This document shows positions 1-64,000 of a stretch of DNA of 64,000 nt, one piece after another. The notes beneath the pieces were generated by a model. That model was given only the letters and a program-made list of their open reading frames with translations, was not told the DNA's origin and did not search any database. Numbering within the stretch: the first letter of the stretch is position 1; every line of letters starts with the position of its first letter. The DNA is taken from positions 14,069 to 78,068 of the forward strand of contig CAWAUM010000009.1 of assembly GCA_963785235.1 (NCBI GenBank), given 5' to 3'. The position numbers and the translations under genes were made by a program. This DNA is from an uncultured delta proteobacterium. Its GTDB lineage: Bacteria; Desulfobacterota; Desulfomonilia; UBA1062.

Positions 1-1
1 G

Positions 2-121
2 CCCAAGAAGTTGAGCTCCGACTGCGGGGTGTGCCTGCGTGTAGAATCAGAGGATCAGCTCCGGGTGGAACAAGCCCTGATGGACAAGGTTAAGGTGCTG
101 GCTATCCATCCGCTTTCTTAG
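2..121 (+). CDS. 3' end of DUF3343-family small protein (partial, runs off window start)
   Basis: Frame 2 reads PKKLSSDCGVCLRVESEDQLRVEQALMDKVKVLAIHPLS*; the P-x-x-L-S-S-D-C-G motif resembles DUF3343. Confidence 0.55.
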   Translation, partial: PKKLSSDCGVCLRVESEDQLRVEQALMDKVKVLAIHPLS

Positions 122-143
122 TGAGCATAAGTTATCGAGAGTA

Positions 144-206
144 AACCCAGATTTTGCGTTTAGGACGTTTTAAAAACCTGATCCGTTCAAGTCCTGTCAT
201 CTTACA
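144..206 (-). repeat. Truncated copy of dispersed hairpin element (outer IR, short flank and start of one arm)
   Basis: AACCCAGATTTTGCGTTTAGG..TAAAAACCTGATCCGTTCAAGTCCTGTCATCTTACA matches the start of the copy at 35710; no second arm. Strand for this family is arbitrary: + means long flank on the left. Confidence 0.75.
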
Positions 207-439
207 ATATTTATCGAAAGCTTATTTTCTTGGTCCTGAAGAGTGGAATCTCTCCTTTGTGTAGAGTGAATTGTTCTTATAGTAATCGTTGCTTCATCCG
301 CGTCATCGGCGAGTATAGATTATATTCAGAACTATTCAATATCTTTAAAGGATTGATCATGGAATGTTATATTCAGTTTCTTTGGGCTTATAGAACCATT
401 GATTTTATTGCAAAATCATTAGTCTGAGAAAAGTGAAGA

Positions 440-857
440 TTATTGGCACTTGAATGTATCCCGATAGCTTGAGACGTACTCAGGCCTCGGATATGCGAAT
501 CTCGCCTCTTTCAGCACAAAAGGTTCTCTAAACACGTCGGACATCATTCTCAGAACTGAGACAAACTCCCTCTCATAGATGAAGCGGCGGATATCTTTCA
601 GGTCGATAAGCTCTTTCATTGTTATATATGCAAGGGGCTCCACCACGCTCAGTTCATAGCTGAAATACGTCAGGGTCCGATACCAGTTAAGCCAGCCTGC
701 GCATGACTGACATTTCCTGATTTAGGCTTACGAACATCTCGGGATCATCCAGGTCTTAGGGTTTTATACCGCTGAATGCCAGCAGCTTCTCAGCATCGAT
801 GCCCCGTCCTGCGGCATAACGGGCAAGGATGTCGATGCTGTTGATTGAGCGATACAT
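440..857 (-). pseudogene. Remnant of AraC-family regulator (N-terminal ligand-binding domain only)
   Basis: Minus strand reads MYRSINSIDILARYAAGRGIDAEKLLAFSGIKP*DLDDPEMFVS..., then ...EARFAYPRPEYVSSYRDTFKC; in-frame stops and no HTH. Confidence 0.6.
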
Positions 858-1009
858 CGGCAGGGATGATCTCGATGCAAGGTGAATTTTATCAGGAACA
901 GTTTTTTTCAAATATCTACCTGTGGCAGCTAATCACAATATAATTGTCAATACGCAACAAGATAAATTATATTGCATGAGAACAATTCAATGTAGATGGA
1001 GGGTCAACC

Positions 1010-2011
1010 ATGGGGTACATATATCTGAAAATACGGAATGTCAGTGCATCTCTATGGGTTGAAATTGTAAACCCGCCAGTCAACTTCCTCACCACCAAAG
1101 TGGTGGAGGAGATTTACTCCCTCATCAAGGAAGTGGAGAAAGACCAGTCCATACGGGTATTCATCCTCACCGGCGGCATTGAGGACACCTATATCCGGCA
1201 CTTCTCCATCCCGGAGCTCGTCCAGCTCAATCCTGACCTCAAGAAGATCTTCTTCGACAAGGTTTTTGCATCGAGGATTGCAGGAAGGCTTTTCGCCTGG
1301 GGGACGACCATGACAAACTGGCTCATGGATTGGATCCCCGGGCTTGAGGAGATGCTGCTAAAAATGACAAAGGCCTTCAGCGGTTACTCTTCCGGACTTT
1401 ACCTGTGGTTCATGATGCATCGGCTTTATTTCGCCATCGAAAGGATGAACAAGATCACCATTGCCGCCATCAATGGCTCCGTAAACGGCGGCGGAGCCGA
1501 GATGTCCGCCTGCTTCGATTTCAGGTTCATGATCAATGACCAGGATTTTACCATCGGACAGCTGGAAGTGCTCCTCGGCATACCTCCGGGAGGCGGTGGC
1601 ACTCAGAGGTGGCCCAGGCTTATCGGCAAGGCTAGGGCCTTGGAACTCATGCTCAAAGGGGATCTGATCTCACCGGTGGAGGCTGGAAGGATAGGGATGA
1701 TAACGGGCAGCTTCAGGAAAAAAGATTTTCATGCAAAGGTTCAGGAGTTTGCAGACACCATGAGCAGGCGTCCACCTATCGCGGTCAGCGCCATCAAACA
1801 GGCCGTGCATCAGGGCATGGAAACCAGTCTTCGACAGGGTCTGAGTGTCGAACTGGAGGCGAGTGTCAATTGTTATACATCAAGCCAGACCAGTAAAATC
1901 CTGGAAAACTACAACGGCTACATCAAGGAAAAGATAGAGGCCCCGGATGCTAAACCGGCCACCATAGGGGATACGATCACGATGCTCGAAAATGGAGGTC
2001 CAACGAAATGA
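1010..2011 (+). CDS. Enoyl-CoA hydratase/isomerase (crotonase) family protein with a long internal insertion
   Basis: NPPVN, TIAAINGSVNGGGAE, GIPPGGGGTQRWPRLIG motifs; GGAGG RBS. Confidence 0.85.
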   Translation: MGYIYLKIRNVSASLWVEIVNPPVNFLTTKVVEEIYSLIKEVEKDQSIRVFILTGGIEDTYIRHFSIPELVQLNPDLKKIFFDKVFASRIAGRLFAWGTTMTNWLMDWIPGLEEMLLKMTKAFSGYSSGLYLWFMMHRLYFAIERMNKITIAAINGSVNGGGAEMSACFDFRFMINDQDFTIGQLEVLLGIPPGGGGTQRWPRLIGKARALELMLKGDLISPVEAGRIGMITGSFRKKDFHAKVQEFADTMSRRPPIAVSAIKQAVHQGMETSLRQGLSVELEASVNCYTSSQTSKILENYNGYIKEKIEAPDAKPATIGDTITMLENGGPTK

Positions 2012-2105
2012 AGGATCTGTCGGGTAAAGTATTTCCCAAGACAGCGGTGAGATTCCCTGCATGGAGCTTTGAATTCATTATCAGGCACAACAAAGGAGAA
2101 TATTC

Positions 2106-2939
2106 ATGAAGATAAACCTCAAAGGTAAAAACGTGCTTGTGACAGGTTCTTCCATGGGGATTGGGAAGTCCTTATCAGAGTGTTTTGCAAAGAAAGGGGC
2201 GAACGTCATTATTACAGACCATCCTTCAAGGAGGGAAGAAGCTGGGCTCTGGGCCATGAATCTCGCGGACAGGTACTGTATAAGGACATGGTCTTTCCTT
2301 GAGGATCTTACTATGGAAAACGGCCCTGAAAAACTCCATGACCAGGTGACAGGCGCCGTGCCGGACGTGCATGTCCTAGTTAATAACGCCGGGATAGCCT
2401 GGTACGGGAGATACGAAGAAATTCCCATCGAAAAGATGGAGGCAATGGTCAAACTCAATTGCCTGGCCTATGCGAAGATGTGCCGTCTCTTTCTTCCCAC
2501 AATCATCAGGCTGGGCGAAGGGGGTATATTGAATATCTCGTCGATAGCGGCCCTCACTCCGGTGCCCACCGAGACACTCTATTCAGCAACCAAATATTTC
2601 GTCCAGGGTCTCACAGAAGCAATCCGGTCAGAACTTCGCATCCATAAGGGGATTGTCGTGTCCACACTGAATCCCCCCTTTACGAAGACCCATCTCCTCG
2701 AAGACGGGGGGTATCCATCTGATCTGTTTCCGCTCACCAGGATGAAGGTGTGGGAGCCGGATATCGTTGCCGCCCTGGGAGTCGAGGCATTTGTTAAGGG
2801 CAGGATCTTGTATGTCCCTGGCATCGACAACCAGGTTCTCTATTTCCTGATCATGAGGTTAGTGCCCCGAAGATTCATTAACTGGTTTACATGGTTCCTG
2901 TGCCGGAGGGAGTCGGAGATCATAGGGACACATGGATGA
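2106..2939 (+). CDS. Short-chain dehydrogenase/reductase (SDR)
   Basis: TGSSMGIG, NNAG, YSATK (YxxxK) motifs. Confidence 0.9.
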   Translation: MKINLKGKNVLVTGSSMGIGKSLSECFAKKGANVIITDHPSRREEAGLWAMNLADRYCIRTWSFLEDLTMENGPEKLHDQVTGAVPDVHVLVNNAGIAWYGRYEEIPIEKMEAMVKLNCLAYAKMCRLFLPTIIRLGEGGILNISSIAALTPVPTETLYSATKYFVQGLTEAIRSELRIHKGIVVSTLNPPFTKTHLLEDGGYPSDLFPLTRMKVWEPDIVAALGVEAFVKGRILYVPGIDNQVLYFLIMRLVPRRFINWFTWFLCRRESEIIGTHG

Positions 2940-3353
2940 GCTCGAGAAGCTGAAGTTGCACATAGGAATATGATCATATTGCTTTAGATTTATAGCAGGG
3001 AGACCCGGAGATTATTTTTCATAATCATCGAAAAAGAGGGGCATGGTAAATCATAGATATCATGCCATTTGTGACGCTCCTGTATGAAGTGATAGTCTCC
3101 GTATGTTTCAACCCAAGAACATCTGTTTTCAGGCATTTCAAAAGCACTCAGTCGAAGTTATCTTTGCTTTCCCATGGAAGGGGTTTTCTTTCAGTGATCC
3201 TCATTAATTTCTCTTGGGTCAATTCCAAGTTTCATTATACGTATTGGATCTCAGGATAAAAAATGTGCTTCTCTGTGCATTAAGTTACACATCTGTACAA
3301 TAAATCTTCGCTATCAACAGGAGCAACCTTTTAATATTGCATGGTTATGATTC

Positions 3354-3369
3354 TGGCCCGGGTATTGCT
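3354..3369 (+). promoter_or_regulatory. Putative sigma54 (-24/-12) promoter
   Basis: TGGCCCGGGTATTGCT has GG-N10-GC spacing, about 120 bp before the next ATG; a TGTG-N10-CACA palindrome about 70 bp upstream could be an enhancer site. Confidence 0.5.
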
Positions 3370-3488
3370 TATTTTTATTTGATTTGTAACATATAATGAG
3401 CAATCCTTAGCCGCTGCAAATCATGATGTGTCCGGCAACAGGTTTTGAGGTTTTGATGAAACGATATCACCCGGAGGAGGAATTACTG

Positions 3489-4406
3489 ATGAACGTCTGG
3501 AAATATCTCTCACTGATACTGATTGGGCTCCTTGCCGTCACGTTGACATCCTGTGGAGGATCAAGCGATGGAGGCGGAAGTAACGGAAAGCTCTCGCTAT
3601 CGCTTTCTGATGCCCCTGCTCCTGAATACCAAGCGGTTTATGTAACCATTTCACAGATTCAAGTCCATCGAGCCGATGCGGCAGAAGGAAAATGGCAGAC
3701 TGTGCTCACACCGAATGCCACCTACAATCTCCTTGACCTCATCAATGGTTCGAATGCCTCTCTTGGTGTGGCTGACCTGCCAACAGGCACCTATACTCAA
3801 ATGCGCCTCATCCTCGCTGACGCACCTGATTCCACCACAAACATACTTGGGGCTCATCATCCCTATGCGAACTACCTCATTACCTCTGCAGATGAGGCGA
3901 TCGAACTGAAGGTGCCAAGCGGATTTCAGACAGGGATAAAGCTCGTGCATACATTTGATGTTGTATCCGGTCGTACAGTCGGCCTTGTGCTTGACTTTGA
4001 TGCCGGCCGTTCTGTAGTGAAAGCGGGCAATAGTGGAAAATGGCTGCTCAAACCCACAATCAAGGTAATCGGCACATTGAATAATGCCACTTTGACCGGG
4101 ATCGTCACTGATCAGTCTCAAAACGCATTGTCCGGGGTCACTGTGAGCGCGCAGATATACAACGCTTCAGCTGCCACAGAAGCAGGAAAAGTAACCACCG
4201 AAGCATCAACGCTTACCGATGAAAATGGCGAATATCTGCTGTACCTCAAACCAGGGACCTATACCATCGTGGTCGCCGCTAATGGGTACAGTACTTCATG
4301 CAAAAAGATCACCGTTGCATATAATCTGGACTACACTGAGGACTTCACCCTTGCTCCAACAACGATGGGTATTGTTACTGTAGGGTTGACCCTGCTATCT
4401 GGATAG
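3489..4406 (+). CDS. DUF4382-domain lipoprotein with C-terminal carboxypeptidase-regulatory-like beta domain; C-terminus probably extends to about 4625 through a stop and indels
   Basis: Lipobox LTSC, LSDAP..AVYVTI, LDFDAGRSVV..LKPTI, TDENGEY..LKPGTYTI; GGAGGAGG RBS. Confidence 0.8.
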   Translation: MNVWKYLSLILIGLLAVTLTSCGGSSDGGGSNGKLSLSLSDAPAPEYQAVYVTISQIQVHRADAAEGKWQTVLTPNATYNLLDLINGSNASLGVADLPTGTYTQMRLILADAPDSTTNILGAHHPYANYLITSADEAIELKVPSGFQTGIKLVHTFDVVSGRTVGLVLDFDAGRSVVKAGNSGKWLLKPTIKVIGTLNNATLTGIVTDQSQNALSGVTVSAQIYNASAATEAGKVTTEASTLTDENGEYLLYLKPGTYTIVVAANGYSTSCKKITVAYNLDYTEDFTLAPTTMGIVTVGLTLLSG

Positions 4407-4649
4407 TCAGGAGATGCAGCCACGATAGAGTTCCGGCAGACCTCGCCCGTGATGGAACCCAGCAGATTGCTGTGAAGGATGTGAATTATTCTGAAAGTGG
4501 TTCGTATAGTGTCAGCTTGCCAAGCGGAACCTATATCGTGGTAGCCACCTACACTGACAGGAGCAATAATCATCGATTCCGTTGCAGATGGTGATACGAT
4601 TACAATCGATTTTACCACGCACTAGGGCCTTACAGCTGGAGAATGTAAT

Positions 4650-4680
4650 GGGCATCCTATCACTTTACGATGGGATGCCC
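4650..4680. terminator. Hairpin, probable terminator
   Basis: GGGCATCCTATC-loop-GATGGGATGCCC. Confidence 0.5.
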
Positions 4681-4794
4681 TACTAAAGCAATATACCACA
4701 TGCCTAAGGTTCATACCCAGAGTTGGCCATATGTTTTCATAGATCCTCTTTGAGATTGTCAGTTATCCTGCACTGGGGCTGAGTTATCAAATAA

Positions 4795-5544
4795 TTGATA
4801 TTTTGGACATGGATTCCTATGAGAGTGGTTATGAAGCACGTAGTAAATCTATTCAGATCACAAGCCAAGGTACATGAATTTGATGCAATAATAAGTCTTG
4901 GCTGTAATTGTGAGTTAACCTGGAACATTCGCAACCACTTTGGTATTGAAAGGGCATATCCGCTTGACTGGTGGATAACACCCTTTCAGGCACTACGGAA
5001 GCTATTGGAGAATAGGTTCCAGGACCTATTCAATATGAATAACCTGGAAGTGTCACATGACCTGCTTACCGTTAAGGATACTTATTATAACTTGTTGTAC
5101 CACCATGATTTTAAACGGACAGAAGATGAAAAGATTATCCATGATAACCTAGATCAGCAGTTGCCCTTATTGAAGCAGAAGTATGATATGCTCATCGAAA
5201 GGTTCTTTAAAGATCTGGAAAACAAACGGGTTTTATTTGTAAGAAATCGTGATGGAAATATTCCACACCTTGACCCGGATACAACTCCCATGGACAAAAC
5301 CACCTTTGAACAACTATACAGTTTGTTAGAGGAATTGTTTCCAGATTCACAAATAAGTCTGTTGATTACGAATTGTCCCGTGTTCCCAAAGGTTCGGCGC
5401 CAAAAGGGGTATATCGTATGGGACGAGGTTGTTAACTATGATGATGCTCAATACTTTGCTGGTTCACCTAGGGGATGGCAGGAAATGTTTTTAAGGAACA
5501 ATATTTCCTATGAAAAAGTCAGTGTGAGGAATTCAGTTAAATAG
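4795..5544 (+). CDS. DUF1796 family putative papain-like cysteine peptidase (true start probably slightly downstream)
   Basis: ISLGCNC, YPLDW, HHDF, RF..L...VLFVR pattern; AT-rich. Confidence 0.75.
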   Translation: MIFWTWIPMRVVMKHVVNLFRSQAKVHEFDAIISLGCNCELTWNIRNHFGIERAYPLDWWITPFQALRKLLENRFQDLFNMNNLEVSHDLLTVKDTYYNLLYHHDFKRTEDEKIIHDNLDQQLPLLKQKYDMLIERFFKDLENKRVLFVRNRDGNIPHLDPDTTPMDKTTFEQLYSLLEELFPDSQISLLITNCPVFPKVRRQKGYIVWDEVVNYDDAQYFAGSPRGWQEMFLRNNISYEKVSVRNSVK

Positions 5545-5730
5545 CATCTCCCATACGGGCACTATCCTATTTAAAAATCTTGTACCATGTTTTTTTTAAT
5601 CTTGTATTAAAAGCATAATGCCTTATAATTACAGAGTAGCTTATTCAATCCATTACGTTTTCAAGACACGTAACAGGGCACTTTTTGAGATAGAAATAAA
5701 CTTTCTCAGAGAAACACGAGGGGGATTATC

Positions 5731-6285
5731 ATGCCTGAAGACACTTTGGGGACAATCGTCAACCATACTGCTTCTAAAGTCGGACAGATAGGTATGGTCG
5801 TAAGAGACGCAAAGCGATCTGCAGAGTATTTCTCGAAATTGTATAATATTAAACCCTGGTACCGCGCAAAATTTTCTCACAAGGAGACCATTTACCGCGG
5901 CAAGCAGATTGATCTTGATTTGGAAATCTTGATCGGCTTCTGCGGCGGGGTGGAGATCGAGCTCATTCAAGTTAAGAATGATGTAGAGAATATCTACTCC
6001 GATATCCTGAAAAAGCAGGACGGAGGCATACATCATATTGGATTTTTTATCAAAGAATACGACAGGAAGCTCGCTTCAATGAAATCTTTAGGCGTTGAGC
6101 CTTTGCAATGGGGCACCCTGAAGACAACGGGAGGCGCGGTGACACGGTATGTGTATTTCGATACGGTCAAAACCTGCGGCACCATTACGGAGTTTATTGA
6201 GACAAAATTTCTTGGGTTGAGCATTCCGCACACACAATTCATGGTGAAAATAAGCGCGTTGACTGGCGACGTAAAACGTATCTAA
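5731..6285 (+). CDS. VOC (glyoxalase / methylmalonyl-CoA epimerase-like) family protein
   Basis: QIGMVVRD, EIELIQ, GGIHHIGF, YVYFDT..TEFIE. Confidence 0.85.
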   Translation: MPEDTLGTIVNHTASKVGQIGMVVRDAKRSAEYFSKLYNIKPWYRAKFSHKETIYRGKQIDLDLEILIGFCGGVEIELIQVKNDVENIYSDILKKQDGGIHHIGFFIKEYDRKLASMKSLGVEPLQWGTLKTTGGAVTRYVYFDTVKTCGTITEFIETKFLGLSIPHTQFMVKISALTGDVKRI

Positions 6286-6316
6286 CTTTATAATGATGGA
6301 AACCATTGAAACTTAG

Positions 6317-6358
6317 CCGGCTGTCAGATGCGGCCCTCGCTAGCCCCTGACAGCCGGC
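6317..6358. terminator. GC-rich hairpin between convergent genes
   Basis: GCCGGCTGTCAG...CTGACAGCCGGC. Confidence 0.55.
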
Positions 6359-6370
6359 CCTCTGGATTTC

Positions 6371-6688
6371 CTAACAGCTTGAGCAACCGCCGCCGCAGTC
6401 AGAAGCCTTTTTCATGCCTGAGCTTATGACAAACCCTTCGCCGCCTGGCGAAATTACATAATCCACCGTGATGGGTTTTGCGTCCTGCAGAAGCTTTTTC
6501 TCGATCAAAAATGTGAACCCGCCGTTTTCGATTACCTCGTCGTTTTCATTTGACTCATCCAGAGCCATCCCCAGCTGGGGTCCGCCTCAGCCAATCCCTG
6601 AGACGAATATCCTCAGGGGCTCTACCTTATCGCGTGATTTAAAGAACTCTGTAACCTTCTGGGTTGCCTTTTCCGTTACTTCAAACAT
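6371..6688 (-). CDS. HesB/IscA-like selenoprotein (in-frame UGA = Sec at 6587-6589)
   Basis: Joining ORFs 6587-6793 and 6371-6568 through TGA gives MFEVTEKAT...SGIG-U-GGPQLGMALDE...CGGGCSSC, 105 aa; the adjacent paralog has Cys at this position. Confidence 0.88.
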
Positions 6689-6799
6689 GCCAGCGTTCTC
6701 CTCTCTAGAGTATTTCGTATGGGACTTATCGGTTAGTTGCTTATCTTGGAATAAATTATCAATGGCACCGCCATACTGGTGGCGCCATGTCAACGTTTC

Positions 6800-7117
6800 C
6801 TAGCATCCGCAACAGCCGCCGCCGCACTCGCTTGTCTTTTTCATGCCTGATGAGATGATGAATCCTTCGCCCTGGGGTGTTACGACATAATCCACCTTGA
6901 TGGGCTTTGCCTCTGCAAGAAGGGGTTTTTCGATGAGAAACTTGAATCCTTGTGCCTCAAAGATTTCATCGTTCTCCCCGGGTTCGTCAAGCGCCATCCC
7001 GAGCTGGGGTCCGCTGCAACCCGCGCCGGCAATGAATACCCTCAACGGGGAAATGCCGTCACGCGATTTGAAGAACTCTTTCACCTTCTCTGTTGCCGTT
7101 TCCGTCACTTCAAACAT
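6800..7117 (-). CDS. HesB/IscA-like protein, Cys-containing paralog
   Basis: GAGCSGPQLGMALDE and C-terminal CGGGCCGC; same length as, and collinear with, the Sec copy. Confidence 0.9.
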   Translation of the reverse strand: MFEVTETATEKVKEFFKSRDGISPLRVFIAGAGCSGPQLGMALDEPGENDEIFEAQGFKFLIEKPLLAEAKPIKVDYVVTPQGEGFIISSGMKKTSECGGGCCGC

Positions 7118-7192
7118 TTTATCTCCTTTGGGGCGCCTTGGTTCGGTGATTTTCTCTGAGAACCATTCAGTAATGTCCTGAGAGGCGCCATT

Positions 7193-7549
7193 TTAGTTAT
7201 AGATGATAACCCTATCCATTAGGTTCTTGAATAAATCAAAAATGCCGTCCACCAGGCAGTAGCACATGCTGGTTCCCCTCGGTTCCGCCGTAATCCAACC
7301 GGTCTCCTTGAGTATCTTCAGGTGCTGCGACACGCTCGATTGGGCAAGGGGCAGGGCTTCCACGATCTTGCCGCACATGCACCTGCAATCAGGCGGTTTT
7401 TGGGCAAGCATCCTTACAATCTCTACCCTGGCAGGGTGGGCGATGCCCTTGGATAGCTGCGAGAGCCTCTTCTTGCATTCATCTGCTGCCATGGCCTTGG
7501 GCTTTTCGCCCTTTGCCTGGAAATATTTTGATGACTCCGTCTTTTTCAT
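7193..7549 (-). CDS. ArsR/SmtB family metalloregulator
   Basis: KGIAHPARVEI, CRCMC, LPLAQSSVSQHLKILKETG. Confidence 0.9.
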   Translation of the reverse strand: MKKTESSKYFQAKGEKPKAMAADECKKRLSQLSKGIAHPARVEIVRMLAQKPPDCRCMCGKIVEALPLAQSSVSQHLKILKETGWITAEPRGTSMCYCLVDGIFDLFKNLMDRVIIYN

Positions 7550-7808
7550 TTTTGTCTCTCAAAATTATCGACTATCGACGAACGACGATAAAGTATATGA
7601 TGATCTTCGTCAAGCTATTTTATTTATCCCGGCTGTGCAAGGATTTTGCACCGGGAGCAGAAAGTTTTGTATAAGATGCTGCTTTATTAACTTGAATAAT
7701 GTTAGGACATAGTAAACAATCCCACGATAAAGATGTCGAAAGGGGTAATCAACCTCAAGGTGTGAGCGCCCAAGGGCAGCAAAGTGAAAAGGAGTTGGAG
7801 GAAACAAC

Positions 7809-8819
7809 ATGCTCATCGTCATGCATCATAAGGCTACAGACAAACAGATCGAGGCCGTGATTGCCTCTGTTGCACGGATGGGTTTGATGGCCAGGCCCAT
7901 CCCCGGGAGCGAGAGGACCGCAATCGGGGTCCTGGGGAATAAGGGTTATGTGGATGACACGAATATCCGGGATCTTCCCGGGATCAAAGAGATCATCCAT
8001 GTTTCCAAGCCGTACAAAATGGTTTCCCGGGACTTTCACCCCCGCGGCACAATCATCAAGGTGGACGGTCATGAGATCGGCGAAGGGAAACGCCCGGTAA
8101 TCATTGCAGGACCCTGTGCGGTAGAGAGCGAAACACAGATCGTCAAGACTGCATTGGCGGTGAAAAAGGCAGGCGCTGATATGCTGCGCGGTGGGGCATT
8201 CAAGCCGCGCACAGGCCCCCATACATTCCAGGGACTGAAGGAAGAAGGGTTGAAGCTCCTTGCCCTGGCAAAGAAAGAGACGGGTCTGTCCATTGTCACC
8301 GAGGTGATGGGCACGGAGAATGTGGCACTTGTAGGAGAATATGCCGACATACTTCAGGTGGGCGCCAGAAATATGCAGAATTTTGATCTCCTGACCGAAC
8401 TCGGCCGCATCAACAAACCGGTCCTGCTCAAGCGCGGCATGAGCGCTACAGTGGAGGAATTCCTGGCAGCAGCGGAATATATCTATGCCGGGGGGAACCA
8501 CCAGGTCATTCTCTGCGAGCGAGGCATCCGCACATTCGAGACAGCGACACGCAACAGCCTGGACCTGTCGATTATCCCCCTGATCAAGGAACTGACACAC
8601 CTTCCCGTGATCGTTGACCCCTCGCATGCCACAGGGCGTAGGAGCCTTGTCCCTCCCATGGCAAAGGCGGCCCTTGTGGTGGGCGCGCATGGCATCATGG
8701 TGGAGGTTCACCCCGAGCCGGACAAGGCCCTGTCCGACGGCCCCCAGTCGTTGACCATTCCCGGCTTCGAGAGGCTCATGGACGAGATCAGGAAGATCGA
8801 TGCCTTCCTGGGGTATTGA
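7809..8819 (+). CDS. aroF: 3-deoxy-7-phosphoheptulonate (DAHP) synthase, type I-beta with N-terminal regulatory domain
   Basis: [35 protein letters not shown]. Confidence 0.95.
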
Positions 8820-8828
8820 CAGGGACTG

Positions 8829-9051
8829 AATCCGGGTTTTGCGCTTGAATGCACCCATAAATACTCAATGCACAACAGGCGCTCTTTAAGTATAAAACTC
8901 ATAGTGCCATGGAATTGTTTTTTAATTAGGTCCGTTCAAAACATCAATCTTGCAGCCTTGAAGGACCGATATAATTAGCGCTCCACAAAGGCTGCAAGAT
9001 TGATGTTTTGAAGGAAAAAGGTTTTACGGTTCTTAAATGCAAAATCCGGAT
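8829..9051 (+). repeat. Dispersed hairpin element, full copy; loop orientation A
   Basis: Outer IR AATCCGGGTTTTGCGCTTGAA / TTAAATGCAAAATCCGGAT; inner arms TTCAAAACATCAATCTTGCAGCCTT / AAGGCTGCAAGATTGATGTTTTGAA. Confidence 0.92.
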
Positions 9052-9087
9052 CGATAAGATGGACTTGTTCCTATTCATGAACGAAAA

Positions 9088-9471
9088 CTACAGGATTGAT
9101 TTTACTGCCTGCAGCAACGGTTCGCGCATTATAGGTTTTTTCATTTCATAGAGCGTGTCGAAATTTTTTATCATTTTAAGATAATACTCAGGTGCAATCT
9201 GATCACCGCCGGATATGGCGATGATCTTCACATCGGGCGACAGCAGCCGCAGCTCCATGATGGTTTGCACACCGCCCATCCCGGGCATGAGGATGTCGGT
9301 AATGACCAGGTCCTGCCGGTGTTCGTTGAAAATCCTGACCCCATCATCCCCATTGCACGCCTCATCCACTTCATACCCTTCGCGTTCCAACATCTGCCGG
9401 AGCACATCTCTGACTGAATTATCATCATCGATAATAAGGATTCGAGCCAAATCATGCCCCCCTAGCACCAT
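9088..9471 (-). CDS. Single-domain response regulator (receiver)
   Basis: ILIIDDD, DLVITDILMPGMGG, IIAISG, KKP. Confidence 0.9.
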   Translation of the reverse strand: MVLGGHDLARILIIDDDNSVRDVLRQMLEREGYEVDEACNGDDGVRIFNEHRQDLVITDILMPGMGGVQTIMELRLLSPDVKIIAISGGDQIAPEYYLKMIKNFDTLYEMKKPIMREPLLQAVKSIL

Positions 9472-9651
9472 TATTATATCAAGTCTTGTATGATTTGCAA
9501 ATAACTGCTTTTATGAAGAACATATTCTTTTTAAGATGATAGTTGTCTTTTGTTGTAAGTCAACCGGGATTTTCTACAAATATGCTTTGAAATTGACAGT
9601 AAGTCTGTAATATCATCTCATCGTCAGAATTGAAAATACCAAAGGGGCCAT

Positions 9652-10989
9652 ATGGGAAGGATTGGTGCATTACTCGTTGTATTGTCCGCATCGATCTTTT
9701 CTGCATGCTCACATCTGGATAACGATGTTAAGCAGTGCTACACATGCACCAATCCGGTTGTCACTGTGCAGAGCTGTACCGCAGCCATTGATTCAAGACG
9801 GATTTTCGGGTTGAGGCTCGCCGACATGTATGTCCGCCGGGGGATCGCCCACGACAGCAATGGCGAGTATGACCGTGCGATCCCTGACTTCGACCAGGCC
9901 ATTGCCCTGAACCCGTATTTATTCGAGGCCTTCTACAATAGGGGGTATGCCCTGGAGAAAAAGGACGAGCACGACCGGGCGATCAAGGATTTCGACCGGG
10001 CCATCCAGCTGGTCCCGGACCACGCCGCCACGTTCATCAACCGAGGTGTATCATATCGCAACAAGGGCGATTATGACCGTGCAGTAAAGGATTTCACCAA
10101 GGCCATCGAAATTAATCCAACGTTATTCACCGCCTATTACTCTCGAGGGTATACCTTCGAATTAAAAGGCGAACACGACCGCGCAATGACGGATTTCGAC
10201 CAGGCCCTTGCCCTGAACCCGAAATTCCCACGCGTATTCATCACCCGTGGTTTCATTGAAGAAAGCCGCGGCGAATACAACCGGGCCATCCTTGACTATG
10301 ACCAGGCCATAAGCCTGAGCCCGCGGTATTCCACTGCGTTTTTCAACCGGGGTAACGGCTATCTGCGCGGCGGCGAATTCGACCGTGCCATCAAGGACTA
10401 CGATCAAGCAATTAAGGTCAATCCGAAATATGCAAATGCCTTCAATAACCGGGGTAATGCTTATCGCGGCAGGGGTGAGCACGATCGAGCGGTTTTGGAT
10501 TACAACCAGGCAATAGACTTGGATCCATACGATGCAAATAAATTCAAGAGCAGGGGTATTGCCGGATTCTGTATGGGGCAGTTCGGTTCTGCCTTGCAGG
10601 ACCTGGAAAAAGCAATGCAATTGAAGCCCGAAGATCCCTACGCGGTTATCTGGCTGTACCTGACCCGGGTCAAGCTGGGTGGAGATGCGAAGGGTGAACT
10701 GGCAAAGAACGCGGCACAGCTGAACCTGCAGGTATGGCCGAAAGAGGTGATCGGCCTGTATCTGGGGAAAACAACGAAAGAGACAGTACTCTCTTCTGCA
10801 AAAAACCCTGATCCGAAGAAGGAACAAGAAATTCGGTGCGAGGCCTTTTTCTACCTTGGCGAGGAGGCGTTGATACAAGGCAGAAAGCAAGATGCCAAGG
10901 TGCTTTTCCGAAAGGCCCGTGATACGAAGGTTACGCACTTTATTGAATACATCGGTACCGAGGTTGAGCTGAAGCGGCTGGTGCCATAA
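9652..10989 (+). CDS. TPR-repeat lipoprotein with NlpI-like C-terminus
   Basis: Lipobox FSAC; about 8 34-aa TPRs (AFxNRG..YDRAIxDxDQAI); DPYAVIWLYL, CEAFFYLG, FIEY. Confidence 0.9.
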   Translation: MGRIGALLVVLSASIFSACSHLDNDVKQCYTCTNPVVTVQSCTAAIDSRRIFGLRLADMYVRRGIAHDSNGEYDRAIPDFDQAIALNPYLFEAFYNRGYALEKKDEHDRAIKDFDRAIQLVPDHAATFINRGVSYRNKGDYDRAVKDFTKAIEINPTLFTAYYSRGYTFELKGEHDRAMTDFDQALALNPKFPRVFITRGFIEESRGEYNRAILDYDQAISLSPRYSTAFFNRGNGYLRGGEFDRAIKDYDQAIKVNPKYANAFNNRGNAYRGRGEHDRAVLDYNQAIDLDPYDANKFKSRGIAGFCMGQFGSALQDLEKAMQLKPEDPYAVIWLYLTRVKLGGDAKGELAKNAAQLNLQVWPKEVIGLYLGKTTKETVLSSAKNPDPKKEQEIRCEAFFYLGEEALIQGRKQDAKVLFRKARDTKVTHFIEYIGTEVELKRLVP

Positions 10990-11060
10990 CGGATCAAGTC
11001 TTTACTCATCATAACGCATAATCCAGTATAAGACCATCAAGCATACCCAGAATGGCTGTC

Positions 11061-11843
11061 CTATATATGCGCCTGAGTCTGTTTGGAATCCCGGATAGCT
11101 TCCTCTGCCAGGATCTCGCCGCCACGGCTTATGACGATGTGTTTCATGGGGATGTTCACCCCGGAGCGTTTTAACGCCTCGATTGCCGCATGTACAAGCC
11201 CTGTACAGCACGGGACCTCCATATGAACCACCGTGAGCGATTTCGGTGTGGCCTGGGCAAGGATCTCGGCAAGGCGCGAATGTGCTTTTCAACATCGTCC
11301 AGTTTGGGGCAGGCAATGGCCACGGTCCTGCCCTTAAGGAGCTTGTTGTGCAGCGTGGGGCTGGCAACCCCGCAGCAGTCGGCCATGAGCAGCATGTCGG
11401 ACCCTTTCAGGAACGGGGCTGCAGGCGAGAGGAGCTGGAGCTTTACCGGCCAGTGTCCCAGCTGAGAGTTCATTTCAGCACACGGAGTTTTCTTCCTGGC
11501 CGTTGGACAATTTATTCGGGGTGAGGGTCATGATGGATGATGAAGGGCAGCCACAGGCCAGCGTGGCCGGGCCGGACTTAACAGCACCATGTGGCTGTTT
11601 CGTGCGCAGGTGTTGCTCCACGGCTTCTTCGTTGAATTCATCGGCCTCGCGCTCGATAATTGTCAATGCACCTTGCGGGCATTGGCCGATACAGGCGCCG
11701 ATGCCGTCGCACAGGATATCGCCTACAAGCCTTGCCTTTCCGTCAATGAGCTTCAGGGCACCTTCAGCGCAGCCAAGGATACACAGGCCGCACCCATCGC
11801 ATTTATTCTCATCGATCTCAATGATCTTCCTAGTCTTCTTCAT
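11061..11843 (-). CDS. 4Fe-4S ferredoxin-domain iron-sulfur protein (split by two apparent indels)
   Basis: [19 protein letters not shown], then [19 protein letters not shown], then VHMEVPCC in successive frames. Confidence 0.8.
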
Positions 11844-11901
11844 GCCGGTCTCCCTTTTCGTTCATTATGCAGCCCTTATAGGTGCTTTGTCAGGCGAAAT
11901 C

Positions 11902-11917
11902 CTTGACCTGGGTCAAG
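11902..11917. promoter_or_regulatory. Fnr/Dnr-type palindrome CTTGAC-N4-GTCAAG
   Basis: Perfect 6-4-6 palindrome in the divergent gap between the Fe-S gene and the Crp/Fnr regulator. Confidence 0.65.
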
Positions 11918-11961
11918 CCATTGCACTTGCTCTTATTATCAGGAATAAGTAAGCTGTCTTC

Positions 11962-12654
11962 ATGGAACTGCGCGTCTTGTTCAGGCAGACCGAACTCTTC
12001 AAAGGCATGAGCGAAGATGCCCTGGCCAGGCTTGCCGCCAAGGGGAAACAGCGCCGCTTCGAGCAGGGGGACACCCTGTTCGTGGAGGGGACAAAAGGCT
12101 CTGAATTTTTCCTGCTCACACAAGGGGATGTCCGCCTCTACAAGACATCGCCGGAAGGCCAGGAGATAGTGCTGCGCATCATCAGGCCGGGCGAGATCTT
12201 TGCCGAAGTGGTCATCTTCGAGGACACCACCTATCCTGCAAGTGCGGCTGCATTATCGGCAGGCAGCGTTTTTGCCATAGGCCGGGCCTCCTTTGCAGAG
12301 CTGCTGGAGGATAACCGGTTCCGCAACGAGTTCATAACCATGCTCATGAAGAAGCAGCGATACCTCACCGAACGCATCCTCTACCTCACGACCTATGCCG
12401 TGGAGGAGAGATTTTTCCGGTTTCTCATTGAACACTACGGCACAAGCGGGGTTTACCGGGTGGATATGGCCAAGAAGGACATAGCATCAGCCATCGGCAC
12501 CATCCCCGAGACGCTCTCAAGGCTCATCAACAGGCTGAAAGGGCTGGGTGTGCTTTTATGGGAGGGCAACACATTGACAGTGGACAAGGACTTTCTTGAG
12601 AATTTCATGGAAACAGGCGAGATCAGGTCAACAAATAAGTACGGTTCATCTTGA
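11962..12654 (+). CDS. Crp/Fnr family regulator (HcpR/Dnr-like)
   Basis: cNMP-like domain (GEIFAE..YPASA) plus HTH IASAIGTIPETLSR. Confidence 0.9.
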   Translation: MELRVLFRQTELFKGMSEDALARLAAKGKQRRFEQGDTLFVEGTKGSEFFLLTQGDVRLYKTSPEGQEIVLRIIRPGEIFAEVVIFEDTTYPASAAALSAGSVFAIGRASFAELLEDNRFRNEFITMLMKKQRYLTERILYLTTYAVEERFFRFLIEHYGTSGVYRVDMAKKDIASAIGTIPETLSRLINRLKGLGVLLWEGNTLTVDKDFLENFMETGEIRSTNKYGSS

Positions 12655-12675
12655 GTAAACATACCCGGATCTTTT

Positions 12676-12823
12676 AACCCGGGTTTTGCAGTTAAGAGGA
12701 GTAAAAAAACTTGATCCGTTAAAAACCTCAATCTTGCAGCCTGGAAGGACCGGGAAATTAACATGCCGCAAAGGCTGCAAAATTGAGGTTTTTAACGGAC
12801 CTATTTAAAAACAGTTTCCATGG
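12676..12823 (-). repeat. Dispersed hairpin element, long flank truncated; loop orientation B
   Basis: Arms TCCGTTAAAAACCTCAATCTTGCAGCCT / AGGCTGCAAAATTGAGGTTTTTAACGGA (12715-12799). Confidence 0.9.
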
Positions 12824-13759
12824 TTAAACATCTCCGAGCCCGGGTTCCTCGCCTGGTCTCCATACCCTGATCCCCTCGGCCAGGAACAACCCTTCGACGG
12901 CATCCAGCTCGGAATCCGTAGGTACGCGTATATCAGGACCCTCCGGGAGCCCCAGCCACCGGCGTTTACCATCCCCCATGGGGTGGAAGGGCACTATGGT
13001 CAGGAAGGATATCCCGAGCCCGTTGAGAAAGCCTGCCCAGCCCTTTACATTTTCCTGTCCGTCTGTCATACCCGGCACCAGAGGAAGGCGTGGCCTGACA
13101 GGAGGGCCCTCCTGCCTGCCCCAGGCCTCCGCAAGGGACTTCAGGTTCTGTTTGATCTCCGTGTTGCTCACCCCGCATAACAGCCTGTGCCGGGACTCGT
13201 CATAGACCTTGATGTCGAAGAGCACGAGCTGAAGCTCCTGAAGGAGGGGCTGCAGCCTCTCCGGATTGAAGTATCCACAGGTCTCCAGGGCGACTTCAAT
13301 GCCTTCGGCGCGCAGCGACCTCGCCAGCCTGGCAGCAAATTCCGGATAGAGCGTCGGTTCCCCTCCGGTAAAGGTCACGCCGCCTCCGGAGGTCCTGAAA
13401 AGGGGAAACTCGGGTCTGAGTTCCTCCACGATTTCTTCGGAAGTCAGGGGGATGCCGAAGCGCGTCATGGCGCCCGAAGGGCAGCTGTCAATACAGGTAA
13501 AGCAGTATCTGCATTGTTCGGCATCCCTTTTCCCCACGTGGGCCAATGCGTTCCCCGGGCAGTTTTTTACGCACCTTGTGCAGTTGATGCAAAGATGCGA
13601 TTTGAAGGCTATGTCGACTACAGGCTTCCAGGATTCGACGTTCTGGCACCAGACACAGCGCAGGGGGCAGCCTTTGAAAAAGACCAGGCTCCGCATCCCC
13701 GGACCGTCATGGAGGCAGAAATGCTGCAGGGAGAAGATGAGCGGCTCAGGTGATGCCAT
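12824..13759 (-). CDS. Glycyl-radical enzyme activating enzyme (radical SAM with ferredoxin insert)
   Basis: HDGPGMR..FFKGCPLRCVWCQN, CINCTRC/CRYCFTC, GGVTFTGGEP. Confidence 0.92.
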   Translation of the reverse strand: MASPEPLIFSLQHFCLHDGPGMRSLVFFKGCPLRCVWCQNVESWKPVVDIAFKSHLCINCTRCVKNCPGNALAHVGKRDAEQCRYCFTCIDSCPSGAMTRFGIPLTSEEIVEELRPEFPLFRTSGGGVTFTGGEPTLYPEFAARLARSLRAEGIEVALETCGYFNPERLQPLLQELQLVLFDIKVYDESRHRLLCGVSNTEIKQNLKSLAEAWGRQEGPPVRPRLPLVPGMTDGQENVKGWAGFLNGLGISFLTIVPFHPMGDGKRRWLGLPEGPDIRVPTDSELDAVEGLFLAEGIRVWRPGEEPGLGDV

Positions 13760-16216
13760 GGGCCGTTCTCTCGATGATCTCGTCCTGCACATCGGCCTGG
13801 AGGTCGTTGAAATAGGCGCAGTACCCGGCCACGCGCACCACGATCCCCGGGTAGGATGCAGGGTCGTTTTTCGCAGCCTTTAGTGTCTCGGCATCGAGGA
13901 TATTGACCTGGACCTGCATTCCCCCCTGATCGAAATAATTTTTAAAAAGGTCATCAGTGCCTTACACCCCGTCTCCCCCTGGACCATCTTCCTGTCGAAC
14001 TTCAGGTTCAGGGCATGGCAGTTCATCCATTTTCTGCTGTCCAGGGACGCGGCCGAACGCAGCACCGCCGTGGGGCCCAGGCGCTCGGCCCCGTCCGCCG
14101 GGGCGAGGCCGTTGGAGAGGCGCTTTCCGGCGGGCCTGCCGTTGGGCAGTGCGCCGGTAACCTTGCCGAAGCCGATGTGGCAGGTCATGGAATAGAATCC
14201 CGGCACGTATTGCCCGCCCCGCGTGTTCTTGTGGGCCCAGAGCGCATCGGCGAAGGCGTCGGCTGCGAGCTGGGTCATCCGGTCCGCCTCGGGAATGCCG
14301 TTGCCGTAGCGGGGGAGCTTGGTGGCCAGCTCGAGGCGCAGGTCTTCATGGCCACGAAGTTGTCCTTGAGGATGCCCACGAATTCCTCCAGGCCGAAGCG
14401 CTTCTCATCAAAGACCATCTTCTTCAGGGCGTAGAGGGAGTCGCCCGCATCGGCGAGGCCTGCAGCCTGGACGGAGGTGTAATCGTAGAGGCCGCCGCCC
14501 CAGGTAACGTCCTTGCCCTTTTCCAGGCAGCCCTGGGTGATGATGGAGTTCACCGGGGTCGGCCGGGCCGTGCGATAGACCTCCTCCAGCCAGCCGATCA
14601 CCTTCACCATGTCGTCGACCCCGTGGCGGACCTGGGTGCGGAAGGCTTCAAGCACATCTTCAAAGGTCTTCATGGAAGATGCCGGCGGTGTTGCTGCACC
14701 GAAGCGGCTGCGGCCCTCTATCCTGGCCTTGCCGTGAAAGCGGCAGCCCTCGTTCAGGGCCAGCTCCAGACAGAGGGGCAGGTTGAAGAGCGCGGCGTCC
14801 GAGGAGTTGTAGGTGCGCCCCTGGCTCGCCATCTCCACGCAGCCGATGACGGCGTAGTCCCGGGCGTGTTCCTCAGTCATGCCTGCCTCTTTGAGTGCCC
14901 TGACCACTGCCGTGTCCCCGAAGAGAGAGGGTCGGCTGGTGCCCATCTGGAGAAGCTCCACGCTCTTGTGCAAGAACCAGTCGGGCGTGGCGGGATGGAT
15001 GCGGACGTGGACCGCCGGTTCGCGGGTCAGGACCTGGGCATAGGCGTCCAGGATAAGACCGGAAAGCTCGTTGGTCACGTCGTTTCCCTTCGCGTCCGTG
15101 CCCCCAAGGTGAAGGCCTGGGCGACCCCGATGCCACTGAAGAACTGGTCGACCCTCTGGGAGTAGAGCGGTATGGTCTCGCAGGTCTTCAGACAGAAACC
15201 GGCGGTCATCTCCGTGGCCTTCTCGGGCGTGAGCCTGCCCTGTTCGATATCCGCGCGATACAGCGGCAGGAGGACCTGGTCCATCCGGCCGAAGGAGAGG
15301 CCCTGCTCGAAGTCTTCCAGGTTCAATGCCACGTGGACAAGCCAGGTGGCCTGCAAACCCTCCAGGTAGGTCCGGGCCGGTTCAAAGGGGACCCTGCGGC
15401 ACGCCTTCGCCGATTCCAGGAGTTCGATCTTTCTCCATTCAGGAACACCCGGCCGGGAGGCCATATTCTGTGCCTCGTGAGCCAGATTTTCCGCCATCTT
15501 CCTAATGCCGTCGATCGTGATGACCACCGAGCGGAAGAAGGCCCTCTGATCGGCATCAAGAGGGGAGCCGTCCGCAAGCCTGCCCTCCTCCAGCCTTTGT
15601 CGGCCTCTTCATAAGGGCGGCACAAGCCTTCATGGACGACCATCCGGTAGTTTCCCACCTGATGTCCCACGCCAGCCTCCTCGGTGATGAAGTGGCGCTT
15701 GGCCCGGAAGAAATCCAGAAAATAGGAAATGCGCCCGGGCTTGAGGAGCGCTTTTGCTCCGACGCTTTTGAATGCGTTTCTGAGTCCTATGAAAAGGAGT
15801 TCCGCGGTCTCCCTGCCGCTTAACTTCAGGGGTATGGTCCGTTTCCCCAGCCGGAAGAAGTCCTCAAGGATGTTGATGGACCCTCCCTCGATGTAATAAT
15901 TGGCGGCAATGCGCTTGGAGGTCATGTTGCCGATGATGAGTTCACCATCGTAGATGCGGGGCGTGCGATGGGAGAATATATAGTTCAGCGCCAGGGCGCG
16001 CTGCACCAGGGAGTGCTCCGTTCTGGCGCTTTGGTGGCCCTGTCTGGACCTATGGAATTCCCCCAGGAGCCTCGGCCTCTCAAGACAGATCGAGTACGGG
16101 GTGGAAAACAGCTCCGCCCTGATGGAGGCAATACGCGGTGTGGGGCTTACGAACCCCCCGATCGGGGCTGCAGCTTTTGAGGCCTTGGTCTTCGTGACAT
16201 GAGGAAATGTAGCCAT
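13746..16216 (-). CDS. Glycyl-radical enzyme (PFL-like superfamily), subtype unknown; split by several apparent indels
   Basis: SFGRMDQ, YAVIGCVE Cys loop, GALPNGR..LSNG, and C-terminal GIVVRVAGYCAYF glycyl-radical motif ending at TGA 13746. Confidence 0.88.
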
Positions 16217-16349
16217 AGGACGATTCCCTCCTTTTAAGAGAAGCTGGAGACGGATATGCTTTTCAGACGGGTGTATTAAAACACAGCACCATGAGCTATT
16301 ACAACAATATACTTATTGCCTTTGGCGGGTTGTGTTCCCACTGCCAGCT

Positions 16350-16673
16350 TTATTTGCGGTCGGTTCCGCATTGCCAGCACGTAGTGAACTGGGGCTCGAG
16401 CATTTCACCGCATTTGGGACAGTGCCAAAGTTTGCCGATGATGACATGTGAACCGAATCCCTGCTCATAGCGTGAGACGATTCCCAATGCCTTTTCCAGT
16501 TGGCTATCTTCCCGAATCCAAACCGATGGGAGGGTGTCCTCTGTTATTGCGAGTGCACCCAAGGCACCAAAGAGCGCTTCTCCTTGTAGTTCCGATTCTA
16601 TGCCTTCCAACTCCAGAAGGTTTTTCACCAGATGCGCTTCTGTGGGATGTCGTGCGATAAATACTTTTTTCAC
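16350..16673 (-). CDS. DUF2007-like protein with C-terminal zinc ribbon
   Basis: EAHLVKNLLELEGI; WHCPKCGE..FTTCWQCG. Confidence 0.8.
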   Translation of the reverse strand: MKKVFIARHPTEAHLVKNLLELEGIESELQGEALFGALGALAITEDTLPSVWIREDSQLEKALGIVSRYEQGFGSHVIIGKLWHCPKCGEMLEPQFTTCWQCGTDRK

Positions 16674-16688
16674 AGCTGATCTCCAAAA

Positions 16689-16755
16689 ACCCGACGTTCA
16701 AAATAACTGGTCTGCGCAGCTTTTCGGGCAGGTCCGGTCCATTGTTGAGTTAGGG
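16689..16755 (-). mobile_element. Degenerate integron attC site
   Basis: Minus strand CCCTAAC...GACCGGACCTGCCCGAAAAGCTGCGCAGACCAGTTATTTTGAAC-GTCGGGT; imperfect palindrome just after a stop codon, with GTT changed to GTC. Confidence 0.6.
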
Positions 16756-16772
16756 GCGGTCATTGGCACCAC

Positions 16773-17039
16773 CTATCTCAGCTTGCCCATGATTGCCCTA
16801 ATTCCCTGTGCAGGGGCGATGCAACTCTTAGGGTCCAGGCTGAGATCAAATGCCTGGTTGAGAACCTCCATCACGATCCTCTCGGGCTTGACGGAATTCC
16901 CTCGTACCTTCAGCCCAAAGATGATGTCTGTGGCCTCGGTACGGTATCCATCAAGGTCTGTAACTTTTTTTGCAGCCTCCCCCAATGGATTCCACTGGGC
17001 AAGAATGTTAGCCACAGCAGTGATTTGTTCTTCGTTCAT
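16773..17039 (-). CDS. Hypothetical protein (probable cassette ORF)
   Basis: MNEEQITAVANILAQWNPLG...DGYRTEA; followed by an attC-like site. Confidence 0.6.
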   Translation of the reverse strand: MNEEQITAVANILAQWNPLGEAAKKVTDLDGYRTEATDIIFGLKVRGNSVKPERIVMEVLNQAFDLSLDPKSCIAPAQGIRAIMGKLR

Positions 17040-17111
17040 TTTAGCCCCCCCGTGAGCTGGACACAAGCCCGCCCATAATTCCTGATAGGCATGACTTGTT
17101 CTCCGGCATTA

Positions 17112-17324
17112 CTACAAAGCTATGGGTGTGAGCGTATATATTCGCGCAATACGACTTGCAGACTTTAAATCGCCTTTTTGTAAAGCTGATCTTACATCAT
17201 CTAATTTCTGAGCATCAGTCAGAGAAAGATATGGAGACCAGCCTTTATCAGTTTCGATGAGCTCAATGTCAACCTCAGCAACGTATCGACCTTCATGAAT
17301 AAGTTTTGTGTTATGTCTTTTCAT
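17112..17324 (-). CDS. Small hypothetical protein, probable partner of the DUF4258 protein (TA-like pair)
   Basis: 70 aa, ATGA overlap with the upstream gene; TKLIHEGRYVAEVDIEL..WSPYLS. Confidence 0.7.
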   Translation of the reverse strand: MKRHNTKLIHEGRYVAEVDIELIETDKGWSPYLSLTDAQKLDDVRSALQKGDLKSASRIARIYTLTPIAL

Positions 17325-17647
17325 TTTTTCTTTCTCCTGAGGAAATCATTTGACCACTTCTTTGGGTCTGGTCTGTATGCAGTGACTAAGACAGCTGGTG
17401 ATGATTCCCCTTTGGGTATTCCCCATACAGTATGAATAGGTTTTGATTGCGCATCTTTTTGCAATAACAATACACAAGGACCCTTGGGATAGTCTGGATA
17501 TTCTTCTATTACTATTGCAGTATTCACGCTCTCCATAATGTCTCTAATGAAAACATTATCCTCGGCCAGTTCGTCATAACCATGATCCGAGATCAGTACC
17601 TCCTTCTTTTCTATGAGGCTAAGAATTATATCAACAATTGTACTCAC
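17321..17647 (-). CDS. DUF4258 domain protein (putative toxin)
   Basis: ISDHGYDEL..IEEYPDYPKGPCVLLL..PIHTVW..VTAYRPDP..W. Confidence 0.8.
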   Translation of the reverse strand: MSTIVDIILSLIEKKEVLISDHGYDELAEDNVFIRDIMESVNTAIVIEEYPDYPKGPCVLLLQKDAQSKPIHTVWGIPKGESSPAVLVTAYRPDPKKWSNDFLRRKKK

Positions 17648-17727
17648 AAAGAAATATTAACTCCTTTTGCTGTTATTAACAATGGGCATCATAGAATAGT
17701 CTTTCATGAGCCCCCATCCGTCATGTT

Positions 17728-18414
17728 CTACGGAATCTTATTCTGCATTGTCTCGTTAAACAGATCCGCTACTTCGCCCCAGCAAGATCCAGGATCGGCG
17801 CTTATTCTTTTTATCATTTCTTCAAACGCGCTCCACATTGTCTCCGTGATCATCTCATAGGAGTGTCCCCAGAAGGAGAAGACCCCGCACTTCCTGGCGT
17901 TCTCGTAGCGCAACCACAGGTCAGGGGCGAGAAAATGGCAACATGGATGGAACGCCATGGGGTTTTCCGGGGGATACGGGTAATCAACGGAGTGTGCGGT
18001 TCTTGCGTATACGTGGCCGGCCTCGTGGACCAGCTGCATGACCGCTTCGCTGTATGAGCCAAACGGGTAGGCAAATCCGAGCACCCCCTGAGCGAAAAAC
18101 TGCTGCAGGCGCTCGCGGCCTTCCACAATGTCATACCGCGCTGCCTCTATGGCTATTTCATCGAGTCGCGGGTGCGTCAGGCTGTGGTTGGCGATGGTGA
18201 AACCTTCATATACTTCTCTCATTTCATTCCACCCGAGTCGCACGACTTCGGTGCCCATGTGTATCCAACTCATCCTGCGCTGTTTCTCGTGCAGGCCGGC
18301 ATTCAGATTGAATGTGGCCTTGGCGTCGTATCGCCTGAGGATGTCCGTGAGCCTGACATCCGTGGTCACGCCGTCATCCCAGCACTGCACTACTTTCATA
18401 ATGCCGGTATTCAT
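17728..18414 (-). CDS. Polysaccharide deacetylase (NodB/CE4)
   Basis: WDDG, ATFNL, NHSLTHP, FAYPFG, WGHSYE. Confidence 0.9.
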   Translation of the reverse strand: MNTGIMKVVQCWDDGVTTDVRLTDILRRYDAKATFNLNAGLHEKQRRMSWIHMGTEVVRLGWNEMREVYEGFTIANHSLTHPRLDEIAIEAARYDIVEGRERLQQFFAQGVLGFAYPFGSYSEAVMQLVHEAGHVYARTAHSVDYPYPPENPMAFHPCCHFLAPDLWLRYENARKCGVFSFWGHSYEMITETMWSAFEEMIKRISADPGSCWGEVADLFNETMQNKIP

Positions 18415-19331
18415 CCTCGGTTGTCTCTCCGGGGCAATCTCCAGAGCTGCGAGATGAGCATGCCGCAGAACATGAGGCTGCAGCCTGTCATGGCCCGGGG
18501 GGTGAGGACCTCGTCCAGGATAATCCATCCGCCTATGGCCGCAAAGACCGCTTCAAGGCTCAGGATGATGGCGGCGTGAGCAGGGCGGGCCTTCTTCTGG
18601 GCAACCACCTGGAGTGTGTATGCCACGCCTACGGACATTATGCCGCCATAGAGGATAGGTGCGGCTGCGGATGTGTACATGGCTAAAGTGTTTTTTTCAA
18701 AGATGATGGAAGTAATCAGACTGAGGATGGAGCACAGGGTGTATTGCAGGATGGCTATCTTCAGCGGGTCCTGCCTTGGAGAGAGCCATCCGATGATGTG
18801 TACGTGGCAGGCCCAGAAAAAGGCGCCCATGAGCACCAGCAGGTCACCGGATGATATGGTGAAATGCTCGGTGACACTCAGGAAGTACATACCCATGGCA
18901 GCAAGCACTGCTCCGATCCAGGTGCCCGTATGGGTACGGTGTTTGAGTGCGATTCCGATAATGGGCACGAGGACAACATAGAGCCCTGTTATGAAGCCTG
19001 CATTTCCTGCGGTGGTGTAGACCATGGCCACCTGCTGGAGCGATGCGCCGCAAAAGAGGATGAGTCCGGCTGCCAGACCGCCAGAAAGACTCTTGAGAGA
19101 GAAGAGGCCCGGATTACCTGATGGTGCGGCCCCAGTACGCAAACCGTTTCTCAAGACAAAGGGCAGCAGCACCAGGCAGCCCAGAGCGAAGCGTACGCCA
19201 TTGAATCCGAACGGCCCCACATACTGCATGCCAAGACGCTGCGCCACAAAGGCAAAACCCCAGATGAACGCTGTGGTTAGCAGGAGGCTGTCCGACTTCA
19301 GAGTCTGGCTGCCCTTGAGAGTTGATGTCAT
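18411..19331 (-). CDS. DMT/EamA family transporter
   Basis: About 10 TM segments; IWGFAFVAQ, AGFITGLYVVLVP, AAIILSLEAVFA. Confidence 0.92.
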   Translation of the reverse strand: MTSTLKGSQTLKSDSLLLTTAFIWGFAFVAQRLGMQYVGPFGFNGVRFALGCLVLLPFVLRNGLRTGAAPSGNPGLFSLKSLSGGLAAGLILFCGASLQQVAMVYTTAGNAGFITGLYVVLVPIIGIALKHRTHTGTWIGAVLAAMGMYFLSVTEHFTISSGDLLVLMGAFFWACHVHIIGWLSPRQDPLKIAILQYTLCSILSLITSIIFEKNTLAMYTSAAAPILYGGIMSVGVAYTLQVVAQKKARPAHAAIILSLEAVFAAIGGWIILDEVLTPRAMTGCSLMFCGMLISQLWRLPRRDNRG

Positions 19332-19481
19332 GATACGTTTCTCTTTAAGCCGATCTTCCGCCGGGCAGGCCCGATGGAGCATGGCAGCAGCAGTTAAGGA
19401 AAACTTCCTGCGGCCTTATGATGCGACTTACCCGGCCGTTACTATCAAGTCAAGGGCGTAAATCCTCTTAAGAAAGGCTTT

Positions 19482-19802
19482 TCAGGTCTTCAGGTCTGTC
19501 CTGAGAGTCTCATACTGCTCTTTTGTTATCTCGCCTTTCGCATAGCGTTTTTTTATGATTTCCAAAGCGGTGTCCGGGTCTGTAAGAGCCCCGTGTTTGT
19601 GCCTTGCATTCCTGGCAATAAGGTAAACCGCAACGATAAGGAGGATGAGAAGGGGTATCATCATGAAGTGACCCGGGTGCCACATATATCCTCCCGGGCC
19701 GCTGCCGCCGAAGTAACCATATCCCGGGCATTGTCCGTAAAGGCTGTACAGGGATGATCCATACTGTACTAACTGGTTGTATGCATTGATTATACTTTCC
19801 AT
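19482..19802 (-). CDS. SHOCT-domain membrane protein
   Basis: One TM segment plus ALEIIKKRYAKGEITKEQY. Confidence 0.85.
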   Translation of the reverse strand: MESIINAYNQLVQYGSSLYSLYGQCPGYGYFGGSGPGGYMWHPGHFMMIPLLILLIVAVYLIARNARHKHGALTDPDTALEIIKKRYAKGEITKEQYETLRTDLKT

Positions 19803-19986
19803 AGAAGATCCACCTCTTTCTTAGTAGTTGTGCCTTTTGTATGGTCTGCACTGCATAAAGTCCAGGCAGGGGTATGCCGATGAATTCAGGACAGAATAAA
19901 ACAGGCAGTCTTCACAAGCGGCTTATCATGATATATGGTTGGCCGCGATTGGTTTCTTTCAAGGTTTAAAAAAGGGGATATGCTTC

Positions 19987-20427
19987 ATGAAAGCACCTAG
20001 TTCATCGGATCTTTTGCAGGCTGAGAAGCAGATTATGGCAGGGGTTTACGGCAGGCTCAACAACCGTTACCGAAGGCGTTTCCCGGCCGAGACCGTATCG
20101 GCCCTGGCACGCGCCGTTACGTGGGTCCTCTTCAATATTGAACCTGAAGATGAGGCTGCCCTTCAATTCACATCGGTTTATCAAGACATAATCGATGCCG
20201 AAATAAAGAATCTCATGGAAGATGAGGAAATCAGAAGGGTCGTCACCGACACAGTCGTGCTCAAGGCCGTGTTTTTACACCGGCAGCAGGGCTGTAAAAG
20301 CGATTCCTACATGAAGACAATCGAGCACCTGAAGCGCTCCGGCATCTTCCTTGAAGGAGAGAATCCGCCTACTCCCAAGGGCTATATCGAAATGGCCAAG
20401 GAGTTTTATACGGCAACACCGTGGTAA
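19987..20427 (+). CDS. Hypothetical protein
   Basis: 146-aa ORF filling the gap; no family recognised. Confidence 0.6.
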   Translation: MKAPSSSDLLQAEKQIMAGVYGRLNNRYRRRFPAETVSALARAVTWVLFNIEPEDEAALQFTSVYQDIIDAEIKNLMEDEEIRRVVTDTVVLKAVFLHRQQGCKSDSYMKTIEHLKRSGIFLEGENPPTPKGYIEMAKEFYTATPW

Positions 20428-20561
20428 AGCATGTGCAGTAAAAGTTTTTAATGCTCGGTAGATTGTCTTTCATCACATAGATATCCTGTGATATTAACTG
20501 GTGGTACTGCCCTTATTATAAGGGGCTGAGAATATAATCTAAAGTTCGAATGTGAGACACC

Positions 20562-21327
20562 ATGTTCCCGATCCGTGATGACAATCCGACATTAAGCACT
20601 GCATGGGCGACATTCTTCATCATCGGGCTGAATATCGCTGCCTGGATACTTCTCCAGGGCTTTGGCATGTACCCGGAGCTCCCCATGTCTCTATGTAAAT
20701 ACGGGGTAATCCCCGGAGAGCTGTTAGGGACAGTCCCACCTGGTACCACTGTACCTCTTGGTTACGAGATTTCCTGTATCGTACAGGGTGCCCATAACTG
20801 GTACACCATCTTTTCCCACATGTTCATGCACGGAGGCTGGTTGCATATTATCGGCAACATGTGGTTTCTGTATATCTTCGGCGACAATATCGAGGATGCA
20901 ATGGGATCGGGCAGATTTATCCTGTTCTACCTGGCATGCGGGCTCGCGGCAGTGGTGGTCCAGATGGTTGCGAACCCGGCGAGTGCAATTCCCATGGTTG
21001 GGGCATCGGGCGCCATCAGCGGGGTCATGGGGGCATATATCATCCTGTTCCCAAGGGCTCCGGTGCATATGCTCGTGTTCTTCGGGTTCTTCTTTACCCG
21101 CATCGTGGTGCCGGCCTTTTTCATGCTGGGCTACTGGCTCCTCCTCCAGCTTTTCGGCGGGTTCTTCTCTCTGGGGGCGTGCTTCCGGCGGGGTGGCCTT
21201 CTGGGCCCATGTGGGCGGTTTCGTTGCCGGCATGCTTTTGGTCCTTCCTGTCTGCAATTCCGAGAGGACGGCTGCCTGCCGTGCGCGCAGGGGCGTTCTG
21301 GACGGCATGGTGAGAAGGGTGAAGTAG
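20562..21327 (+). CDS. Rhomboid family intramembrane serine protease (one apparent indel near 21180)
   Basis: MFPIRDDNP, MFMHGGWLHIIGNM, GASG, then GGVAFWAHVGGF in the shifted frame. Confidence 0.9.
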
Positions 21328-21344
21328 GTCCGGGCCTCAGGTTA

Positions 21345-21566
21345 AATCCGGATCTTGCGTTTGGATGTATCCATCAATACTTTAGGCACTTAAGGTAACC
21401 TTGAGCATAGAATTCATTACAGCCATGGTAGTGCTTTTTTTAATAGGTCCGTTCAAAACCTTTATCTTGCAGCCTCGAAGGACTGATAAAATCTGCGTTC
21501 CTCAAAGGCTGCAAGATAAAGGCTTTGAACGGAAAAAGGTTTTTGCGCATCTCAAACGCAGAATCT
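21345..21566 (+). repeat. Dispersed hairpin element, full copy; loop A
   Basis: Arms TCCGTTCAAAACCTTTATCTTGCAGCCT / AGGCTGCAAGATAAAGGCTTTGAACGGA (21448-21533). Confidence 0.92.
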
Positions 21567-21652
21567 ACGGTTTATGCAATTATCAGATTGATTAAACGGT
21601 CCGGCTTCTATAATATTTTGCGGTTACTTTGATAGAGAGAAGGAGTTGCTCC

Positions 21653-23444
21653 ATGAGTACAGGCATCAAACACGAACGGCTTAACAAGTGGGTTTCCGAA
21701 GTGGCTGACATGTGCATGCCCGAATCGGTCATCTTGTGCGACGGAAGCAAAGACGAATACGACCGCCTCATGGCGGGCATGGTTGCAAGCGGCAGTGCAA
21801 TCCCGCTCAAGAAGCGGCCCAACAGCTTCCTTTTCCGCTCGGACCCGAGCGATGTCGCCAGGGTGGAAGACCGCACGTACATCAGCACGCCTGATAAAAA
21901 TGAAGCAGGCCCAACCAATAACTGGGTCGACCCGGCAGAACTGAAACAGACCATGAAGGCCCTTTACAAGGGATGCATGAAGGGCAGGACCATGTATGTG
22001 ATCCCGTTTTCCATGGGGCCCATCGGGTCGCCCATCAGCAAGATCGGCATGGAGATCACGGACAGCCCCTATGTGGTGTGCAACATGCACATCATGACAA
22101 GGGTGGGGACAAAGGTTATGGAGGCCCTGGGCACGGACGGTGAATTCATCCCCTGCGTCCATTCCGTGGGCGCACCGCTGGAGCCGGGGCAGAAAGACGT
22201 CCCGTGGCCCTGTGCACCCATCGAGAAGAAGTACATCAGCCATTTCCCGGATGAAAACCTCATCTGGTCATATGGTTCCGGATACGGCGGCAACGCGCTG
22301 CTTGGCAAGAAGTGCCTGGCCCTGCGCATAGCATCCGCCATGGCTAAGAGGGAAGGGTGGATGGCCGAGCATATGCTCATCTTGCGCCTGACAAACCCCG
22401 AGGGAACCCAGTTCCATATCGCAGCGGCCTTCCCGTCGGCCTGCGGCAAGACGAATCTGGCCATGCTCCAGCCCACCATTAAAGGCTGGAAGTGTGAGAC
22501 CATCGGCGACGACATCTCCTGGATGAAAATCGGCCCTGACGGAAGGCTCTATGCCATCAACCCCGAGGCAGGGTTCTTCGGCGTGGCGCCAGGGACCTCC
22601 TATAATTCAAACCCCATGGCCATGGATACCCTGCACGAAAACTGCATCTACTCCAACTGCGCACTCACCGACGATGGCGACATCTGGTGGGAGGGAATGG
22701 ACGGCGAGCCCCCTGCTCCACGCCATCGACTGGAAGGGCCGCGACTGGACGCCTGAGAGCAAGGAGGTGGCAGCCCATGCCAATGCCCGCTTCACCGCAC
22801 CTGCCGGACAATGTCCTGTCATCTGCGCCGACTGGGAGAAGCCCGAGGGCGTGCCCATCGACATCTTTGTCTTCGGCGGCAGGAGGGCAGGGGTAGTGCC
22901 GCTTGTGAATGAGGCATTCAATTGGGACCACGGTGTATTCCTGGGTGCGACCGCTTCGTCGGAGACAACGGCGGCCAATATCGGAGACATCGGGGCGCTC
23001 AGGCGCGATCCGTTTGCCATGAAGCCGTTCTGCGGCTACAACATGGGCGACTACTTCCAGCACTGGCTGAACATGGGCGACAAGCTGGGCAAGAATGCCC
23101 CGCGTATCTTCTATGTGAACTGGTTCCGCAAAGGCGTGGCAGGTAAGTTCCTCTGGCCGGGCTTCGGCGAGAACTCAAGGGTATTGAAGTGGATGTGCGA
23201 CCGCATCGACGGCAAGGCTTCTGCTCGTGAAACCTCCATCGGCCTGATTCCTGAGGAAGAAGACCTTGACCTGAAGGGCCTGAACATCCCGCAGGAAAAC
23301 CTGCACGAGCTCCTGAAGGTCGACGTGGATGTGTGGAAGGCCGAGATGCCGAGCCTGGAGGAGCACTTTGCCCAGTTCAAGGACAGGCTGCCCCAGCGCA
23401 TTATGCAGCAGCTCGATGCCCTGAAAGAACGGCTGAACAAGTAG
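21653..23444 (+). CDS. pckG: Phosphoenolpyruvate carboxykinase (GTP); apparent indel near 22715
   Basis: [50 protein letters not shown]. Confidence 0.95.
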
Positions 23445-23530
23445 AGAAAAAATACCATAGGCAGGGGCCGTGCGTGATTCAGCAGGTGGTAGTGCGGTCC
23501 CTGCTTTTTTTATCCAGTTATCTGACTTTT

Positions 23531-23748
23531 ATCCCAGATTTTATGCTTGAAGAGGTGTAAAAACCTTTTTCCGTTCAAAACCGTTATCTTGCAGCCTTTG
23601 AGGCATGCAGATTTTATGGGTCCTTCTCGGCTGCAAGATAACGGTTTTGAACGGACCTGTTTAACAAAAGCAAAACCATAGTCTATGGCTAAAGCCACCT
23701 GAAGTGCATTGAGTATGCATAGGTACATTCAATTTCAGAATCCGGATT
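23531..23748 (-). repeat. Dispersed hairpin element, full copy; loop A
   Basis: Perfect 27-bp arms TCCGTTCAAAACCGTTATCTTGCAGCC / GGCTGCAAGATAACGGTTTTGAACGGA (23570-23655). Confidence 0.92.
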
Positions 23749-23811
23749 TACGAGCCTTATTGACTCCATGTGCCATTGGATTGTATGACAATAAGACGAG
23801 AAAGGAGATAC

Positions 23812-24934
23812 GTGGATTTGCACCCTGCCATTACACCGTTTGATGAAGCAGTACGCTTCAGGAGGCAGCGCCTTGAAGAGGCGGCATCCAGCGGCAGGAA
23901 GGTCATCGGCTATTTCTGCACCTATACCCCTGTGGAGATCATCCATGCCGGCGGCTTTATCCCGGTGCGCATCTGGGGAGGGACCGGCCGGATTGAGAAG
24001 GCCTATTCGCTGGTGCCGAACTTTATCTGTCCGTACATGAGGCTTTCCCTGGAAGGGGCCTTGAACAACGAGTTCTCGTTTCTGTCCGGGATCGTGCAGG
24101 GGTACACCTGCGATGTGGCCTGTGGTGCCGTGAATATCTGGAAGGATAACTTCAGCCTGGAGCTCTGCCACAGCCTGCCTTTACCCTATAACGACAACCA
24201 GGATGCACGGGAATTCCTGCGGGCCGGCATTGAGGAGCTTGCCTGCAAGCTGACACGGATCGGGGGCAGCCTCACGGATGAATCGCTGAAAGACTCGCTT
24301 GAGCTTTATGAAGAGATAAGGACGATCCTTGCATGGTTATTTGAAATGACGTGCCCAGGGCAACCTGCCGCTTACGTGCCGGTGATGTCCTGAGCGTTGT
24401 GCAGGCGTACTTTGTCACCCCGCCTGAAGAGTACCTGGAAATGCTCAAGGCCTTGATGGTGTACCTGAAGGGCGCCCCGGTATCAATAACCCCAGGGAAT
24501 ACCGGTCCTCGTATCGGGCAGCGTCGTAGAGGATGCACAGGCCTTTACGATCATGGAGGGCCTTGGCTTCAAGGTCGTTGCCGATGATCTCTGTACGGGC
24601 CGGCGTGGCTTCATACCGATAGCCGGTCTCGGGGAGACGCCCATGGAGCGTCTTATAGACAGGATCATGAACAGGTTTCCCTGCCCCTCACGGTCGCACC
24701 CCAGGGAGAGGGTGCCGCTCCTCCTGGAGCTCATCAGGGCATCCCATGCAAAAGGGGTCATCTTCGTATTTCAGAAGTTCTGCACGCCGCACCTGGCGGA
24801 CCACCCCAAGGTTGCACAAGGGTTGAAAGATGCAGGTCATCCCCAGCATAGCAATCGAACTCGATGAGTCCGGGCTCATGGAGGCGCAGGTGGCAACAAG
24901 GCTGGAGACCTTCTGGGGCATGTTGAGGCAATAA
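23812..24934 (+). CDS. 2-hydroxyacyl-CoA dehydratase / benzoyl-CoA reductase family subunit (HGD-D), several apparent indels
   Basis: IGYFCTYTPVEIIHAGG, PNFICPY, YTCD, VADDLCTGRR, QKFCTPH, TRLETF. Confidence 0.82.
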
Positions 24935-24935
24935 G

Positions 24936-26186
24936 ATGGAGACGAACCGGAAGTCCACGAAACGCTTGAATACGGCCAGAGACCTCACAAAAGTGGTGGC
25001 GGAATACTACCTGGAGTGCCACCAGGCCAAGGCCTCGGGCAAGCCCGTCGGCTGGATGCCCCCCATGAACGGGGCCATAGAGGTATTCTATGCCATGGAC
25101 CTGCAGCCGGTCTTCCCGGAAAACTGGTCGCCCGTGTGCGCGGCCTTCGGGCTGACGCCCGAGCAACTTCGATATCTCCGAGCGCATGGGCTATTCGGGC
25201 GATCTGTGCGGTTATCTGCGCAATATCGTGGGCTATGTGCATGGTGACATGAACGGTCCGGCTGTCCCGCTGGGCGGCCTGCCCGAGCCGGACATGGTCA
25301 TGTCCTTCGGCGGCGGGTGCATTCCGGCCATGAAGATCTTCCAGATCATGGAAGGGCGCTTTCCCAGCGGCAAAGGTCTTCAGGGCGGATGTGCCCCAGG
25401 TGGCAGTGGAGGACATCCGCGACCACCATGTGGCCTATGCGGTGAGCGAGATACACCGGCTCATAGATTTCCTTGAAAGGACAACCCGACAGAAGGCTCG
25501 ATATGGCAAGGCTCGCCGACGTGGTAGAGCTCTCGGACAGGGCATGCCTGCTCTGGGACGAGATCATGTCGTTCCGCCGGTTCATACCCACCCCCATCTC
25601 GGCAGCCGAGATCGGCATCATGTTCGTCATGGTCACCAGGCAGGGTACGCAGATCGCCGTGGACTTCCTCACCCGGGTGCGTGACGAGGTCAAACAAAGG
25701 GCAGCCTCGGGCATCGGAGTCATCGAGAACGAGAAGATCAGGCTCTTCTGGGACAACATCCCTCTGTGGTACAACATGGGTCTGTTCAACTACTTCGAAA
25801 AGATGGGCGGCGTGATGGTTGCCGAGACCTATTCTGCAGCCTGGTCGCTCCGGCTTGACACGAAAGATCCCATCGAGGCCCTTGCACGGAAGAGCCTCAT
25901 GTCGTATTCGCTTGTCTCGTGCCTGTCCATTGATCGCCGCAAGGAGATGGTGCTCAAGGCCTGCCGTGACTACAAAATCGACGGGGCCGTGTTCCACCAG
26001 AACAAGTCGTGTGCGCCCATCACCCTTGGCCAGGCGGACATCCGCAAGGCCTTATCCGATGAACTCGGCATCCCTTCCATCACCATTGATGCCGACCATA
26101 TGGACAGCCGCAACTTCTCTTTTGCCCAGTTTCAGACCAGGGCTGACGCGTTCATGGAGATGCTGCTCCAGAAAAAGCAGGGTTGA
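24936..26186 (+). CDS. Second HGD-D family subunit (HgdA/BcrB-like), several apparent indels
   Basis: VFPENW, GYSGDLCGY, GGLPEPD, RLFWDNIPLW, HQNKSC, DADHMDSR..QTRADAF. Confidence 0.82.
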
Positions 26187-26206
26187 AAAAGCGGGTTCTT
26201 TTTATA

Positions 26207-26395
26207 AATCCGGATTGTGCGTTTAAGGAGTGTAAAAACTTGGTCCGTTCAAAACCTTTATCTTGCAGCTTTTGAGGAACGTTAGTTTTATCAGCCCTTC
26301 AAGGCTGCAAGATAAAGGTTTTGAACGGATCTATGAAAAAAAGCACTACCATGGTCGTAATGAGTTCTATTCTTAAGTTCACCTGAATCGCACGC
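26207..26395 (-). repeat. Dispersed hairpin element; loop A
   Basis: Arms TCCGTTCAAAACCTTTATCTTGCAGC / GCTGCAAGATAAAGGTTTTGAACGGA (26244-26329). Confidence 0.92.
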
Positions 26396-26400
26396 AATGC

Positions 26401-26775
26401 CTATGGATTGTTAATCTTGAATTTGACCGAGGCCTTTGTATCACCTTCAATAATCAGTATGGCTCCATACGATCCCTTGGGAAGGTCATTGAACCACCAC
26501 CATTTGGTCCAATTCTCAGGAACATAATCCTTGTATGTCTTCACGACAGTTCCTGTAGAAAGGTCACTTATCCGAACCGTTACATTATGCCCGCCACAGC
26601 CTGTAACAACCACTGCGGGTATTTCGCCTGCAGCGTATTGATCTACCCGCATAGTATAGTTACCGGCCTTAACATCAACCTGACGGGACATGTGTATGTC
26701 CTGGGGAACAGCAGCACAGCCGAACATGAATACTACTGATATGAATACGAGAACGGATGATAATAGTTTTATCAT
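26401..26775 (-). CDS. Hypothetical lipoprotein
   Basis: MIKLLSSVLVFISVVFMFGC lipobox-like signal; AAGGAG RBS. Confidence 0.65.
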   Translation of the reverse strand: MIKLLSSVLVFISVVFMFGCAAVPQDIHMSRQVDVKAGNYTMRVDQYAAGEIPAVVVTGCGGHNVTVRISDLSTGTVVKTYKDYVPENWTKWWWFNDLPKGSYGAILIIEGDTKASVKFKINNP

Positions 26776-26961
26776 AGTGTCTCCTTTCATGATTCCTATG
26801 ATAGCACAAACAGCTATAAAACTTAAAAAAATCCTCAATAGCATTTTTTCTCCTAAGTCTTCCTGATTTGAACAGGGTGTGAGATAATTACGGGGAGTTG
26901 ACACAAGCCATACTCCATGACAGATGAGGGAAGACGAGAAGGTATATGCGCCGGGAGGCAT

Positions 26962-27564
26962 ATGGACAGGCAGGAGAAACTGAACCTTATTTATGATGCT
27001 GCTTTAAAGGTATTCTCACAGTATGGATACAAGAGGACCCGCGTGGAGGACATCGCCTCCGAGCTGGGCATGACCAAGGGAAACTTGTACCTGTATGCGA
27101 AGGACAAACGCGAACTGTACGAGAAGGCAGTATCTTACGGACTGCTCCGGTGGCAGGCAAAGGTGCGCGATGCCGTCAAAGGCATAGATGATGTGAAAGA
27201 ACAGTTTGTCGCCATGTGCAAAAAGAGCTTTATGTATCTCTCCAGGGATGTGGCGCTGAGGACCATCCTTATCAACGACCCGTCCATCTTCCCCCTGTCC
27301 CCCAAGGAGGACAGGTTTGCCGAAATCAACCGGGCATCCATGGATATGCTCAAGACCTTGCTGAAAAAGGGAATGGATGAAAATAAATTCCGCCGGATCG
27401 ACATCAAGTATGTAACCGACCTACTCTTTTCCATCTATGTCATGTTCATCATTAAGACCTACATCAAGTCAGAGGGCAAATCCACCCGCAGGATGTTCGA
27501 TCAGGGCATGGACCTCATATTGAGCGGGCTTGTGAGTCGTGACGAATCTCATTCACAGGTATGA
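26962..27564 (+). CDS. TetR/AcrR family regulator
   Basis: AALKVFSQYGYKRTRVEDIASELGMTKGNLYLY. Confidence 0.92.
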   Translation: MDRQEKLNLIYDAALKVFSQYGYKRTRVEDIASELGMTKGNLYLYAKDKRELYEKAVSYGLLRWQAKVRDAVKGIDDVKEQFVAMCKKSFMYLSRDVALRTILINDPSIFPLSPKEDRFAEINRASMDMLKTLLKKGMDENKFRRIDIKYVTDLLFSIYVMFIIKTYIKSEGKSTRRMFDQGMDLILSGLVSRDESHSQV

Positions 27565-27662
27565 CTATGGCGGTTAAATAGAATTTGTCTCTCAAAATAA
27601 TATATGATAGCTCTTAATGAGATGTACCGGATGTTAAGATACTAGAAGGTGCCAGGAAGGGT

Positions 27663-28100
27663 ATGAAGACAACAGCAGTAAAACCTATGAGATGCGAATT
27701 CGCCGACGAGGGGGTCTTGTGGATCGACAAGATCGCCACCGGGGTGGGCGTCATCATCTATAACCCCCAGCACAAATTTGCTGCAGGGTTCCACGTGCTG
27801 AGAGGGAAATCCAAAGGGCAACGGGCGGAGAACCCTGCGTACTTCGCCGATACGGTCATAGAGTATGCTGTCCAGGAATTTATGAAAAGAAGCATCCCGC
27901 TGAAGGTGTCGGTAGCCATTGCCGGAGGGGCCTCAATGCTTTCATCGAATGAGCAGAACGATGTCGGTGCAGGGCTGATTCATCAGGTGAAAGAGATGCT
28001 TGCAGACAAAAAGCTCGATGTAAAGATAGAAAACCTAGGCGGGACCAAGCTTCGCACCATGATCCTGAATGTGGATGAGGGCAAGATTAAAATATCGTGA
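27663..28100 (+). CDS. CheD-like protein lacking the catalytic Cys
   Basis: GVIIYNP..AGFH, PAYFADT, IAGGASM, ENLGG..R fit the CheD pattern; IATGVGV replaces LGSCVGV. Confidence 0.7.
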   Translation: MKTTAVKPMRCEFADEGVLWIDKIATGVGVIIYNPQHKFAAGFHVLRGKSKGQRAENPAYFADTVIEYAVQEFMKRSIPLKVSVAIAGGASMLSSNEQNDVGAGLIHQVKEMLADKKLDVKIENLGGTKLRTMILNVDEGKIKIS

Positions 28101-28255
28101 TGCATACGCCACAAGAATAATGAAATTATCTCAGGGATAGATGCTATGACGAATGGGATGATCCCGGGAACCACCGGATATACTGATGATTTGCCGGAGT
28201 TGCCTTTCCGTCCTACAAGGCCGGTAAGGGAACAAGATATGGGAGGTAGTATCAG

Positions 28256-29284
28256 ATGAAGATTCGATGCCCGAAATGCTCAAAAGAATACATAATCCCT
28301 GATGAACGCCTTCAAGGAATAACGCAGAGTGTAACCATACCCTGCCCCAACTGCAAAGGTTCTATTATCCTGAAACCCAATAAGCAAAGTCAGACCCCGG
28401 CAGATAAGGACAAAGATCAGGGATCAACCCCGGATATCACCCCTTCCGACAGCGCAGACCTCAAAAAACGAATATTAGGAACATTGAAAGACCTGCCACC
28501 CATGCCTCAGGTGGCCCAGAAGGCACGGCAGGTGATCGATAACCCGGCGTCGAGCTTCTCTGATCTCGCCAAGGTCATCGAGACTGATCAGGCCATTGTC
28601 ACGCGTATCCTGAAGATCGCCAACTCCCCGTACTATGGCCTTTCGGGAAAGGTGTCTTCAGTGCAGCACGCTTCGGTTGTGCTGGGTGTAAAGACCCTCA
28701 TGGAGATCCTCAATCTCGCATGCTCCTCCGAGATCCTCGGAAAGACATTGACCGGTTATGACCTTGATGCCGGCGAGCTATGGGCGCATTCCCTGGCCGT
28801 TGCAGCCGGATCCCAGATCATTGCGCGCAAGGCGAACCCTTCTCTGGAGCAGGATGCCTTCTCAGCCGGGTTGATCCACGATGCAGGCAAGATCATCCTC
28901 GACCCTTATATCCAAGAGCGCAAAGAAACCTTCAAGGCCTTTGTGAATGAAGGCAAGGAGTCCTTCCTTGATGCTGAAAAGAGCCTCCTCGGCTTCGATC
29001 ATGCCGAGCTTGCTTCAGATGCCTGCGAGCAGTGGCATATCCCGGCACAGATTGCATTTGCCATCAGACATCACCATGACCCCACCCCATCCAAGGGCGA
29101 TATTCTCTCTTTCATAGTGCATATGGCCGATGCCATTGCAATGATGAGCGGTATCGGCTCAGGCATAGACGGGATGCTGTATCATATGCACAAAGATGCC
29201 ATGACCATATTAAGGCTCAACACGGATGATATGACTGCAATCATGGGCCAGATAGCCGAATACGTGGATAAGACTACCCAGTGA
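28256..29284 (+). CDS. HDOD domain protein with N-terminal zinc ribbon
   Basis: CPKC..CPNC; LPPMPQVA, DQAIVTRILKIANS, LWAHS, GLIHDAGK, GFDHAE, HHHDP. Confidence 0.92.
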   Translation: MKIRCPKCSKEYIIPDERLQGITQSVTIPCPNCKGSIILKPNKQSQTPADKDKDQGSTPDITPSDSADLKKRILGTLKDLPPMPQVAQKARQVIDNPASSFSDLAKVIETDQAIVTRILKIANSPYYGLSGKVSSVQHASVVLGVKTLMEILNLACSSEILGKTLTGYDLDAGELWAHSLAVAAGSQIIARKANPSLEQDAFSAGLIHDAGKIILDPYIQERKETFKAFVNEGKESFLDAEKSLLGFDHAELASDACEQWHIPAQIAFAIRHHHDPTPSKGDILSFIVHMADAIAMMSGIGSGIDGMLYHMHKDAMTILRLNTDDMTAIMGQIAEYVDKTTQ

Positions 29285-29368
29285 GCAGGAAATATCTATT
29301 TTCCAGAGACCTGTATCCAACACGTAAGACATATAATCACATCATACACCTGGCAGTGAGGAGAACTC

Positions 29369-30245
29369 ATGCCGGCCTTTGAACCGATTTCGCTTTCCAG
29401 GCAGCAAGAATATCTCATGATCATGAATGCTTCAACGGTGACGGCATCCGACTACAGCTTCATCAATCTGTGGGCATGGGCAGAAGAATATGGCCTTTCC
29501 TGGGCATGGGACGACGGACTCGTATGGATAAAACAGTCCAGACATGAGCCTTGTCTGTGGGCCCCAATCGGACCTTGGGATGGTGTTTCATGGCCCGGAG
29601 TATTCAATAACCCAGAAGTATCTGAGCTTCCCTTTACCCGGGTCCCTGAAGACCTCCTTTTCCAATGGGATTGCAACGTTGCCCGGCAGGGTGCAGGTAG
29701 AAGAGGCCCGGGAACTGTGGGACTACCTCTATGCCGTATCCGAACTCGTGGACCTTTCAGGCAGCAAGTTCCATCGCAAGAAGAACCTGTTAAACAAGTT
29801 CAAGAAGAGGTACCCCTTCTTGTATCATGACATCACCCCATCTCACATACACACGGTCCTTGCAATGCAGGAAGAATGGTGTGTCTGGCGGGACTGCGAG
29901 TCTACTGAAATGCTGGCTGCTGAAAACCGCTGCATCAGGCGGGTGCTGGAGGCCTGGGAAGATCTGTCAGGCATAAAGGGTGCGATCATTTCTGTCGATG
30001 ACAGGCCTGCAGCATTCACGGTTGCAGAGGTGTTCAGGGAAGATTCGCTGCTCATCCACTTCGAAAAAGGCCTTCATGATTATTCCGGCATATATCAGGC
30101 CATCAACCAGATGTTTCTTGAACATAACAACTCGTATTCCCTGGTGAACAGGGAGCAGGACCTGGGTGATGAGGGCCTGCGCCAGGCCAAGCTTTCCTAC
30201 AACCCTACAGGCTTTGTCAGGAAGTTCCGGGTGAGGATAACCTGA
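29369..30245 (+). CDS. DUF2156 / phosphatidylglycerol lysyltransferase C-terminal-like protein (apparent indel)
   Basis: SDYSFINLWAW, DYLY..L.G.KFHRKKN, IHFEKG, NREQDLGDEGLRQAKLSYNP. Confidence 0.88.
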
Positions 30246-30250
30246 AACAG

Positions 30251-31282
30251 GTGAGATCAGTTCAGAGTCACATTCGGCATTCTATCATTGCAGGTGTTGT
30301 TCTTTGCACACTCCTCGCATGGTTCCCCGGCCCTGGCCAGGCAGGCCAGAAAGCCGAAGGGCAGGGCTTCCACATCGATGTCCGGCACTGGGAAGAGGCG
30401 GAGAATCTCTTCAGGAGCGATCCCTGCTGGCTGGGTGGTGACGGGGCGTCATCAATCGATCTGGGCGCTCGAAAATCGCTGTGGCTCTTCGGCGACAGCT
30501 TCATCAGCACAAAGGGCTCTCCTTCAAGGCGCTCTGCCGTGATGGTGAGGAACAGCATCGCGCTCCAGTCGGGCCGGAACCCGGCAAAGGCATCCATGAG
30601 ATTTGCCTGGAAGACAGCCGATGGCATTCCTGCATCCTTTTTTCCTGAAGAGGGCGATGCATGGTTCTGGCCGGGCTCAGGGATACTGTATAAGAAGGCG
30701 TTGATCATGTTCCTGGTAAAGGTCCGTGTATCGGAGTCCGAACTCGGGTTCACCCCTGACGGGTGGAAGGCCGTATCAGTCACTGATCCGGGTAAAGACC
30801 CGCTCGCCTGGAAACTCCACGATCTTACCTGTCCGGCCACCGGGGATATCCTCGCCGGATCGTCCAGCATACTCATCAGGGACGGATTCCTCTATGCCTT
30901 CAGCACAAGCTGGAAGGATAATTCGGCCTATCTCCTCAGGTGGCCTCTTAAGGATGTTTCCAGGGGCGTCCTTTCAAGGCCCCAGTGGTGGATGGGAGCA
31001 GCGTCCGGATGGATGGATGCAAAGCCTGCGGACGTCAAGCCCGTACCGGTCTTCAAAGCCGCCCAGGTGGAGTTTACGGTTCACTATGAACCGCGCATCA
31101 AGGGTTATCTGCAGGTCCAGACACTGAGTCTCCTGGAACCCTGTCTGGCCGTTCGTTCTTCCGCCGGCTTGCAGGGCCGTGGTCCGACTCTGCGTGCATC
31201 TACCAGCCTCCTGAAAAGAAAAGCCCCGGACTGCTGTTGTATGCAGGCAAGGCGCACAAGGCCTTCATTGGTGCGGATCTGA
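30251..31282 (+). CDS. Secreted DUF4185/DUF5005-like protein (C-terminus probably frameshifted, extends to about 31390)
   Basis: Signal peptide; WLGGDGASSIDLG..LWLFGDSF, VRNSIA, WFWPG. Confidence 0.65.
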   Translation: MRSVQSHIRHSIIAGVVLCTLLAWFPGPGQAGQKAEGQGFHIDVRHWEEAENLFRSDPCWLGGDGASSIDLGARKSLWLFGDSFISTKGSPSRRSAVMVRNSIALQSGRNPAKASMRFAWKTADGIPASFFPEEGDAWFWPGSGILYKKALIMFLVKVRVSESELGFTPDGWKAVSVTDPGKDPLAWKLHDLTCPATGDILAGSSSILIRDGFLYAFSTSWKDNSAYLLRWPLKDVSRGVLSRPQWWMGAASGWMDAKPADVKPVPVFKAAQVEFTVHYEPRIKGYLQVQTLSLLEPCLAVRSSAGLQGRGPTLRASTSLLKRKAPDCCCMQARRTRPSLVRI

Positions 31283-31386
31283 CCTTTACCTATGCCGTAA
31301 ACACCACTGGACAAGGACAGGATCTTCGATGATATGGGCATCTACTACCCCAAAGTGCTCAAGGGAAAGATTACCCGGAAAAGGCC

Positions 31387-32436
31387 ATGCCCATGACAGG
31401 CCTCTCAGAGGTTCCATCCACCCTTCTCAAGGCAATGACATCCATGGAAAAGGCCATGAGAAGACTCCACCCCCTTGCCATCCCTGCGCTCAAGGAACAG
31501 CTCCTTGCACATGAAGAACCCCTCAAGACAGTACGGCATATCCTCATGACTCAAGACAGCCCTGCCTCGGATGCGCATACCCGGCAGGTCTTCACACGTG
31601 CCTACACACTCATTGAGGATTCCATCAGGCTCTTCGGCACAGGCGACGATGCCACCCAGACCTTCATGTCTGTTCTGAAGGCCATGAGAAAGCATTGCCA
31701 GGCCCAGGAAGCGCTCTTTGATCTCTGCGATGGCTTTCCCCGGATCAACCGGTACTTCCTCGAAGGGGAACCGGTCCCGGAGCAGTACCACTCCAGCCCG
31801 GCAAAACCCGGCTATTTCACTCCACCGGCGACCAGGAACCATATGCCCGTGGCGGGTACTCCCTCTTTGTGCCGGAATCCTACGAGCCCTGATCATCCCT
31901 TGCCGCTGGTTGTGGCACTGCACGGGGGCTATGGCCACGGCAGGGACTTTCTCTGGACCTGGCTGCGTGAGGCCCGAAGCAGAGGTTTTATCCTCATGGC
32001 CCCGTCCTCCATAGGAAGGACCTGGTCAATTGCGGATATACCCATGGATGCACGGCAGTTGATCCGGCATGTGGAAGAGGTATGCTCCCGCTTCACGATT
32101 GATGCAAACCGCATACTCCTGACCGGCATGTCCGACGGCGGGACCTTTGCCCTGGGCTTCGGGTTTCAGGGGGACTGCCCGGCAAAGGCCATTGCGCCGG
32201 TATCCTGCGTGCTGCCGCCTGTCAACCTCGGTCTTGCGGGAGACAGGCGTATCTACTGGGTGCATGGCGCACAGGACTGGATGTTCCCGGTGGGCCGGGC
32301 CGTAACGGCATGCAAGGAGATTTCTTCAGCAGGCGCGGACGTGAGGCTCAAGATCGTGCCGGACCTCTCCCATGCCTACCCGCGCGAGGAGAACGATGCT
32401 ATCCTCAGGTGGTTTGACCCTGCGCTTGCCTTGTGA
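31387..32436 (+). CDS. Phospholipase/carboxylesterase-type alpha/beta hydrolase
   Basis: PLVVALHGG, GMSDGG nucleophile elbow, HGAQDWMFP, DLSHAYP. Confidence 0.85.
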   Translation: MPMTGLSEVPSTLLKAMTSMEKAMRRLHPLAIPALKEQLLAHEEPLKTVRHILMTQDSPASDAHTRQVFTRAYTLIEDSIRLFGTGDDATQTFMSVLKAMRKHCQAQEALFDLCDGFPRINRYFLEGEPVPEQYHSSPAKPGYFTPPATRNHMPVAGTPSLCRNPTSPDHPLPLVVALHGGYGHGRDFLWTWLREARSRGFILMAPSSIGRTWSIADIPMDARQLIRHVEEVCSRFTIDANRILLTGMSDGGTFALGFGFQGDCPAKAIAPVSCVLPPVNLGLAGDRRIYWVHGAQDWMFPVGRAVTACKEISSAGADVRLKIVPDLSHAYPREENDAILRWFDPALAL

Positions 32437-32452
32437 AAGCAACCTGGTAGAA

Positions 32453-32668
32453 ACTTGGCGTTTAAGAAGCGTAAAAACCTTTTCCGTTCAAAACCTTTAT
32501 CTTGCAGCCCATGAGGACAGCAGATTTTATCAGTCCTTCAGGGCTGCAAGATAAAGGTTTTGAACGGACCTATTAAAAAAAAGCAATACCATGGTCGTAA
32601 TGAGTTCTCTACTTAAGGCCACCTGAAGCGCATAGAGCATTATAGGTACATTCAATTGCAAAATCCGG
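32453..32668 (-). repeat. Dispersed hairpin element, full copy; loop A
   Basis: Perfect 28-bp arms TCCGTTCAAAACCTTTATCTTGCAGCCC / GGGCTGCAAGATAAAGGTTTTGAACGGA (32483-32568). Confidence 0.92.
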
Positions 32669-32729
32669 CATACATGGTATCATCCATATCCTTGTCTCTA
32701 ATGCTTAAGCCATGAGGGAATGACAGGTT

Positions 32730-33224
32730 ATGAAACAACCCACAAAGATTAAATTTTTCGCCGTGGGCGGCACCATCGACAAGGTGTACTTCGATCGCCT
32801 GAGCACCTACAAGGTGGGTGAGCCGGGCGTGGCCGATATCCTCAGGGAAGCCAATGTGGGCTTCGAATACGACTGCGAGTCCATCCTGCGCAAGGACAGC
32901 CTGAACATGACCGAGAAGGACAGGCAGCTTGTGTTTGATCGTGTGGCGGCAGAGGAGACCAGGCACATCGTCATCACCCACGGCACGGACACCATGGTCA
33001 AGACCGCGAAAAAGCTCAAAGGTATTCATGACAAAGTCATCGTGCTGACCGGCGCCATGCAGCCTGCCCTGTTCAAGCTGAGTGATGCCGGATTTAACAT
33101 CGGTGCTGCTGTGGCCGCCGTCCAGCTCCTGCCGGATGGCGTCTATATTGTCATGAATGGTTGCGCCTTCGATCCTGACCGGGTGAAGAAGAACCGGAAG
33201 CTGCACCGCTTCGAGGAGAAGTAG
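32730..33224 (+). CDS. Short asparaginase-domain protein
   Basis: GGTIDK, KDSL, ITHGTDTM, VLTGAMQP. Confidence 0.9.
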   Translation: MKQPTKIKFFAVGGTIDKVYFDRLSTYKVGEPGVADILREANVGFEYDCESILRKDSLNMTEKDRQLVFDRVAAEETRHIVITHGTDTMVKTAKKLKGIHDKVIVLTGAMQPALFKLSDAGFNIGAAVAAVQLLPDGVYIVMNGCAFDPDRVKKNRKLHRFEEK

Positions 33225-33228
33225 ATAC

Positions 33229-33870
33229 GTGCTGGCCTTCATCACCATCATGGCCACTTCCTTTGTCATTGCCTTTTCGGGTGCGGCCATGCCCGGCCCC
33301 TTGATGAGCGTCACCATAAGCGAGAGCGTGAAAAGGGGTTTTATCACAGGGCCGCTGCTCGTCCTGGGACATGCGATCCTCGAACTTGGCCTGGTGCTCC
33401 TGCTCATGTACGGCCTGGCGCCTTTTCTCAAACAGGACTGGGTCTTTGCGGCAATTGCCATCATCGGCGGGGTCATGCTGGGCATCATGGGCACCGGGAT
33501 GCTCCGGTCCATTCCATCTTTGAGTATCCATGCGGATATGCCAAAGACACAGGGGTCTCACCTTGTTCTTGCCGGGATGCTCATCAGCATTTCGAGCCCT
33601 TACTGGAGCCTGTGGTGGGCAACCATAGGGCTCGGATATGTCCTGTTCAGTGCGCAATATGGGGTCCTGGGGATTGTTTTTTTCTTCATCGGACACTGCC
33701 TGGGGGATCTTGTCTGGTACAGCGCCATATCACTGGCAATGGCCAGGGGGAGGCGATTCCTGAGTGACAGACACTACCGGGCACTCATCGGCACCTGCGG
33801 GGTCTTCCTGCTTCTGCTTGCGGTCTATTTTACCTGCAGCGGCATAACAAAAGTCTTTTCACTGGTATAA
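33229..33870 (+). CDS. LysE family translocator
   Basis: SGAAMPGP, GHAILE, SPYWSLWWATIG; multiple TM segments. Confidence 0.9.
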   Translation: MLAFITIMATSFVIAFSGAAMPGPLMSVTISESVKRGFITGPLLVLGHAILELGLVLLLMYGLAPFLKQDWVFAAIAIIGGVMLGIMGTGMLRSIPSLSIHADMPKTQGSHLVLAGMLISISSPYWSLWWATIGLGYVLFSAQYGVLGIVFFFIGHCLGDLVWYSAISLAMARGRRFLSDRHYRALIGTCGVFLLLLAVYFTCSGITKVFSLV

Positions 33871-33918
33871 CTGAAAGACTCATGCCAGCAAAAGTTTATC
33901 ATGGCAAGAAAAGATTGA

Positions 33919-33969
33919 ACCGTAAAAATGTGTTGAGTTCCTCCGAGGAACTCAGCACATTTTTACGGT
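33919..33969. repeat. Near-perfect 51-bp intergenic palindrome
   Basis: ACCGTAAAAATGTGTTGAGTTCCT-CCG-AGGAACTCAGCACATTTTTACGGT (one G.T pair). Confidence 0.85.
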
Positions 33970-34011
33970 CTAAGAAGACCAGGTATGCATTCTATACAAG
34001 GGAGGGATGGT

Positions 34012-34709
34012 ATGGTGATGAATAATGGCATGAAGAGGCCATTCATCCCTGCAGGCATAATCGGCATCTGTGTGATCATAACCAGCATAATCCTGCTCGT
34101 AATATTTCCAGGCCGCGGCCCGAAACTTCCTGAGGGCTTCATCACCCCCATCATCGCCTTCGAGTTCATCCAGACCCCTCAGGAGGTAATGGACCTGTTC
34201 GGCCAGACAGGATCACGCTGGAGAGCAGGATCTGATCAGGGCCATGAACCTGGGCAACCGGATCGATTTCCTTTACATGGGACTCTATACCGCCTTCCTG
34301 TTCGTGTTCTGTCAGAGGGCGGCATTTATCACAGGAAGAAAGGGTTACTACCTGGGGTGCTTCCTGGCACCCGTGATACTTGCAGGTGATTTCCTTGAAA
34401 ATCTCCAGCTCCTGGGCATAACCTCCCGGCTCGGCAGTGGCGGTTTCGAGCATCAGCTTGCCCTGCTCAAGGTCTTTACCTGGCAGAAATGGGGAGGGAT
34501 TACCCTGATCTTCCTTGATCCTGCTGCCTTTTTTTCTCAAGGGCGGCATCCTGTCGAGGGTCATTGCAGCATGCTCTGCAGTAGCTGCGTGCTTATGCGT
34601 CGCAGCATTTTTTCATCCAGGCATGGCAAACGAACTATTTTCCCTGTCCGTGGCAGTTGTTTTTCTGCTCATGATTTCTTATTCTTTTCTCTATCAACAT
34701 TCTCAGTAG
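34012..34709 (+). CDS. Hypothetical membrane protein (apparent indels)
   Basis: Hydrophobic segments across three frames (PIIAFEF, NRIDFLYM, DFLEN). Confidence 0.55.
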
Positions 34710-34786
34710 CTCTTCATGAAGGCAGCCGGAGATCACTGACAATGACAGGGAAGAATCGACCCCAGTCCAAAGAGAGGAGACAAGGC

Positions 34787-35691
34787 ATGAAAGACAAGGC
34801 CATGGTCATGGCATCCTTTGCCGCAGACTCACTGGCTCTCGGTGCCCACTGGATCTATTCAACCGATAAGATTGCCCGGGATTTCGGCCGCATCGAGACC
34901 TTTCTGGCCCCTGACCCCGACTCCTACCATGCAACGAAGAAAAAAGGTGAATTCACCCATTATGGCGACCAGGCCTTTGTGCTCCTGGAGTCTCTCGCTG
35001 CCCGGGGCGGTTTTGATCCGGAAAATTTCTCAAGGCTCTGGCAGCAGCTCTTTGCCGGATATAAGGGCTACTATGACCAGGCCACCAAGGCCACCCTTGA
35101 GAACCTCTCTTTAGGTAAGACTTTCCTTGAAGCCGGTTCATCCTCCAACGACCTCTCCGGCGCTGTGCGCATAGCACCCCTGGTTTACTGCCTTGACCAG
35201 GATGAGGAGGGACCTCGTCCTGGCTGCAAGGACCCAGACGGACATGACCCATAGAGACAGCCTGAGCGTTGATGCAAGCGGATTTTTCGCCCGCGTGGCA
35301 TACCGGGTGCTGCATGGAATGAGCCCGGTATCCGCCATTGAGGAGGTGAGCAGCGCCTTTTTTAAAGGCTCGCGGCTTCAATTGTGGGCGGAAAAAGGGC
35401 ATTGAATCGTGCTCGGGAGAGAGCGTGCAGGCCATCAAGGCCTTTGGCCAGGACTGCCATACCCCGGATGCCTTCCCCAGTGTCATTCATCTTATCTGCC
35501 GGTATGAAACCGACCTGAAGGAGGCCCTGGTCCAGAACGTTATGGCCGGCGGTGACTCTGCCGCACGGGGCATGGCCGTGGGGATGATCCTTGGCGCACA
35601 CCTGGGCATGGAGGCAATACCCGCCGAGTGGATAAAAGGATTGAAGAAGGGACCTGAGATCGAGAGACTCCTGGGCAGGATACACGGATGA
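34787..35691 (+). CDS. ADP-ribosylglycohydrolase family protein (apparent indels)
   Basis: ADSLALGAHW, FTHYGDQ, MTH, NVMAGGDSAARG..IPAEW. Confidence 0.85.
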
Positions 35692-35709
35692 TCCATGTGG
35701 CTTTGGATT

Positions 35710-35933
35710 AACCCGGGTTTTGCGTTTGAAGACGCGTAAAAACCTGATCCGTTCAAATCAGTCATCTTGCAGCCTTTGCGGAAGGCTCATTATCTCGGTT
35801 CTTTAAGGCTGCAAGATGACTGATTTGAACGGACCTATTTTTAAAAACAATTCCATGGTCACTAATAGTGTTATGCTTACAACCACCAGAGATAAATGGG
35901 GCAATTATGGGTACATCTAAACGCAAAATCCGG
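35710..35933 (-). repeat. Dispersed hairpin element, full copy; loop A
   Basis: Perfect 29-bp arms TCCGTTCAAATCAGTCATCTTGCAGCCTT / AAGGCTGCAAGATGACTGATTTGAACGGA (35748-35833); outer IR CCGGGTTTTGCGTTT / AAACGCAAAATCCGG. Confidence 0.93.
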
Positions 35934-35946
35934 CATCAATAACATT

Positions 35947-37291
35947 ATGGCTCAATCCCTCCATCTTACCACCGACCCCATCCCAAAACTCATCCGTGCC
36001 ATCTCCATTCCCGCGAGCATCGGCTTCTTCTTCAACACCATGTTCAACGTGGTGGACACCTATTTTGCCGGCCTCATCTCCACCCAGGCCCTGGCGGCAC
36101 TGTCCCTTTCGTTCCCGGTATTCTTCATCATCATCTCGTTCGGTTCGGGCATCTCCACCGGGACTACCGCCTTGATTGCAACGGCCATAGGGGCCAGGGA
36201 TATGCCCAGGGCAAAGATATTCGCCATCCAGGGCGTCGCCTTCGGGGTGCTGCTGTCAGTGGCGATCACCGCCGTCGGCATCCTGGCCTCCCCGTGGCTG
36301 TTTTCCCTGCTGGGTGCAGCAGGACCATACCTTGACATGTGCCTGGTCTACATGAACACCATCTTCCTGGGCTCGGTCTTCTTCATCATGAATTTCATGC
36401 TGAACGCCATCCTCAATGCACTGGGTGACACCCGCTCGTTCAGGAATTTTCTCATAGCCGGATGCCTCCTCAACATGGCGCTCGATCCGTGGTTCATCTA
36501 CGGAGGCCTTGGGGTGCCTGCCATGGGGGTCATGGGCGTTGCATTGGCAACGGTGTTCATACAGGCGCTCGGCAGCATCTACCTGGGGTATAAGGTATCG
36601 CTCACCGAGCTTGCATGCGACAGGTGTTTCAGCGAGATCATCCCCAGGGTCGATGCCTTCCGGGAGATCTTCAAACAGGGGTTCCCCACGAGCCTGAATT
36701 CCATATCCGTGGGTATCGGGATATTCGTGATCACCTACTTTATCAGTCATCTTCGGCAAGGAGGCTATAGCGGCCTACGGGGTTGCGACCAGGGTGGAGC
36801 AGATCATCCTTATGCCCACCATCGGCCTGAGCGTCGCAACAGTCACCATGGTGGCCCAGAACAGCGGGGCGCGGTTGTACGGCAGGATCTTCGAGACGGT
36901 CCAGACCGCCCTGAAGTATGGCGGCATATTCATGGCCTTCGGCACCCTGGCACTTCTCGTGTTCGCAGGACCACTCATGAGTCTGTTCAGCACAGACGCT
37001 CAGGTGATTGCCATCGGGACCCTTTACTTGCGCATTTCTGCATTTATCCTCTATGCCTATGTGGTGCTTTACGTGAACGTTTCCGCGCTCCAGGGTGTGA
37101 AGAGACCCGCATACGGCCTGTATATCGGCATTGTCCGGCAGATAGCCCTGCCCGTGGTGATCTTTCCCTTCTTTTCGAAACTTCTGGGCATGGGGCTTAC
37201 AGGCATCTGGATAGGTATCTTTGTCATCAACTGGGGTGCTGCGGTCTTCACGTTCTTCTATGCGCGGACCTATCTGAAGCGGCTGGCTTAA
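35947..37291 (+). CDS. MATE family efflux transporter (apparent indel near 36750)
   Basis: NVVDTYF, ALAAL, GDTR..NMALDPWFI, VAQNSGA. Confidence 0.9.
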
Positions 37292-37339
37292 TATTATGAG
37301 ACCACTGTAGAACCTTCCAAGCATTTTGTTGCGATATCA

Positions 37340-37402
37340 AAAAACCTTACCGTTCAAAACATGCATCTCGGTGAAGCCGAGATGCATGTTTTGAACGGTC
37401 CA
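37340..37402. repeat. Mini-variant of the hairpin element (inner arm and loop replaced)
   Basis: Perfect 23-bp arms ACCGTTCAAAACATGCATCTCGG-TGAAG-CCGAGATGCATGTTTTGAACGGT (37349-37399), preceded by AAAAACCTT as in the short flank. Confidence 0.85.
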
Positions 37403-37570
37403 ATTTTTGGTTTTCATCTCAGAGATTTAAGGTTATGCAAGGGTCTTATATATCACCTTCGCTATCGCCTCTTTGATTGCATCATGACATCCTGACCAAA
37501 ATACGCTATATCACAGGAGCAGCCACGAACCCAAAGGTTGCGTTATTTTCATAAAGAGCAGGAGGAAACA

Positions 37571-38330
37571 ATGCTGAACGAGAAGATCGAAGACGGAATC
37601 ATCATCGCGACGTTCGAAAACGGAAAGACGAATTCCCTTACTCTGGATATGCTCAGGGGACTGAGGGGCAATGGTGAAGAGGGCCAATGAGGATTATGCT
37701 ATCAAGGGTATTATCCTCACAGGCGCAGGCAGGACATTCTGCAGCGGGTTCGACCTCCCCATGTTCATGGGGTTCAAGGATATCAAAGAGGTCGGTGACT
37801 TCTTTGACGAAGTTGAAGAAATCCTTGTGGAGCTTTTCATGTGCCATAAACCGGTTGTCTCTGCCATAAACGGGCATGCCATTGCAGGCGGGCTCATCTT
37901 TGCCATGGCAAGCGACTACCGTATCGTCAAGAACCACCCCAAGATCACCATCGGCATGTCCGAGATCAAGCTGGGTCTGGCGCTTACCATAGCCCAGTCC
38001 GAGATCATGAGGTTCGGGTATGACACGAACAAGAAGTTCCGCGACCTCATGTACTTCGGCAGGATGTTCGATATCAACGCTGCCAAGGAATATGACATCG
38101 TGGATGAGATCGTGGAAGAGGCGGACCTCATCCCCAGGGCAAAGAAGATCGTTTCAAAGTGGATAGACAACCCGGGCAGGGCATTCATAAAGCTCAAGGA
38201 AGGCCTGAAGAAACCCACTGCGGACAGGATCAGAAAGAGACTTGCAGAAGAGGACTGGAAGCCGGGCTTCCAATGCTTCTTTGACAAGGACGTAAGAGGG
38301 GCCATCGAGTTCGTGATGGCCATGATGTAA
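37571..38330 (+). CDS. Enoyl-CoA hydratase/isomerase family protein (apparent indel near 37660)
   Basis: GGAGG RBS then MLNEKIEDG; FCSGFDL, KPVVSAINGHAIAGG, MSEIKLG. Confidence 0.88.
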
Positions 38331-38400
38331 GTATTTCCCGGGGGGGTGCCCCGGGGCATCATGCCGGGTGCCCTTTTTAGGGCCCCGGCATTTCATACTC

Positions 38401-38826
38401 ATGATACGGATCAACAGTTACCTTACCATTGAAGAAGACGACCTCCGCTGGGACTTTGTCCGTTCAGGCGGGCCCGGCGGCCAGAACGTCAACAAGGTGG
38501 CAACCGCAGTCCAGCTCAGGTTCGATGTCACGGGCTGCGCATCCCTGCCCCAGGAAATCAAGGAGCGCCTGAAGCGGCTTGCAGGCAAACGCATGACCAC
38601 AGAGGGCGTGCTCATCATCAAGGCCCAGCGCTTCAGGTCCCAGGAACGCAACCGCACCGATGCGCTTGAGCGCCTGCAGGAGATCATTGCACAGGCTGCC
38701 AGTAAACCCAGGCACAGGATCAGGACACGGCCCAGCGCATCGTCGCGGATAGCGCGCCTGGAATCGAAGCACAAGATGGCTGCAAAAAAGGGCATGCGTC
38801 ATACCGTGGTGCATGAGGATTCATAA
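38401..38826 (+). CDS. arfB: Alternative ribosome-rescue peptidyl-tRNA hydrolase
   Basis: RSGGPGGQNVNKVATAV (GGQ), RSQERN, basic C-tail. Confidence 0.93.
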   Translation: MIRINSYLTIEEDDLRWDFVRSGGPGGQNVNKVATAVQLRFDVTGCASLPQEIKERLKRLAGKRMTTEGVLIIKAQRFRSQERNRTDALERLQEIIAQAASKPRHRIRTRPSASSRIARLESKHKMAAKKGMRHTVVHEDS

Positions 38827-39331
38827 GTTTAATCATGACTCCAGGACATTGAGATCGTCCAGGCAGGGCCGGCAGATGCCGGAACTCGCCTCTTCCATCA
38901 TGCTGGAAGTGGCCGAGTGGCTCAAAGGGCAGGGGCAGACCCTCTGGTTCCCCGAAGAGCTCACACCGGAAAAACTCATGGGCCATATCCATGCGGGTGA
39001 GCTTTACCTGGTGATGATGCAGGGCAGCCCGGTGGGCACCGTGATCTTCCAGCTCCATGACAAGACCTTCTGGCCCGACATGCCCGAAGGTGATGCCGCC
39101 TATATCCACAAGGTTATTTTGAGAAGGTCGGTGGCAGGGAAGGGCCTGGGCGTGCAGATCATTGCCTGGGCAAAAGAAAAGGCCCGCAGCATAGGCATGG
39201 CATATCTGAGGCTCGACACCGAGGCTGCCCGGACAAAGCTCTGCGAACTCTACGAGTCAGCGGGGTTCACCCGCCACAGCTTCCGGCAGGTGGGAAGGCA
39301 TTATGTCATAAGATATGAGATGAGGGTTTGA
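38813..39331 (+). CDS. GNAT acetyltransferase
   Basis: YIHK..AGKGLG, LRLDT..KL..LYESAGF. Confidence 0.88.
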   Translation: MRIHKFNHDSRTLRSSRQGRQMPELASSIMLEVAEWLKGQGQTLWFPEELTPEKLMGHIHAGELYLVMMQGSPVGTVIFQLHDKTFWPDMPEGDAAYIHKVILRRSVAGKGLGVQIIAWAKEKARSIGMAYLRLDTEAARTKLCELYESAGFTRHSFRQVGRHYVIRYEMRV

Positions 39332-40233
39332 CCCGGTTCATCCCTGCTATGAGCCTGACCTGGGCGATGAGGTTGGTAAGGTAGGCGCTGCGCTCCTGCA
39401 TGATGACGCCCCGCTCGTCGTAATCCTTTCTCGCCATGGTCAAGGTGGCCTGCTCCATGTCGCCGTGGGCCTGGTCGAGGTAGGACTCGATGAGCGTGCG
39501 GAAGACATGGCGTGGCGTCGAGGGAGCTGCGGAGGAAGTCGGCTGCATCGTCATCCGTGAAGACCCAGCCGTGGCCCAGGCACAGGCACTGTGGCCGCAG
39601 TGATATGATCTTTTCCAGTGACGTGATGTAGTCGTCATAGGAGTTGAGGAAGCATGCCTGGATGCCGTCGCCTTCCCTGCCCTCGGGAACACCGGCTGCC
39701 TCGCCTGTGAAGATGGCCTTGATCTCGGGGAAATAGAAAGCGAGGGAATCCCTTGTGTGGCCCGGCACCTCGTAGACCCGGCAGGTGAGTCCGCCCAGGC
39801 CGATCTCGTCGCCGTCTTTCAGGACATGCTCGGTGGCCATGGGCGTGATGGTGACGTCCTCGTCACCGGTGATGTCCTTGAAAAAACCGCGCTGGGCATC
39901 GCTCAGACGGTTCATCATGGCAATGACCGAATCTTTGTGCATGAGGGCGCTCACGCGCTCGTGCGCACCGAGGCCCAGGCCGGGTATCATGCGCTTCAGG
40001 TACGGGACCGCGCCCAGGTGGTCGTAGTGGGAATGGGTGACGAAGAGAAGGTCGAGCTTTTGCGAATCTCCCAGGATGGCATTGATATCCTTCATGTAGA
40101 GCGGGCCCATGAGGTTCATGCCTGCCTCGACCATGAGGCTCTTATCCCTGCCCTGCATCACATAGCCGGGATAGTACGGGTTGCCTGCCACATGGATGTG
40201 GTCATTGATGCGTCCTGTTGCGAGCTGCTTCAT
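39306..40233 (-). CDS. MBL-fold metallo-hydrolase (apparent indel near C-terminus)
   Basis: THSHYDHLG, PGHT, CLGHG. Confidence 0.88.
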
Positions 40234-40307
40234 GGCGTTTACTCTCCTGGAGGAATTCTTATAGAGCAATCAATGTACTATTGAAATCAATTCATCGGAA
40301 GAACAGA

Positions 40308-40366
40308 GCCGAACGACACGCATCACCGGCGGCGTAAGCCGTCCGGTGGAGATGCGATGGTTGGCC
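40308..40366 (-). mobile_element. Integron attC site closing the TA cassette
   Basis: Minus strand GGCCAAC-CATCGCATCTCCACCGGACGGCTTACGCCGCCGGTGATGCGTGTC-GTTCGGC, 59 bp, starting 1 nt after the antitoxin stop codon. Confidence 0.75.
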
Positions 40367-40367
40367 C

Positions 40368-40649
40368 TTATTTTGTTGTTCCTTCAAACAACGTGCCGTT
40401 TATGAATTTGTGGATGATGCTTGATACATACGTCTGGTACGGAAGGCCTTCCTTAACCGCTTTTCTCTGTAGTTCAAGGAGGTCTCTTTCAGAAATCCGT
40501 ATGTTTAGCCTCTTGTCCTTTCTTAAGGTGTTACGGGCGTACTCAACCAACTCTTTCTTTCTATTCGCAAGGTTTGTAACAGGAACCCATTCACCTTTCT
40601 CGAAGCTATCAAGTATTTCCTTTTCTTCTTTCGTTAGTTTAGTCTTCAT
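40368..40649 (-). CDS. Putative antitoxin (RHH/CopG-like)
   Basis: LTKEEKEILDSFEKGEW..KDKRLNIRISERDL..AVKEGLPYQT. Confidence 0.8.
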   Translation of the reverse strand: MKTKLTKEEKEILDSFEKGEWVPVTNLANRKKELVEYARNTLRKDKRLNIRISERDLLELQRKAVKEGLPYQTYVSSIIHKFINGTLFEGTTK

Positions 40650-40923
40650 GTTTTTCTCCAAAATATCGTTGAGTTGCCTTCCTGCTCGGAATAATCGTTT
40701 TCAGAAATAACTCTTCCTCATTCTCAATATAGGGTACGAGATAGGCGTAATTGGCAACACCTATGACCATGATTCGTTGTCCGGGGTATGCCTGCTGGTT
40801 GGGATGTAAATAATCGTCCAATATGTCACCCCTTTCAATATAGAAAACCACATCCTCGAAACAGATTCCCCGTGACGCTTTGAGAACCACACTCTTTTCT
40901 GTGTTCCAGTTTATGCTTTTCAT
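40639..40923 (-). CDS. Putative toxin (BrnT-like)
   Basis: INWNTEKS..RGICFE..HPN..YAYLVPY..FLKTIIPSRKAT; overlaps the antitoxin. Confidence 0.8.
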   Translation of the reverse strand: MKSINWNTEKSVVLKASRGICFEDVVFYIERGDILDDYLHPNQQAYPGQRIMVIGVANYAYLVPYIENEEELFLKTIIPSRKATQRYFGEKHED

Positions 40924-40984
40924 TTATAAAGATTATCACAATGTGTGCAGTTTGGCAACATACTCATATCCTATATCTGCTCAT

Positions 40985-41045
40985 GGCCAACGGCAAGGGT
41001 CAGCCGCGCGGCTCTGCCGCGTCGGCCTGGATGCCATGGTTAGGC
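40985..41045 (-). mobile_element. Integron attC site
   Basis: Minus strand GCCTAAC (RYYYAAC)...GGCCGACGCGGCAGAGCCGCGCGGCTG...GTTGGCC, 61 bp imperfect palindrome. Confidence 0.8.
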
Positions 41046-41108
41046 GATATTGATCTCCGTGATTTATTTTGCATCTGGTACCAAGTTTTTTAAAATAGAT
41101 CCTTAATC

Positions 41109-41700
41109 TCAAATCGGTCCTTTATGAAGGAGCCAATTTTTTTCTTTAGTTGATCTAATTAACCTCAGTGTCGATAGTGATCTTTTGATTTCGGCCCGTA
41201 TCTGCCTCTCATCTGTTAATTCAATAGTTGTCAGTTGCGAATCACAGAATTGTTCCCAGGTTTTCCTGGCTTCGATTCTTAGCTCTTTTTCCAATAGTGG
41301 GTCTGGATCTAAAGGGAATTCAGCTTTGTTAATGCGTAGCTTTTTTGTTTCCTCTGGATCTCCATACTCGATCCTAATACGTTCTAGTAATGAAGTCCAA
41401 GCCCTTAGCCTTCTGCACTTGAAGCCGATGATCGCATTGAGGTCAGCGAACATAGAGTCATGAAACAAACAGATAATCCACCAGAATCCAGGAATGAGAG
41501 GATGTCTTCCGTTTTCCCCATGTATCCTCGGTCAACATCTCAGCAAGTCCAAGTGCGTCATTTTGTAGCTCATCGATAGCAACTTGAAGCCTTGATGGAA
41601 TGCGATGCTCATGAAGAATGCACTTCAGGCCACTGATGAATAGTTCACTGTGTTCTTCGAGTTTTAACAGGTTCCAATGCAATCGAACCAGCACTTCTCG
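41109..41700 (-). pseudogene. AT-rich hypothetical ORF(s), probably a broken or truncated cassette gene
   Basis: Overlapping ORFs 41109-41468 and 41458-41796 upstream of an attC; no family recognised. Confidence 0.4.
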
Positions 41701-41794
41701 TCCACAGCAGTTCCGGATAATGCGGATTGAGAATTGATTTCCTGCCACTATGTTACTAATATAGATAATAATCATCTTTTGAGGAGGAGAATGC

Positions 41795-42262
41795 ATGGAA
41801 CAGAAAAGGCTTGGAGATTATATCGATATCGCGATCCAGCGGGAGGAAGAGGCCTATGAATTCTACACGGGGCTCCTTTCGAATGTTACCGATGAAATTG
41901 CAAAGGATGCGTTGAAGCTCCTTGCAGGCGAGGAGAAGAAGCACAAGGCATTCCTTGTGAGTTACCGTGACGGGGGGCTCGGGAAAGATGTGCTTCGCAT
42001 GAACCACCCGGTTGATTATAAGGTTGCCGAGCATCTGGACAAACCGGATATCAACAAGGATATGAAATCCAAGGATGTCTTTCTGGTCGCCGCTTTCAGG
42101 GAGCTCAATTCCTACAACTTCTACAAAGGGATTGCCGATTTACACCCTGAAGGCGAGCTGAAGCAGGTCTTTCTTAAAATGGCCAGCGAAGAAATGAACC
42201 ACAAGGAAAAGGTCGAGTACCTCTACTCGAACGCATCCTTTGCCCAGACGGACGGCGGATAA
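41795..42262 (+). CDS. Ferritin-like / rubrerythrin-domain protein
   Basis: AIQREEEAYEFY, EEKKH, ELNSYNFY, EEMNH. Confidence 0.88.
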   Translation: MEQKRLGDYIDIAIQREEEAYEFYTGLLSNVTDEIAKDALKLLAGEEKKHKAFLVSYRDGGLGKDVLRMNHPVDYKVAEHLDKPDINKDMKSKDVFLVAAFRELNSYNFYKGIADLHPEGELKQVFLKMASEEMNHKEKVEYLYSNASFAQTDGG

Positions 42263-42304
42263 GCAGGACTGAGATTTTATTAAGCCGCGAGGATATACAG
42301 CACG

Positions 42305-43561
42305 ATGATTCACTGGAACACATTTCTCATAAGCTTCCTGACGCTGTTCGCCATAAGCCTGGTGGTGCGGTTCGGCCTTAAGAGGCTCAACCGGAAGCAT
42401 CTCAGAGAATATGGCCATGTGGTGCCCAGGGTATTCAAAGACGAGATCGATCCGGCAACATTGACACGCATGCGCGACTACACCGTGGCCATGAGCAACC
42501 TCGGCTCCATGGAGATGCTTGTGGATGACCTTGCCGGCCTTGCGATAATCTTAAGCGGGTTTCTGCCTTATCTTGCAGGCACGCACCTTCTCTCGGGCCT
42601 TCATCCGGTGCCTGCAGGGATACTGTTCATGTTCGCCTGCTCGATTTTGCTTGGGGTCCTTAACATACCCTTTGATCTGTACAGCACCTTTGTAATCGAG
42701 CGCAAATTCGGGTTCAGCACCATCACGTTCAAACTCTGGCTCAAGGACCAGATGAAATCATTGCTGGTATCAGGCCTTCTCCTGGGTATCATCCTTGCCG
42801 TGTTCCTTGAGTTGCTCTACAAGCTTCCGGGCCTGTGGTGGCTGCCCGCGTGGGTGTGCTTCGTGTCCTTCCAGCTCCTTCTAACTTTGCTCTATCCGAA
42901 GGTGATCGCACCCATGTTCAACAAGTTCGAACCCATCGAAGATGAGGCCCTGAAAAAGGGCATAGACGAGCTCATGGAACAAGCAGGGTTCCACCTGAAA
43001 GGCCTGTTCAAGATGGATGCAAGTACACGCAGCAGGCATTCGAACGCCTATTTCACGGGCATCGGCAAGTTCAAGAGGATCGTGCTCTTCGATACCCTCA
43101 TCAACACCCACACCAAAGAGGAGATAACGGCCGTCCTGGCCCATGAGCTCGGCCACCTCAAAAAGGGCCACATAAAAAAACAACTCGGCGCATCGATCGT
43201 TATCTCGTTTGTCGTGCTCTTTGTGATTGCAAAGCTCCTTGCCTGGCAGGGCCTGTACCTAACCTTCGGGTTTCAAGAAATCATCCCCTATGCAGGCCTT
43301 TTCCTCTTAACCATTATTGGAAAGCCCGTCATGTTCTTCCTGAGCCCCATCGGTGCCCTGGTCTCCAGGCGCTATGAGCGGCAGGCGGATGCCTATGCAC
43401 GCACTCTGACCGGTTCAACTGTTCCCCTGGCACAGGCATTGAAACGTATTGCCAAAGATAACCTTGCAAATCTCCATCCTCACCCGCTCTATGCGTGGTT
43501 CTACTACTCCCACCCACCCCTTGCCCAGCGTATCGAGGCCCTGGAGCGCTTACAGGATTAA
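42305..43561 (+). CDS. M48 (Ste24-like) membrane zinc protease
   Basis: NAYFTG, HELGH, ERQAD, YSHPP. Confidence 0.93.
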   Translation: MIHWNTFLISFLTLFAISLVVRFGLKRLNRKHLREYGHVVPRVFKDEIDPATLTRMRDYTVAMSNLGSMEMLVDDLAGLAIILSGFLPYLAGTHLLSGLHPVPAGILFMFACSILLGVLNIPFDLYSTFVIERKFGFSTITFKLWLKDQMKSLLVSGLLLGIILAVFLELLYKLPGLWWLPAWVCFVSFQLLLTLLYPKVIAPMFNKFEPIEDEALKKGIDELMEQAGFHLKGLFKMDASTRSRHSNAYFTGIGKFKRIVLFDTLINTHTKEEITAVLAHELGHLKKGHIKKQLGASIVISFVVLFVIAKLLAWQGLYLTFGFQEIIPYAGLFLLTIIGKPVMFFLSPIGALVSRRYERQADAYARTLTGSTVPLAQALKRIAKDNLANLHPHPLYAWFYYSHPPLAQRIEALERLQD

Positions 43562-43798
43562 GCTGTGAAAATGAGATTCTCCCAAAAAGTTTGTTCAGGG
43601 CCGGGAAGAAAAAACATGGGTGAAAAAGGGAGAAGATCTGATTAACAGTTTTAATCTCAAAGATATGGAGTGTTTCATCCGTATTGACAAGTTTCGGTTA
43701 TTCGTGTCTACTTAGAGGAATGCGGAATTTAATACTCAGGAGATCGGTTCCTGGCACTTCAGGCCAATTTTGACCTGCTTGTTGAACAGAATCCATGA

Positions 43799-44834
<1,036 letters not shown>

Positions 44835-44867
44835 GGATAGAAAAATCTACATAAAGTAAACCATGCC

Positions 44868-44907
44868 ATCCGGGTGAGGGAAGCAATAATCCCTCATCCG
44901 GATTTTC
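44868..44907 (+). terminator. Probable intrinsic terminator of gap
   Basis: ATCCGGGTGAGGGA-loop-TCCCTCATCCGGAT followed by TTT. Confidence 0.55.
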
Positions 44908-44920
44908 ATTACATGCCCTG

Positions 44921-45042
44921 GAGCCAATTGCGAAAGCCCAAGATTGTCATACCTGCGAAAGCTTCGAATCCAGTCTTTTCAGAAACTTCTGGACCCCCGC
45001 TTTCGCGGGGGTGACACCTTTTTTTAGTTTTGCAATTGCCTC
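44921..45042. repeat. REP-like doublet inside an outer inverted repeat
   Basis: GTCATACCTGCGAAAGC..AATCCAG...CTGGACCCCCGCTTTCGCGGGGGTGAC flanked by GAGCCAATTGCGAAA / TTTTGCAATTGCCTC. Confidence 0.65.
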
Positions 45043-45067
45043 CCTGTCTTTAAAAACCCATTTTGTC

Positions 45068-45097
45068 TTGACTCGCATCCAAGGCATTCCCTATAGT
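45068..45097 (+). promoter_or_regulatory. Putative sigma70 promoter of carB
   Basis: TTGACT-N18-TATAGT, 35 bp before ATG. Confidence 0.5.
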
Positions 45098-45132
45098 TCC
45101 AGCGAATCTTTCAGGGGGGGGGTAATTGCTCA

Positions 45133-48333
<3,201 letters not shown>

Positions 48334-48346
48334 ACTGAATAAGGAC

Positions 48347-48485
48347 TTGTTTTTAAAATAGGTCCGTTCAAAACCTTAAAGATCGCAGCCTTTGTGGAAT
48401 GCTGATTGTAGCGGTCCTTCAAGGCTGCGATCTTTAAGGTTTTGAACGGATCAGGTTTTTACACTTTTTGAACGCGAAATCCGGG
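48347..48485 (+). repeat. Dispersed hairpin element, long flank truncated; loop B
   Basis: Perfect 30-bp divergent arms TCCGTTCAAAACCTTAAAGATCGCAGCCTT / AAGGCTGCGATCTTTAAGGTTTTGAACGGA (48363-48450). Confidence 0.92.
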
Positions 48486-48780
48486 GTACTATAAAAAGCA
48501 TTTGCACGTTGTTTTTTTAATTACCTGAGAGTATAAATGCCCTGTCTCCTGTGCAGAGTAACGGATTGACGGGGGCTAAGAGCTGAAAAAATCCGATGCA
48601 ATGTGCCTGCATAATTGAATGTTCTGATATAGGGCATGAGCATTTATAATTTTTTTGTATTATGCACAGGAGACCATCCTTTCATACCTCACCTCCTTTT
48701 TTAATAGTATTGAATCGAAAACAAATAGCACATACAATGGATGCATTGACCTTAAAAAGGGCATTGAAATGTCTTGGAAT

Positions 48781-50092
48781 ATGAGTCTTTTGAAAAACCT
48801 TGCATCATTGCGGCTTACTGTGGGGCTTCTGCTCTGGCTCGCCTTTCTGTGTATCCTCGGCACCATCATACCCCAGCAGCCCTTTCCCTCTGCAGCCGGT
48901 GTGCCCTTTGCCATGCATGTCATCAGCTTGTTGAGCCTGAGAGATGTATTCCATTCACTGTGGTTCCTCATCCCTGCGGCTGCGCTCTGTTTGAACGCAC
49001 TTGCCTGCATGTACCTGTGGAGGAAGGCCTTTTGGCGGGTCAACTTCCATGCCCAAGGCCCTACTGTACGAGGTAACCATTCCCGGTGAAGGCGCTCAGG
49101 ATCGGATCAGTGCGGATCTCACCAGCTTCATGAAAGGCACGCACAGGACTTGCCACAGCCAGGAGGGCCACACAGAGATTATCATGGGTGAAAAGGGGAT
49201 GCCCCGTAAGTTTGCGCCGTTTATGGTGCACGGCAGCATCCTTCTCATCCTGCTTGGCGCAGGCCTGGGGTTTCTTGGTTACAAGGGGAGCCTTGAAGTC
49301 CCTGTGGGCCAGGCTTCGGACACGGTCACGCTGAGTAACGGAACAATCATGCACCTGCCTTTTCAGGTCCGTTGTGATGACTTCAAGATGGAGCTCTACG
49401 ACAACGGCATGCCCAAGGAATACCGCTCAGAGATATCGTTCCTTCAAGGAGACAGGGTTGTTCGGCACGCATCCGTCCTGGTCAATCACCCGGTGAGCTT
49501 CAGCCGTGTCCTGTTCTCGCAGAGCGGATACAACGCCAGTCCGGTTGCTGCAATACAGGTGAGCACCCCTGCAGGCAATGACCAGATAGATGCAGCCGAG
49601 GGTTCGGTCATTGAGTTGCATGACACCGGGTACAAGGCCCATGTGGTTAAGGTTGTGGAGGACATCATGCATATGGGCCCCGGGGTCCAGCTCGTCATCG
49701 AGACACCCAAGGGCGAGCAGGAGGTATGGGTCTTCAAGCAGATGGAGAAGATCCTGGCCATGCATCCCGGGATCATTGAAAAGATGCCCCAGTTCAATCC
49801 ATCACTGGTTAAGCCTTATACCTTTTCCCTCAAGGACGTCACCCACAGCTATACGACGATACTCGGCATCAATTACGACCCGGGTATCATCTTTGTGGGG
49901 CTCGGGTCCGTGCTCTTCATGGCAGGCATCTGCATTGCCTTCATGGTTGTCCATGAGAGGGTCTGGATCTCCCTGGAAAAGCTGCCCCAGGGGCTGACAA
50001 TCAAGGTCGCACAGCGCAGCAATGGAAAACCGACTGCCGTCAGCCCGCGCTTTCTGGAACACCTCAACAGCCTTACCGGGGTGAAATCATGA
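48781..50092 (+). CDS. resB: Cytochrome c biogenesis protein ResB/CcsB (apparent indel near 49030)
   Basis: LASLRLTV..ILGTIIPQ, DVFHSLWF, VHGSI, VNHP, YDPG. Confidence 0.88.
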
Positions 50093-50889
50093 ACACCACG
50101 ATCTTTGCAGCTGTAACCTTTGTCTATCTCGCTTCATTCGTCATTTTCCTCATTGCAGAGGTTGCTCTCCGTGCAGCATGGGGCCGTGCAGGAAAGATTC
50201 TTGCCATGGCAGGATTTGTCTTCCACACCTGTGGGATTGCCATCAGGTGGGTCGAGTCTCACCAGGCAGGCATGGGCCATGCCCCGCTGTCCAACTTCTA
50301 CGAGTCCCTGGTCTTCTTCTCCTGGTCTGTCTGTCTGCTCTACCTCATCTATGCCTGGAAGGAGACAAAAGGCATCCTCGGAGTCTTCGTGATGCCTGCG
50401 GCATTCCTGCTCATGGCATATGCGTCCTTCTCCCCCACCGTAGATGCACGCATCCAGCCCTTGATCCCTGCTCTCAAGAGCAACTGGCTCATCATCCATG
50501 TGGTCACCTGTTTTTTAGGGTATGCGGCCTTTTTCATGGCCTCTTTGTTCGGGGTTATTTCTCTTGTGAAAAAGGGCTCGGAGCAAAGACAAGCCTCCCT
50601 GGCCGACATGCTCGAAAAGAGCCTCAGGACAGGGTTCATCCTGTTCACCTTCGGCATCGTCACCGGATCGGTATGGGCATATTTCGCCTGGGGGAGGTAC
50701 TGGGGCTGGGACCCCAAGGAGACCTGGGCACTCATCACCTGGCTCATCTATGCAGCCGCCATCCATGTGCGCGTCCGTGACGGATCTGTGAGCAGGCGTG
50801 TAGCCGTCATCACCATCATCGGGCTTGCGAGCGTCCTGTTCACCTACTTCGGGGTTAACTACCTGCCCGGGCTTCACAGTTATCAATAA
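50089..50889 (+). CDS. ccsA: Cytochrome c biogenesis protein CcsA/ResC
   Basis: PLSNFYES, LKSNWLIIHV, WGRYWGWDPKETW, GLHSY. Confidence 0.93.
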   Translation: MNTTIFAAVTFVYLASFVIFLIAEVALRAAWGRAGKILAMAGFVFHTCGIAIRWVESHQAGMGHAPLSNFYESLVFFSWSVCLLYLIYAWKETKGILGVFVMPAAFLLMAYASFSPTVDARIQPLIPALKSNWLIIHVVTCFLGYAAFFMASLFGVISLVKKGSEQRQASLADMLEKSLRTGFILFTFGIVTGSVWAYFAWGRYWGWDPKETWALITWLIYAAAIHVRVRDGSVSRRVAVITIIGLASVLFTYFGVNYLPGLHSYQ

Positions 50890-50904
50890 TATATCTGCGT
50901 GGGG

Positions 50905-51050
50905 GCCACGGAAGTGCTTCTTTAAATTAGGTCCGTTCAAAACATCAATCTTGCGGCCTTTGTGGAATGTCAATTTTATCGGTCCTTTAAGGCCGCAAGA
51001 TTGATGTTTTGAACGGAAAAGGTTTCTACGATTCATAAACACAAGATCTG
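50905..51050 (+). repeat. Dispersed hairpin element; loop B
   Basis: Perfect 29-bp arms TCCGTTCAAAACATCAATCTTGCGGCCTT / AAGGCCGCAAGATTGATGTTTTGAACGGA (50932-51017). Confidence 0.92.
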
Positions 51051-51174
51051 AAATTGAAGATCCAGCATGTAAACAGGCAGGAGTAATCACAGGCAGGACT
51101 AATCACTTGATTCTTTCGACGTAAGACAGTACATGGTACCTGAAATTATCCTCATGAGACAGGAGAATGACACT

Positions 51175-51748
51175 ATGGATATAGTGAGCCGTTTTTCAAA
51201 GATAACCCTCAAGGCCGCAGCGCTACTGGCAGTTTCCTTGATGATTTTTGCCGCCCCGTTAGTCAGCCAGGGCAGAGACAGCCAAGGAGATTGACCTGAG
51301 CGTGGATGTGTCCCTGGAGAGTTTTGCAAAAGAGGTCAAGGGCGCTAAGGAATTTCTCCAGGCATCCAAGGGGGTCCTCGTATTCCCCAGGGTTTACAAG
51401 GCAGGCTTCTGGTTGGGGGGCGAGTATGGCGAAGGTGCGCTCAGGATCGAGGGGAAGACCGCTGATTACTATAGCCTTGCTGCCGGCTCCTATGGATTCC
51501 AGTTCGGCGCCCAGGTCAAGACCGTGATCCTGGTGTTCCTCCAGAATGAAGCCCTGGAAAAGTTCCGCAAGGACGAGGGGTGGAAGGCCGGTGTTGACGG
51601 CTCCGTGGCGGTAGCGGATGAGGGTGTGGGCAAGTCCATTGACTCGGCAACCTTCAAGGAGCCTATCATCGCCTTTATCATAGACCAGAAGGGGCTGATG
51701 CTGAACCTTACCCTCGAAGGGGCGAAATTTACCAAGATCAAGAAATGA
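51175..51748 (+). CDS. Ysc84/SYLF lipid-binding domain protein (signal peptide in shifted frame)
   Basis: GVLVFP..KAGF..GGEYGEG, SYGFQFGAQ, KGLM..LEGAKF. Confidence 0.85.
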
Positions 51749-51824
51749 TGCACTACGTCTTTCATCCAGGCAAAAAATCAGCTCGTAATGCTGGTTTGCC
51801 TGAGGGAGACGGCCAGGGGATAGT

Positions 51825-53690
51825 GTGAAGGTCGCACTCATCCAGCTTGTGCTGCAATCCCATGACTATGTCTATTCCCTTGAGAACATGCCCCTGGCCG
51901 CAGGGTACCTGGCTTCTTATGCATCGGCTAGGAATGTACCTGCAGACATCATCATCTGCCCTGCCGACATTTCAAACCTTGGCGGGGATGCGGCAATCCT
52001 TGGCTGGGTCGAAGAGATCCGGCCCGATATGGTGGGGTTCAGCTGTTACCTGTGGAACGTCCAGCGCACACTGCACCTTTGCAGCAAGATCAGGCAAAGC
52101 CTTCAGGATTGTATCATCGTGCTGGGCGGGCCCGAGGTAACCCGGGATAATGATTTTCTCCTGAGTCACGAGGGCTTCCACTTCGGCGTGGTGGGAGAGG
52201 GCGAAGAGACCTTTGCAGATCTGCTCAATGCCGCAGCCCATGGCATGGAAGGTGTCCTCGATATCCCGGGTCTCATGGTGAGACAGGGTTCCAAGGCCGT
52301 GTTCACCAAACCGAGAAGCCTCATGACCAACCTGGACAGCGTGCCTTCCCCCTACCTGAGCGGTATGCTGACCCCGGGTCTGAACAGGGGCATGGTCATT
52401 GAGACCGTAAGGGGCTGTCCCATGCGGTGCGCCTACTGCTACTATCACAAGAGCTCCCCTGTGGTGCGTACATTCAGGGCAGGCCGGATAGGCGAAGAGC
52501 TCAGGTGGGCCACAGAGAAAGGCATCCAGGAGGCGACTGTCATTGATCCCTGTTTTGCAAGGAGGCCGGGCCTGGAGGTGCTCCTTGCAGAAATGGCAGT
52601 TTCCAGGGAAGAGAAGATGCGTTTCAGCTGTGAACTGATCGCCGAGGATATCACCCCTGTTCTTGTGGACGCCCTTGTTGCAGCAGGGCTTCACCACGTG
52701 GAGATAGGGCTCCAGAGCACCAATGAAAAGGCGCTGCGCAACATCAACAGGCCCTTTGAGCGGGAGGCCTTTATCCAGGGCGATAAGGCTGCTCCGTTCA
52801 GCAGGGGTAAGGGTTATGACGGATATCATGGTGGGTTTGCCGGGCGATACCTTGGACGATGTGAAGCGTTCCATGGATTTCGTGCTTGCGCACAACCTCT
52901 GCGATGACCTGAGCCTCTATCCCCTGAGCATCCTGCCCGGCACGAAGCTCAGGCAAAAGGCCCTGCAGTTCGGCATCGAGTATGAGCACGAGCCGCCTTA
53001 CCTTGTCACAAAGACGTTTGACATGGATCGTGATGACATCCGTGAGGCCTTCATCTATGCCGAAGATGCAACAGGGAGAGACCTGTTCCCTGTTGAGCTT
53101 CCGCGCCTGGGCGGCAGCAAAGGGGCACAAAACCGGGAAGATCGTCCATAGGATCATTATGGATGATAATGGCAAAAGCCTTGATGTTTCACCCGGCGAG
53201 ATAGGACAGGCCCTTTGCATCGAGGTGCCTGGCAATGCCCTCCTGAAAAGCCCGGATTCTCTCAGGACAAAGGTGCAGGCACTCCTTGAGGAGAACCCCT
53301 ATACGCTGGTGAGCTGGATCGTGCCTGAAGAGGCATTCAGTATGGATAAGACAACAGAATTCATAACCTCTGTGGGCATGGGCAAGGCACATCCCATAGA
53401 CAGTGAATACATGGCCACCTATACCCCCATGAGGTCATGCCAGCTCTTTCTCAAGGGCAGTGCAGGAAAGGGTGGATACATCTATACACAGATACCGCTT
53501 GTTCCGGACCCATCAAGACCCATCTGGGCTGCCCTGCCTGAAGATGCCGGGCCCGAAGAGGAGCAGGCGCCATAGCCGGCGTATGGAAGGGCTCCTGGGT
53601 TTCAAGCCCGATATCCGCTATCATGACCTGGAGGCTGAACGGCACGATGCCCTTGATGACCTGCTTACGGAAAGGAGCGTATCAATCTGA
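51825..53690 (+). CDS. B12-binding-domain radical SAM protein (several apparent indels)
   Basis: PLAAGYLAS, VGFSCYLWN, GGPE, GEGE, ETVRGCPMRCAYC, IGLQS, GLPGDT. Confidence 0.85.
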
Positions 53691-53735
53691 GGAAGGGATT
53701 GTTTTATCAGAAATTGCGACCGATGATTACCTTTC

Positions 53736-53955
53736 AGTCCGGATGTTGTATTTAAGATGCGTAAAAAACTGATCCGTTCAAAACATCAATCTTGCGGCCT
53801 TTGTGGAATGTTAATTTTATCGGTCCTTTTAGGCCGCAAGATTGATGTTTTGAACGGACCTGGTTTAAAAACAATACCGCGGTCACTATGAGTATGAGGC
53901 TTAAAGCCGCCAGAAGTGCATAGTATGTTCTTGGATTTAATTACATAATCCGGGT
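53736..53955 (-). repeat. Dispersed hairpin element, full copy; loop A
   Basis: Hairpin 53773-53858 with the short flank on the left. Confidence 0.92.
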
Positions 53956-55218
53956 TCAGTAATACTCAAGCAGCCCCGAACGAAGGGCCTCTGCCTGAAT
54001 GATCTTCTGCCATTTCTTAACATGTGATCCGGACAGGTCCAGTGCAAGGGCCTTTTTATAGAGTGCATCCATATCTTCAGCAGTGTGATCTTCGATGAAT
54101 GCATCCTTGAAGAGCTCGATCTCCTTGCCTGATAGCTCCAGATCCATAAAGGCCGTGGCGCGTTCCACAGCGATCTTCTTGCCGGATGCAAGCCTGATCT
54201 CTTTGAAAGGGTTGTGGTAGGTGATGCTTGGGAGCATTGTGGCAATGGCGTAAGACAGCTTCATTGTCTGTGCTATGCCCTCAGGTTTCCCATCCATACG
54301 GATTATGCGGATCATGCCTGCCCTTGTTATGTCCTCGAACGGTTTGGCCATGAGCGGTGCCCACCGTGCCCGTGAGGACCTGGTCTGGAACCGGTGGCGG
54401 TAGATGAGCGAGCAGTAGTTGACGCCCAGGTTTATGTCTTTGTCCACGGCATACCTCAGCAGCTTCAGTGCGGTAAGTTCGGATTCGAGGATGCCGATCT
54501 GGGGCCCGTGGAGAAAGGTGTAGCCGCGCCCGGCCAGTTGCTTCCAATTGTGTTTTGTGCAGCGGATCTGGTGGAGGTTCAGGAAGGATATCCCGTAATC
54601 GGCCATCTCCCAGATCTTTGCCTTCATGATCTCCATGTCTTCGGGTATGGCCGGTATCTCCACGGTGACGTTCTTTATGATGCGTGAGGCCATCTTTGCC
54701 TTGGACAGGTCGTATCCGGTGGCTGTAATGTTGAAGCGGATCTCATTCAGCCCGGCATCAGCGAGCATGCTGAGCTTTTCTTCCGTGGCAAGGGTGCCGT
54801 TGGTGTAGAGCCACAGGTAGATACCATCTCCGAGGCGTTTCTTGATATGTCTGACGAACGAGATGGTCTTGTCAAAGGTGAGCAGGGGCTCGCCGCCGCT
54901 GATACTCGCCCCGGTGAAGTTGAATTCTTCGAGGTAGTCTGCATAGTCTTCAGGCGATGAGAAGGTCAGCGTGCTTGTGCCCGGCTCGTCGGCAATGTCC
55001 TGCCTTGCAGGGCAGAAGAAGCACTTAGCGTTGCACAGGTTGTTGATGAAGAGGCACGACCATGACCCTTCACCGCAGAGACGGCAACCGGGTGAGAGTT
55101 TTTTATGAAAGGGCTTGGTGTTGTTGAATAGAAAAAGGCCTTTCTTTCTGATATCTTCCAGCAGGTTTTCTCTTATTGCTTCTATTTGTGCAGCCTCTTG
55201 TTCCTTGAGCCACTTCAT
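53956..55218 (-). CDS. Radical SAM protein, uncharacterised
   Basis: SPGCRLC, CNAKCFFC, SGGEPL, LYTNG, DAGLNEIRF. Confidence 0.88.
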   Translation of the reverse strand: MKWLKEQEAAQIEAIRENLLEDIRKKGLFLFNNTKPFHKKLSPGCRLCGEGSWSCLFINNLCNAKCFFCPARQDIADEPGTSTLTFSSPEDYADYLEEFNFTGASISGGEPLLTFDKTISFVRHIKKRLGDGIYLWLYTNGTLATEEKLSMLADAGLNEIRFNITATGYDLSKAKMASRIIKNVTVEIPAIPEDMEIMKAKIWEMADYGISFLNLHQIRCTKHNWKQLAGRGYTFLHGPQIGILESELTALKLLRYAVDKDINLGVNYCSLIYRHRFQTRSSRARWAPLMAKPFEDITRAGMIRIIRMDGKPEGIAQTMKLSYAIATMLPSITYHNPFKEIRLASGKKIAVERATAFMDLELSGKEIELFKDAFIEDHTAEDMDALYKKALALDLSGSHVKKWQKIIQAEALRSGLLEYY

Positions 55219-55401
55219 CGCAGCACATCAGAGCCGTACTCATCCAGATTGTTTTGGACAATGGCAGCATGATCAAGTTCGGGTATCAGCATGGGTATTT
55301 CCTGCAGTGTCTTCGTAACGCATCTCTAAGAGGACAGATGGGGCTATAGGTGAAATAACACACCAGGTCAACACGTGAGTTGGTTAAGCTATTTTCTGGG
55401 T

Positions 55402-55457
55402 AATTCAGATTGTGCGTTTAAGATAAGTAAAAAAACGGATCCGTTCAAAACTCCATC
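55402..55457 (-). repeat. Truncated copy of hairpin element (outer IR, short flank and start of arm)
   Basis: AATTCAGATTGTGCGTTTAAGATAAGTAAAAAAACGGATCCGTTCAAAAC. Confidence 0.75.
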
Positions 55458-55545
55458 ACTTGATAATAATCCTGGAACTGCCGAAAAACATCTGATAGAT
55501 CATGCCCAACAAAAGGGATGCACCATAAGGAGAGATATTTTCACC

Positions 55546-55887
55546 ATGCCCATAGTCCTCAAAACGACCCTGCTGCTTATCCTCTCAAACCTCTTCATGA
55601 CCTTTGCCTGGTACGGCCACCTCAGGAACCTGAATACGCGCCAGTGGTACATTGCCGCATTTGCAAGCTGGGGCATCGCCCTGTTCGAGTATATGCTGCA
55701 AGTGCCTGCAAACCGCATCGGGTTCCAGCAGCTCAATCTCCCCCAGCTCAAGATCCTTCAGGAGGTCATAACGCTGTCGGTCTTTGTGCCGTTTTCGATT
55801 TTTTACATGCAACAGCCTTTAAGGCTCAATTATCTCTGGGCAGGGATTTGTCTGATGGGTGCCGTGTACTTCATTTTTCGCACCTGA
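55546..55887 (+). CDS. DMT family small membrane protein (DUF486-like)
   Basis: SNLFMTFAWYGHL, SWGIALFEY..QVPANRIG, QLKILQEVITL. Confidence 0.9.
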   Translation: MPIVLKTTLLLILSNLFMTFAWYGHLRNLNTRQWYIAAFASWGIALFEYMLQVPANRIGFQQLNLPQLKILQEVITLSVFVPFSIFYMQQPLRLNYLWAGICLMGAVYFIFRT

Positions 55888-55917
55888 TAAGTCTCCCTTA
55901 GGATCTGCCAGGGATTC

Positions 55918-56139
55918 AAACCAGATTTTGTGTTTGATTGTATCCATAATTGATTCATAAATCTCTGGTGACCTTAAGCATAGCACGCATAGTGATCATG
56001 GAATTGTTTTTAAAATAGGTCCGTTCAAAACATCAATCTTGCGGCCTTTGTGAAATGTTAATTTTATCGGTCCTTTTAGGCCGCAAGATTGATGTTTTGA
56101 ACGGATCAGTTTTTTACTCATCTTGAACGCACAATCTGA
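55918..56139 (+). repeat. Dispersed hairpin element, full copy; loop B
   Basis: Hairpin 56020-56105 with the long flank on the left. Confidence 0.92.
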
Positions 56140-56198
56140 GATGAAAAAAATCAGGCCCGAAATCCTCGCAATCCGAACAGCTGTCAAAAGACCAAATT

Positions 56199-57539
56199 TT
56201 AAAGAGGGATGTCCTTGAGCAGTCTGTTAGCAGGCGAGCCTTCAACGGTCCGGCTGAATTCCTTAAGTATCCCTTGTAACCCTTCAGGTTCATCTTGTGG
56301 GGGCATGGTGATGCAGGCAACGCCGTATCCCTCCAGCGCCTCAATGACTGAAGTCACGGTAATGGTGCCCGGGTCCCTGGCAGGCATGTAGAGGGTTTTC
56401 TCATCGCCCGGCGAAGCCGCCTCAACGATGATACCGGTTTCGCACAGCTCATGAAGTATCTGTTTTGTGAGGACTACCGGCAGGCCAAGCTGATCGGATA
56501 TGTCGGAAGAGCCGGGCGCGGGTGATCCCGTTGCGAATCCTGCCACAACACGGTGCGCGACTGTAAGGCTGATGAGCTTCTTTTGAGAGGGATTTATCCT
56601 GTGCATGTCCAGCTCGATCCCGCATGCATGTGCATTTTGATATGCGTAAGAAAGCTCGGCCCCGAACAGCACGATGAACCAGCTGAGCTGAAGCCATACA
56701 AGGAATAGGGGCAGGGCGGCAAAACTGCCGTAAATGGCATTGTAATGGGCCACCCCGACCTGAAAGTAGATGTAGATCCTCTGCACCACGACAAAGATAA
56801 TCCCCGCCACCAGGCCGGCCGTAAGACATGAAGCAGTATTTACCTTGGTATTGGGTATGAAGGCATACATGAAGGCAAGGAGTATCCATGTGAGGCAGTA
56901 GGGGATCAGTTTTATCAGGGTTGTTATGAAGAAGGAGAAGATCCCCACCCCGAGGCTGCCGGTGATGGAGTTCATCTGTGCATTGACCATGACCGTAGAG
57001 CTGCCGGAGATGATGATGAGGATAGGTGCGACAAGCATGATTGCAAGGTAGTCGCTGACCTTCCGGCTGAACGACCTGTGCCTGGTCACACCCCAGATGC
57101 TGTTAAAGGAAAGCTCGATGTTTTCGAGCACCTTGATTACCGACCACAGGAGCACGATGATGCCGACTCCGGCAAGCAGACCGCCTTTTGTGCTGTCCAG
57201 GAGACGGCGGGAAAACTCAATGACATACACCACCACCTCCTGGTGATCGGCCATATCTTCCATGAGGCGCTGCTCCAGGAGTTTCTGAAAACCGAATCCC
57301 TTGGCAATGGCAAAGGCTACGGCAGCAATAGGGACGATGGACATGAGGGTGAAGAAGGTGAGAGCGGATGACCGCAAGGCGCAATTGTCAGCGTCATATT
57401 TTCTCAAGGTGATGGAAAGGATCCTGAAGGAGGCTATGAAAAACCTTTTTATCCTCGGTAAGTCCTTAAGGGAGATTTCCCATATGCCCTGCTTCAGGAA
57501 AAATCTGATGGCTTCAAGATTATCTACTTTGTCCTTCAT
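56199..57539 (-). CDS. YihY/BrkB family membrane protein with C-terminal wHTH-like domain
   Basis: SALTFFTLMSIVP, IELSFNSIW, YNAIYGSFAALP..GAE. Confidence 0.92.
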   Translation of the reverse strand: MKDKVDNLEAIRFFLKQGIWEISLKDLPRIKRFFIASFRILSITLRKYDADNCALRSSALTFFTLMSIVPIAAVAFAIAKGFGFQKLLEQRLMEDMADHQEVVVYVIEFSRRLLDSTKGGLLAGVGIIVLLWSVIKVLENIELSFNSIWGVTRHRSFSRKVSDYLAIMLVAPILIIISGSSTVMVNAQMNSITGSLGVGIFSFFITTLIKLIPYCLTWILLAFMYAFIPNTKVNTASCLTAGLVAGIIFVVVQRIYIYFQVGVAHYNAIYGSFAALPLFLVWLQLSWFIVLFGAELSYAYQNAHACGIELDMHRINPSQKKLISLTVAHRVVAGFATGSPAPGSSDISDQLGLPVVLTKQILHELCETGIIVEAASPGDEKTLYMPARDPGTITVTSVIEALEGYGVACITMPPQDEPEGLQGILKEFSRTVEGSPANRLLKDIPL

Positions 57540-57677
57540 GGATAATCCCCTCCTCGTCACATTCAAATGCACCCCTGAGTGCTTGATATTTTAAATAACC
57601 GCAAAGGATGTAGTGCAAAAATAGAATCATCCTTGAACAAATTCTACCACGATCTCAAATCCAGGGGTAGTTTCATC

Positions 57678-57824
57678 TAATGGTAGTGTTTTTAAATCAG
57701 GTCCGTTCAAAACCTCAATCTTGCAGCCTTTGTGGAACGCTAACTTTATCGGTCCGTCAAGGCTGCAAGATTGAGGTTTTGAACGGATGAGTTTTTTTAC
57801 ATATCTTGAACGCAAAATCCGGGT
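57678..57824 (+). repeat. Dispersed hairpin element, long flank truncated; loop B
   Basis: Perfect 29-bp arms TCCGTTCAAAACCTCAATCTTGCAGCCTT / AAGGCTGCAAGATTGAGGTTTTGAACGGA (57702-57787). Confidence 0.92.
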
Positions 57825-57910
57825 ACAACAAGGATGATGGAACATAAAAAGGGGGAAGGCTGGTTGATAAGACCGGTCCTTCCCCCTGCTTATAGTTTAT
57901 ACACGTTTGT

Positions 57911-58384
57911 TCAGGCGTGTGTTCTTTCCTCTATGCACACCTCAATGGTGAAGCTGCCGTTATCCGTTTCGAATGGGATGGCAACGATAGGTTGCTTGGT
58001 AATGTGGGAGATTGCATGGTTCTTGCCGGTGATCACTGTGGGGATAGCACCTTTGAGTGTCCTCCCCATGGCTTCGAGTTTCTGCCGTGCCTGGCCGGAT
58101 ACGATGTTCAGGATCTCGCCCACAGCGTCTTTGACCTCATCGTTGATCTCCAGGATCTTTTCGCCGAACATATTGCTGACAATTGCAAGGATGCTTTCCT
58201 CGGAAAAGCTCACAGATATAGTGCCCCTGGCTTCGCCGGAAAGGCCCACGATTCCTGATACATCTCCTTTTGCGACATCATCTTTCTTCAGATAAGGGGT
58301 GCCGACCGTTGCCTTAGTAAAGGCCATTGATGTCAATACATGCAGTGTTGCCTCTATGAACGGGTTGATGAGTCTTACATCCAT
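57911..58384 (-). CDS. cheX: Chemotaxis phosphatase CheX
   Basis: INPFI, DVSGIVG, DAVGEILNIVSG, PTVITG. Confidence 0.92.
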   Translation of the reverse strand: MDVRLINPFIEATLHVLTSMAFTKATVGTPYLKKDDVAKGDVSGIVGLSGEARGTISVSFSEESILAIVSNMFGEKILEINDEVKDAVGEILNIVSGQARQKLEAMGRTLKGAIPTVITGKNHAISHITKQPIVAIPFETDNGSFTIEVCIEERTHA

Positions 58385-58428
58385 ACATACCTCTCGAGAT
58401 TATTGCTTCACGCTATGCACTGTTAATG

Positions 58429-58456
58429 CTATCGGCAATGGCTTTGAAAAAATGTA
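58429..58456 (-). promoter_or_regulatory. Possible sigma28 (FliA) promoter for cheX
   Basis: Minus strand TACATTTT-N12-GCCGATAG about 45 bp upstream of cheX; spacing one longer than consensus. Confidence 0.35.
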
Positions 58457-58542
58457 GTGTAAATTTGAGTCTGGGGGAGATTTTTTTCGTAACAGACTGA
58501 TCCGGTTAAACATGCCGGATAGTCACCGTGATTTCAGAATGT

Positions 58543-58695
58543 GCACGTCAAAACGGCATTACCATTGCCCCAGGGACCATCTTTTCGGTAAGGCAGAAAT
58601 TCAGGAACTTCATCCGGTTGAGTGCGGCCTTCTGGTCGGAAAAGACCGAGCGGGCCGTAAAGACCCTCGGTTCGCTGGCGCAGCAGATGAAATAG
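58543..58695 (+). pseudogene. C-terminal remnant of PLP-dependent aminotransferase / MocR-family protein
   Basis: Frame reads ARQNGITIAPGTIFSVRQKFRNFIRLSAAFWSEKTERAVKTLGSLAQQMK*; no N-terminal part (too short for the ORF track). Confidence 0.6.
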
Positions 58696-58706
58696 CCCTT
58701 AAGGGC

Positions 58707-59543
58707 CTATTCTTCGTGGATAACGGTCTTGATGATGTAGCTGCCTGACTTTTCGTCCAGCTCCAGCTCAAGCAGTTTCCTGTCCCGCGCCTCTTCCAGG
58801 AGGCGGCTGAAAGACCGGAAACCGTAGTAGCTCTCGTTGAAGCCGGGTTTCCGGCGGCGCAGCGCCTGTTTGATCATGGAGCCCCAGAGCTTGTCCTCCT
58901 CGCCGCGCTCATCGAACAGCGCCTCAACGGTCTCCACCACCAGTTCCAGGGCCTTGAGCTTCCTGTCCTCCTCGGGGCTCTCCTTCGGCTCGGGTTTGGC
59001 CGGGGCGGCCTCAGGTGCCGGTTTCGCTGCGGGCTTCCTCACCGCCTTGCGGCGTTTGGCCTCGCTCTCGCGGACCAGGTCATCATAGAAGATGAACTCG
59101 TCGCAATTCGCGATAAGAAGCTCGGAAGAGGAGTTCTTCACCCCTACGCCGATGACGAGCTTGTTGTTTTCTCTCAGCTTGCTCACAAGCGGAGAAAAAT
59201 CAGAGTCACCGCTGATGATTACAAAGCAATCTACATGGGATTTGGTGTAGCAGAGGTCCAGCGCATCCACTACCATGCGTATGTCTGCAGAATTCTTGCC
59301 TGATTGTCTCAGATGCGGGATTTCGATGAGTTCGAAGGACGCCTCGTGCATGACCGGCTTGTAGTCCTTGTAGCGCTCCCAGTCGCTGTATGCCTTTTTC
59401 ACGATGATATTTCCCTTGAGCAGCAATCGCTCAAGGATCTTCTTCACGTCGAACTGGGCATATTTGGCGTCTCTAACACCGAGCGCAATATTCTCAAAAT
59501 CACAGAACAATGCCATGTTCTGGGTCTTTTCGAGTACAGCCAT
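58707..59543 (-). CDS. NYN (PIN-like) domain protein with C-terminal OST-HTH/LOTUS
   Basis: ALFCDFEN, GKNSADIRMVVDA, SGDSDF, YGFRSFSRLL. Confidence 0.92.
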   Translation of the reverse strand: MAVLEKTQNMALFCDFENIALGVRDAKYAQFDVKKILERLLLKGNIIVKKAYSDWERYKDYKPVMHEASFELIEIPHLRQSGKNSADIRMVVDALDLCYTKSHVDCFVIISGDSDFSPLVSKLRENNKLVIGVGVKNSSSELLIANCDEFIFYDDLVRESEAKRRKAVRKPAAKPAPEAAPAKPEPKESPEEDRKLKALELVVETVEALFDERGEEDKLWGSMIKQALRRRKPGFNESYYGFRSFSRLLEEARDRKLLELELDEKSGSYIIKTVIHEE

Positions 59544-59797
59544 CAATCACTCCTTATGGGCAAGTGTACCTTTGCCTTGTTGTATCGTTCATTCCAGTTC
59601 CCATTTTTCAGCCTTCATATCCAGTCATGACGCGGTATTGCATCATTCATCCTTTCTTTCTGTTAATGTGTCAAGGTGATAAATATAGGGTGGTTGGATT
59701 CGAGGTTTTTTTCAGGTGACCTGGCTTGGCAAGTCGCATGCGCTGTCCGTATGTATTCGAAAATACGTATCAGTTAGGATGGCACTGCCCTTTAAAA

Positions 59798-60262
59798 TCA
59801 TATGAAACTGATTTTCATAACGGCATTTGAAACCACAAATATTTGAACATTATTACTGTCGGGATCAACAGGAATTAAGAAAAAACCAAGAAGGAGAGGA
59901 TCATAATCTACAGTAGATCCACGTATCACTTCACCATCAATAAAAGTAACCTCTACCTTACGCCCCAAAACGCGATCACCATCAATGAATTCCTTTCTTT
60001 CAAGATAGCCCTTGTTGCCCTCAAAAGTCTTCACAAAGAAGACTGCTTTGATTTCTTTCATCTCCAACATAACCGTTTGTTTAAGCGCAGACTCCGTAAT
60101 GCCTTCATAGAGATGAAAAGAGGGGTGGTTTGCATTGAAATCATTAATATAACCCTTAACAAGAATATCATCTATGAAATGAACAACAGCCTTGACGTGC
60201 CCCTTCGCAACGCCTCTTTGAAAGAATGTTAGGTTTTTAATAGTATTAGTAATCATCGTCAT
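59798..60262 (-). CDS. Conserved hypothetical protein (DUF6982-like)
   Basis: KAVFFVKTFEGN, GRKVEVTFIDGEVIRG, GFFLIPVDPDSNN. Confidence 0.7.
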   Translation of the reverse strand: MTMITNTIKNLTFFQRGVAKGHVKAVVHFIDDILVKGYINDFNANHPSFHLYEGITESALKQTVMLEMKEIKAVFFVKTFEGNKGYLERKEFIDGDRVLGRKVEVTFIDGEVIRGSTVDYDPLLLGFFLIPVDPDSNNVQIFVVSNAVMKISFI

Positions 60263-60292
60263 CTCTCATTTTCACGGACCTGCTCCACATCG

Positions 60293-61273
60293 TCAGCCAT
60301 TTACTACATCGGAAAATTGCATGTTTTCCTCAACAGGCCCAAGCATCTTTATGAATGTGCTCAAAAGGTTTTTGTCAAAATCCGTAATGGCTTCCTTCTT
60401 TATGATTTCTATAGCATAGAACGGCTTCATGGGAACCTTGTAGGGACGACTTGATGTCAATGCATCGAAGATATCGGCAATGGTGCAGATGCGGGCACAT
60501 GGATGGATATCATTCATACCAAAGGGGTACCCGGAGCCATCAGGCCGCTCATGATGTTGCATGGAGATGTAGGCGGCTTCATCAGTGAGATGCCCGGTTT
60601 CCATGAGGATGTTATAACCCCATTCGGGGTGTTTCTTCATTATGGCCCACTCTTCATGATTTAATTTCCCCCGCTTCCTGAGAATGTCCAGCGGGACTTT
60701 GGATTTTCCGATATCGTGAAGGAAATATCCATAGACCTGGTGTTCAAGGTTCTCTCTCCCCATCGTGCTGTCGTCTTTATAGAATTGGATGGCAAGGGAA
60801 GCGGCGAAGATACCCACATTGATGCTGTGGGTGTAGGTATTAAAATCGTGTTCGGTGATGGAAAAAAGGTCATTGAGAAGCACCTGGTTCTTCATGATAT
60901 TCTTGAACATGGGCTTGAGCGTATTCTTCATGACCTCGATCTGTTCCGAGTTCGGGTCATCGAAGGCCTTCCTGATGGCATGCATGGATGATATATAGAA
61001 TGTTGCCACCTTTACTTTAGAGGGTACCGTCGGGTCATTGAGGATGTTTTCTGAGTAGGCGTGGACGTACTCTTCAAAGGTGCTGGCTTCGCTTCCCCGA
61101 ATGTGTACTCTGCTGATACCATAATTATTGAGTTCGATGAGGTGATCCCTGGTGAATCTGCCCCCTTTCTTCAAAAAGGGCATGAGCCTGTCTTCATGCT
61201 TTATGAACAGTTCAACCACAGACTTCTCGTTGACCTGAATCACATCGAGAGGAATAGGCCTGAATATTTCCAT
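60293..61273 (-). CDS. HD-GYP domain phosphodiesterase
   Basis: YTHS, LHDIGK, HHERPDGSGYP, IADIFDAL..RPYK. Confidence 0.93.
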   Translation of the reverse strand: MEIFRPIPLDVIQVNEKSVVELFIKHEDRLMPFLKKGGRFTRDHLIELNNYGISRVHIRGSEASTFEEYVHAYSENILNDPTVPSKVKVATFYISSMHAIRKAFDDPNSEQIEVMKNTLKPMFKNIMKNQVLLNDLFSITEHDFNTYTHSINVGIFAASLAIQFYKDDSTMGRENLEHQVYGYFLHDIGKSKVPLDILRKRGKLNHEEWAIMKKHPEWGYNILMETGHLTDEAAYISMQHHERPDGSGYPFGMNDIHPCARICTIADIFDALTSSRPYKVPMKPFYAIEIIKKEAITDFDKNLLSTFIKMLGPVEENMQFSDVVNG

Positions 61274-61402
61274 AAGCACCTTTTCGGCATTACGTAATAT
61301 TATAATAATATATATTACTGGTTTTTTTCACAGGATACAATTAAGGAAGGCATTCAAATAAGATCAATCCATCAAGAGGCATTATCAAAGAGCCGGGACA
61401 AA

Positions 61403-61459
61403 GTAACCTTAGACCATGTAACCTTAGGCCATTGACAAAAATATCTAGCCAATTATCCT
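61403..61459 (+). promoter_or_regulatory. 15-bp tandem repeat abutting a TTGACA -35 box
   Basis: GTAACCTTAGACCAT GTAACCTTAGGCCAT, then TTGACA-N16-TATCCT. Confidence 0.45.
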
Positions 61460-61705
61460 ATTATAGTAGATTATATTTAATTGAGATAATGCAACCTAGT
61501 AACACATCTATAGTAACTCATGTGGGATTAATATGAAGGAAAATTATCGCCAGGACAGGAATTCCAATCCGTAATCGATGACTGTATCCTAGGGGGAGGT
61601 TTAATTGAAAGATTGTATAGATTAGGTATGAAAGATGGACTCCACAAGATTGTTTTACTCGATAAACGGTATAAAAATAGAGATATTTTCTTGAAAGGAG
61701 GGTGT

Positions 61706-62842
61706 ATGGCAAGGAAGATTGTGTGGACTTGTCTGGTGGTGATCTGTTTGGCAGGGATAGCTCCTGCGGCCTTTGCCGGAGCAAACCCGACCGCCTACCC
61801 CGTAGTCTTCGCCCATGGGAGCTTCGGGTTCGACGAGGTAGCGGGCGTATACTACTTTGGTGATGACTACGGGACCTTTGTGGGCAAGCCGTGTCTGTCC
61901 GGGGGTGCGTGCAATGGCTACCTCAACAAGGCCCAGAAGGCCTATGCAACCAAAGTCTGGGCCTTCCAGTCCTCCGAGGAGAGGGGCTTATGGCTGTCTG
62001 AACAGATAGAAGACATCATGGTTGCGGCAGCAAAGGACCACGTCAACATCATCGGCCACTCCCAGGGTGGAGTCGATGCCCGCAAGGCGGCTACGCTCCT
62101 GTCGGGAGCCAAAGGGTACCCGGTGGTAAAGGTGCTGGCGTCCATATCGTCCAACCATCGGGGGTGCCCCCTGGGCAAGTCGGGCATGGACCTGGATGAG
62201 GACCACCCACTCCTGTCCAACCTTTTCGAACTGGTGCTGGAGAATTTCTATGGGGACACTATCCTCGACACGCCGGGCAACGACCTTTATGCCATGTTCA
62301 AGGGCGTAATGTACAATGACTATGACCCTTACGACGGGGAGGACACCGGCATCAAGATATTCAACGACAACTGGCCGGTAGATACGAGCAACGATACGGG
62401 CGCGGCATCGCTCTACATCTCATTCATCACGGCCCAGAATGGTCTGAGCCGCAATCCGCTGCTCGCCGTGTTCACCGCCATCACAGGTGAGATCGACGGT
62501 GACGGTTACTGCGTGGGCGACTGCGACGGCGATGGCGCGGCAGGCTGCGGCGACGGCAATCCGTATGATCTCGACGACGATGGACTTGTGGGCATCAACT
62601 CGCAGCAGATGGGTTCTCGTATGAAGTACGTGAACATGCCCTTCTTCTTCGACTGGGTTCAGGTCGATTCAGGGGTGACCTATGCCAGGGATCTCAACAA
62701 CCCGACCAAAGACCAGATGATCTCGTCCAGGTCACTCATGGACGCGGACCACTTCGACCCCATCTTCATCGGCCCGGATCTTTTTGATGAGATGGAGTTC
62801 TATGCCGCCATCATCGATTATATGGCAAAGCACGGCGGGTAA
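61706..62842 (+). CDS. Secreted lipase-like alpha/beta hydrolase
   Basis: Signal peptide; YPVVFAHG, IIGHSQGG, HRG, DDGLV, DH. Confidence 0.85.
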   Translation: MARKIVWTCLVVICLAGIAPAAFAGANPTAYPVVFAHGSFGFDEVAGVYYFGDDYGTFVGKPCLSGGACNGYLNKAQKAYATKVWAFQSSEERGLWLSEQIEDIMVAAAKDHVNIIGHSQGGVDARKAATLLSGAKGYPVVKVLASISSNHRGCPLGKSGMDLDEDHPLLSNLFELVLENFYGDTILDTPGNDLYAMFKGVMYNDYDPYDGEDTGIKIFNDNWPVDTSNDTGAASLYISFITAQNGLSRNPLLAVFTAITGEIDGDGYCVGDCDGDGAAGCGDGNPYDLDDDGLVGINSQQMGSRMKYVNMPFFFDWVQVDSGVTYARDLNNPTKDQMISSRSLMDADHFDPIFIGPDLFDEMEFYAAIIDYMAKHGG

Positions 62843-62874
62843 GGTCTTCCTTGAAGATAGTCAGGGGAAGGTAT

Positions 62875-62931
62875 CGGTGGTTACTTCTGCACACCGGATA
62901 TCTGCTGTCCGGATGATAAGGGTAACCACCG
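62875..62931. other. Intergenic hairpin between lipase and chaperone
   Basis: CGGTGGTTAC...CCGGA..TCCGG...GTAACCACCG. Confidence 0.5.
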
Positions 62932-62981
62932 GATTTTGAGATGGTCTTGTACATGGGCAAGGCACAAGATTTTTTTGATGG

Positions 62982-63998
62982 GTGAGGTGTGTAGTGCGTA
63001 AGTGGATCGTTATCGGGGGGGTCATCGTTCTAGCAGGCGTCCTTGGTGCGTTCTTTTCGCTGCATAATGATATACCAAGGGATTATCCAAAAAGCCTCCA
63101 GCATGGAGAATCTGCGCTTGAAGAAGATGCTGCCCAGAAACGTTTACCGGAAGGACACCCCACAGATATCACCCCAGAGCTCATGCGAAAGGCCTATGGC
63201 GCGACTATTACTAATCCCAGGACCCAGATCGCCCTCTTGGAGGAGCTCATGGGCTCTCTCATGGAACTGTATCCGAATGACTGGCAGCAAAGATTATCCG
63301 CCTTGGTGGAGGAGACATTTCCCGATCAGGCGAAGGACATCCTGAAGAGACTACTGGACCTCCAGCGTTACAACAAGTGGCTTACGCAGGAGAATCCCAA
63401 TCTGTTCCGCATGCACAGAAGAGAGAGGAGCCAGGTTCTGCAGGAAAAAAGGAGGGAGGTTTTCGGCAGTGATGCAGAGGTGATCTGGGCTGGAGATCTG
63501 GCAAAAAGCAAGTTAGATGACGTGTTAGACCAGATCGACCGGGACGAGCAGGCATCCATTTATGAGAAGCTCGACCTGTATTCCAAGTCCCTGCAGGATA
63601 TCTATAATGAAAAGGCGGGCGCATCATTAAGCATGGGAAGCTTCGAGCTTATCAGTGAGTTCCTGGAGGTAGGCTCTGTCCAGCAAGACCTCGGAGCCAT
63701 GAGGCCCAAAGAGAGGGCGCAGGGACTCAGGCAGATACGGGCATCGCTGGGCCTTGATGATGATGCCCAGTCCCGGCTGGAGGCCCTCGATGCCGAGCGG
63801 GACGGGCGATGGAAGGCCGGTGCAGAGTATATGCGCGAGCGCACTGAGCTTGTGAAGACCTTCACCGGAACAGCGCAGGAGCAGAAGATTATCGCGCTTA
63901 GAGAGCGCTATTTTGGCCCCCAGTCTGAAAATATTGCAAAGGAAGAAAAGTCAGGGTTCTTCAGATTCACCCGGAAGCGGATCTATGGTATGAACTAA
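62982..63998 (+). CDS. Membrane-anchored helical protein, putative lipase-specific foldase (Lif-like)
   Basis: N-terminal TM anchor; RREVFG..AE, RLEALDAER..W...Y..ER, IALRERYF; directly after the lipase. Confidence 0.55.
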   Translation: MRCVVRKWIVIGGVIVLAGVLGAFFSLHNDIPRDYPKSLQHGESALEEDAAQKRLPEGHPTDITPELMRKAYGATITNPRTQIALLEELMGSLMELYPNDWQQRLSALVEETFPDQAKDILKRLLDLQRYNKWLTQENPNLFRMHRRERSQVLQEKRREVFGSDAEVIWAGDLAKSKLDDVLDQIDRDEQASIYEKLDLYSKSLQDIYNEKAGASLSMGSFELISEFLEVGSVQQDLGAMRPKERAQGLRQIRASLGLDDDAQSRLEALDAERDGRWKAGAEYMRERTELVKTFTGTAQEQKIIALRERYFGPQSENIAKEEKSGFFRFTRKRIYGMN

Positions 63999-64000
63999 TC

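Follow-up and report, generated by a model that had tools for sequence, protein, structure and literature searches.

Does a repeat that recurs between genes throughout 64,000 nucleotides of bacterial DNA (the window, the whole stretch analysed here) represent a mobile element, a host signal or something else? A sequence-only reading had described it as a dispersed, non-coding inverted-repeat family at 15 places, with no enzyme of its own in the window. Searching with an nhmmer profile made from 7 copies, we recovered the same 15 sites, which comprise eight full-length copies, four copies truncated on one side, two fragments and one short-hairpin variant, and which together cover 2,481 bases (3.9%) of the window. 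The 12-mer of the hairpin foot, TCCGTTCAAAAC, occurs 26 times with at most one mismatch on the two strands, against 0.29 expected, a count matched by none of 100 shuffles. The proposed layout is borne out as well. An outer inverted repeat of 12-20 bp (CCGGATTTTGCG / CGCAAAATCCGG) closes the whole element, and an 86-bp hairpin module is set between a short flank of ~37 bp and a long flank of ~100 bp, the latter ending in ..CCATGGAATTGTTTTTAAAATAGG (consensus of alignment A2). The hairpin has a 29-bp stem whose middle part covaries, an almost invariant foot of 12 bp (TCCGTTCAAAAC / GTTTTGAACGGA) and a pseudo-symmetric loop of 28 nt. Its length is exactly 86 bp as claimed, in 10 of 12 copies rather than in 9. 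The 12 copies taken as full need a larger correction: eight are truly full length, and the other four (12677, 48337, 50898 and 57680) lack the first 59-69 model positions, so that little of the long flank is left and the outer repeat on that side is gone. Element size is about 150-235 bp, in long and short forms, and both halves of the outer repeat (at most 4/12 mismatches each) are present in six of the eight full-length window copies.

On the plus strand, full-length copies lie at 8829..9053 (nhmmer 8840-9051; hairpin 8931-9016, loop state 'flip'), between the stops of a DAHP synthase gene (8819) and a minus-strand response-regulator gene (9088); at 21345..21570 (nhmmer 21356-21569; hairpin 21448-21533, 'flip'), at the 3' end of a rhomboid gene, with the PEPCK start 60 nt further on; and at 55918..56142 (nhmmer 55930-56141; hairpin 56020-56105, 'flop'), between convergent DMT_6 and BrkB genes. 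Those on the minus strand are 23531..23745 (nhmmer 23531-23734; hairpin 23570-23655, 'flip'), downstream of PEPCK and of PEPCK's own terminator-like hairpin; 26208..26408 (hairpin 26244-26329, 'flip'), whose distal outer repeat has decayed, 22 nt after the stop of an HGD-D gene; 32451..32659 (hairpin 32483-32568, 'flip'), 15 nt after the stop of a hydrolase gene; 35710..35892 (nhmmer 35710-35925; hairpin 35748-35833, 'flip'), 19 nt past the final segment of an ADP-ribosylglycohydrolase gene broken by frameshift, with the MatE start ~7 nt beyond the copy; and 53737..53937 (hairpin 53773-53858, 'flip'), between convergent genes with a radical-SAM stop at 19 nt and with ACTGAA common to both flanks. 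One truncated copy, 12677..12825 (hairpin 12715-12799, 85 nt, 'flop'), is on the minus strand between convergent Crp-type and radical-SAM genes and has lost its long-flank side. The other three are on the plus strand: 48337..48486 (hairpin 48363-48450, 88 nt, 'flop'), beginning 4 nt past the carB stop; 50898..51052 (hairpin 50932-51017, 'flop'), 9 nt after the stop of a ccsA-type gene; and 57680..57823 (hairpin 57702-57787, 'flop'), between two minus-strand genes with the CheX stop at 88 nt. Both fragments, on the minus strand, retain the outer repeat and the short flank, followed by the first ~10 bases of the hairpin foot at 145..239 (model positions 121-213, E 1e-10) and by only the 12-nt foot at 55404..55455, which lies between divergent genes. 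The short variant at 37339..37405 (no strand assigned), 40 nt after the MatE stop, is a 51-nt perfect hairpin (37349-37399; 49.8 bits with covariance model R1) that has the foot common to the family, ACCGTTCAAAAC.

We searched for relatives of the element and for an enzyme. No Rfam family was matched at gathering score, generic miRNA hairpins alone appearing below threshold, so the element is unknown to Rfam; plasmid and phage collections left it unmatched, and a full-text literature search for its motifs found nothing. A scan of 185,579 species genomes (GTDB species representatives) gave 37 loci, 23 of them in one MAG; the 14 elsewhere reach only 20-35 bits with R1, against 55-108 bits for family members. 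Among these representatives the MAG is therefore the one carrier of the family besides the window. It holds 24 copies, six of them orthologous with window copies, and is 90-96% identical to the window over seven common stretches. The earlier claim that the window encodes no transposase, RAYT or recombinase was upheld by a Pfam scan of 149 ORFs (69 + 80; 148 of at least 100 aa and one of 94 aa), which found only housekeeping families and none of the transposase, Y1/HUH, integrase or invertase families. Around 16 MAG loci not overlapping the window, the 53 ORFs lying within flanks of at most 2 kb likewise belong to housekeeping families only.

The same comparison bears on whether the elements arose in assembly or sequencing, for example as collapsed or chimeric palindromes. 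The window does show many 1-bp frameshifts relative to the MAG, and its base-level accuracy is consequently imperfect. We nevertheless rejected an artefact, whose probability we put close to nil, because the independently assembled MAG has elements at six orthologous positions, with locus-specific stem subtypes kept, and because the flanks are not alike between copies.

Pairing in the hairpin is strongly maintained. In 35 hairpins, 95.8% of the cells of the 29 pairs of helix 1 are paired, and double changes at 13 of the 29 pairs have kept the pairing, values reached by none of 500 shuffles; the consensus hairpin folds at -54.9 kcal/mol. The loop occurs both ways round relative to the flanks, with 22 'flip' and 13 'flop' among the 35 hairpins (MAG copy L026 judged by eye) and seven and five, respectively, among the 12 window copies. 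Between window and MAG it has been inverted in situ in three of six orthologous pairs and is unchanged in the other three, including the 8829 copy and its orthologue L019, although, the MAG being a short-read population consensus, a flipped loop there may reflect a polymorphism or, with lower probability, a choice made in assembly. In 50932/L007 and 56020/L012 stem and flanks were retained around the inverted loop, and in 32483/L025 the stem subtype was altered as well.

Such a fold could suggest a family of structured small-RNA genes, each with its own promoter and a defined strand and fold, as the sequence-only reading had allowed. The stem covaries, and folding of the complete element is far more stable than that of shuffles, on one strand as on the other (z = -7.3 and -7.0). 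Both strands, however, fold equally well, as for any palindrome, and the sub-threshold Rfam matches give the idea no help. Loop and flanks are found in either orientation, as are whole elements relative to genes; G.U does not exceed A.C on either strand (G.T versus A.C mismatches 11 vs 12, or 14 vs 9); and RNAalifold finds 0 conserved pairs in the long flank. The structured-RNA option is thus unsupported, and we regard it as very improbable.

Divergence between window and MAG separates the parts of the element. Third codon positions differ at 14.3% of 3,769 sites and other intergenic DNA at 10.7% (120/1117), while the short flank differs at 14.3% (31/217) and the long flank at 13.7% (58/423). 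The hairpin differs at 4.1% (13/320) in five pairs, against 11.2% (58/518) for the flanks of the same pairs (Fisher p = 3e-4), and at 7.8% (30/384) in all six, against 13.9% (89/640; p = 0.003). These hairpin rates exclude the 22 positions used for locating the MAG loci, which lessens the bias towards well-kept copies that comes from finding orthologues by exact hairpin feet, although part of it remains. The hairpin, then, diverges 2-4 times more slowly than the flanks and, loop included, is better conserved than third codon positions, whereas the flanks, outer inverted repeat among them, drift neutrally at about the synonymous-site rate (~14%). Since the same sites are occupied in a genome 14% diverged at third codon positions, the copies are old and vertically inherited. 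Similarity of hairpin and similarity of flank are decoupled among copies: over 271 non-orthologous pairs the mean identity is 0.82 for the hairpin and 0.66 for the long flank (r = 0.14), and copies 53773 and 56020 share 0.99 of the hairpin with a flank identity of only 0.65.

These rates weigh on the reading of the family as classical MITEs of the TIR type, that is, an internally deleted IS with outer repeats (CCGGATTTTGCG...) to which a DDE transposase binds in trans, which implies AT-rich targets, a short duplication and a hairpin that is a mere passenger. Outer inverted repeats are detected in 16 copies overall (at most 4/12 mismatches per half), and long and short forms of 150-225 bp fit the prokaryotic MITE features listed in excerpts of PMC10969869. 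There is also at least one presence/absence difference with element-precise ends, of the kind for which empty sites in a related genome had been suggested as a check: at 23745/23746 in the window an element-sized gap corresponds to an extra, diverged copy of 158 bp in the MAG (L003 2185-2342), flanked by ATTTA / TTTTA where the empty site reads ATTTACG, hence by (A/T)TTTA. Alternatively, this single 'insertion' in the MAG may reflect a precise deletion along the window lineage. Evidence for a target-site duplication is weak: agreement is better within than between copies only in the 7 nt next to the CCGG ends, at 4.06 against 3.45 of 7 positions (permutation p = 0.008 with 16 copies, 0.034 with the 12 independent ones), in one register chosen out of six tried. 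Against this reading, the part cast as passenger is the most conserved one, its history is decoupled from that of the flanks, and 15 of 39 sites have no long-flank end yet keep the hairpin intact (save two fragments and the short variant at 37339). No partner IS was found among the window ORFs or in the MAG flanks. The outer repeats were not upheld as the defining ends of the element, the inner hairpin being the conserved unit, and, flanks and outer repeats being without constraint, present-day mobility through them is unproven. We consider the classical reading possible but doubtful. Compared by description with Correia of Neisseria and Chunjie of Geobacter uraniireducens (excerpts of PMC10969869), the family resembles prokaryotic MITEs in that copies are non-coding, 150-235 bp long and bounded by inverted repeats, fall into long and short size classes, occupy AT-rich intergenic sites close to the ends of genes, would give transcripts with very stable stem-loops and have often lost one end; it differs in that its terminal repeats are not the conserved part, its target duplication is weak and no parent IS is known.

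A conserved hairpin in drifting flanks recalls REPINs and their RAYT transposases (Bertels and Rainey 2011; PMC3116915). On that model what replicates would be the 86-bp hairpin, recognised as single-stranded DNA through its foot by an HUH tyrosine transposase encoded once, and the outer flanks would be remnants or part of the target. According to excerpts of PMC3116915, REPINs are extragenic and of high copy number, with invariant inverted 16-mers 71 or 110 bp apart, a less conserved spacer with frequent compensatory changes on its two sides, a long hairpin in single-stranded DNA or RNA, and a paired unit better conserved than its surroundings. Here, two near-invariant inverted 12-mers lie 74 bp apart around a less conserved but compensated spacer, the hairpin is kept at orthologous sites while the flanks drift, and the copies are extragenic, dense and vertically inherited. 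Unlike in REPINs, the arms are not themselves short palindromic REPs, and the foot (A1 consensus, inspected) carries neither the GTAG nor the CGTC tag given in excerpts of PMC3733652. Two conserved flank modules, closed by the outer inverted repeat, invariably surround the hairpin, 12 of 12 window copies retaining at least 20-28 nt of both inner flanks and none being hairpin-only, and neither the window ORFs nor the MAG flanks contain a RAYT or other Y1 transposase gene. We judge a REPIN-RAYT-type system rather unlikely.

The position of the copies raises the alternative that the hairpins are host cis-elements at 3' ends, under selection and no longer mobile, such as bidirectional terminators, mRNA 3' stabilisers, RNase III sites or binding sites for nucleoid or topology proteins. 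Each of the 12 full or truncated copies has the stop codon of a flanking gene within 90 nt, five lying between convergent genes, seven in tandem and none between divergent starts; in seven the element starts at most 23 nt past the stop, so another terminator has no room. Truncated copies have lost the sequence between stop codon and hairpin and kept the hairpin, and the stem, whose stability and conservation also agree with such a role, reads alike on both strands and so would serve whichever way round it lies. If a stable hairpin were all that selection favoured, however, the sequence of the 12-bp foot and the loop would not be held constant. The T-run stands 5-6 nt off an AT-rich stem base, not directly after it, and a simple terminator scan of 20-38 kb flagged none of five full copies nor the short variant. 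A canonical terminator (23470-23520) already precedes the 23531 element, and the family has turned over between window and MAG genomes. We consider a primarily host cis-element possible but doubtful.

We think it probable that the family is a new member of the MITE/REPIN kind, small non-coding, non-autonomous palindromic repeats moved in trans and then shaped by selection and template switching. The copies would have been spread by an enzyme encoded elsewhere, which might be a transposase acting on the outer repeats or an HUH/RAYT-like enzyme that recognises the hairpin by its invariant foot. Template switching during replication, from one arm to the other, would keep the arms complementary and invert the loop, and occasional conversion between copies could swap whole hairpins. 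As described in excerpts of PMC8604942, a template switch from one inverted-repeat arm to the other makes the two arms alike and flips the spacer, and excerpts of PMC8794818 add that such switching can create and maintain hairpins; it would account in one step for arms that stay complementary through multi-base changes and for loops that are exact reverse complements at one and the same locus. Those cases concern yeast genes and RNA hairpins, unlike the bacterial repeat family here, and the process leaves the conservation of the loop and foot sequences unaccounted for.

Comparison by description (in part from excerpts of PMC10969869) places the family near BIME, ERIC/IRU, BOX, RUP and SPRITE, which also combine a palindromic unit with short and long linker modules as mosaics in transcribed intergenic DNA after genes, some with terminator-like hairpins; unlike in those, the core here is one long, perfectly paired hairpin whose loop flip-flops. 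These small palindromic repeats form a non-coding family not described before, interesting and not categorically new, and belong to an ordinary kind of bacterial junk or mobile DNA. Their hairpin presumably persists because it is useful, most likely as a very stable 3'-end RNA hairpin (a barrier at transcript ends, a weak terminator or an RNase III site) or as a protein-binding palindrome, uses that would both be independent of orientation.

Exact-seed repeat finding in the window returned repeat families of 5-11 copies with a common core, and a profile made from seven well-kept copies called 15 sites of 52-216 bp in the 64 kb, 2,481 bases in total or 3.9% of the window. These are the 15 places at which the sequence-only reading had put its copies, and the layout it described is upheld: an outer repeat (CCGGATTTTGCG / CGCAAAATCCGG), a long flank whose terminus reads CCATGG..TTGTTTTTAAAATAGG, a hairpin, a short flank of ~37 bp and the outer repeat again. 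That reading had also counted 12 full copies, nine of them with a hairpin of exactly 86 nt. This length is typical, but it holds for ten of the 12 (85 nt in the hairpin starting at 12715, 88 nt at 48363), and only eight are full length, the other four lacking the greater part of the long flank together with its outer repeat. Two further window sites are fragments, and the site at 37339 contains a 51-nt variant of the hairpin whose foot, the 12-bp hairpin base, is unchanged. With one mismatch or fewer, the foot 12-mer occurs 26 times on both strands vs 0.29 expected, and none of 100 shuffles came near this count. The CCGGATTTTGCG / CGCAAAATCCGG halves, at ≤4/12 mismatches each, were found in 16 copies, including six of the eight full-length window copies; the four truncated window copies have one outer end only, and the outer ends of copy 55918-56142 pair in the predicted fold. 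ORF and Pfam scans found no family-bearing ORF inside the window sites.

Related copies were sought in species-representative genomes, among which the window's own genome did not come up, using a pattern of two 11-nt feet at 40-70 nt spacing with the interior left free. Since only exact feet satisfy this pattern, the scan would have overlooked diverged families of other lineages. The scan yielded 37 loci, 23 from one related genome (contigs CAYMDG01..., here the MAG) and 14 others. Over seven common stretches the MAG and the window are 90-96% identical; the MAG contains 24 distinct copies in the retrieved loci and has orthologues of six window copies. Its record bears the name 'uncultured Bacteriovoracaceae', after a family of predators among the Bdellovibrionota; the genes of the window and of the MAG flanks look like those of strict anaerobes (benzoyl-CoA/2-hydroxyglutaryl-CoA-type enzymes, sigma-54 regulators), and given this gene content the label may be unreliable. 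The 14 non-MAG loci (Marinobacter, Binatia, others) were rejected as relatives, since they have only the 11-nt feet in common and score 20-35 bits with R1, a covariance model of the hairpin, vs 55-108 for members. Those of Marinobacter (L002, L008, L011, L016, L021 and L027) belong to a different long palindromic repeat with 11-nt feet identical by chance and a G+C-rich interior unrelated to the window family. Some retrieved loci depart from the regular layout: in the MAG copies at L022 and L033 (both at about 2105-2140) the terminus is duplicated in tandem, with a second, partial outer repeat coming after that of the short flank (..CCGGGCTAAACGCA..CCGGG); in L036 (1883-1951) a second, shorter hairpin scoring 41 bits with R1 adjoins the element; and L037 (1634-1650) carries an 8-nt duplication of the hairpin foot (TCCGTTCAATCCGTTCAAAAC).

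A comparison with Rfam, proposed in the sequence-only reading, gave no match at the gathering score over the whole window, and in E-value mode over 55880-56180 the best matches were miRNA-precursor models at 37 bits vs thresholds of 67-70; with no model at its threshold, membership in an Rfam RNA family was rejected. Plasmid and phage collections gave no blastn match to a full copy, a full-text literature search with the two 12-mers returned only two unrelated primers, and a search for MITE and palindromic repeats in Deltaproteobacteria brought up no description fitting the family.

The Pfam scan covered 69 + 80 ORFs of the window (148 of at least 100 aa and one shorter). The genes encode ordinary anaerobe housekeeping functions (PFL-like enzyme, HGD-D, radical-SAM, rubrerythrin, PEPCK, carB, cytochrome c assembly), and the window has no tRNA gene. 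Three gene calls were revised from the codon-position substitution pattern against the MAG, with concordant Pfam results. A stop codon of a flanking gene lies ≤90 nt away in 12/12 copies, that of the rhomboid gene at 21448 being uncertain owing to frame problems. Five copies lie between convergent genes, seven between tandem genes and none between divergent starts; in seven of the 12 the element starts ≤23 nt after the stop codon, and copies take either orientation relative to the upstream gene. Loss of sequence is one-sided: at least 24 model positions are missing from the long-flank end in 15 of 39 sites, as against equal loss from the short-flank end in only two (one at a contig end, one the short variant), an imbalance with a probability of about 0.01-0.02 by chance when the length ratio of 91:37 is allowed for. 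In truncated copies the lost side adjoins the upstream stop codon or terminator.

Many window genes are spread across two or three frames, namely those for the PFL-like enzyme (13880-16216), PEPCK (21629-23444), HGD-D (23770-26186), an ADP-ribosylglycohydrolase (34244-35691), ResB (48655-50092) and a B12 radical-SAM protein (51825-53151). Either the splits come from indels in the sequencing or the genes are pseudogenes; in the MAG a single intact frame of 616 aa encodes PEPCK, and a 1-bp insertion is present near 22717 in the window. A promoter-like site at 32656-32683 is composed of TTGCAA from the outer repeat of copy 32451-32659 and TATCAT in the flank; it matches at 9/12 positions, has a TG extension and faces the downstream asparaginase gene. 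TTGCAA is found at the corresponding outer end in several copies. The ends of Correia elements make promoters, and the site is reminiscent of them. The window also contains six tandem 102-bp units at 9859-10430 (63-79% identical), which correspond to the TPR repeats in the product of the gene at 9652-10989, and a pair of 154-nt direct repeats (6367-6520 and 6796-6949; 71% identical, 429 bp apart) in a region without Pfam matches.

The 12-nt feet are near-invariant in the 35 hairpins aligned, of which the 23 from the MAG were found via exact foot 11-mers. With loops normalised, the main helix comprises 29 pairs with 95.8% of cells paired, and double-sided changes occur at 13 of them. None of 500 shuffles was as high as the observed values, and slid controls were 30-49% paired. 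Stem mismatches show no strand bias, G.T and A.C numbering 11 and 12, respectively, and 14 and 9 if the flanks set the orientation. RNAalifold found no conserved pairs in 24 long flanks.

The loop occurs in two orientations relative to the asymmetric flanks, which we call flip and flop: in the window seven hairpins are flip and five flop, and the full set of 35 divides into 22 flip and 13 flop, one of them judged by eye. In three of the six orthologous pairs the loop state is unchanged. In two others (50932/L007 and 56020/L012, hairpin start in the window and MAG locus) the loop is the reverse complement while stem and flanks are unchanged, and in the last (32483/L025) the loop is inverted and both arms carry another subtype of the covarying part of the stem, loop states in the MAG being read from a consensus sequence. 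On the + strand, the loop state along hairpins 8931 to 57702 runs M three times and then P nine times (p = 0.009, by a runs test picked after seeing the pattern). That replication direction sets the loop state was rejected, as there is no GC-skew switch and the window pattern is absent from the MAG orthologues. Clustering of hairpin subtypes along the window was not significant (p = 0.085).

Divergence between the window and the MAG differs sharply within the element. It is 14.3% at third codon positions (3,769 sites), 10.7% in element-free intergenic DNA (120/1117), 14.3% in the short flank including the outer repeat (31/217) and 13.7% in the long flank (58/423), vs 3.5% in the hairpins of the five same-subtype pairs (15/430). 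Leaving out the 22 positions used for finding the MAG loci, the hairpins of these five pairs differ at 13/320 positions (4.1%) and the flanks at 58/518 (11.2%; Fisher p = 3e-4); for all six pairs the values are 30/384 (7.8%) and 89/640 (13.9%; p = 0.003), the comparison comprising six orthologous pairs at MAG loci ascertained through the hairpin feet, and a window sequence with many 1-bp frameshifts. The loop is as conserved as the stem. Since the terminal repeats drift neutrally and the inner hairpin is conserved, the hairpin, and not the transposon-like shell, is what is kept. Among non-orthologous pairs (n = 271), mean identity is 0.82 in the hairpin and 0.66 in the long flank, with a correlation of r = 0.14, and the neighbours 53773 and 56020 have a hairpin identity of 0.99 and a flank identity of 0.65. 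Hairpin and flanks have separate histories.

Copies have also been gained or lost. The MAG has an extra, diverged copy of 158 bp, absent in the window, directly after its orthologue of 23531-23745; the empty site in the window reads ATTTACG, and at the filled site the copy is preceded by ATTTA (left) and followed by TTTTA (right). The element-precise ends of this polymorphic copy speak for past movement of whole units, or for their precise excision. The gap-carB interval has a truncated copy in the MAG (L034, 1942-2119) vs ~148 bp of unrelated sequence in the window (44906-45054). This latter stretch contains a terminator-like GGACCCCCGCTTTCGCGGGGGT hairpin, unique in the window, followed by a T-run. 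An apparent empty site for copy 57680 at L012 is a run of N and hence no evidence. The 7 nt outside the CCGG ends are alike on both sides and among copies, roughly RTTRAAM. In the register abutting CCGG, one of six and chosen post hoc, 4.06 of 7 nt agree within copies vs 3.45 between copies (p = 0.008 for 16 copies, 0.034 for 12 independent copies); the other registers tried at the ends gave no signal. This weak post hoc signal hints at AT-rich target sites, perhaps with a duplication.

The family is most likely one of the non-autonomous palindromic repeats of bacteria, where its anatomy, copy number, position and absence of coding capacity place it. The hairpin design closest to that of our family is the one of REPINs, for which PMC3116915 describes inverted, invariant ends separated by about 70 bp and a spacer with compensated changes. 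However, the family's arms are not self-folding REP palindromes, and its foot has, by inspection of the consensus, none of the GTAG or CGTC tags said to mark REP ends in PMC3733652. Neither is a RAYT known here, from a search of 149 window and 53 MAG-flank ORFs. The family resembles the prokaryotic MITEs outlined in PMC10969869 (terminal repeats, long and short forms, partial copies, AT-rich sites) in all these traits, with a shell of 150-225 bp, and in being small (<~500 bp), non-coding and dispersed in many copies; it differs from them in that no parent IS is known and the target duplication signal is weak. A consensus scan of 20000-38000 for intrinsic terminators, accepting loops of 3-8 nt only, called neither the short variant nor any of the five full copies there, and by eye the T-run begins 5-6 nt past the A+T-rich stem base instead of adjoining the stem. 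Integron attC sites or an invertible segment were rejected, as the 149 ORFs include no recombinase family and the copies are separated by housekeeping genes, which lie on both strands. The family is real, dense and apparently undescribed.

The sequence-only reading had seen no enzyme that could mobilize the element, and Pfam bears this out, with no transposase, HUH, integrase or invertase family in the 149 window ORFs. Y1_Tnp was found neither there nor in the 53 MAG-flank ORFs, which come from the 16 MAG loci not overlapping the window and include no transposase within up to 2 kb of a copy. Likewise, an autonomous IS with matching ends was found neither in the window nor in the flanks (up to 2 kb) of the copies at these loci. 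The outer repeats would point to a classical transposase as the mobilizing enzyme; alternatively, the invariant foot would point to an HUH enzyme that recognises hairpins.

Replication template switching between the inverted-repeat arms could produce, in one step, both arm agreement through multi-base changes and exact loop inversion. Such switching is described as homogenising arms and inverting spacers (PMC8604942), and as able to create and maintain hairpins (PMC8794818). Since it neither slows divergence nor conserves the loop, the 2-4-fold lower divergence of the hairpin points to selection on the hairpin sequence. A palindromic stem is identical in either transcript direction or DNA strand, which makes an orientation-free role plausible, putatively as a 3'-end RNA hairpin of very high stability or a site for protein binding. 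A bolder reading, which we consider rather unlikely, is that the 86-bp hairpin is a selected, sequence-specific module with its own dedicated protein acting in trans, either an HUH enzyme resembling RAYT or another factor that binds hairpins. This protein would recognise the invariant 12-bp foot, invert the loops and copy hairpins from one site to its neighbours. On this reading the uncultured anaerobic lineage would harbour a long-term 'resident replicator' that is like a REPIN and has a new type of sequence, lodged inside the decayed shells of an older MITE.

The family occupies about 4% of the window and about a quarter of its intergenic gaps, and it will break short-read assemblies and confuse annotation of this lineage. 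To the specialist it offers loop inversion at fixed loci, a conserved core in neutrally drifting terminal repeats, and one-sided loss beside stops. It is a clean natural case of two processes usually inferred indirectly, the co-changing of palindrome arms and the inversion of a loop at a fixed locus, and a concrete case in which to ask whether selfish replication or a useful role as 3'-end structures makes such repeats persist.

Follow-up and report, generated by a model that had tools for sequence, protein, structure and literature searches.

The hairpins in the analysed stretch of 64,000 nucleotides (the window) are the long inner palindrome of an undescribed MITE (miniature inverted-repeat transposable element) of ~215-225 bp. 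Their arms probably stay matched because the palindrome is re-templated as DNA, by template switching within a copy and by transfer from copy to copy. The earlier note on this DNA had treated the hairpin as the whole element, but it is the inner module of a MITE of ~220 bp. The palindrome is 86 nt long, with a stem of 27-28 bp and an asymmetric loop of 32 nt, and is present in 12 copies in the window and 84-88 copies genome-wide. Its motif pair had 10 matches in the window and 0 in 100 shuffles, which excludes chance. The genome containing the window (G000) was compared with G011, a separately assembled sister species, and with the related genomes G002, G004 and G008. The family members in the window are as follows, with matched positions of the element HMM in brackets.

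8824..9056, minus strand: full-length MITE copy (HMM 7-242), palindrome 8931-9016, outer right arm decayed; the G011 ortholog has an identical loop in the same orientation, and the copy is absent from G002.
12670..12826, plus strand: right-truncated MITE copy (HMM 5-162) between convergent ORFs, palindrome 12715-12799, loop flipped relative to the element.
21340..21567, minus strand: full-length MITE copy (HMM 15-242), palindrome 21448-21533; the G011 ortholog (L038:815-900) has another core (5 mirrored differences) and another loop, and the G004 and G008 sites are empty.
23526..23757, plus strand: full-length MITE copy (HMM 6-246), palindrome 23570-23655; the G011 ortholog (L038:2933-3018) is nearly the same, with one difference confined to a single arm, and G011 has a second tandem palindrome (L038:3163-3250).
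26201..26408, plus strand: MITE copy (HMM 5-213), palindrome 26244-26329; the palindrome of the G011 ortholog (L038:5542-5627) belongs to another type and has 6 mirrored differences.
32454..32677, plus strand: MITE copy (HMM 19-243), palindrome 32483-32568; the G011 ortholog (L038:11917-12002) differs at 2 mirrored positions and in the loop.
35704..35943, plus strand: full-length MITE copy (HMM 5-244), palindrome 35748-35833, core TCAGTCAT.
48334..48492, minus strand: truncated MITE copy (HMM 6-164), palindrome 48363-48450, flipped loop; several substitutions and a 1-nt insertion, all mirrored, and two private mirrored alleles.
50897..51058, minus strand: truncated MITE copy, palindrome 50932-51017 of GCGGCC type, with its loop in flipped orientation with respect to the element; against the G011 ortholog the arms are identical and the loop is inverted, and the G002 site is empty.
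53730..53962, plus strand: full-length MITE copy, palindrome 53773-53858 of GCGGCC type (DNA fold -47.7 kcal/mol, z -7.55), canonical loop, target duplication TTCAG; the G002 site is empty.
55913..56149, minus strand: full-length MITE copy, palindrome 56020-56105 of GCGGCC type, flipped loop; against the G011 ortholog the left 62 nt are identical, 3 positions differ on the right, and the loop is the reverse complement.
57680..57831, minus strand: truncated MITE copy (HMM 5-157), palindrome 57702-57787, flipped loop; the G002 site is empty, and G011 retains just ~100 nt.
139..239, plus strand: partial MITE copy (HMM 6-104) that runs from the left terminus through the left arm into the loop.
10988..11033, minus strand: MITE left-end fragment (HMM 7-53).
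55397..55457, plus strand: MITE left-end fragment (HMM 6-66), ending just past the outer arm block.
37333..37415, unstranded: member of a related short-hairpin family (12 genome copies), with a 23-bp stem, a 5-nt loop, and the outer stem block of the main family, preceded by an A-run and followed by a T-run.

The terminal inverted repeats of the element are 19 nt long and begin CCGGATTTTGCG. Its consensus termini (CCGGATTTTGCGTTTAAGA and an imperfect reverse complement) form the closing stem when the DNA is folded, and a second, weaker hairpin lies to the right of the palindrome. Copies measure 205-250 bp from terminus to terminus, which is within the size of MITEs (<~300 bp), and no ORF is needed to account for them. 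The element HMM matched 129 loci, 38 of them full length. The target duplication is 5 bp and AT-rich. Both termini were located in 22 of the 38 full-length copies examined, and the flanking bases matched at at least four of five positions in 12 of the 22, whereas shuffled partners averaged 5.7 and never exceeded 12 in 2000 shuffles; the margin is weak because all targets are AT-rich. At one clean empty site, a single ATTAAA in G000 corresponds to ATTAAA, element and ATTAAA in G011; TTCAG stands on both sides of the 53.7k copy, and TTTAT flanks the G002 copy. G000 (genome 93% complete) yielded no autonomous insertion sequence with such termini; where two terminal motifs were spaced 0.4-4 kb, they belonged only to adjacent MITE copies or fragments. 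Rfam 15 gave 0 window matches at the gathering score, and one copy had sub-threshold matches to miRNA precursors (22-30 bits, cut-offs 63-144).

The element was lacking in G002 at the five window sites checked, with empty sites at 50.9k, 53.7k and 57.7k, and G011 held it at most window sites where compared. The insertions therefore post-date the split from G002 and mostly pre-date the split from G011. G004 and G008 had empty sites at 21.4k and 23.6k, related copies were also found in G008, and 8 sites occupied in G011 are empty or deleted in G000. Genome-wide, 83 of 84 copies are intergenic, and gaps between convergent genes hold 33 copies compared with 13.5 expected. The copies lie mostly close behind gene ends, at a median distance of 35 nt from the upstream stop.

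The arms of each copy covary. They were scored in 78 copies genome-wide, these being the 84 full-length loci without five that had no locatable ends and without the degenerate C3:336561. Arms of the same copy mismatched at a mean of 0.72 stem positions, whereas arms paired across different copies differed at a mean of 4.76 (minimum over 2000 partner shuffles, 4.09). There were no differences in 45 copies, one in 19, two in 10 and at least three in 4; arm correction is thus not fast, since 33 of the 78 copies have one mismatch or more. A covariation alignment was built from 44 copies of the window and the sister genome (two species, 28 pairs, 1189 cells). Pairing was found in 99.5% of the cells, compared with 86.8% in shuffles, with 6 non-pairs and 5 G-U cells, and it fell to 30-45% when the partner was slid by 1-3 columns. 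Of the 28 stem pairs, 17 had changed on both sides, and none of five measures was reached by any of 500 shuffles. Mismatches of wobble type were strand-symmetric (13 on one strand, 16 on the other), and private stem alleles were mirrored in 8 cases and confined to one arm in 8.

The arm pairs quoted in the earlier note at 8.9k, 23.6k, 26.2k, 32.5k, 35.7k, 48.4k and 57.7k are all present in the sequence, as are the TTA/TAA variant at 12.7k and GCGGCC/GGCCGC in exactly three copies (50.9k, 53.8k and 56.0k); the mirrored 1-nt insertion at 48.4k corresponds to columns 16 and 75 of alignment A1. Rather than a few decaying subfamilies, which would have spoken against its reading, 59 distinct left arms were found among the 78 copies. 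Its proposal that the variable core is a copy-specific address does not hold, as up to five copies have one core in common and neighbouring copies share cores. The stem has two blocks with hardly any variation, TCCGTTnAAA and ATCTTGCAGCC, which are conserved more strongly than the element's own termini and may be the fixed protein-binding ends that the note placed around the core. In the copy at C1:594k, the stem is lengthened into the loop.

Mirrored change was also found at orthologous sites, where the 13 valid G000/G011 pairs had 23 mirrored and 7 single-arm differences. Independent hits would give ~0.7 mirrored pairs by our own arithmetic (53 changed positions among 702), which bears out the earlier claim that mirrored changes exceed what independent mutation yields. 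By our count, arm change at these sites was about one eighth of loop change. Loops were taken as retained at an identity of 0.88, the 99th percentile of non-orthologous loops, which eight G000/G011 pairs reached. One mirrored change, at L032, occurred in place with a securely retained loop, and three more were found in two borderline pairs, L005 and L018 (loop identity 0.84 each).

Loops also invert at fixed loci. Relative to the host element, the loop was canonical in 49, flipped in 27 and unclear in 3 of 79 copies (27 flipped among 76 scorable). The eight retained-loop orthologous pairs were flipped in four cases (L029, L032, 50.9k and 56.0k) and unflipped in four (L020, 23.6k, 53.7k and 8.9k). 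The core of L032, CTGTCAT, is found in no other full copy and in only one arm of one further copy; as there is no donor copy, the inversion at L032 took place in situ. The flips in the trio at 50.9k, 53.7k and 56.0k are explained equally well by transfer between neighbours in direct chromosomal orientation. Absolute loop orientation was the same in 23 of 32 neighbours <20 kb apart, which was matched by 59 of 5000 shuffles. The loop drift without compensation described earlier was thus seen in part, but the loop also inverts as a block. Such inversion is the other hallmark of the template switching that the earlier note had suggested, and it was seen even between orthologs with nearly identical flanks. 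Both features of a template-switch-maintained inverted repeat, arm homogenisation and spacer inversion at a fixed locus, were therefore found.

Whole palindromes are replaced at orthologous sites, and their history is uncoupled from the host element's. Outer element identity was 0.76-0.94 for orthologous copies, compared with a mean of 0.60 for non-orthologous copies, and in five orthologous pairs both arms and loop had been replaced despite the orthologous outer element. Hairpin and outer identity were hardly correlated (r = 0.10, 3081 G000 pairs). In the trio at 50.9k, 53.7k and 56.0k, hairpin similarity was 0.97-0.99 and that of the outer parts 0.50-0.65, and the near-identical tract stopped exactly at the palindrome ends. 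Pairs <15 kb apart had a hairpin identity of 0.806 versus 0.770, a value reached by 0 of 5000 random subsets; their outer identity showed no excess (706 of 5000). The earlier idea that one arm is copied from its partner thus agrees with the mirrored changes and the loop inversion, but much of the difference between copies reflects exchange of whole palindromes.

Within a copy, template switching during replication between the 27-bp arms would rewrite one arm from the other, turning a single-arm mutation into a mirrored pair or removing it, and a switch running across the spacer would leave the loop inverted. Between copies, whole palindromes may pass mostly among neighbours and in either orientation, with the conserved stem blocks serving as homology. 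From the sequence patterns, we infer that the molecular route is replication-fork template switching rather than other recombination. The earlier note had also considered the hairpin as an intermediate in mobilisation; no tie was found, and the transposition ends lie 45 and ~90-110 nt outside the hairpin. Since the two stem blocks are almost invariant, some sequence-specific constraint is also needed, and selection on these blocks is likely. Unbiased arm copying is insufficient where arms change less than loops and the blocks outlast the termini, so that selection or biased transfer also acts.

Selection alone could in principle act on the hairpin as RNA or single-stranded DNA (a terminator, mRNA stabiliser or protein-binding site), with independent and then compensatory mutations and with the differences between copies accumulated in old master lineages. 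The nearly invariant stem blocks fit this explanation, as do arms that change far less than the loops and outer parts at orthologous sites, the position of copies close behind gene ends and between convergent genes, and the related short hairpins, whose A-run and T-run flanks resemble two-way terminators. However, selection cannot invert loops, four of the eight securely orthologous loops are inverted, and 23 mirrored against 7 single-arm differences at ~7-8% divergence are far beyond independent double hits. G-U intermediates are not favoured, mismatch types are strand-symmetric, tandem contexts show no orientation preference (21 versus 17), and the hairpin history does not follow the element history. 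Nor were the hairpins called by a simple consensus scan for intrinsic terminators, which have a GC-rich stem, a short loop and a T-run directly behind the stem; here the loop measures 32 nt, and a T-run stands 4-5 nt past the stem on one strand only, which explains the lack of a call. We therefore consider selection alone unlikely.

It is less likely still that the palindrome is a mobile cassette, shifted among MITE docking sites in either orientation by a dedicated hairpin-recognising enzyme, with the arms as recognition ends read by structure instead of sequence. The trio's tract ending exactly at the palindrome ends would suit such a cassette, as would the decoupling of hairpin identity from the host element, the likeness of neighbours, the two orientations, and the existence of palindrome-less copies, including the sole copy found in G002. 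However, the outer stem blocks are common to all copies, so that ordinary homology accounts for the tract ends equally well, and all 84 palindromes are at the same place within a MITE, none of them free-standing. Three of the four hairpin-less G000 copies retain part of the left arm, and one deletion is bounded by a 6-nt direct repeat; these look like deletions rather than excisions. No enzyme could be linked to the palindrome, and no such hairpin lies within 700 nt of either of the genome's two Y1 transposase genes. In the most specific form, an autonomous exchangeable cassette whose putative dedicated enzyme binds the two invariant blocks, the free helix between them would be a duplex-only spacer, which we regard as slightly more improbable again; if true, it would be a chromosomal flip/flop hairpin system nested in a transposon. 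Consensus polishing, raised in the earlier note, or an assembly artefact might have forced the arms to match, and an assembly of only 13 contigs with several split window genes would fit long-read indel errors. However, the same pairing, core diversity and flips occur in G011, a separately assembled other species, related copies occur in G008, and four unrelated public runs yielded contigs that stack on the element; an artefact is thus exceedingly improbable.

How long stems keep perfect pairing during sequence change is an old question, and template switching has been proposed as an answer, mainly through rare events on rRNA trees and reporter assays. The present family offers ~130 natural replicates in two sister species, with orthologous sites, empty sites for polarity and a loop long enough for unambiguous scoring of inversion. 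Mirrored changes, changes in a single arm and replaced cassettes can all be quantified, and with them the relative rates of arm copying, inversion and transfer. The family is also a warning that covariation in a repeated hairpin alone is no evidence for a functional RNA, and what causes stem blocks to outlast transposon ends in conservation is a real question that it raises. The underlying mutation process seems to be of a known kind, here seen unusually clearly. In the parts of the literature consulted, template switching is described with arm homogenisation and inversion of the loop or spacer, and quasipalindrome mutation resembles the present case in multi-base mirrored changes and stem extension into the loop as well (PMC8794818, PMC5941160, PMC8604942). 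The inverted loops described there in rRNA are mostly 4 nt and up to 7-8 nt (PMC8794818), whereas in the present family, with ~130 copies in two species, about half of the orthologous pairs differ by inversion of a 32-nt loop, and whole palindromes also pass between copies.

Like bacterial MITEs such as Correia, ERIC, RUP and Nezha, the element is small and non-coding, has terminal inverted repeats, a short target duplication, many intergenic copies and strong DNA folding, and occupies sites that are empty in related genomes. Unlike in those elements, the inner palindrome with its 27-bp stem is better conserved than the termini and has its own history of flips and exchange, and no autonomous partner was found in the genome. 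Parvovirus and poxvirus flip/flop hairpins, which form the ends of linear replicons and flip by hairpin transfer or resolution, likewise have an asymmetric loop between perfect arms and two inverted forms, whereas the hairpin here lies inside a repeat of the chromosome. Integron attC sites, with the core GTTRRRY, are similar in that conserved paired blocks flank a centre that varies but still pairs; however, the present copies are scattered among housekeeping genes in both orientations rather than in cassette arrays, and the outer block does not match GTTRRRY. REP/REPIN sequences with RAYT transposases, whose Y1 (RAYT) gene is flanked by the repeats, are also intergenic palindromes with stems that vary between copies yet remain paired, but here there are terminal repeats and a target duplication, and the hairpin is 86 nt instead of 20-40 nt. 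Within 700 nt of the two PF01797 matches, at C11:76115 and C1:221771, there was neither a hairpin pair nor a terminal motif; the Y1 gene at C1:221771 has a single outer-block motif ~650 nt away.

The part of the window from 8931 to 57787 holds 12 copies of a near-perfect 86-nt palindrome. Read inwards, the first arm has TCCGTTnAAA as its outer stem block, then a variable core of about six positions, then an inner stem block (ATCTTGCAGCC), which leads into an asymmetric 32-nt loop; the second arm is the mirror of the first. A genome-wide HMM made from clean copies found 88 palindrome loci in the source genome (G000; 3.91 Mb in 13 contigs). The earlier note had observed that the hairpin arms diverge between copies but stay complementary within each copy, and our analysis confirmed this: all of its quoted arm pairs, the three window copies with GCGGCC/GGCCGC and, at 48.4k (labels of this kind are kb positions in the window), the 1-nt insertion mirrored between the arms, are present in the sequence. 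The 78-kb contig that contains the window (C9) carries 13 of the 88 palindromes, about 8 times the mean genome density.

To score the arms, 84 full-length loci were passed to the hairpin finder; the ends could not be placed in five, and one degenerate locus was discarded, leaving 78 copies of the source genome. The two arms of a copy mismatched at a mean of 0.72 stem positions (no difference in 45 copies, one in 19, two in 10 and at least three in 4), compared with 4.76 positions between arms of different copies and a minimum of 4.09 in 2000 partner shuffles. The left arms comprised 59 distinct sequences. In an alignment of 44 copies, drawn from the window and from the sister-species genome (G011), a 28-pair helix was paired in 99.5% of 1189 cells, against 86.8% after shuffling, and both sides had changed in 17 of the 28 pairs (140 cells). 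None of five measures was attained in any of 500 shuffles, although kinship alone can beat such shuffles without structure; the ortholog comparisons below and a slide control, in which shifting the partner by 1-3 columns left only 30-45% pairing, are independent of this effect. Five G-U and six non-pairs made up the cells that were not Watson-Crick, and wobble-type mismatches were divided 13 vs 16 between the strands. The pairing signal is strand-symmetric and therefore does not point to selection acting on a single RNA strand. Genome-wide, single-arm changes recurred at the CG dinucleotide in the outer block (stem columns 2-3), with TCCG changed to TCCA in four copies and to TCTG in two, which may reflect a deamination hot spot at methylated CpG.

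Extending the alignment outward gave an element consensus of ~230 nt, running from a left terminus through a spacer of ~25 nt, the palindrome, an A-rich stretch and a second, imperfect hairpin (CCATGGTCACTATGAG ... CATAGAG..CATGG) to the right terminus. The left terminus begins CCGGATTTTGCGTTTAAGA, and the right terminus is its imperfect reverse complement; in the DNA fold of one copy (-47.7 kcal/mol, z = -7.55) the termini formed the closing stem. An HMM of the full element matched 129 loci, 38 of them at full length. Many copies break off near model position 160, some comprise only the left or the right end, and four lack the palindrome. A 5-bp AT-rich target duplication, with four or five of the five flank positions equal, was seen in 12 of 22 full copies in which both termini were located, compared with a mean of 5.7 and a maximum of 12 in 2000 shuffles of partners, a margin weakened because the targets are uniformly AT-rich. 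The 53.7k copy is flanked by TTCAG/TTCAG, and one clean site reads ATTAAA once in the source genome and ATTAAA, element, ATTAAA in the sister genome. Empty sites were found at 50.9k, 53.7k and 57.7k in a related genome of 87-90% nucleotide identity (G002), and at 21.4k and 23.6k in two others (G004 and G008). The element is therefore structurally a MITE, save that a scan of the source genome for pairs of the terminal motif found no autonomous partner. A REP/RAYT system was also considered and rejected, since neither of the two Y1 transposase (RAYT) genes is flanked by a hairpin.

The exact inner motif occurred in two of 41 related genomes, with 51 copies in the source genome and 31 in the sister genome. 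With up to two mismatches, the terminal motif was found 26 times in the source genome, 23 times in the sister genome and once each in G002 and G008; two more distant genomes gave one match each, apparently by chance. The G008 copies have a palindrome with different inner blocks, which are again mirrored. Of 35 loci found in the species collection, a single genome supplied 31. The others were three true members, present as single loci on short or terminal contigs in other bins, and one unrelated hairpin. No Rfam match at gathering score was found in the window, only weak miRNA-precursor look-alikes. Three element-specific strings were found nowhere in the literature text searched, an inner-stem 11-mer gave only unrelated eukaryote papers among the ten matches listed of 69, and a topic search (MITE, compensatory change, terminator) returned nothing on this family. 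The MITE family therefore appears undescribed, as far as these literature searches reach.

Flanking DNA is 90-95% identical between the sister and source genomes, and both flanks of 29 distinct sister-genome palindrome loci mapped to a single place in the source genome. At eight of these 29, the source interval was 100-230 nt shorter because the element was absent or partly deleted. Where both genomes had the palindrome, outer element identity was 0.76-0.94 on the left side and, for the most part, 0.76-0.91 on the right side, compared with a mean of 0.60 and a 95th percentile of 0.71 for non-orthologous copies; judged by these identities, the outer element at such sites is orthologous. Eighteen pairs were compared hairpin to hairpin, comprising 13 from the main comparison and the copies at 23.6k, 50.9k, 53.7k, 56.0k and 8.9k; ortholog pairs with arm indels (e.g., L001 and L035) were missed by the hairpin finder and left out. 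The arms of the 13 pairs differed at 23 mirrored and 7 single-arm positions, where independent hits would give ~0.7 mirrored complementary pairs (our calculation, from 53 changed positions of 702). By our count, single changes at orthologous sites were roughly 8 times rarer in the arms than in the loops.

The strict threshold for loop identity (0.88) is the 99th percentile of non-orthologous loops, which in their best orientation had a mean identity of 0.665.

Loop orientation in orthologous palindrome pairs of the source and sister genomes, by loop identity
Identity of at least 0.88 (8 pairs), same orientation: L020, 23.6k, 53.7k, 8.9k
Identity of at least 0.88 (8 pairs), flipped: L029, L032, 50.9k, 56.0k
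Identity of 0.82 to 0.88 (3 more pairs), same orientation: L005, L028
Identity of 0.82 to 0.88 (3 more pairs), flipped: L018

The loop was thus inverted in four of eight orthologous pairs at the strict threshold and in five of 11 at the looser one. At 56.0k, the left 62 nt are identical to the sister ortholog, the right side has only three differing positions and the loop is the reverse complement; the arms match except for a decayed inner block in the left arm of the sister copy. The core of L032 (contig C10, 28k), CTGTCAT, is present in no other full copy and besides in only one arm of one further copy. With no donor copy, the loop was therefore inverted in place, and the mirrored T-to-A change of the outer block arose in place as well. 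Five other pairs (L014, L017, 21.4k, 26.2k and 32.5k) showed two to six mirrored arm differences and loop identities of at most 0.75 in both orientations; here the host element is orthologous, and its entire palindrome has been replaced. At the 23.6k site, the sister genome has two palindromes 230 nt apart (L038:2933-3018 and 3163-3250), the second of a different type, and the source genome has one.

The palindromes also have a history apart from that of their host elements. Over 3081 pairs of source-genome copies, hairpin identity and outer-element identity correlated at only r = 0.10. The hairpins at 50.9k/53.7k/55.9k are 0.97-0.99 alike in host elements 0.50-0.65 alike, and those at 21.3k/23.5k/26.2k/32.4k are 0.84-0.92 alike in hosts 0.58-0.73 alike. 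In the trio at 50.9k/53.7k/56.0k, near-identity stops at the palindrome ends. Pairs less than 15 kb apart had a hairpin identity of 0.806 vs 0.770, attained by none of 5000 random subsets, with no excess of identity in the outer parts (706 of 5000 subsets). Furthermore, C12:130552 is a chimera, with the common inner block in its left arm and the rare ACCAAAGCAGCC block in its right arm; the rare block is mirrored elsewhere (C1:236513 and C1:720356).

Copies were oriented by their outer parts; in 52 of the 54 cases that could be decided, the immediate flanks gave the same orientation as the termini and second hairpin. In this frame, 49 of 79 loops were canonical, 27 inverted and 3 unclear. Copies could differ in state even where their stems are identical and their loops nearly so; in the GCGGCC trio, the 50.9k and 56.0k loops are flipped and the 53.7k loop is canonical. 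Loop orientation had no link with GC-skew sign as a marker of replication strand (30/13 vs 19/14, p = 0.34). In tandem contexts, orientation relative to transcription showed no preference (21 vs 17). Neighbours less than 20 kb apart had the same absolute chromosomal loop orientation in 23 of 32 cases (attained by 59 of 5000 shuffles) and the same element orientation in only 18 of 32, a pattern that fits transfer by direct alignment between oppositely inserted elements.

These observations fit DNA-level templating of two kinds, namely template switching between arms and transfer of palindromes between copies. Switching between arms would convert or erase single-arm changes, and a switch spanning the spacer would leave the loop inverted; a palindrome passed from copy to copy would have its boundaries within the stem blocks common to the copies. 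Template switching is described in bacterial inverted repeats and RNA-gene hairpins, where it can invert loops, extend stems and produce compensatory changes of several bases (PMC8794818, PMC5941160, PMC8604942). The earlier note's reading, in which one arm is copied from the other, is accordingly supported in part only, copy-to-copy transfer being the second component. Neither loop inversion nor the excess of mirrored changes can come from selection alone. Templating does not explain two features: conservation of the fixed stem blocks exceeds that of the element termini, and single changes are ~8 times rarer in the arms than in the loops. A sequence-specific constraint must also be at work, perhaps a binding protein, terminator activity in both directions or transfer biased to the consensus. 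A simple terminator scan did not call the hairpins.

A self-mobile palindrome cassette would explain both the tract ends and the palindrome-less copies. However, the palindrome always occupies a fixed place within the MITE and never lies outside it, and no linked enzyme was found, both Y1 transposase genes lacking a flanking hairpin. In addition, the palindrome-less source copies resemble deletions, one of them with a 6-nt direct repeat at its ends. The left-end-only fragments C1:692664 (vs L031) and C1:305653 (vs L019) are deletions of elements kept in full in the sister genome; their break points lie within a palindrome arm, and one junction carries a 6-nt direct repeat (GAAGGA). They look like palindrome-stimulated deletions. 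An assembly artefact that makes the arms match is excluded by the independent sister genome. Contigs from four public DNA runs were short and ended at the repeat, with two opposite-strand joints linking different copies. Arm homogenisation and spacer inversion are known as processes; what is new here is the setting, with an inner palindrome flipped in about half of the orthologous pairs, the exchange of palindromes between copies independently of the host transposon, and how large the natural data set is.

The only MITE copy found in G002 (L050, G002:C17:285100-285600) is full length with a TTTAT duplication and lacks the palindrome, its left and right spacers being joined via TCGGA; the copy lies just behind a native palindrome of terminator-like form, the arms of which are similar to the outer stem block of the MITE. 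The loop at C1:594642 is now a near-perfect palindrome (CGTGAAT|ATTCACG at the centre) compared with its sister ortholog (L024), and one arm has an uncompensated C-to-A change.

Among palindrome-bearing copies, 83 of 84 were intergenic. With rough ORF calls, convergent gene pairs enclosed 33 copies where 13.5 were expected; the counts were 38 vs 55.9 expected for tandem contexts and 12 vs 13.6 expected for divergent contexts (p = 4e-8). The window genes are ordinary metabolic and housekeeping genes, with no transposases. Several appear split or shortened (14275-16216, 21629-22756, 23770-26186 and 43947-44834): a PFL-like enzyme and the 2-hydroxyglutaryl-CoA dehydratase D component are each spread over two ORFs, PEPCK ends at 375 aa, and part of the N-terminal domain is missing from GAPDH. 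Possible causes are frameshifts, pseudogenes or assembly indels.

A second family consists of ~12 short palindromes, each preceded by an A-run and followed by a T-run; the stem is 23 bp long and the loop 5 nt. Its members include:
Window 37333-37415, short palindrome
Contig C1:238690, short palindrome
Contig C1:466076, short palindrome
Contig C3:123013, short palindrome
Contig C3:296820, short palindrome
Contig C11:239730, short palindrome
Others in the source genome

The outer stem block is common to this family and the MITE palindrome. Its stems likewise vary in a mirrored manner, its loops read TGAAG or CTTCA within one flank orientation, and some members are joined to the MITE left end. 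A separate palindrome between genes (window 33919-33969) has 25-bp arms that are 96% complementary and a similar ACCGTAAAAAT outer block.

Follow-up and report, generated by a model that had tools for sequence, protein, structure and literature searches.

A dispersed intergenic repeat whose hairpin spacer has flipped repeatedly between perfect inverted arms

Our analysis of a 64-kb stretch of DNA from an uncultured delta proteobacterium (the window) shows that, in a dispersed intergenic repeat, the loop of a long hairpin has been inverted relative to fixed flanks more than once. Orthologous loci in a related genome and trees of the family show a recurrent and homoplasious spacer inversion that proceeds locus by locus. 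In the best joint reading of element and mechanism, which we consider probable, the repeat is a non-coding, MITE-like element without an earlier name, its cores are the hairpins, and the spacer is turned round by template switching through the arms or by short-tract conversion. Flipping is most likely a passive by-product of DNA copying across a palindrome and not a programmed genetic switch.

The repeat is ~150-230 bp long and is present in the window in 12 full and three partial copies. The element is made up of a ~20 bp TIR, a left flank of ~40 nt, the hairpin and a right flank of 25-105 nt, and the flanks are asymmetric (~40 nt on the left versus ~100 nt on the right in the long form). The hairpin measures 83-86 nt, begins with CCGTTC and consists of a perfect palindrome with arms of 26-27 bp around a spacer of ~32 nt; its stem word has 11 matches in the window and none in 100 shuffles. 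All copies are internal to the chromosome and lie among housekeeping genes that are syntenic in the two genomes compared here. The copies are given below, with type A and type B denoting the two orientations of the spacer relative to the flanks and L numbers denoting loci in the related genome, MAG CAYMDG01.

8829..9051 (ends approximate), minus strand: copy 8.9k, long form, type A; hairpin 8932-9015; ortholog L022 in the same orientation
12677..12823, plus strand: copy 12.7k, type B, short right flank; hairpin 12716-12798
21341..21571, minus strand: copy 21.4k, long form, type A; hairpin 21449-21532; right-end TIR 21343-21362
23529..23749, plus strand: copy 23.6k, long form, type A; hairpin 23571-23654; ortholog L005 in the same orientation
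26205..26431, plus strand: copy 26.2k, type A; hairpin 26245-26328; right end uncertain, without a clear TIR
32447..32669, plus strand: copy 32.5k, long form, type A; hairpin 32484-32567; ortholog L028 of type B, carrying another hairpin cassette
35708..35935, plus strand: copy 35.7k, long form, type A; hairpin 35749-35832; right TIR 35915-35933
48335..48488, minus strand: copy 48.4k, type B, short right flank; hairpin 48364-48449 with 27 bp arms
50895..51057, minus strand: copy 50.9k, type B, short right flank; hairpin 50933-51016; ortholog L009 is type A
53733..53956, plus strand: copy 53.8k, long form, type A; hairpin 53774-53857; left TIR 53739-53757; ortholog L008 in the same orientation
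55918..56145, minus strand: copy 56.0k, long form, type B; hairpin 56021-56104; ortholog L015 is type A
57675..57825, minus strand: copy 57.7k, type B, short right flank; hairpin 57703-57786; orthologous region in L015 is a run of N
143..237, plus strand: partial, degenerate copy with left flank and diverged core
37350..37398, no strand assigned: partial copy, a short hairpin with the shared stem base, a 6 nt loop and flank-like edges, possibly a deletion derivative
55402..55452, plus strand: partial, truncated copy with left flank and 12 nt from the start of the arm, in inverse orientation to the left flank of 56.0k

The initial annotation had passed over the ~20 bp TIRs of the long copies, the three partial copies and the right flank that is shortened in four of the five type B copies of the window.

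The inversion is most directly seen in two neighbouring copies. The hairpins at 53773-53858 and 56020-56105 are identical on the plus strand at 85 of 86 nt. Their flanks are nevertheless swapped, as had been noted initially and as the alignments confirm: the 40 nt to the left of the first hairpin match the reverse complement of the 40 nt to the right of the second at 30/40 positions, and the same comparison between the 60 nt to the right of the first hairpin and the 60 nt to the left of the second gives 43/60. A flank word at 53753-53779 is found again on the minus strand at 56099-56125, and a loop word occurs on the plus strand at 50959, 53800 and 56047. To class the copies, one profile was used for each of the two flanks and another for the loop. 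With the flanks setting the orientation, the spacer is of type A in seven of the 12 copies (8.9k, 21.4k, 23.6k, 26.2k, 32.5k, 35.7k and 53.8k) and its reverse complement, type B, in five (12.7k, 48.4k, 50.9k, 56.0k and 57.7k); these profiles reproduced exactly the two sets proposed in the initial annotation. Nine of the 12 window loops share the plus strand direction (two-sided binomial ~0.15 by our own estimate, not significant), a pattern that might point to some directional effect but is absent in the orthologs of the related MAG. By inspection of the window, where gene calls are uncertain and several genes are split, the orientation of loop and flanks follows no pattern relative to the direction of neighbouring genes.

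MAG CAYMDG01, which is ~90-94% identical to the window in syntenic DNA, carries the repeat family too. The scan of genome contigs gave 40 loci, 17 of which (Marinobacter, Binatia and others) were discarded as unrelated palindromes or coding DNA merely containing the 11 nt words; L018, a duplicate of L017, was removed. The MAG loci hold 24 distinct hairpins of the family, with 14 copies of type A and eight of type B. L006 and L027 were excluded from these counts (their arms and flanks belong to the family, but the loop profile does not cover such diverged loops); by eye, both look like type A. Both genomes together thus comprise 21 A and 13 B among 34 classed copies.

At three of the six loci that are orthologous between the window and the MAG, the spacer is inverted while arms and flanks still align (50.9k/L009 and 56.0k/L015, both clean flips, and 32.5k/L028); at the other three (8.9k/L022, 23.6k/L005 and 53.8k/L008) its orientation is the same. 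Spacer identity in the flipped pairs is 16/32, 14/32 and 12/32 as written and rises to 30/32, 30/32 and 19/32 after correction for orientation, compared with 32/32, 29/32 and 29/32 in the unflipped pairs. In the two clean flips all differences are confined to the ~32 nt spacer, apart from three substitutions that L015 carries in one arm: the arms agree at 26/26 positions in three of four comparisons and at 23/26 in the fourth. The breakpoints of these two inversions are thus the inner ends of the hairpin-forming inverted repeat. The flanks at the orthologous loci are syntenic over 1-2 kb on both sides, which argues against an assembler that mis-resolved the orientation of the loop at an inverted repeat. 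Inverted repeats can confuse de Bruijn graphs if k is smaller than the arm, and the many split genes in the window suggest an error-prone assembly. By reasoning, however, arms of only 26-27 bp mean that any read or k-mer of at least 29 nt fixes the orientation, a 32 nt inversion is not produced by indel errors, and both orientations are present in two independent assemblies. We therefore regard an assembly artefact as most improbable.

Orientation is scattered across the family. On the hairpin tree the minimum number of changes between A and B is nine (mean of shuffled labels 10.65; nine or fewer in 166 of 1000 shuffles) and on the flank tree it is ten (mean 10.43; ten or fewer in 507 of 1000 shuffles), no fewer in either case than for shuffled labels. 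With 21 A to 13 B copies and half of the orthologs flipped, orientation is near saturation. Three flipped loci out of six over a divergence of roughly 6-10% would correspond, by our own rough estimate, to at least about 1.4-2 flips per locus for each substitution per site. These numbers bear on a scenario in which a single master copy was inverted once and A and B were then amplified as two ancient subfamilies, no locus ever flipping, which the initial annotation had named as the finding that would speak against it. Stem haplotypes do cluster in part, CCTCAATCTTGCAGCC being mostly B and CATCAATCTTGC[A/G]GCC mostly A, as such a history would have it. Yet three of six orthologs differ in orientation between conserved flanks and the nine to ten changes on the trees resemble those of shuffled labels, and for these reasons we reject two old clades as scarcely tenable.

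The arms of the hairpins have remained complementary throughout. Across the 34 copies, 861 of 884 mirrored arm positions are Watson-Crick pairs, 97.9% of cells count as paired in the covariation analysis, and 21 of the 34 copies have 26 perfect arm pairs. Twelve of the 26 stem pairs change on both sides, with 66 two-sided cells versus five one-sided ones, a result reached by none of 500 shuffles. The 23 arm mismatches comprise five G.T on one strand, ten G.T on the other and eight of other types; the five versus ten mismatches, clustered in two copies, show no clear G.U strand bias of the kind that would mark a functional RNA strand. Rfam 15 gave no match above the gathering threshold in the whole window. 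A relaxed search with one copy returned only models of miRNA precursors (22-30 bits versus gathering thresholds of 63-144), which we set aside as generic similarity between long hairpins. A tRNA/tmRNA scan found none, and blastn of one full copy against plasmids and phages gave no match.

Hairpins are also more alike than their surroundings. Mean identity between paralogs is 85% in the arms, 72% in the orientation-corrected loops and 56-57% in the flanks, and the hairpins hardly vary in their outer 11 bp and at the top of the stem. That the loop is better conserved than the flanks hints that the core may be under selection or recognised by something, neither of which is required if flipping is purely passive. 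In the neighbouring trio 50.9k/53.8k/56.0k the arms agree at 26/26 and the loops at 29-31/32 positions, compared with 25-30/40-42 in the flanks; such near-identical hairpins on diverged flanks are found for this trio in both genomes, and in the window its loops read the same on the plus strand regardless of the orientation of the flanks. At 32.5k versus L028 divergence is far greater in the hairpin cassette than in the flanks: the two compensated stem pairs are different, as are the loop (19/32 corrected) and ~10-15 nt of inner flank, and the outer flanks are alike. This one locus has swapped its whole hairpin cassette.

Both the trio and the exchanged cassette speak for ectopic conversion, in which a cassette is copied from another copy, aligned through its palindromic arms in either orientation, and is not inverted in place. 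The clean flips at 50.9k/L009 and 56.0k/L015 point the other way, since these loci are otherwise unchanged (30/32) and inversion in place requires one step; they fit conversion just as well if it is considered that the conversion donors would have identical sequence. As the general account of the flips, conversion from other copies is possible but doubtful. It is, in any case, a variant of the best explanation and not a true alternative to it.

We propose that the spacers flip recurrently and locus by locus because they lie between long inverted arms that match perfectly. Once one arm has been copied in replication or repair synthesis, the nascent strand could pair with the complementary arm, either on the other strand or in another copy of the repeat. 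The spacer would then be copied from the switched template, with a return at the second arm. A single switch of this kind would invert the spacer exactly at the arm boundaries and, in the same event, would turn the two arms into perfect complements; where the template is another copy, the whole hairpin cassette may be transplanted. Template switching at palindromes with perfection of the arms was the second mechanism listed in the initial annotation, and it fits the observed arm-bounded and recurrent inversions, covarying arms, homogenised hairpins and single cassette replacement. We infer this mechanism, template switching or short-tract conversion, together with its unprogrammed nature. The mechanism itself is already known: PMC8604942 describes, in yeast, template switching between the arms of inverted repeats that homogenises arms and inverts spacers, PMC8794818 reports it for loop inversions in rRNA and miRNA hairpins, bacterial rRNA hairpins included, and PMC5941160 proposes template switching as a correction force on proteobacterial inverted repeats. 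To see it close to saturation in a bacterial repeat with dispersed copies is unusual, and the literature searched yielded reports of the general mechanism and none in which the loops of such a repeat family flip.

The initial annotation had inferred a dispersed micro-inverton or a hairpin-replicating element. Its observation of a loop that is repeatedly inverted relative to the flanks holds, and the invertase and hairpin-replication readings attached to it find no support. No recombinase, invertase, transposase or HUH domain was detected by Pfam search (E <= 1e-3 or 1e-5; 64 kb window plus ~80 kb of MAG DNA) in 73 window ORFs and 48 MAG ORFs adjoining copies, and hence no invertase or HUH nuclease of the kind envisaged beside the copies. 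Hairpin replication is further contradicted by the position of the copies, which are internal chromosomal sites and not termini of a replicon. It had also been suggested that the orientation of the loop might matter for transcription through a TATAAT-like hexamer. A scan of 48000-58500 called no sigma-70-like promoter in the five loops covered and no promoter-like or terminator-like site in the five cores, totals did not exceed those of shuffles, and one promoter-like site lies in a flank (48330-48359); the idea of a flipping promoter was dropped on these grounds.

It could still be argued that these are programmed micro-invertons, with a dedicated recombinase or nuclease encoded elsewhere that recognises the hairpin and flips its core often, so that loci are phase-variable. 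Each genome has many copies of either orientation (7:5 and 14:8), half of the orthologous loci are not oriented alike, a proportion equally expected from a fast programmed switch, and the near-invariant outer 11 bp and stem top, along with a loop more conserved than the flanks, resemble a recognition site. Against this stand the lack of any enzyme domain in the 73 window and 48 MAG ORFs, the five scanned loops free of promoter-like sites and, in our own reading of the window, an orientation that follows no pattern relative to neighbouring genes. To our knowledge, a 32 bp spacer is too short for the duplex synapsis that known invertases need; an inverton preprint consulted on this point yielded nothing on how small an inverton can be. 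The elements also lie within short-read MAG contigs and do not always break them, which speaks weakly against near 50:50 mixtures. All in all, we consider programmed micro-invertons unlikely. A bolder form of the idea takes the hairpin cassette as an active module, namely ~30 nt micro-invertons that a hairpin-recognising enzyme encoded elsewhere would flip, and trade between copies, far faster than spontaneous template switching does. It is compatible with the conserved loop, the invariant stem base and the 50% of orthologs that are flipped, and we hold it to be quite unlikely.

A further possibility is a hairpin that moves as a cassette of its own and is inserted, either way round, at a specific site of a backbone repeat. 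The hairpin is indeed more conserved than the backbone and was exchanged at one locus. None of 36 matches to the left flank, however, directly abuts a right flank: where the right flank of the same copy was matched, the gap equals the hairpin in length (85-113 nt), and the remaining matches (short or truncated copies and matches to right-end TIRs) have no adjacent right flank matched. Neither an empty backbone nor a solo hairpin was found; the related MAG has no family hairpin without family flanks, and the sole flank-poor hairpin, 37350-37398, keeps flank-like edges. An independently inserting cassette is accordingly very unlikely.

The repeat as a whole may be, or may once have been, mobile. 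A CCGGATTTTGCGTTTAAGA-like word forms the TIR at the left end and its reverse complement follows ~105 nt past the hairpin in the long forms (nine matches versus 0.03 expected, and seen in alignments too), whereas short forms are mostly without a right TIR. The ends of the element pair in predicted folds. L005 holds a second copy that is absent from the window, the one clean presence/absence difference, and this extra copy is compatible, as a single case, with a TA duplication. One locus that is occupied in the MAG has unrelated DNA at this place in the window; in MAG locus L015, what might be the empty site corresponding to 57.7k is a run of N. The ends of long copies showed no consistent pattern of target-site duplications, and neither the window nor the inspected MAG loci contain an autonomous IS with matching TIRs. 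As target-site duplications and a parent transposase were not found, the argument for mobility is that one presence/absence difference.

Bacterial MITEs, such as Correia or ERIC-type elements, are non-autonomous small repeats bounded by TIRs. Our repeat resembles them in being small, non-coding, dispersed and intergenic, in its ~20 bp TIRs and its long and short forms, in the presence/absence difference between relatives and in a strongly structured transcript or single-stranded DNA. Unlike in MITEs, the dominant and best-conserved feature is the central perfect palindrome and not the TIRs; moreover, no target-site duplication or parent IS was found in the window and loci, and no similarity in Rfam, plasmids or phages. 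With REP/BIME elements it shares intergenic palindromes, often at the 3' ends of genes and in both orientations. REPs, as characterised in PMC3733652, are 20-40 bp long and end on one side in a conserved tetranucleotide, GTAG or CGTC. In contrast, the hairpin here measures 83-86 nt, starts with CCGTTC and has asymmetric flanks of ~40/~100 nt, and no RAYT-like or HUH gene as in REP/RAYT systems was seen in the 73 window and 48 MAG ORFs; given hairpin length, start and the lack of an HUH/Y1 domain, we do not assign the repeat to REPs or REPtrons.

As in invertons, a segment between inverted repeats occurs in both orientations at one locus, here between two related genomes; unlike in invertons, the spacer is only ~32 bp long, no invertase was found nearby and no promoter or coding consequence was detected. 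The flip/flop hairpins of parvoviruses and poxviruses likewise have two forms that are reverse complements of the unpaired part of the hairpin. Those hairpins, however, are termini of linear replicons, resolved by a nickase in hairpin-transfer replication, whereas the hairpins studied here occupy internal chromosomal sites beside housekeeping genes and no Rep/HUH gene was found; every copy having internal, syntenic chromosomal surroundings, we do not count the repeat among hairpin-transfer replicons. The closest likeness is to template-switch inversions of spacers and loops, which share arm-bounded, recurrent and homoplasious changes (PMC8604942 for yeast, PMC8794818 for rRNA and miRNA), arms that stay complementary by two-sided changes and no need for a dedicated enzyme. 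A close known case is that of hairpin-associated small inversions in plastid non-coding DNA (e.g. PMC6824564). The rRNA loop inversions of PMC8794818 are mostly 4 and up to 7-8 nt long, in contrast to the spacer of ~32 nt here, and the bacterial repeat further differs in its long arms (26-27 bp), its dozens of dispersed paralogs, near saturation and the exchange of cassettes between copies.

Inferences of spacer inversion by template switching usually draw on rare and isolated events. Here, dozens of near-identical palindromes with 26 bp arms are present in one genome and half of the shared loci are flipped in a relative. Because of its marked 32 nt spacer and asymmetric flanks each copy reports its own flip history, and the family lends itself to measuring, at many natural loci at once, how palindromes drive template switching and short-tract conversion in bacteria. 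Our results also hold a warning for the covariation-based discovery of RNAs, as a perfect ‘compensatory’ stem, here with no clear G.U strand bias, can be explained at the DNA level, and another for inverton finders, by which such sites would be called phase-variable. If flipping were fast or driven by an enzyme, the repeats would constitute a new class of very small invertible elements, and if the hairpin cassette were an active module, phase variation would extend to dozens of intergenic sites, or these sites would record replication and strand history.

The region 53736–56139 of the window holds two copies of the repeat (copies are named by their approximate window positions). Their cores, 86 nt each, are identical at 85/86 positions on the + strand and sit in swapped flanks: the 40 nt left of the 53.8k core agree at 30/40 positions with the reverse-complemented 40 nt to the right of the 56.0k core, and the 60 nt right of the former agree at 43/60 with the reverse-complemented 60 nt to the left of the latter. 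Likewise, the flank word changes strand between the copies (+ at 53753, - at 56099–56125), and the loop word is on the + strand in both. Self-BLAST and inspection yielded 12 full and 3 partial copies in the window, where the stem word occurs 11 times (0 in shuffled sequence).

53773–53858: core of the 53.8k copy
56020–56105: core of the 56.0k copy
143–237: partial copy

Using nhmmer with one profile each for the left flank, the right flank and the loop, seven copies were classed as type A (8.9k, 21.4k, 23.6k, 26.2k, 32.5k, 35.7k, 53.8k) and five as type B (12.7k, 48.4k, 50.9k, 56.0k, 57.7k), the two types being mutually reverse complementary loop orientations relative to the asymmetric flanks. 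The initial annotation had described both the flank swap around the two near-identical cores, which the flank alignments bear out, and these 7 A and 5 B sets, which profile classing reproduces exactly. At 37350–37398 a short perfect hairpin with the family stem base, flank-like edges and a loop of just 6 nt probably arose from the core by deletion.

A single scan of 185,579 species-representative genomes with palindromic stem-base words, a pattern blind to loop and flank orientation, returned 40 loci, 17 of which were left out as unrelated palindromes or coding DNA. The same element was found in the other 23, all contigs of one MAG, CAYMDG01 (uncultured Bacteriovoracaceae bacterium; locus L018 overlaps L017), which is 90–96% identical to the window across syntenic blocks of 0.5–4 kb. 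This MAG contains 24 distinct hairpins, of which 22 were classed (14 A, 8 B); L006 and L027 were left out of the counts because of their diverged loops. Window and MAG combined give 21 A and 13 B (n=34 classed copies). Marinobacter loci (L004, L010, L014, L019, L024, L030) are among the matches through the search pattern alone; the palindromic repeat they carry is unrelated, shares the 11 nt search word in its stem, and has outer flanks that in turn form inverted repeats. On the + strand of the window (8952–57766) the loops of 8.9k, 12.7k and 21.4k read '-' and the other nine '+', irrespective of flank orientation, a split that is not significant as a count and a pattern absent from the MAG orthologs.

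In flank-canonical orientation the element begins with a left flank of ~40 nt, opening with a CCGGATTTTGCGTTTAAGA-like word, followed by a hairpin of 83–86 nt (arms 26–27 bp, spacer ~32 nt) and the right flank. Long copies have ~105 nt of right flank, closing with the left-end word in reverse complement, which makes a terminal inverted repeat (TIR) of ~20 bp; the element ends pair in folds. The spacer is a weak palindrome (5x5 internal loop, ~6 bp with one mismatch, 10 nt apical loop). Four window copies have a right flank of just 25–45 nt and all four are type B; in the MAG, short copies occur among both types, so that short or long form is not linked to loop type. At 55402–55452 a truncated copy, made up of a left flank and the arm's first 12 nt, lies in inverted orientation to the 56.0k left flank (56094–56145), ~640 bp apart; the two flank ORF 55518–55901 and together form an inverted repeat of ~46 nt, which could mediate a larger inversion.

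According to our own ORF calls and Pfam, which are uncertain as several window genes are split, 12/12 window copies are intergenic and each is faced by at least one adjacent gene 3' end; the same uncertain calls show no pattern of flank or loop orientation versus gene direction in the window. At 21629–23444, 23770–26186, 14275–16216 and 48655–50092, genes (PEPCK, 2-hydroxyglutaryl-CoA dehydratase D-component, PFL-like, ResB) are broken into neighbouring or overlapping ORFs, which suggests either pseudogenes or indel errors from long-read assembly. PEPCK is a single intact ORF of 616 aa in the MAG (L005:25–1872).

For six window copies the orthologous MAG locus is occupied. Loop orientation is the same at three of them, 8.9k/L022, 23.6k/L005 and 53.8k/L008 (as-is loop identity 32/32, 29/32 and 29/32), and inverted at the other three; it thus differs at 3/6 shared loci. 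At 50.9k/L009 and 56.0k/L015 flanks and arms align and the spacer is reverse-complemented (loop identity 16/32 and 14/32 as written, 30/32 in both when corrected). At 32.5k/L028 the loop is inverted and the entire cassette differs, in two compensated stem pairs, the loop (19/32 corrected) and ~10–15 nt of inner flank, between outer flanks that are still similar; we read this as a replacement by the cassette of another copy. At L015:295–305 one arm has three C-to-T changes plus a 1 nt deletion, clustered at the arm/loop junction, which an imprecise switch could have left behind, as could deamination of single-stranded DNA.

An assembly artefact as the source of the two orientations is unlikely, since both forms occur on syntenic flanks in two independent assemblies and any modern read or final k-mer is longer than an arm. 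On a hairpin tree built with loops in one orientation the A/B label takes 9 changes (shuffled mean 10.65; 166/1000 shuffles ≤9), and on a flank-only tree (33 rows; L026, whose left flank runs off the contig, left out) it takes 10 (shuffled mean 10.43; 507/1000 shuffles ≤10). Both trees are short and poorly supported, and the orthologous pairs are therefore the stronger evidence. Two ancient A/B subfamilies, a possibility named in the initial annotation, are rejected, as the three flipped loci and the label changes on the trees contradict them: the inversions are recurrent.

The arms are close to perfect complements. Mirrored arm positions are Watson-Crick at 861/884, 21/34 copies have 26 perfect pairs, and 97.9% of cells pair in the alignment of 34 hairpins. 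Both-sided changes affect 12/26 pairs (66 cells) versus 5 one-sided cells, and no shuffle or slid register comes close. The 23 mismatches (5 G.T on one strand, 10 G.T on the opposite strand, 8 of other types) give no sign of one RNA strand as the selected object; the arms behave like a palindrome at the DNA level. Paralogs are on average 85% identical in arms, 72% in orientation-corrected loops (60% uncorrected) and 56–57% in either flank. The neighbours 50.9k, 53.8k and 56.0k have identical arms, loops matching at 29–31/32 and flanks at just 25–30/40–42, and their MAG orthologs show the same pattern save three substitutions in one L015 arm. Either strong constraint on the hairpin or homogenisation among copies must therefore be at work; the apparent 32.5k/L028 cassette swap shows that one copy can pass sequence to another. 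An independent hairpin cassette inserting into a backbone repeat would predict empty backbones, and neither a backbone without hairpin nor a family hairpin without flanks was found in the window and MAG loci.

Perfect arms of 26–27 bp around a 32 bp spacer form the textbook kind of palindrome for template switching, and hairpin-linked small inversions in plastid DNA are a classical parallel; the element would work alike. The nascent strand would leave its template within one arm, pair with the complementary arm, copy the spacer from the other strand and return in the second arm, leaving the spacer inverted exactly at the arm boundaries and the arms as perfect complements. With another copy as alternative template, the same step would transplant a cassette in either orientation, which would explain both the 32.5k/L028 swap and the homogenised trio 50.9k/53.8k/56.0k. 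Were most flips to come from ectopic conversion, this would be a variant of the template-switch scenario, indistinguishable from in-place inversion for the two clean flips (50.9k/L009 and 56.0k/L015). Published work describes that template switching homogenises inverted repeat arms and inverts their spacers (PMC8604942), that it yields loop inversions and multi-base compensatory changes, including in bacterial rRNA hairpins (PMC8794818), and that it has been proposed as a correcting force on proteobacterial inverted repeats (PMC5941160).

A programmed micro-inverton, i.e. enzyme-driven flipping of the hairpin cores, would suit the conserved loop and invariant stem base as a recognition site, but appears improbable to us. 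The spacer is very short, and the invertase or HUH nuclease that the initial annotation envisaged beside a copy did not emerge: no recombinase, invertase, transposase or HUH domain was found in 73 window ORFs or in 48 ORFs beside MAG copies. Nor did a possible promoter role of the TATAAT-like hexamer it had pointed out in the loop find support, as no promoter-like or terminator-like site was called in the five cores scanned (window 48000–58500). The 3/6 flipped loci have an exact 95% interval of ~0.12–0.88; as a rough bound, a two-state model would imply at least ~0.14 flips per locus over ~0.06–0.10 substitutions per site, which would be within reach of a mutational hotspot, with no need for a switch enzyme. 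The inversions, their recurrence, the perfection of the arms and the cassette exchange are observed; as their source we favour unprogrammed template switching.

Besides the TIRs, a further copy present in L005 but not in the window suggests that the element is mobile. This second, short-form copy (L005:2195–2350; absent from the window at ~23750) immediately follows the first copy's right TIR, and its junctions fit a TA duplication in this one case. At L037:1940–2120 of the MAG a copy lies downstream of GAPDH; the window counterpart, 44890–45060, is unique DNA with a GC-rich, terminator-like hairpin and T run not repeated elsewhere, and the sole shared piece is the TIR-like word CCGGATTTTCATTAC.

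In size, copy number and TIRs the element looks like a MITE, although neither a consistent target-site duplication at copy ends nor a parent IS was found in the window and MAG loci. It is not a REP, from which it differs in size, end tag and RAYT, nor a flip/flop replicon, the hairpin-replicating element of the initial annotation. It matches no Rfam family and so belongs to none, contains no tRNA, and has no sequence similarity in plasmid and phage collections. With invertons it shares just an inverted-repeat-flanked segment in both orientations at one locus, here between two genomes. No account of loops flipping throughout a dispersed bacterial repeat family turned up in the literature searched, and we therefore rate our case as a mutational mechanism already known, seen here near saturation in a repeat family that is new.
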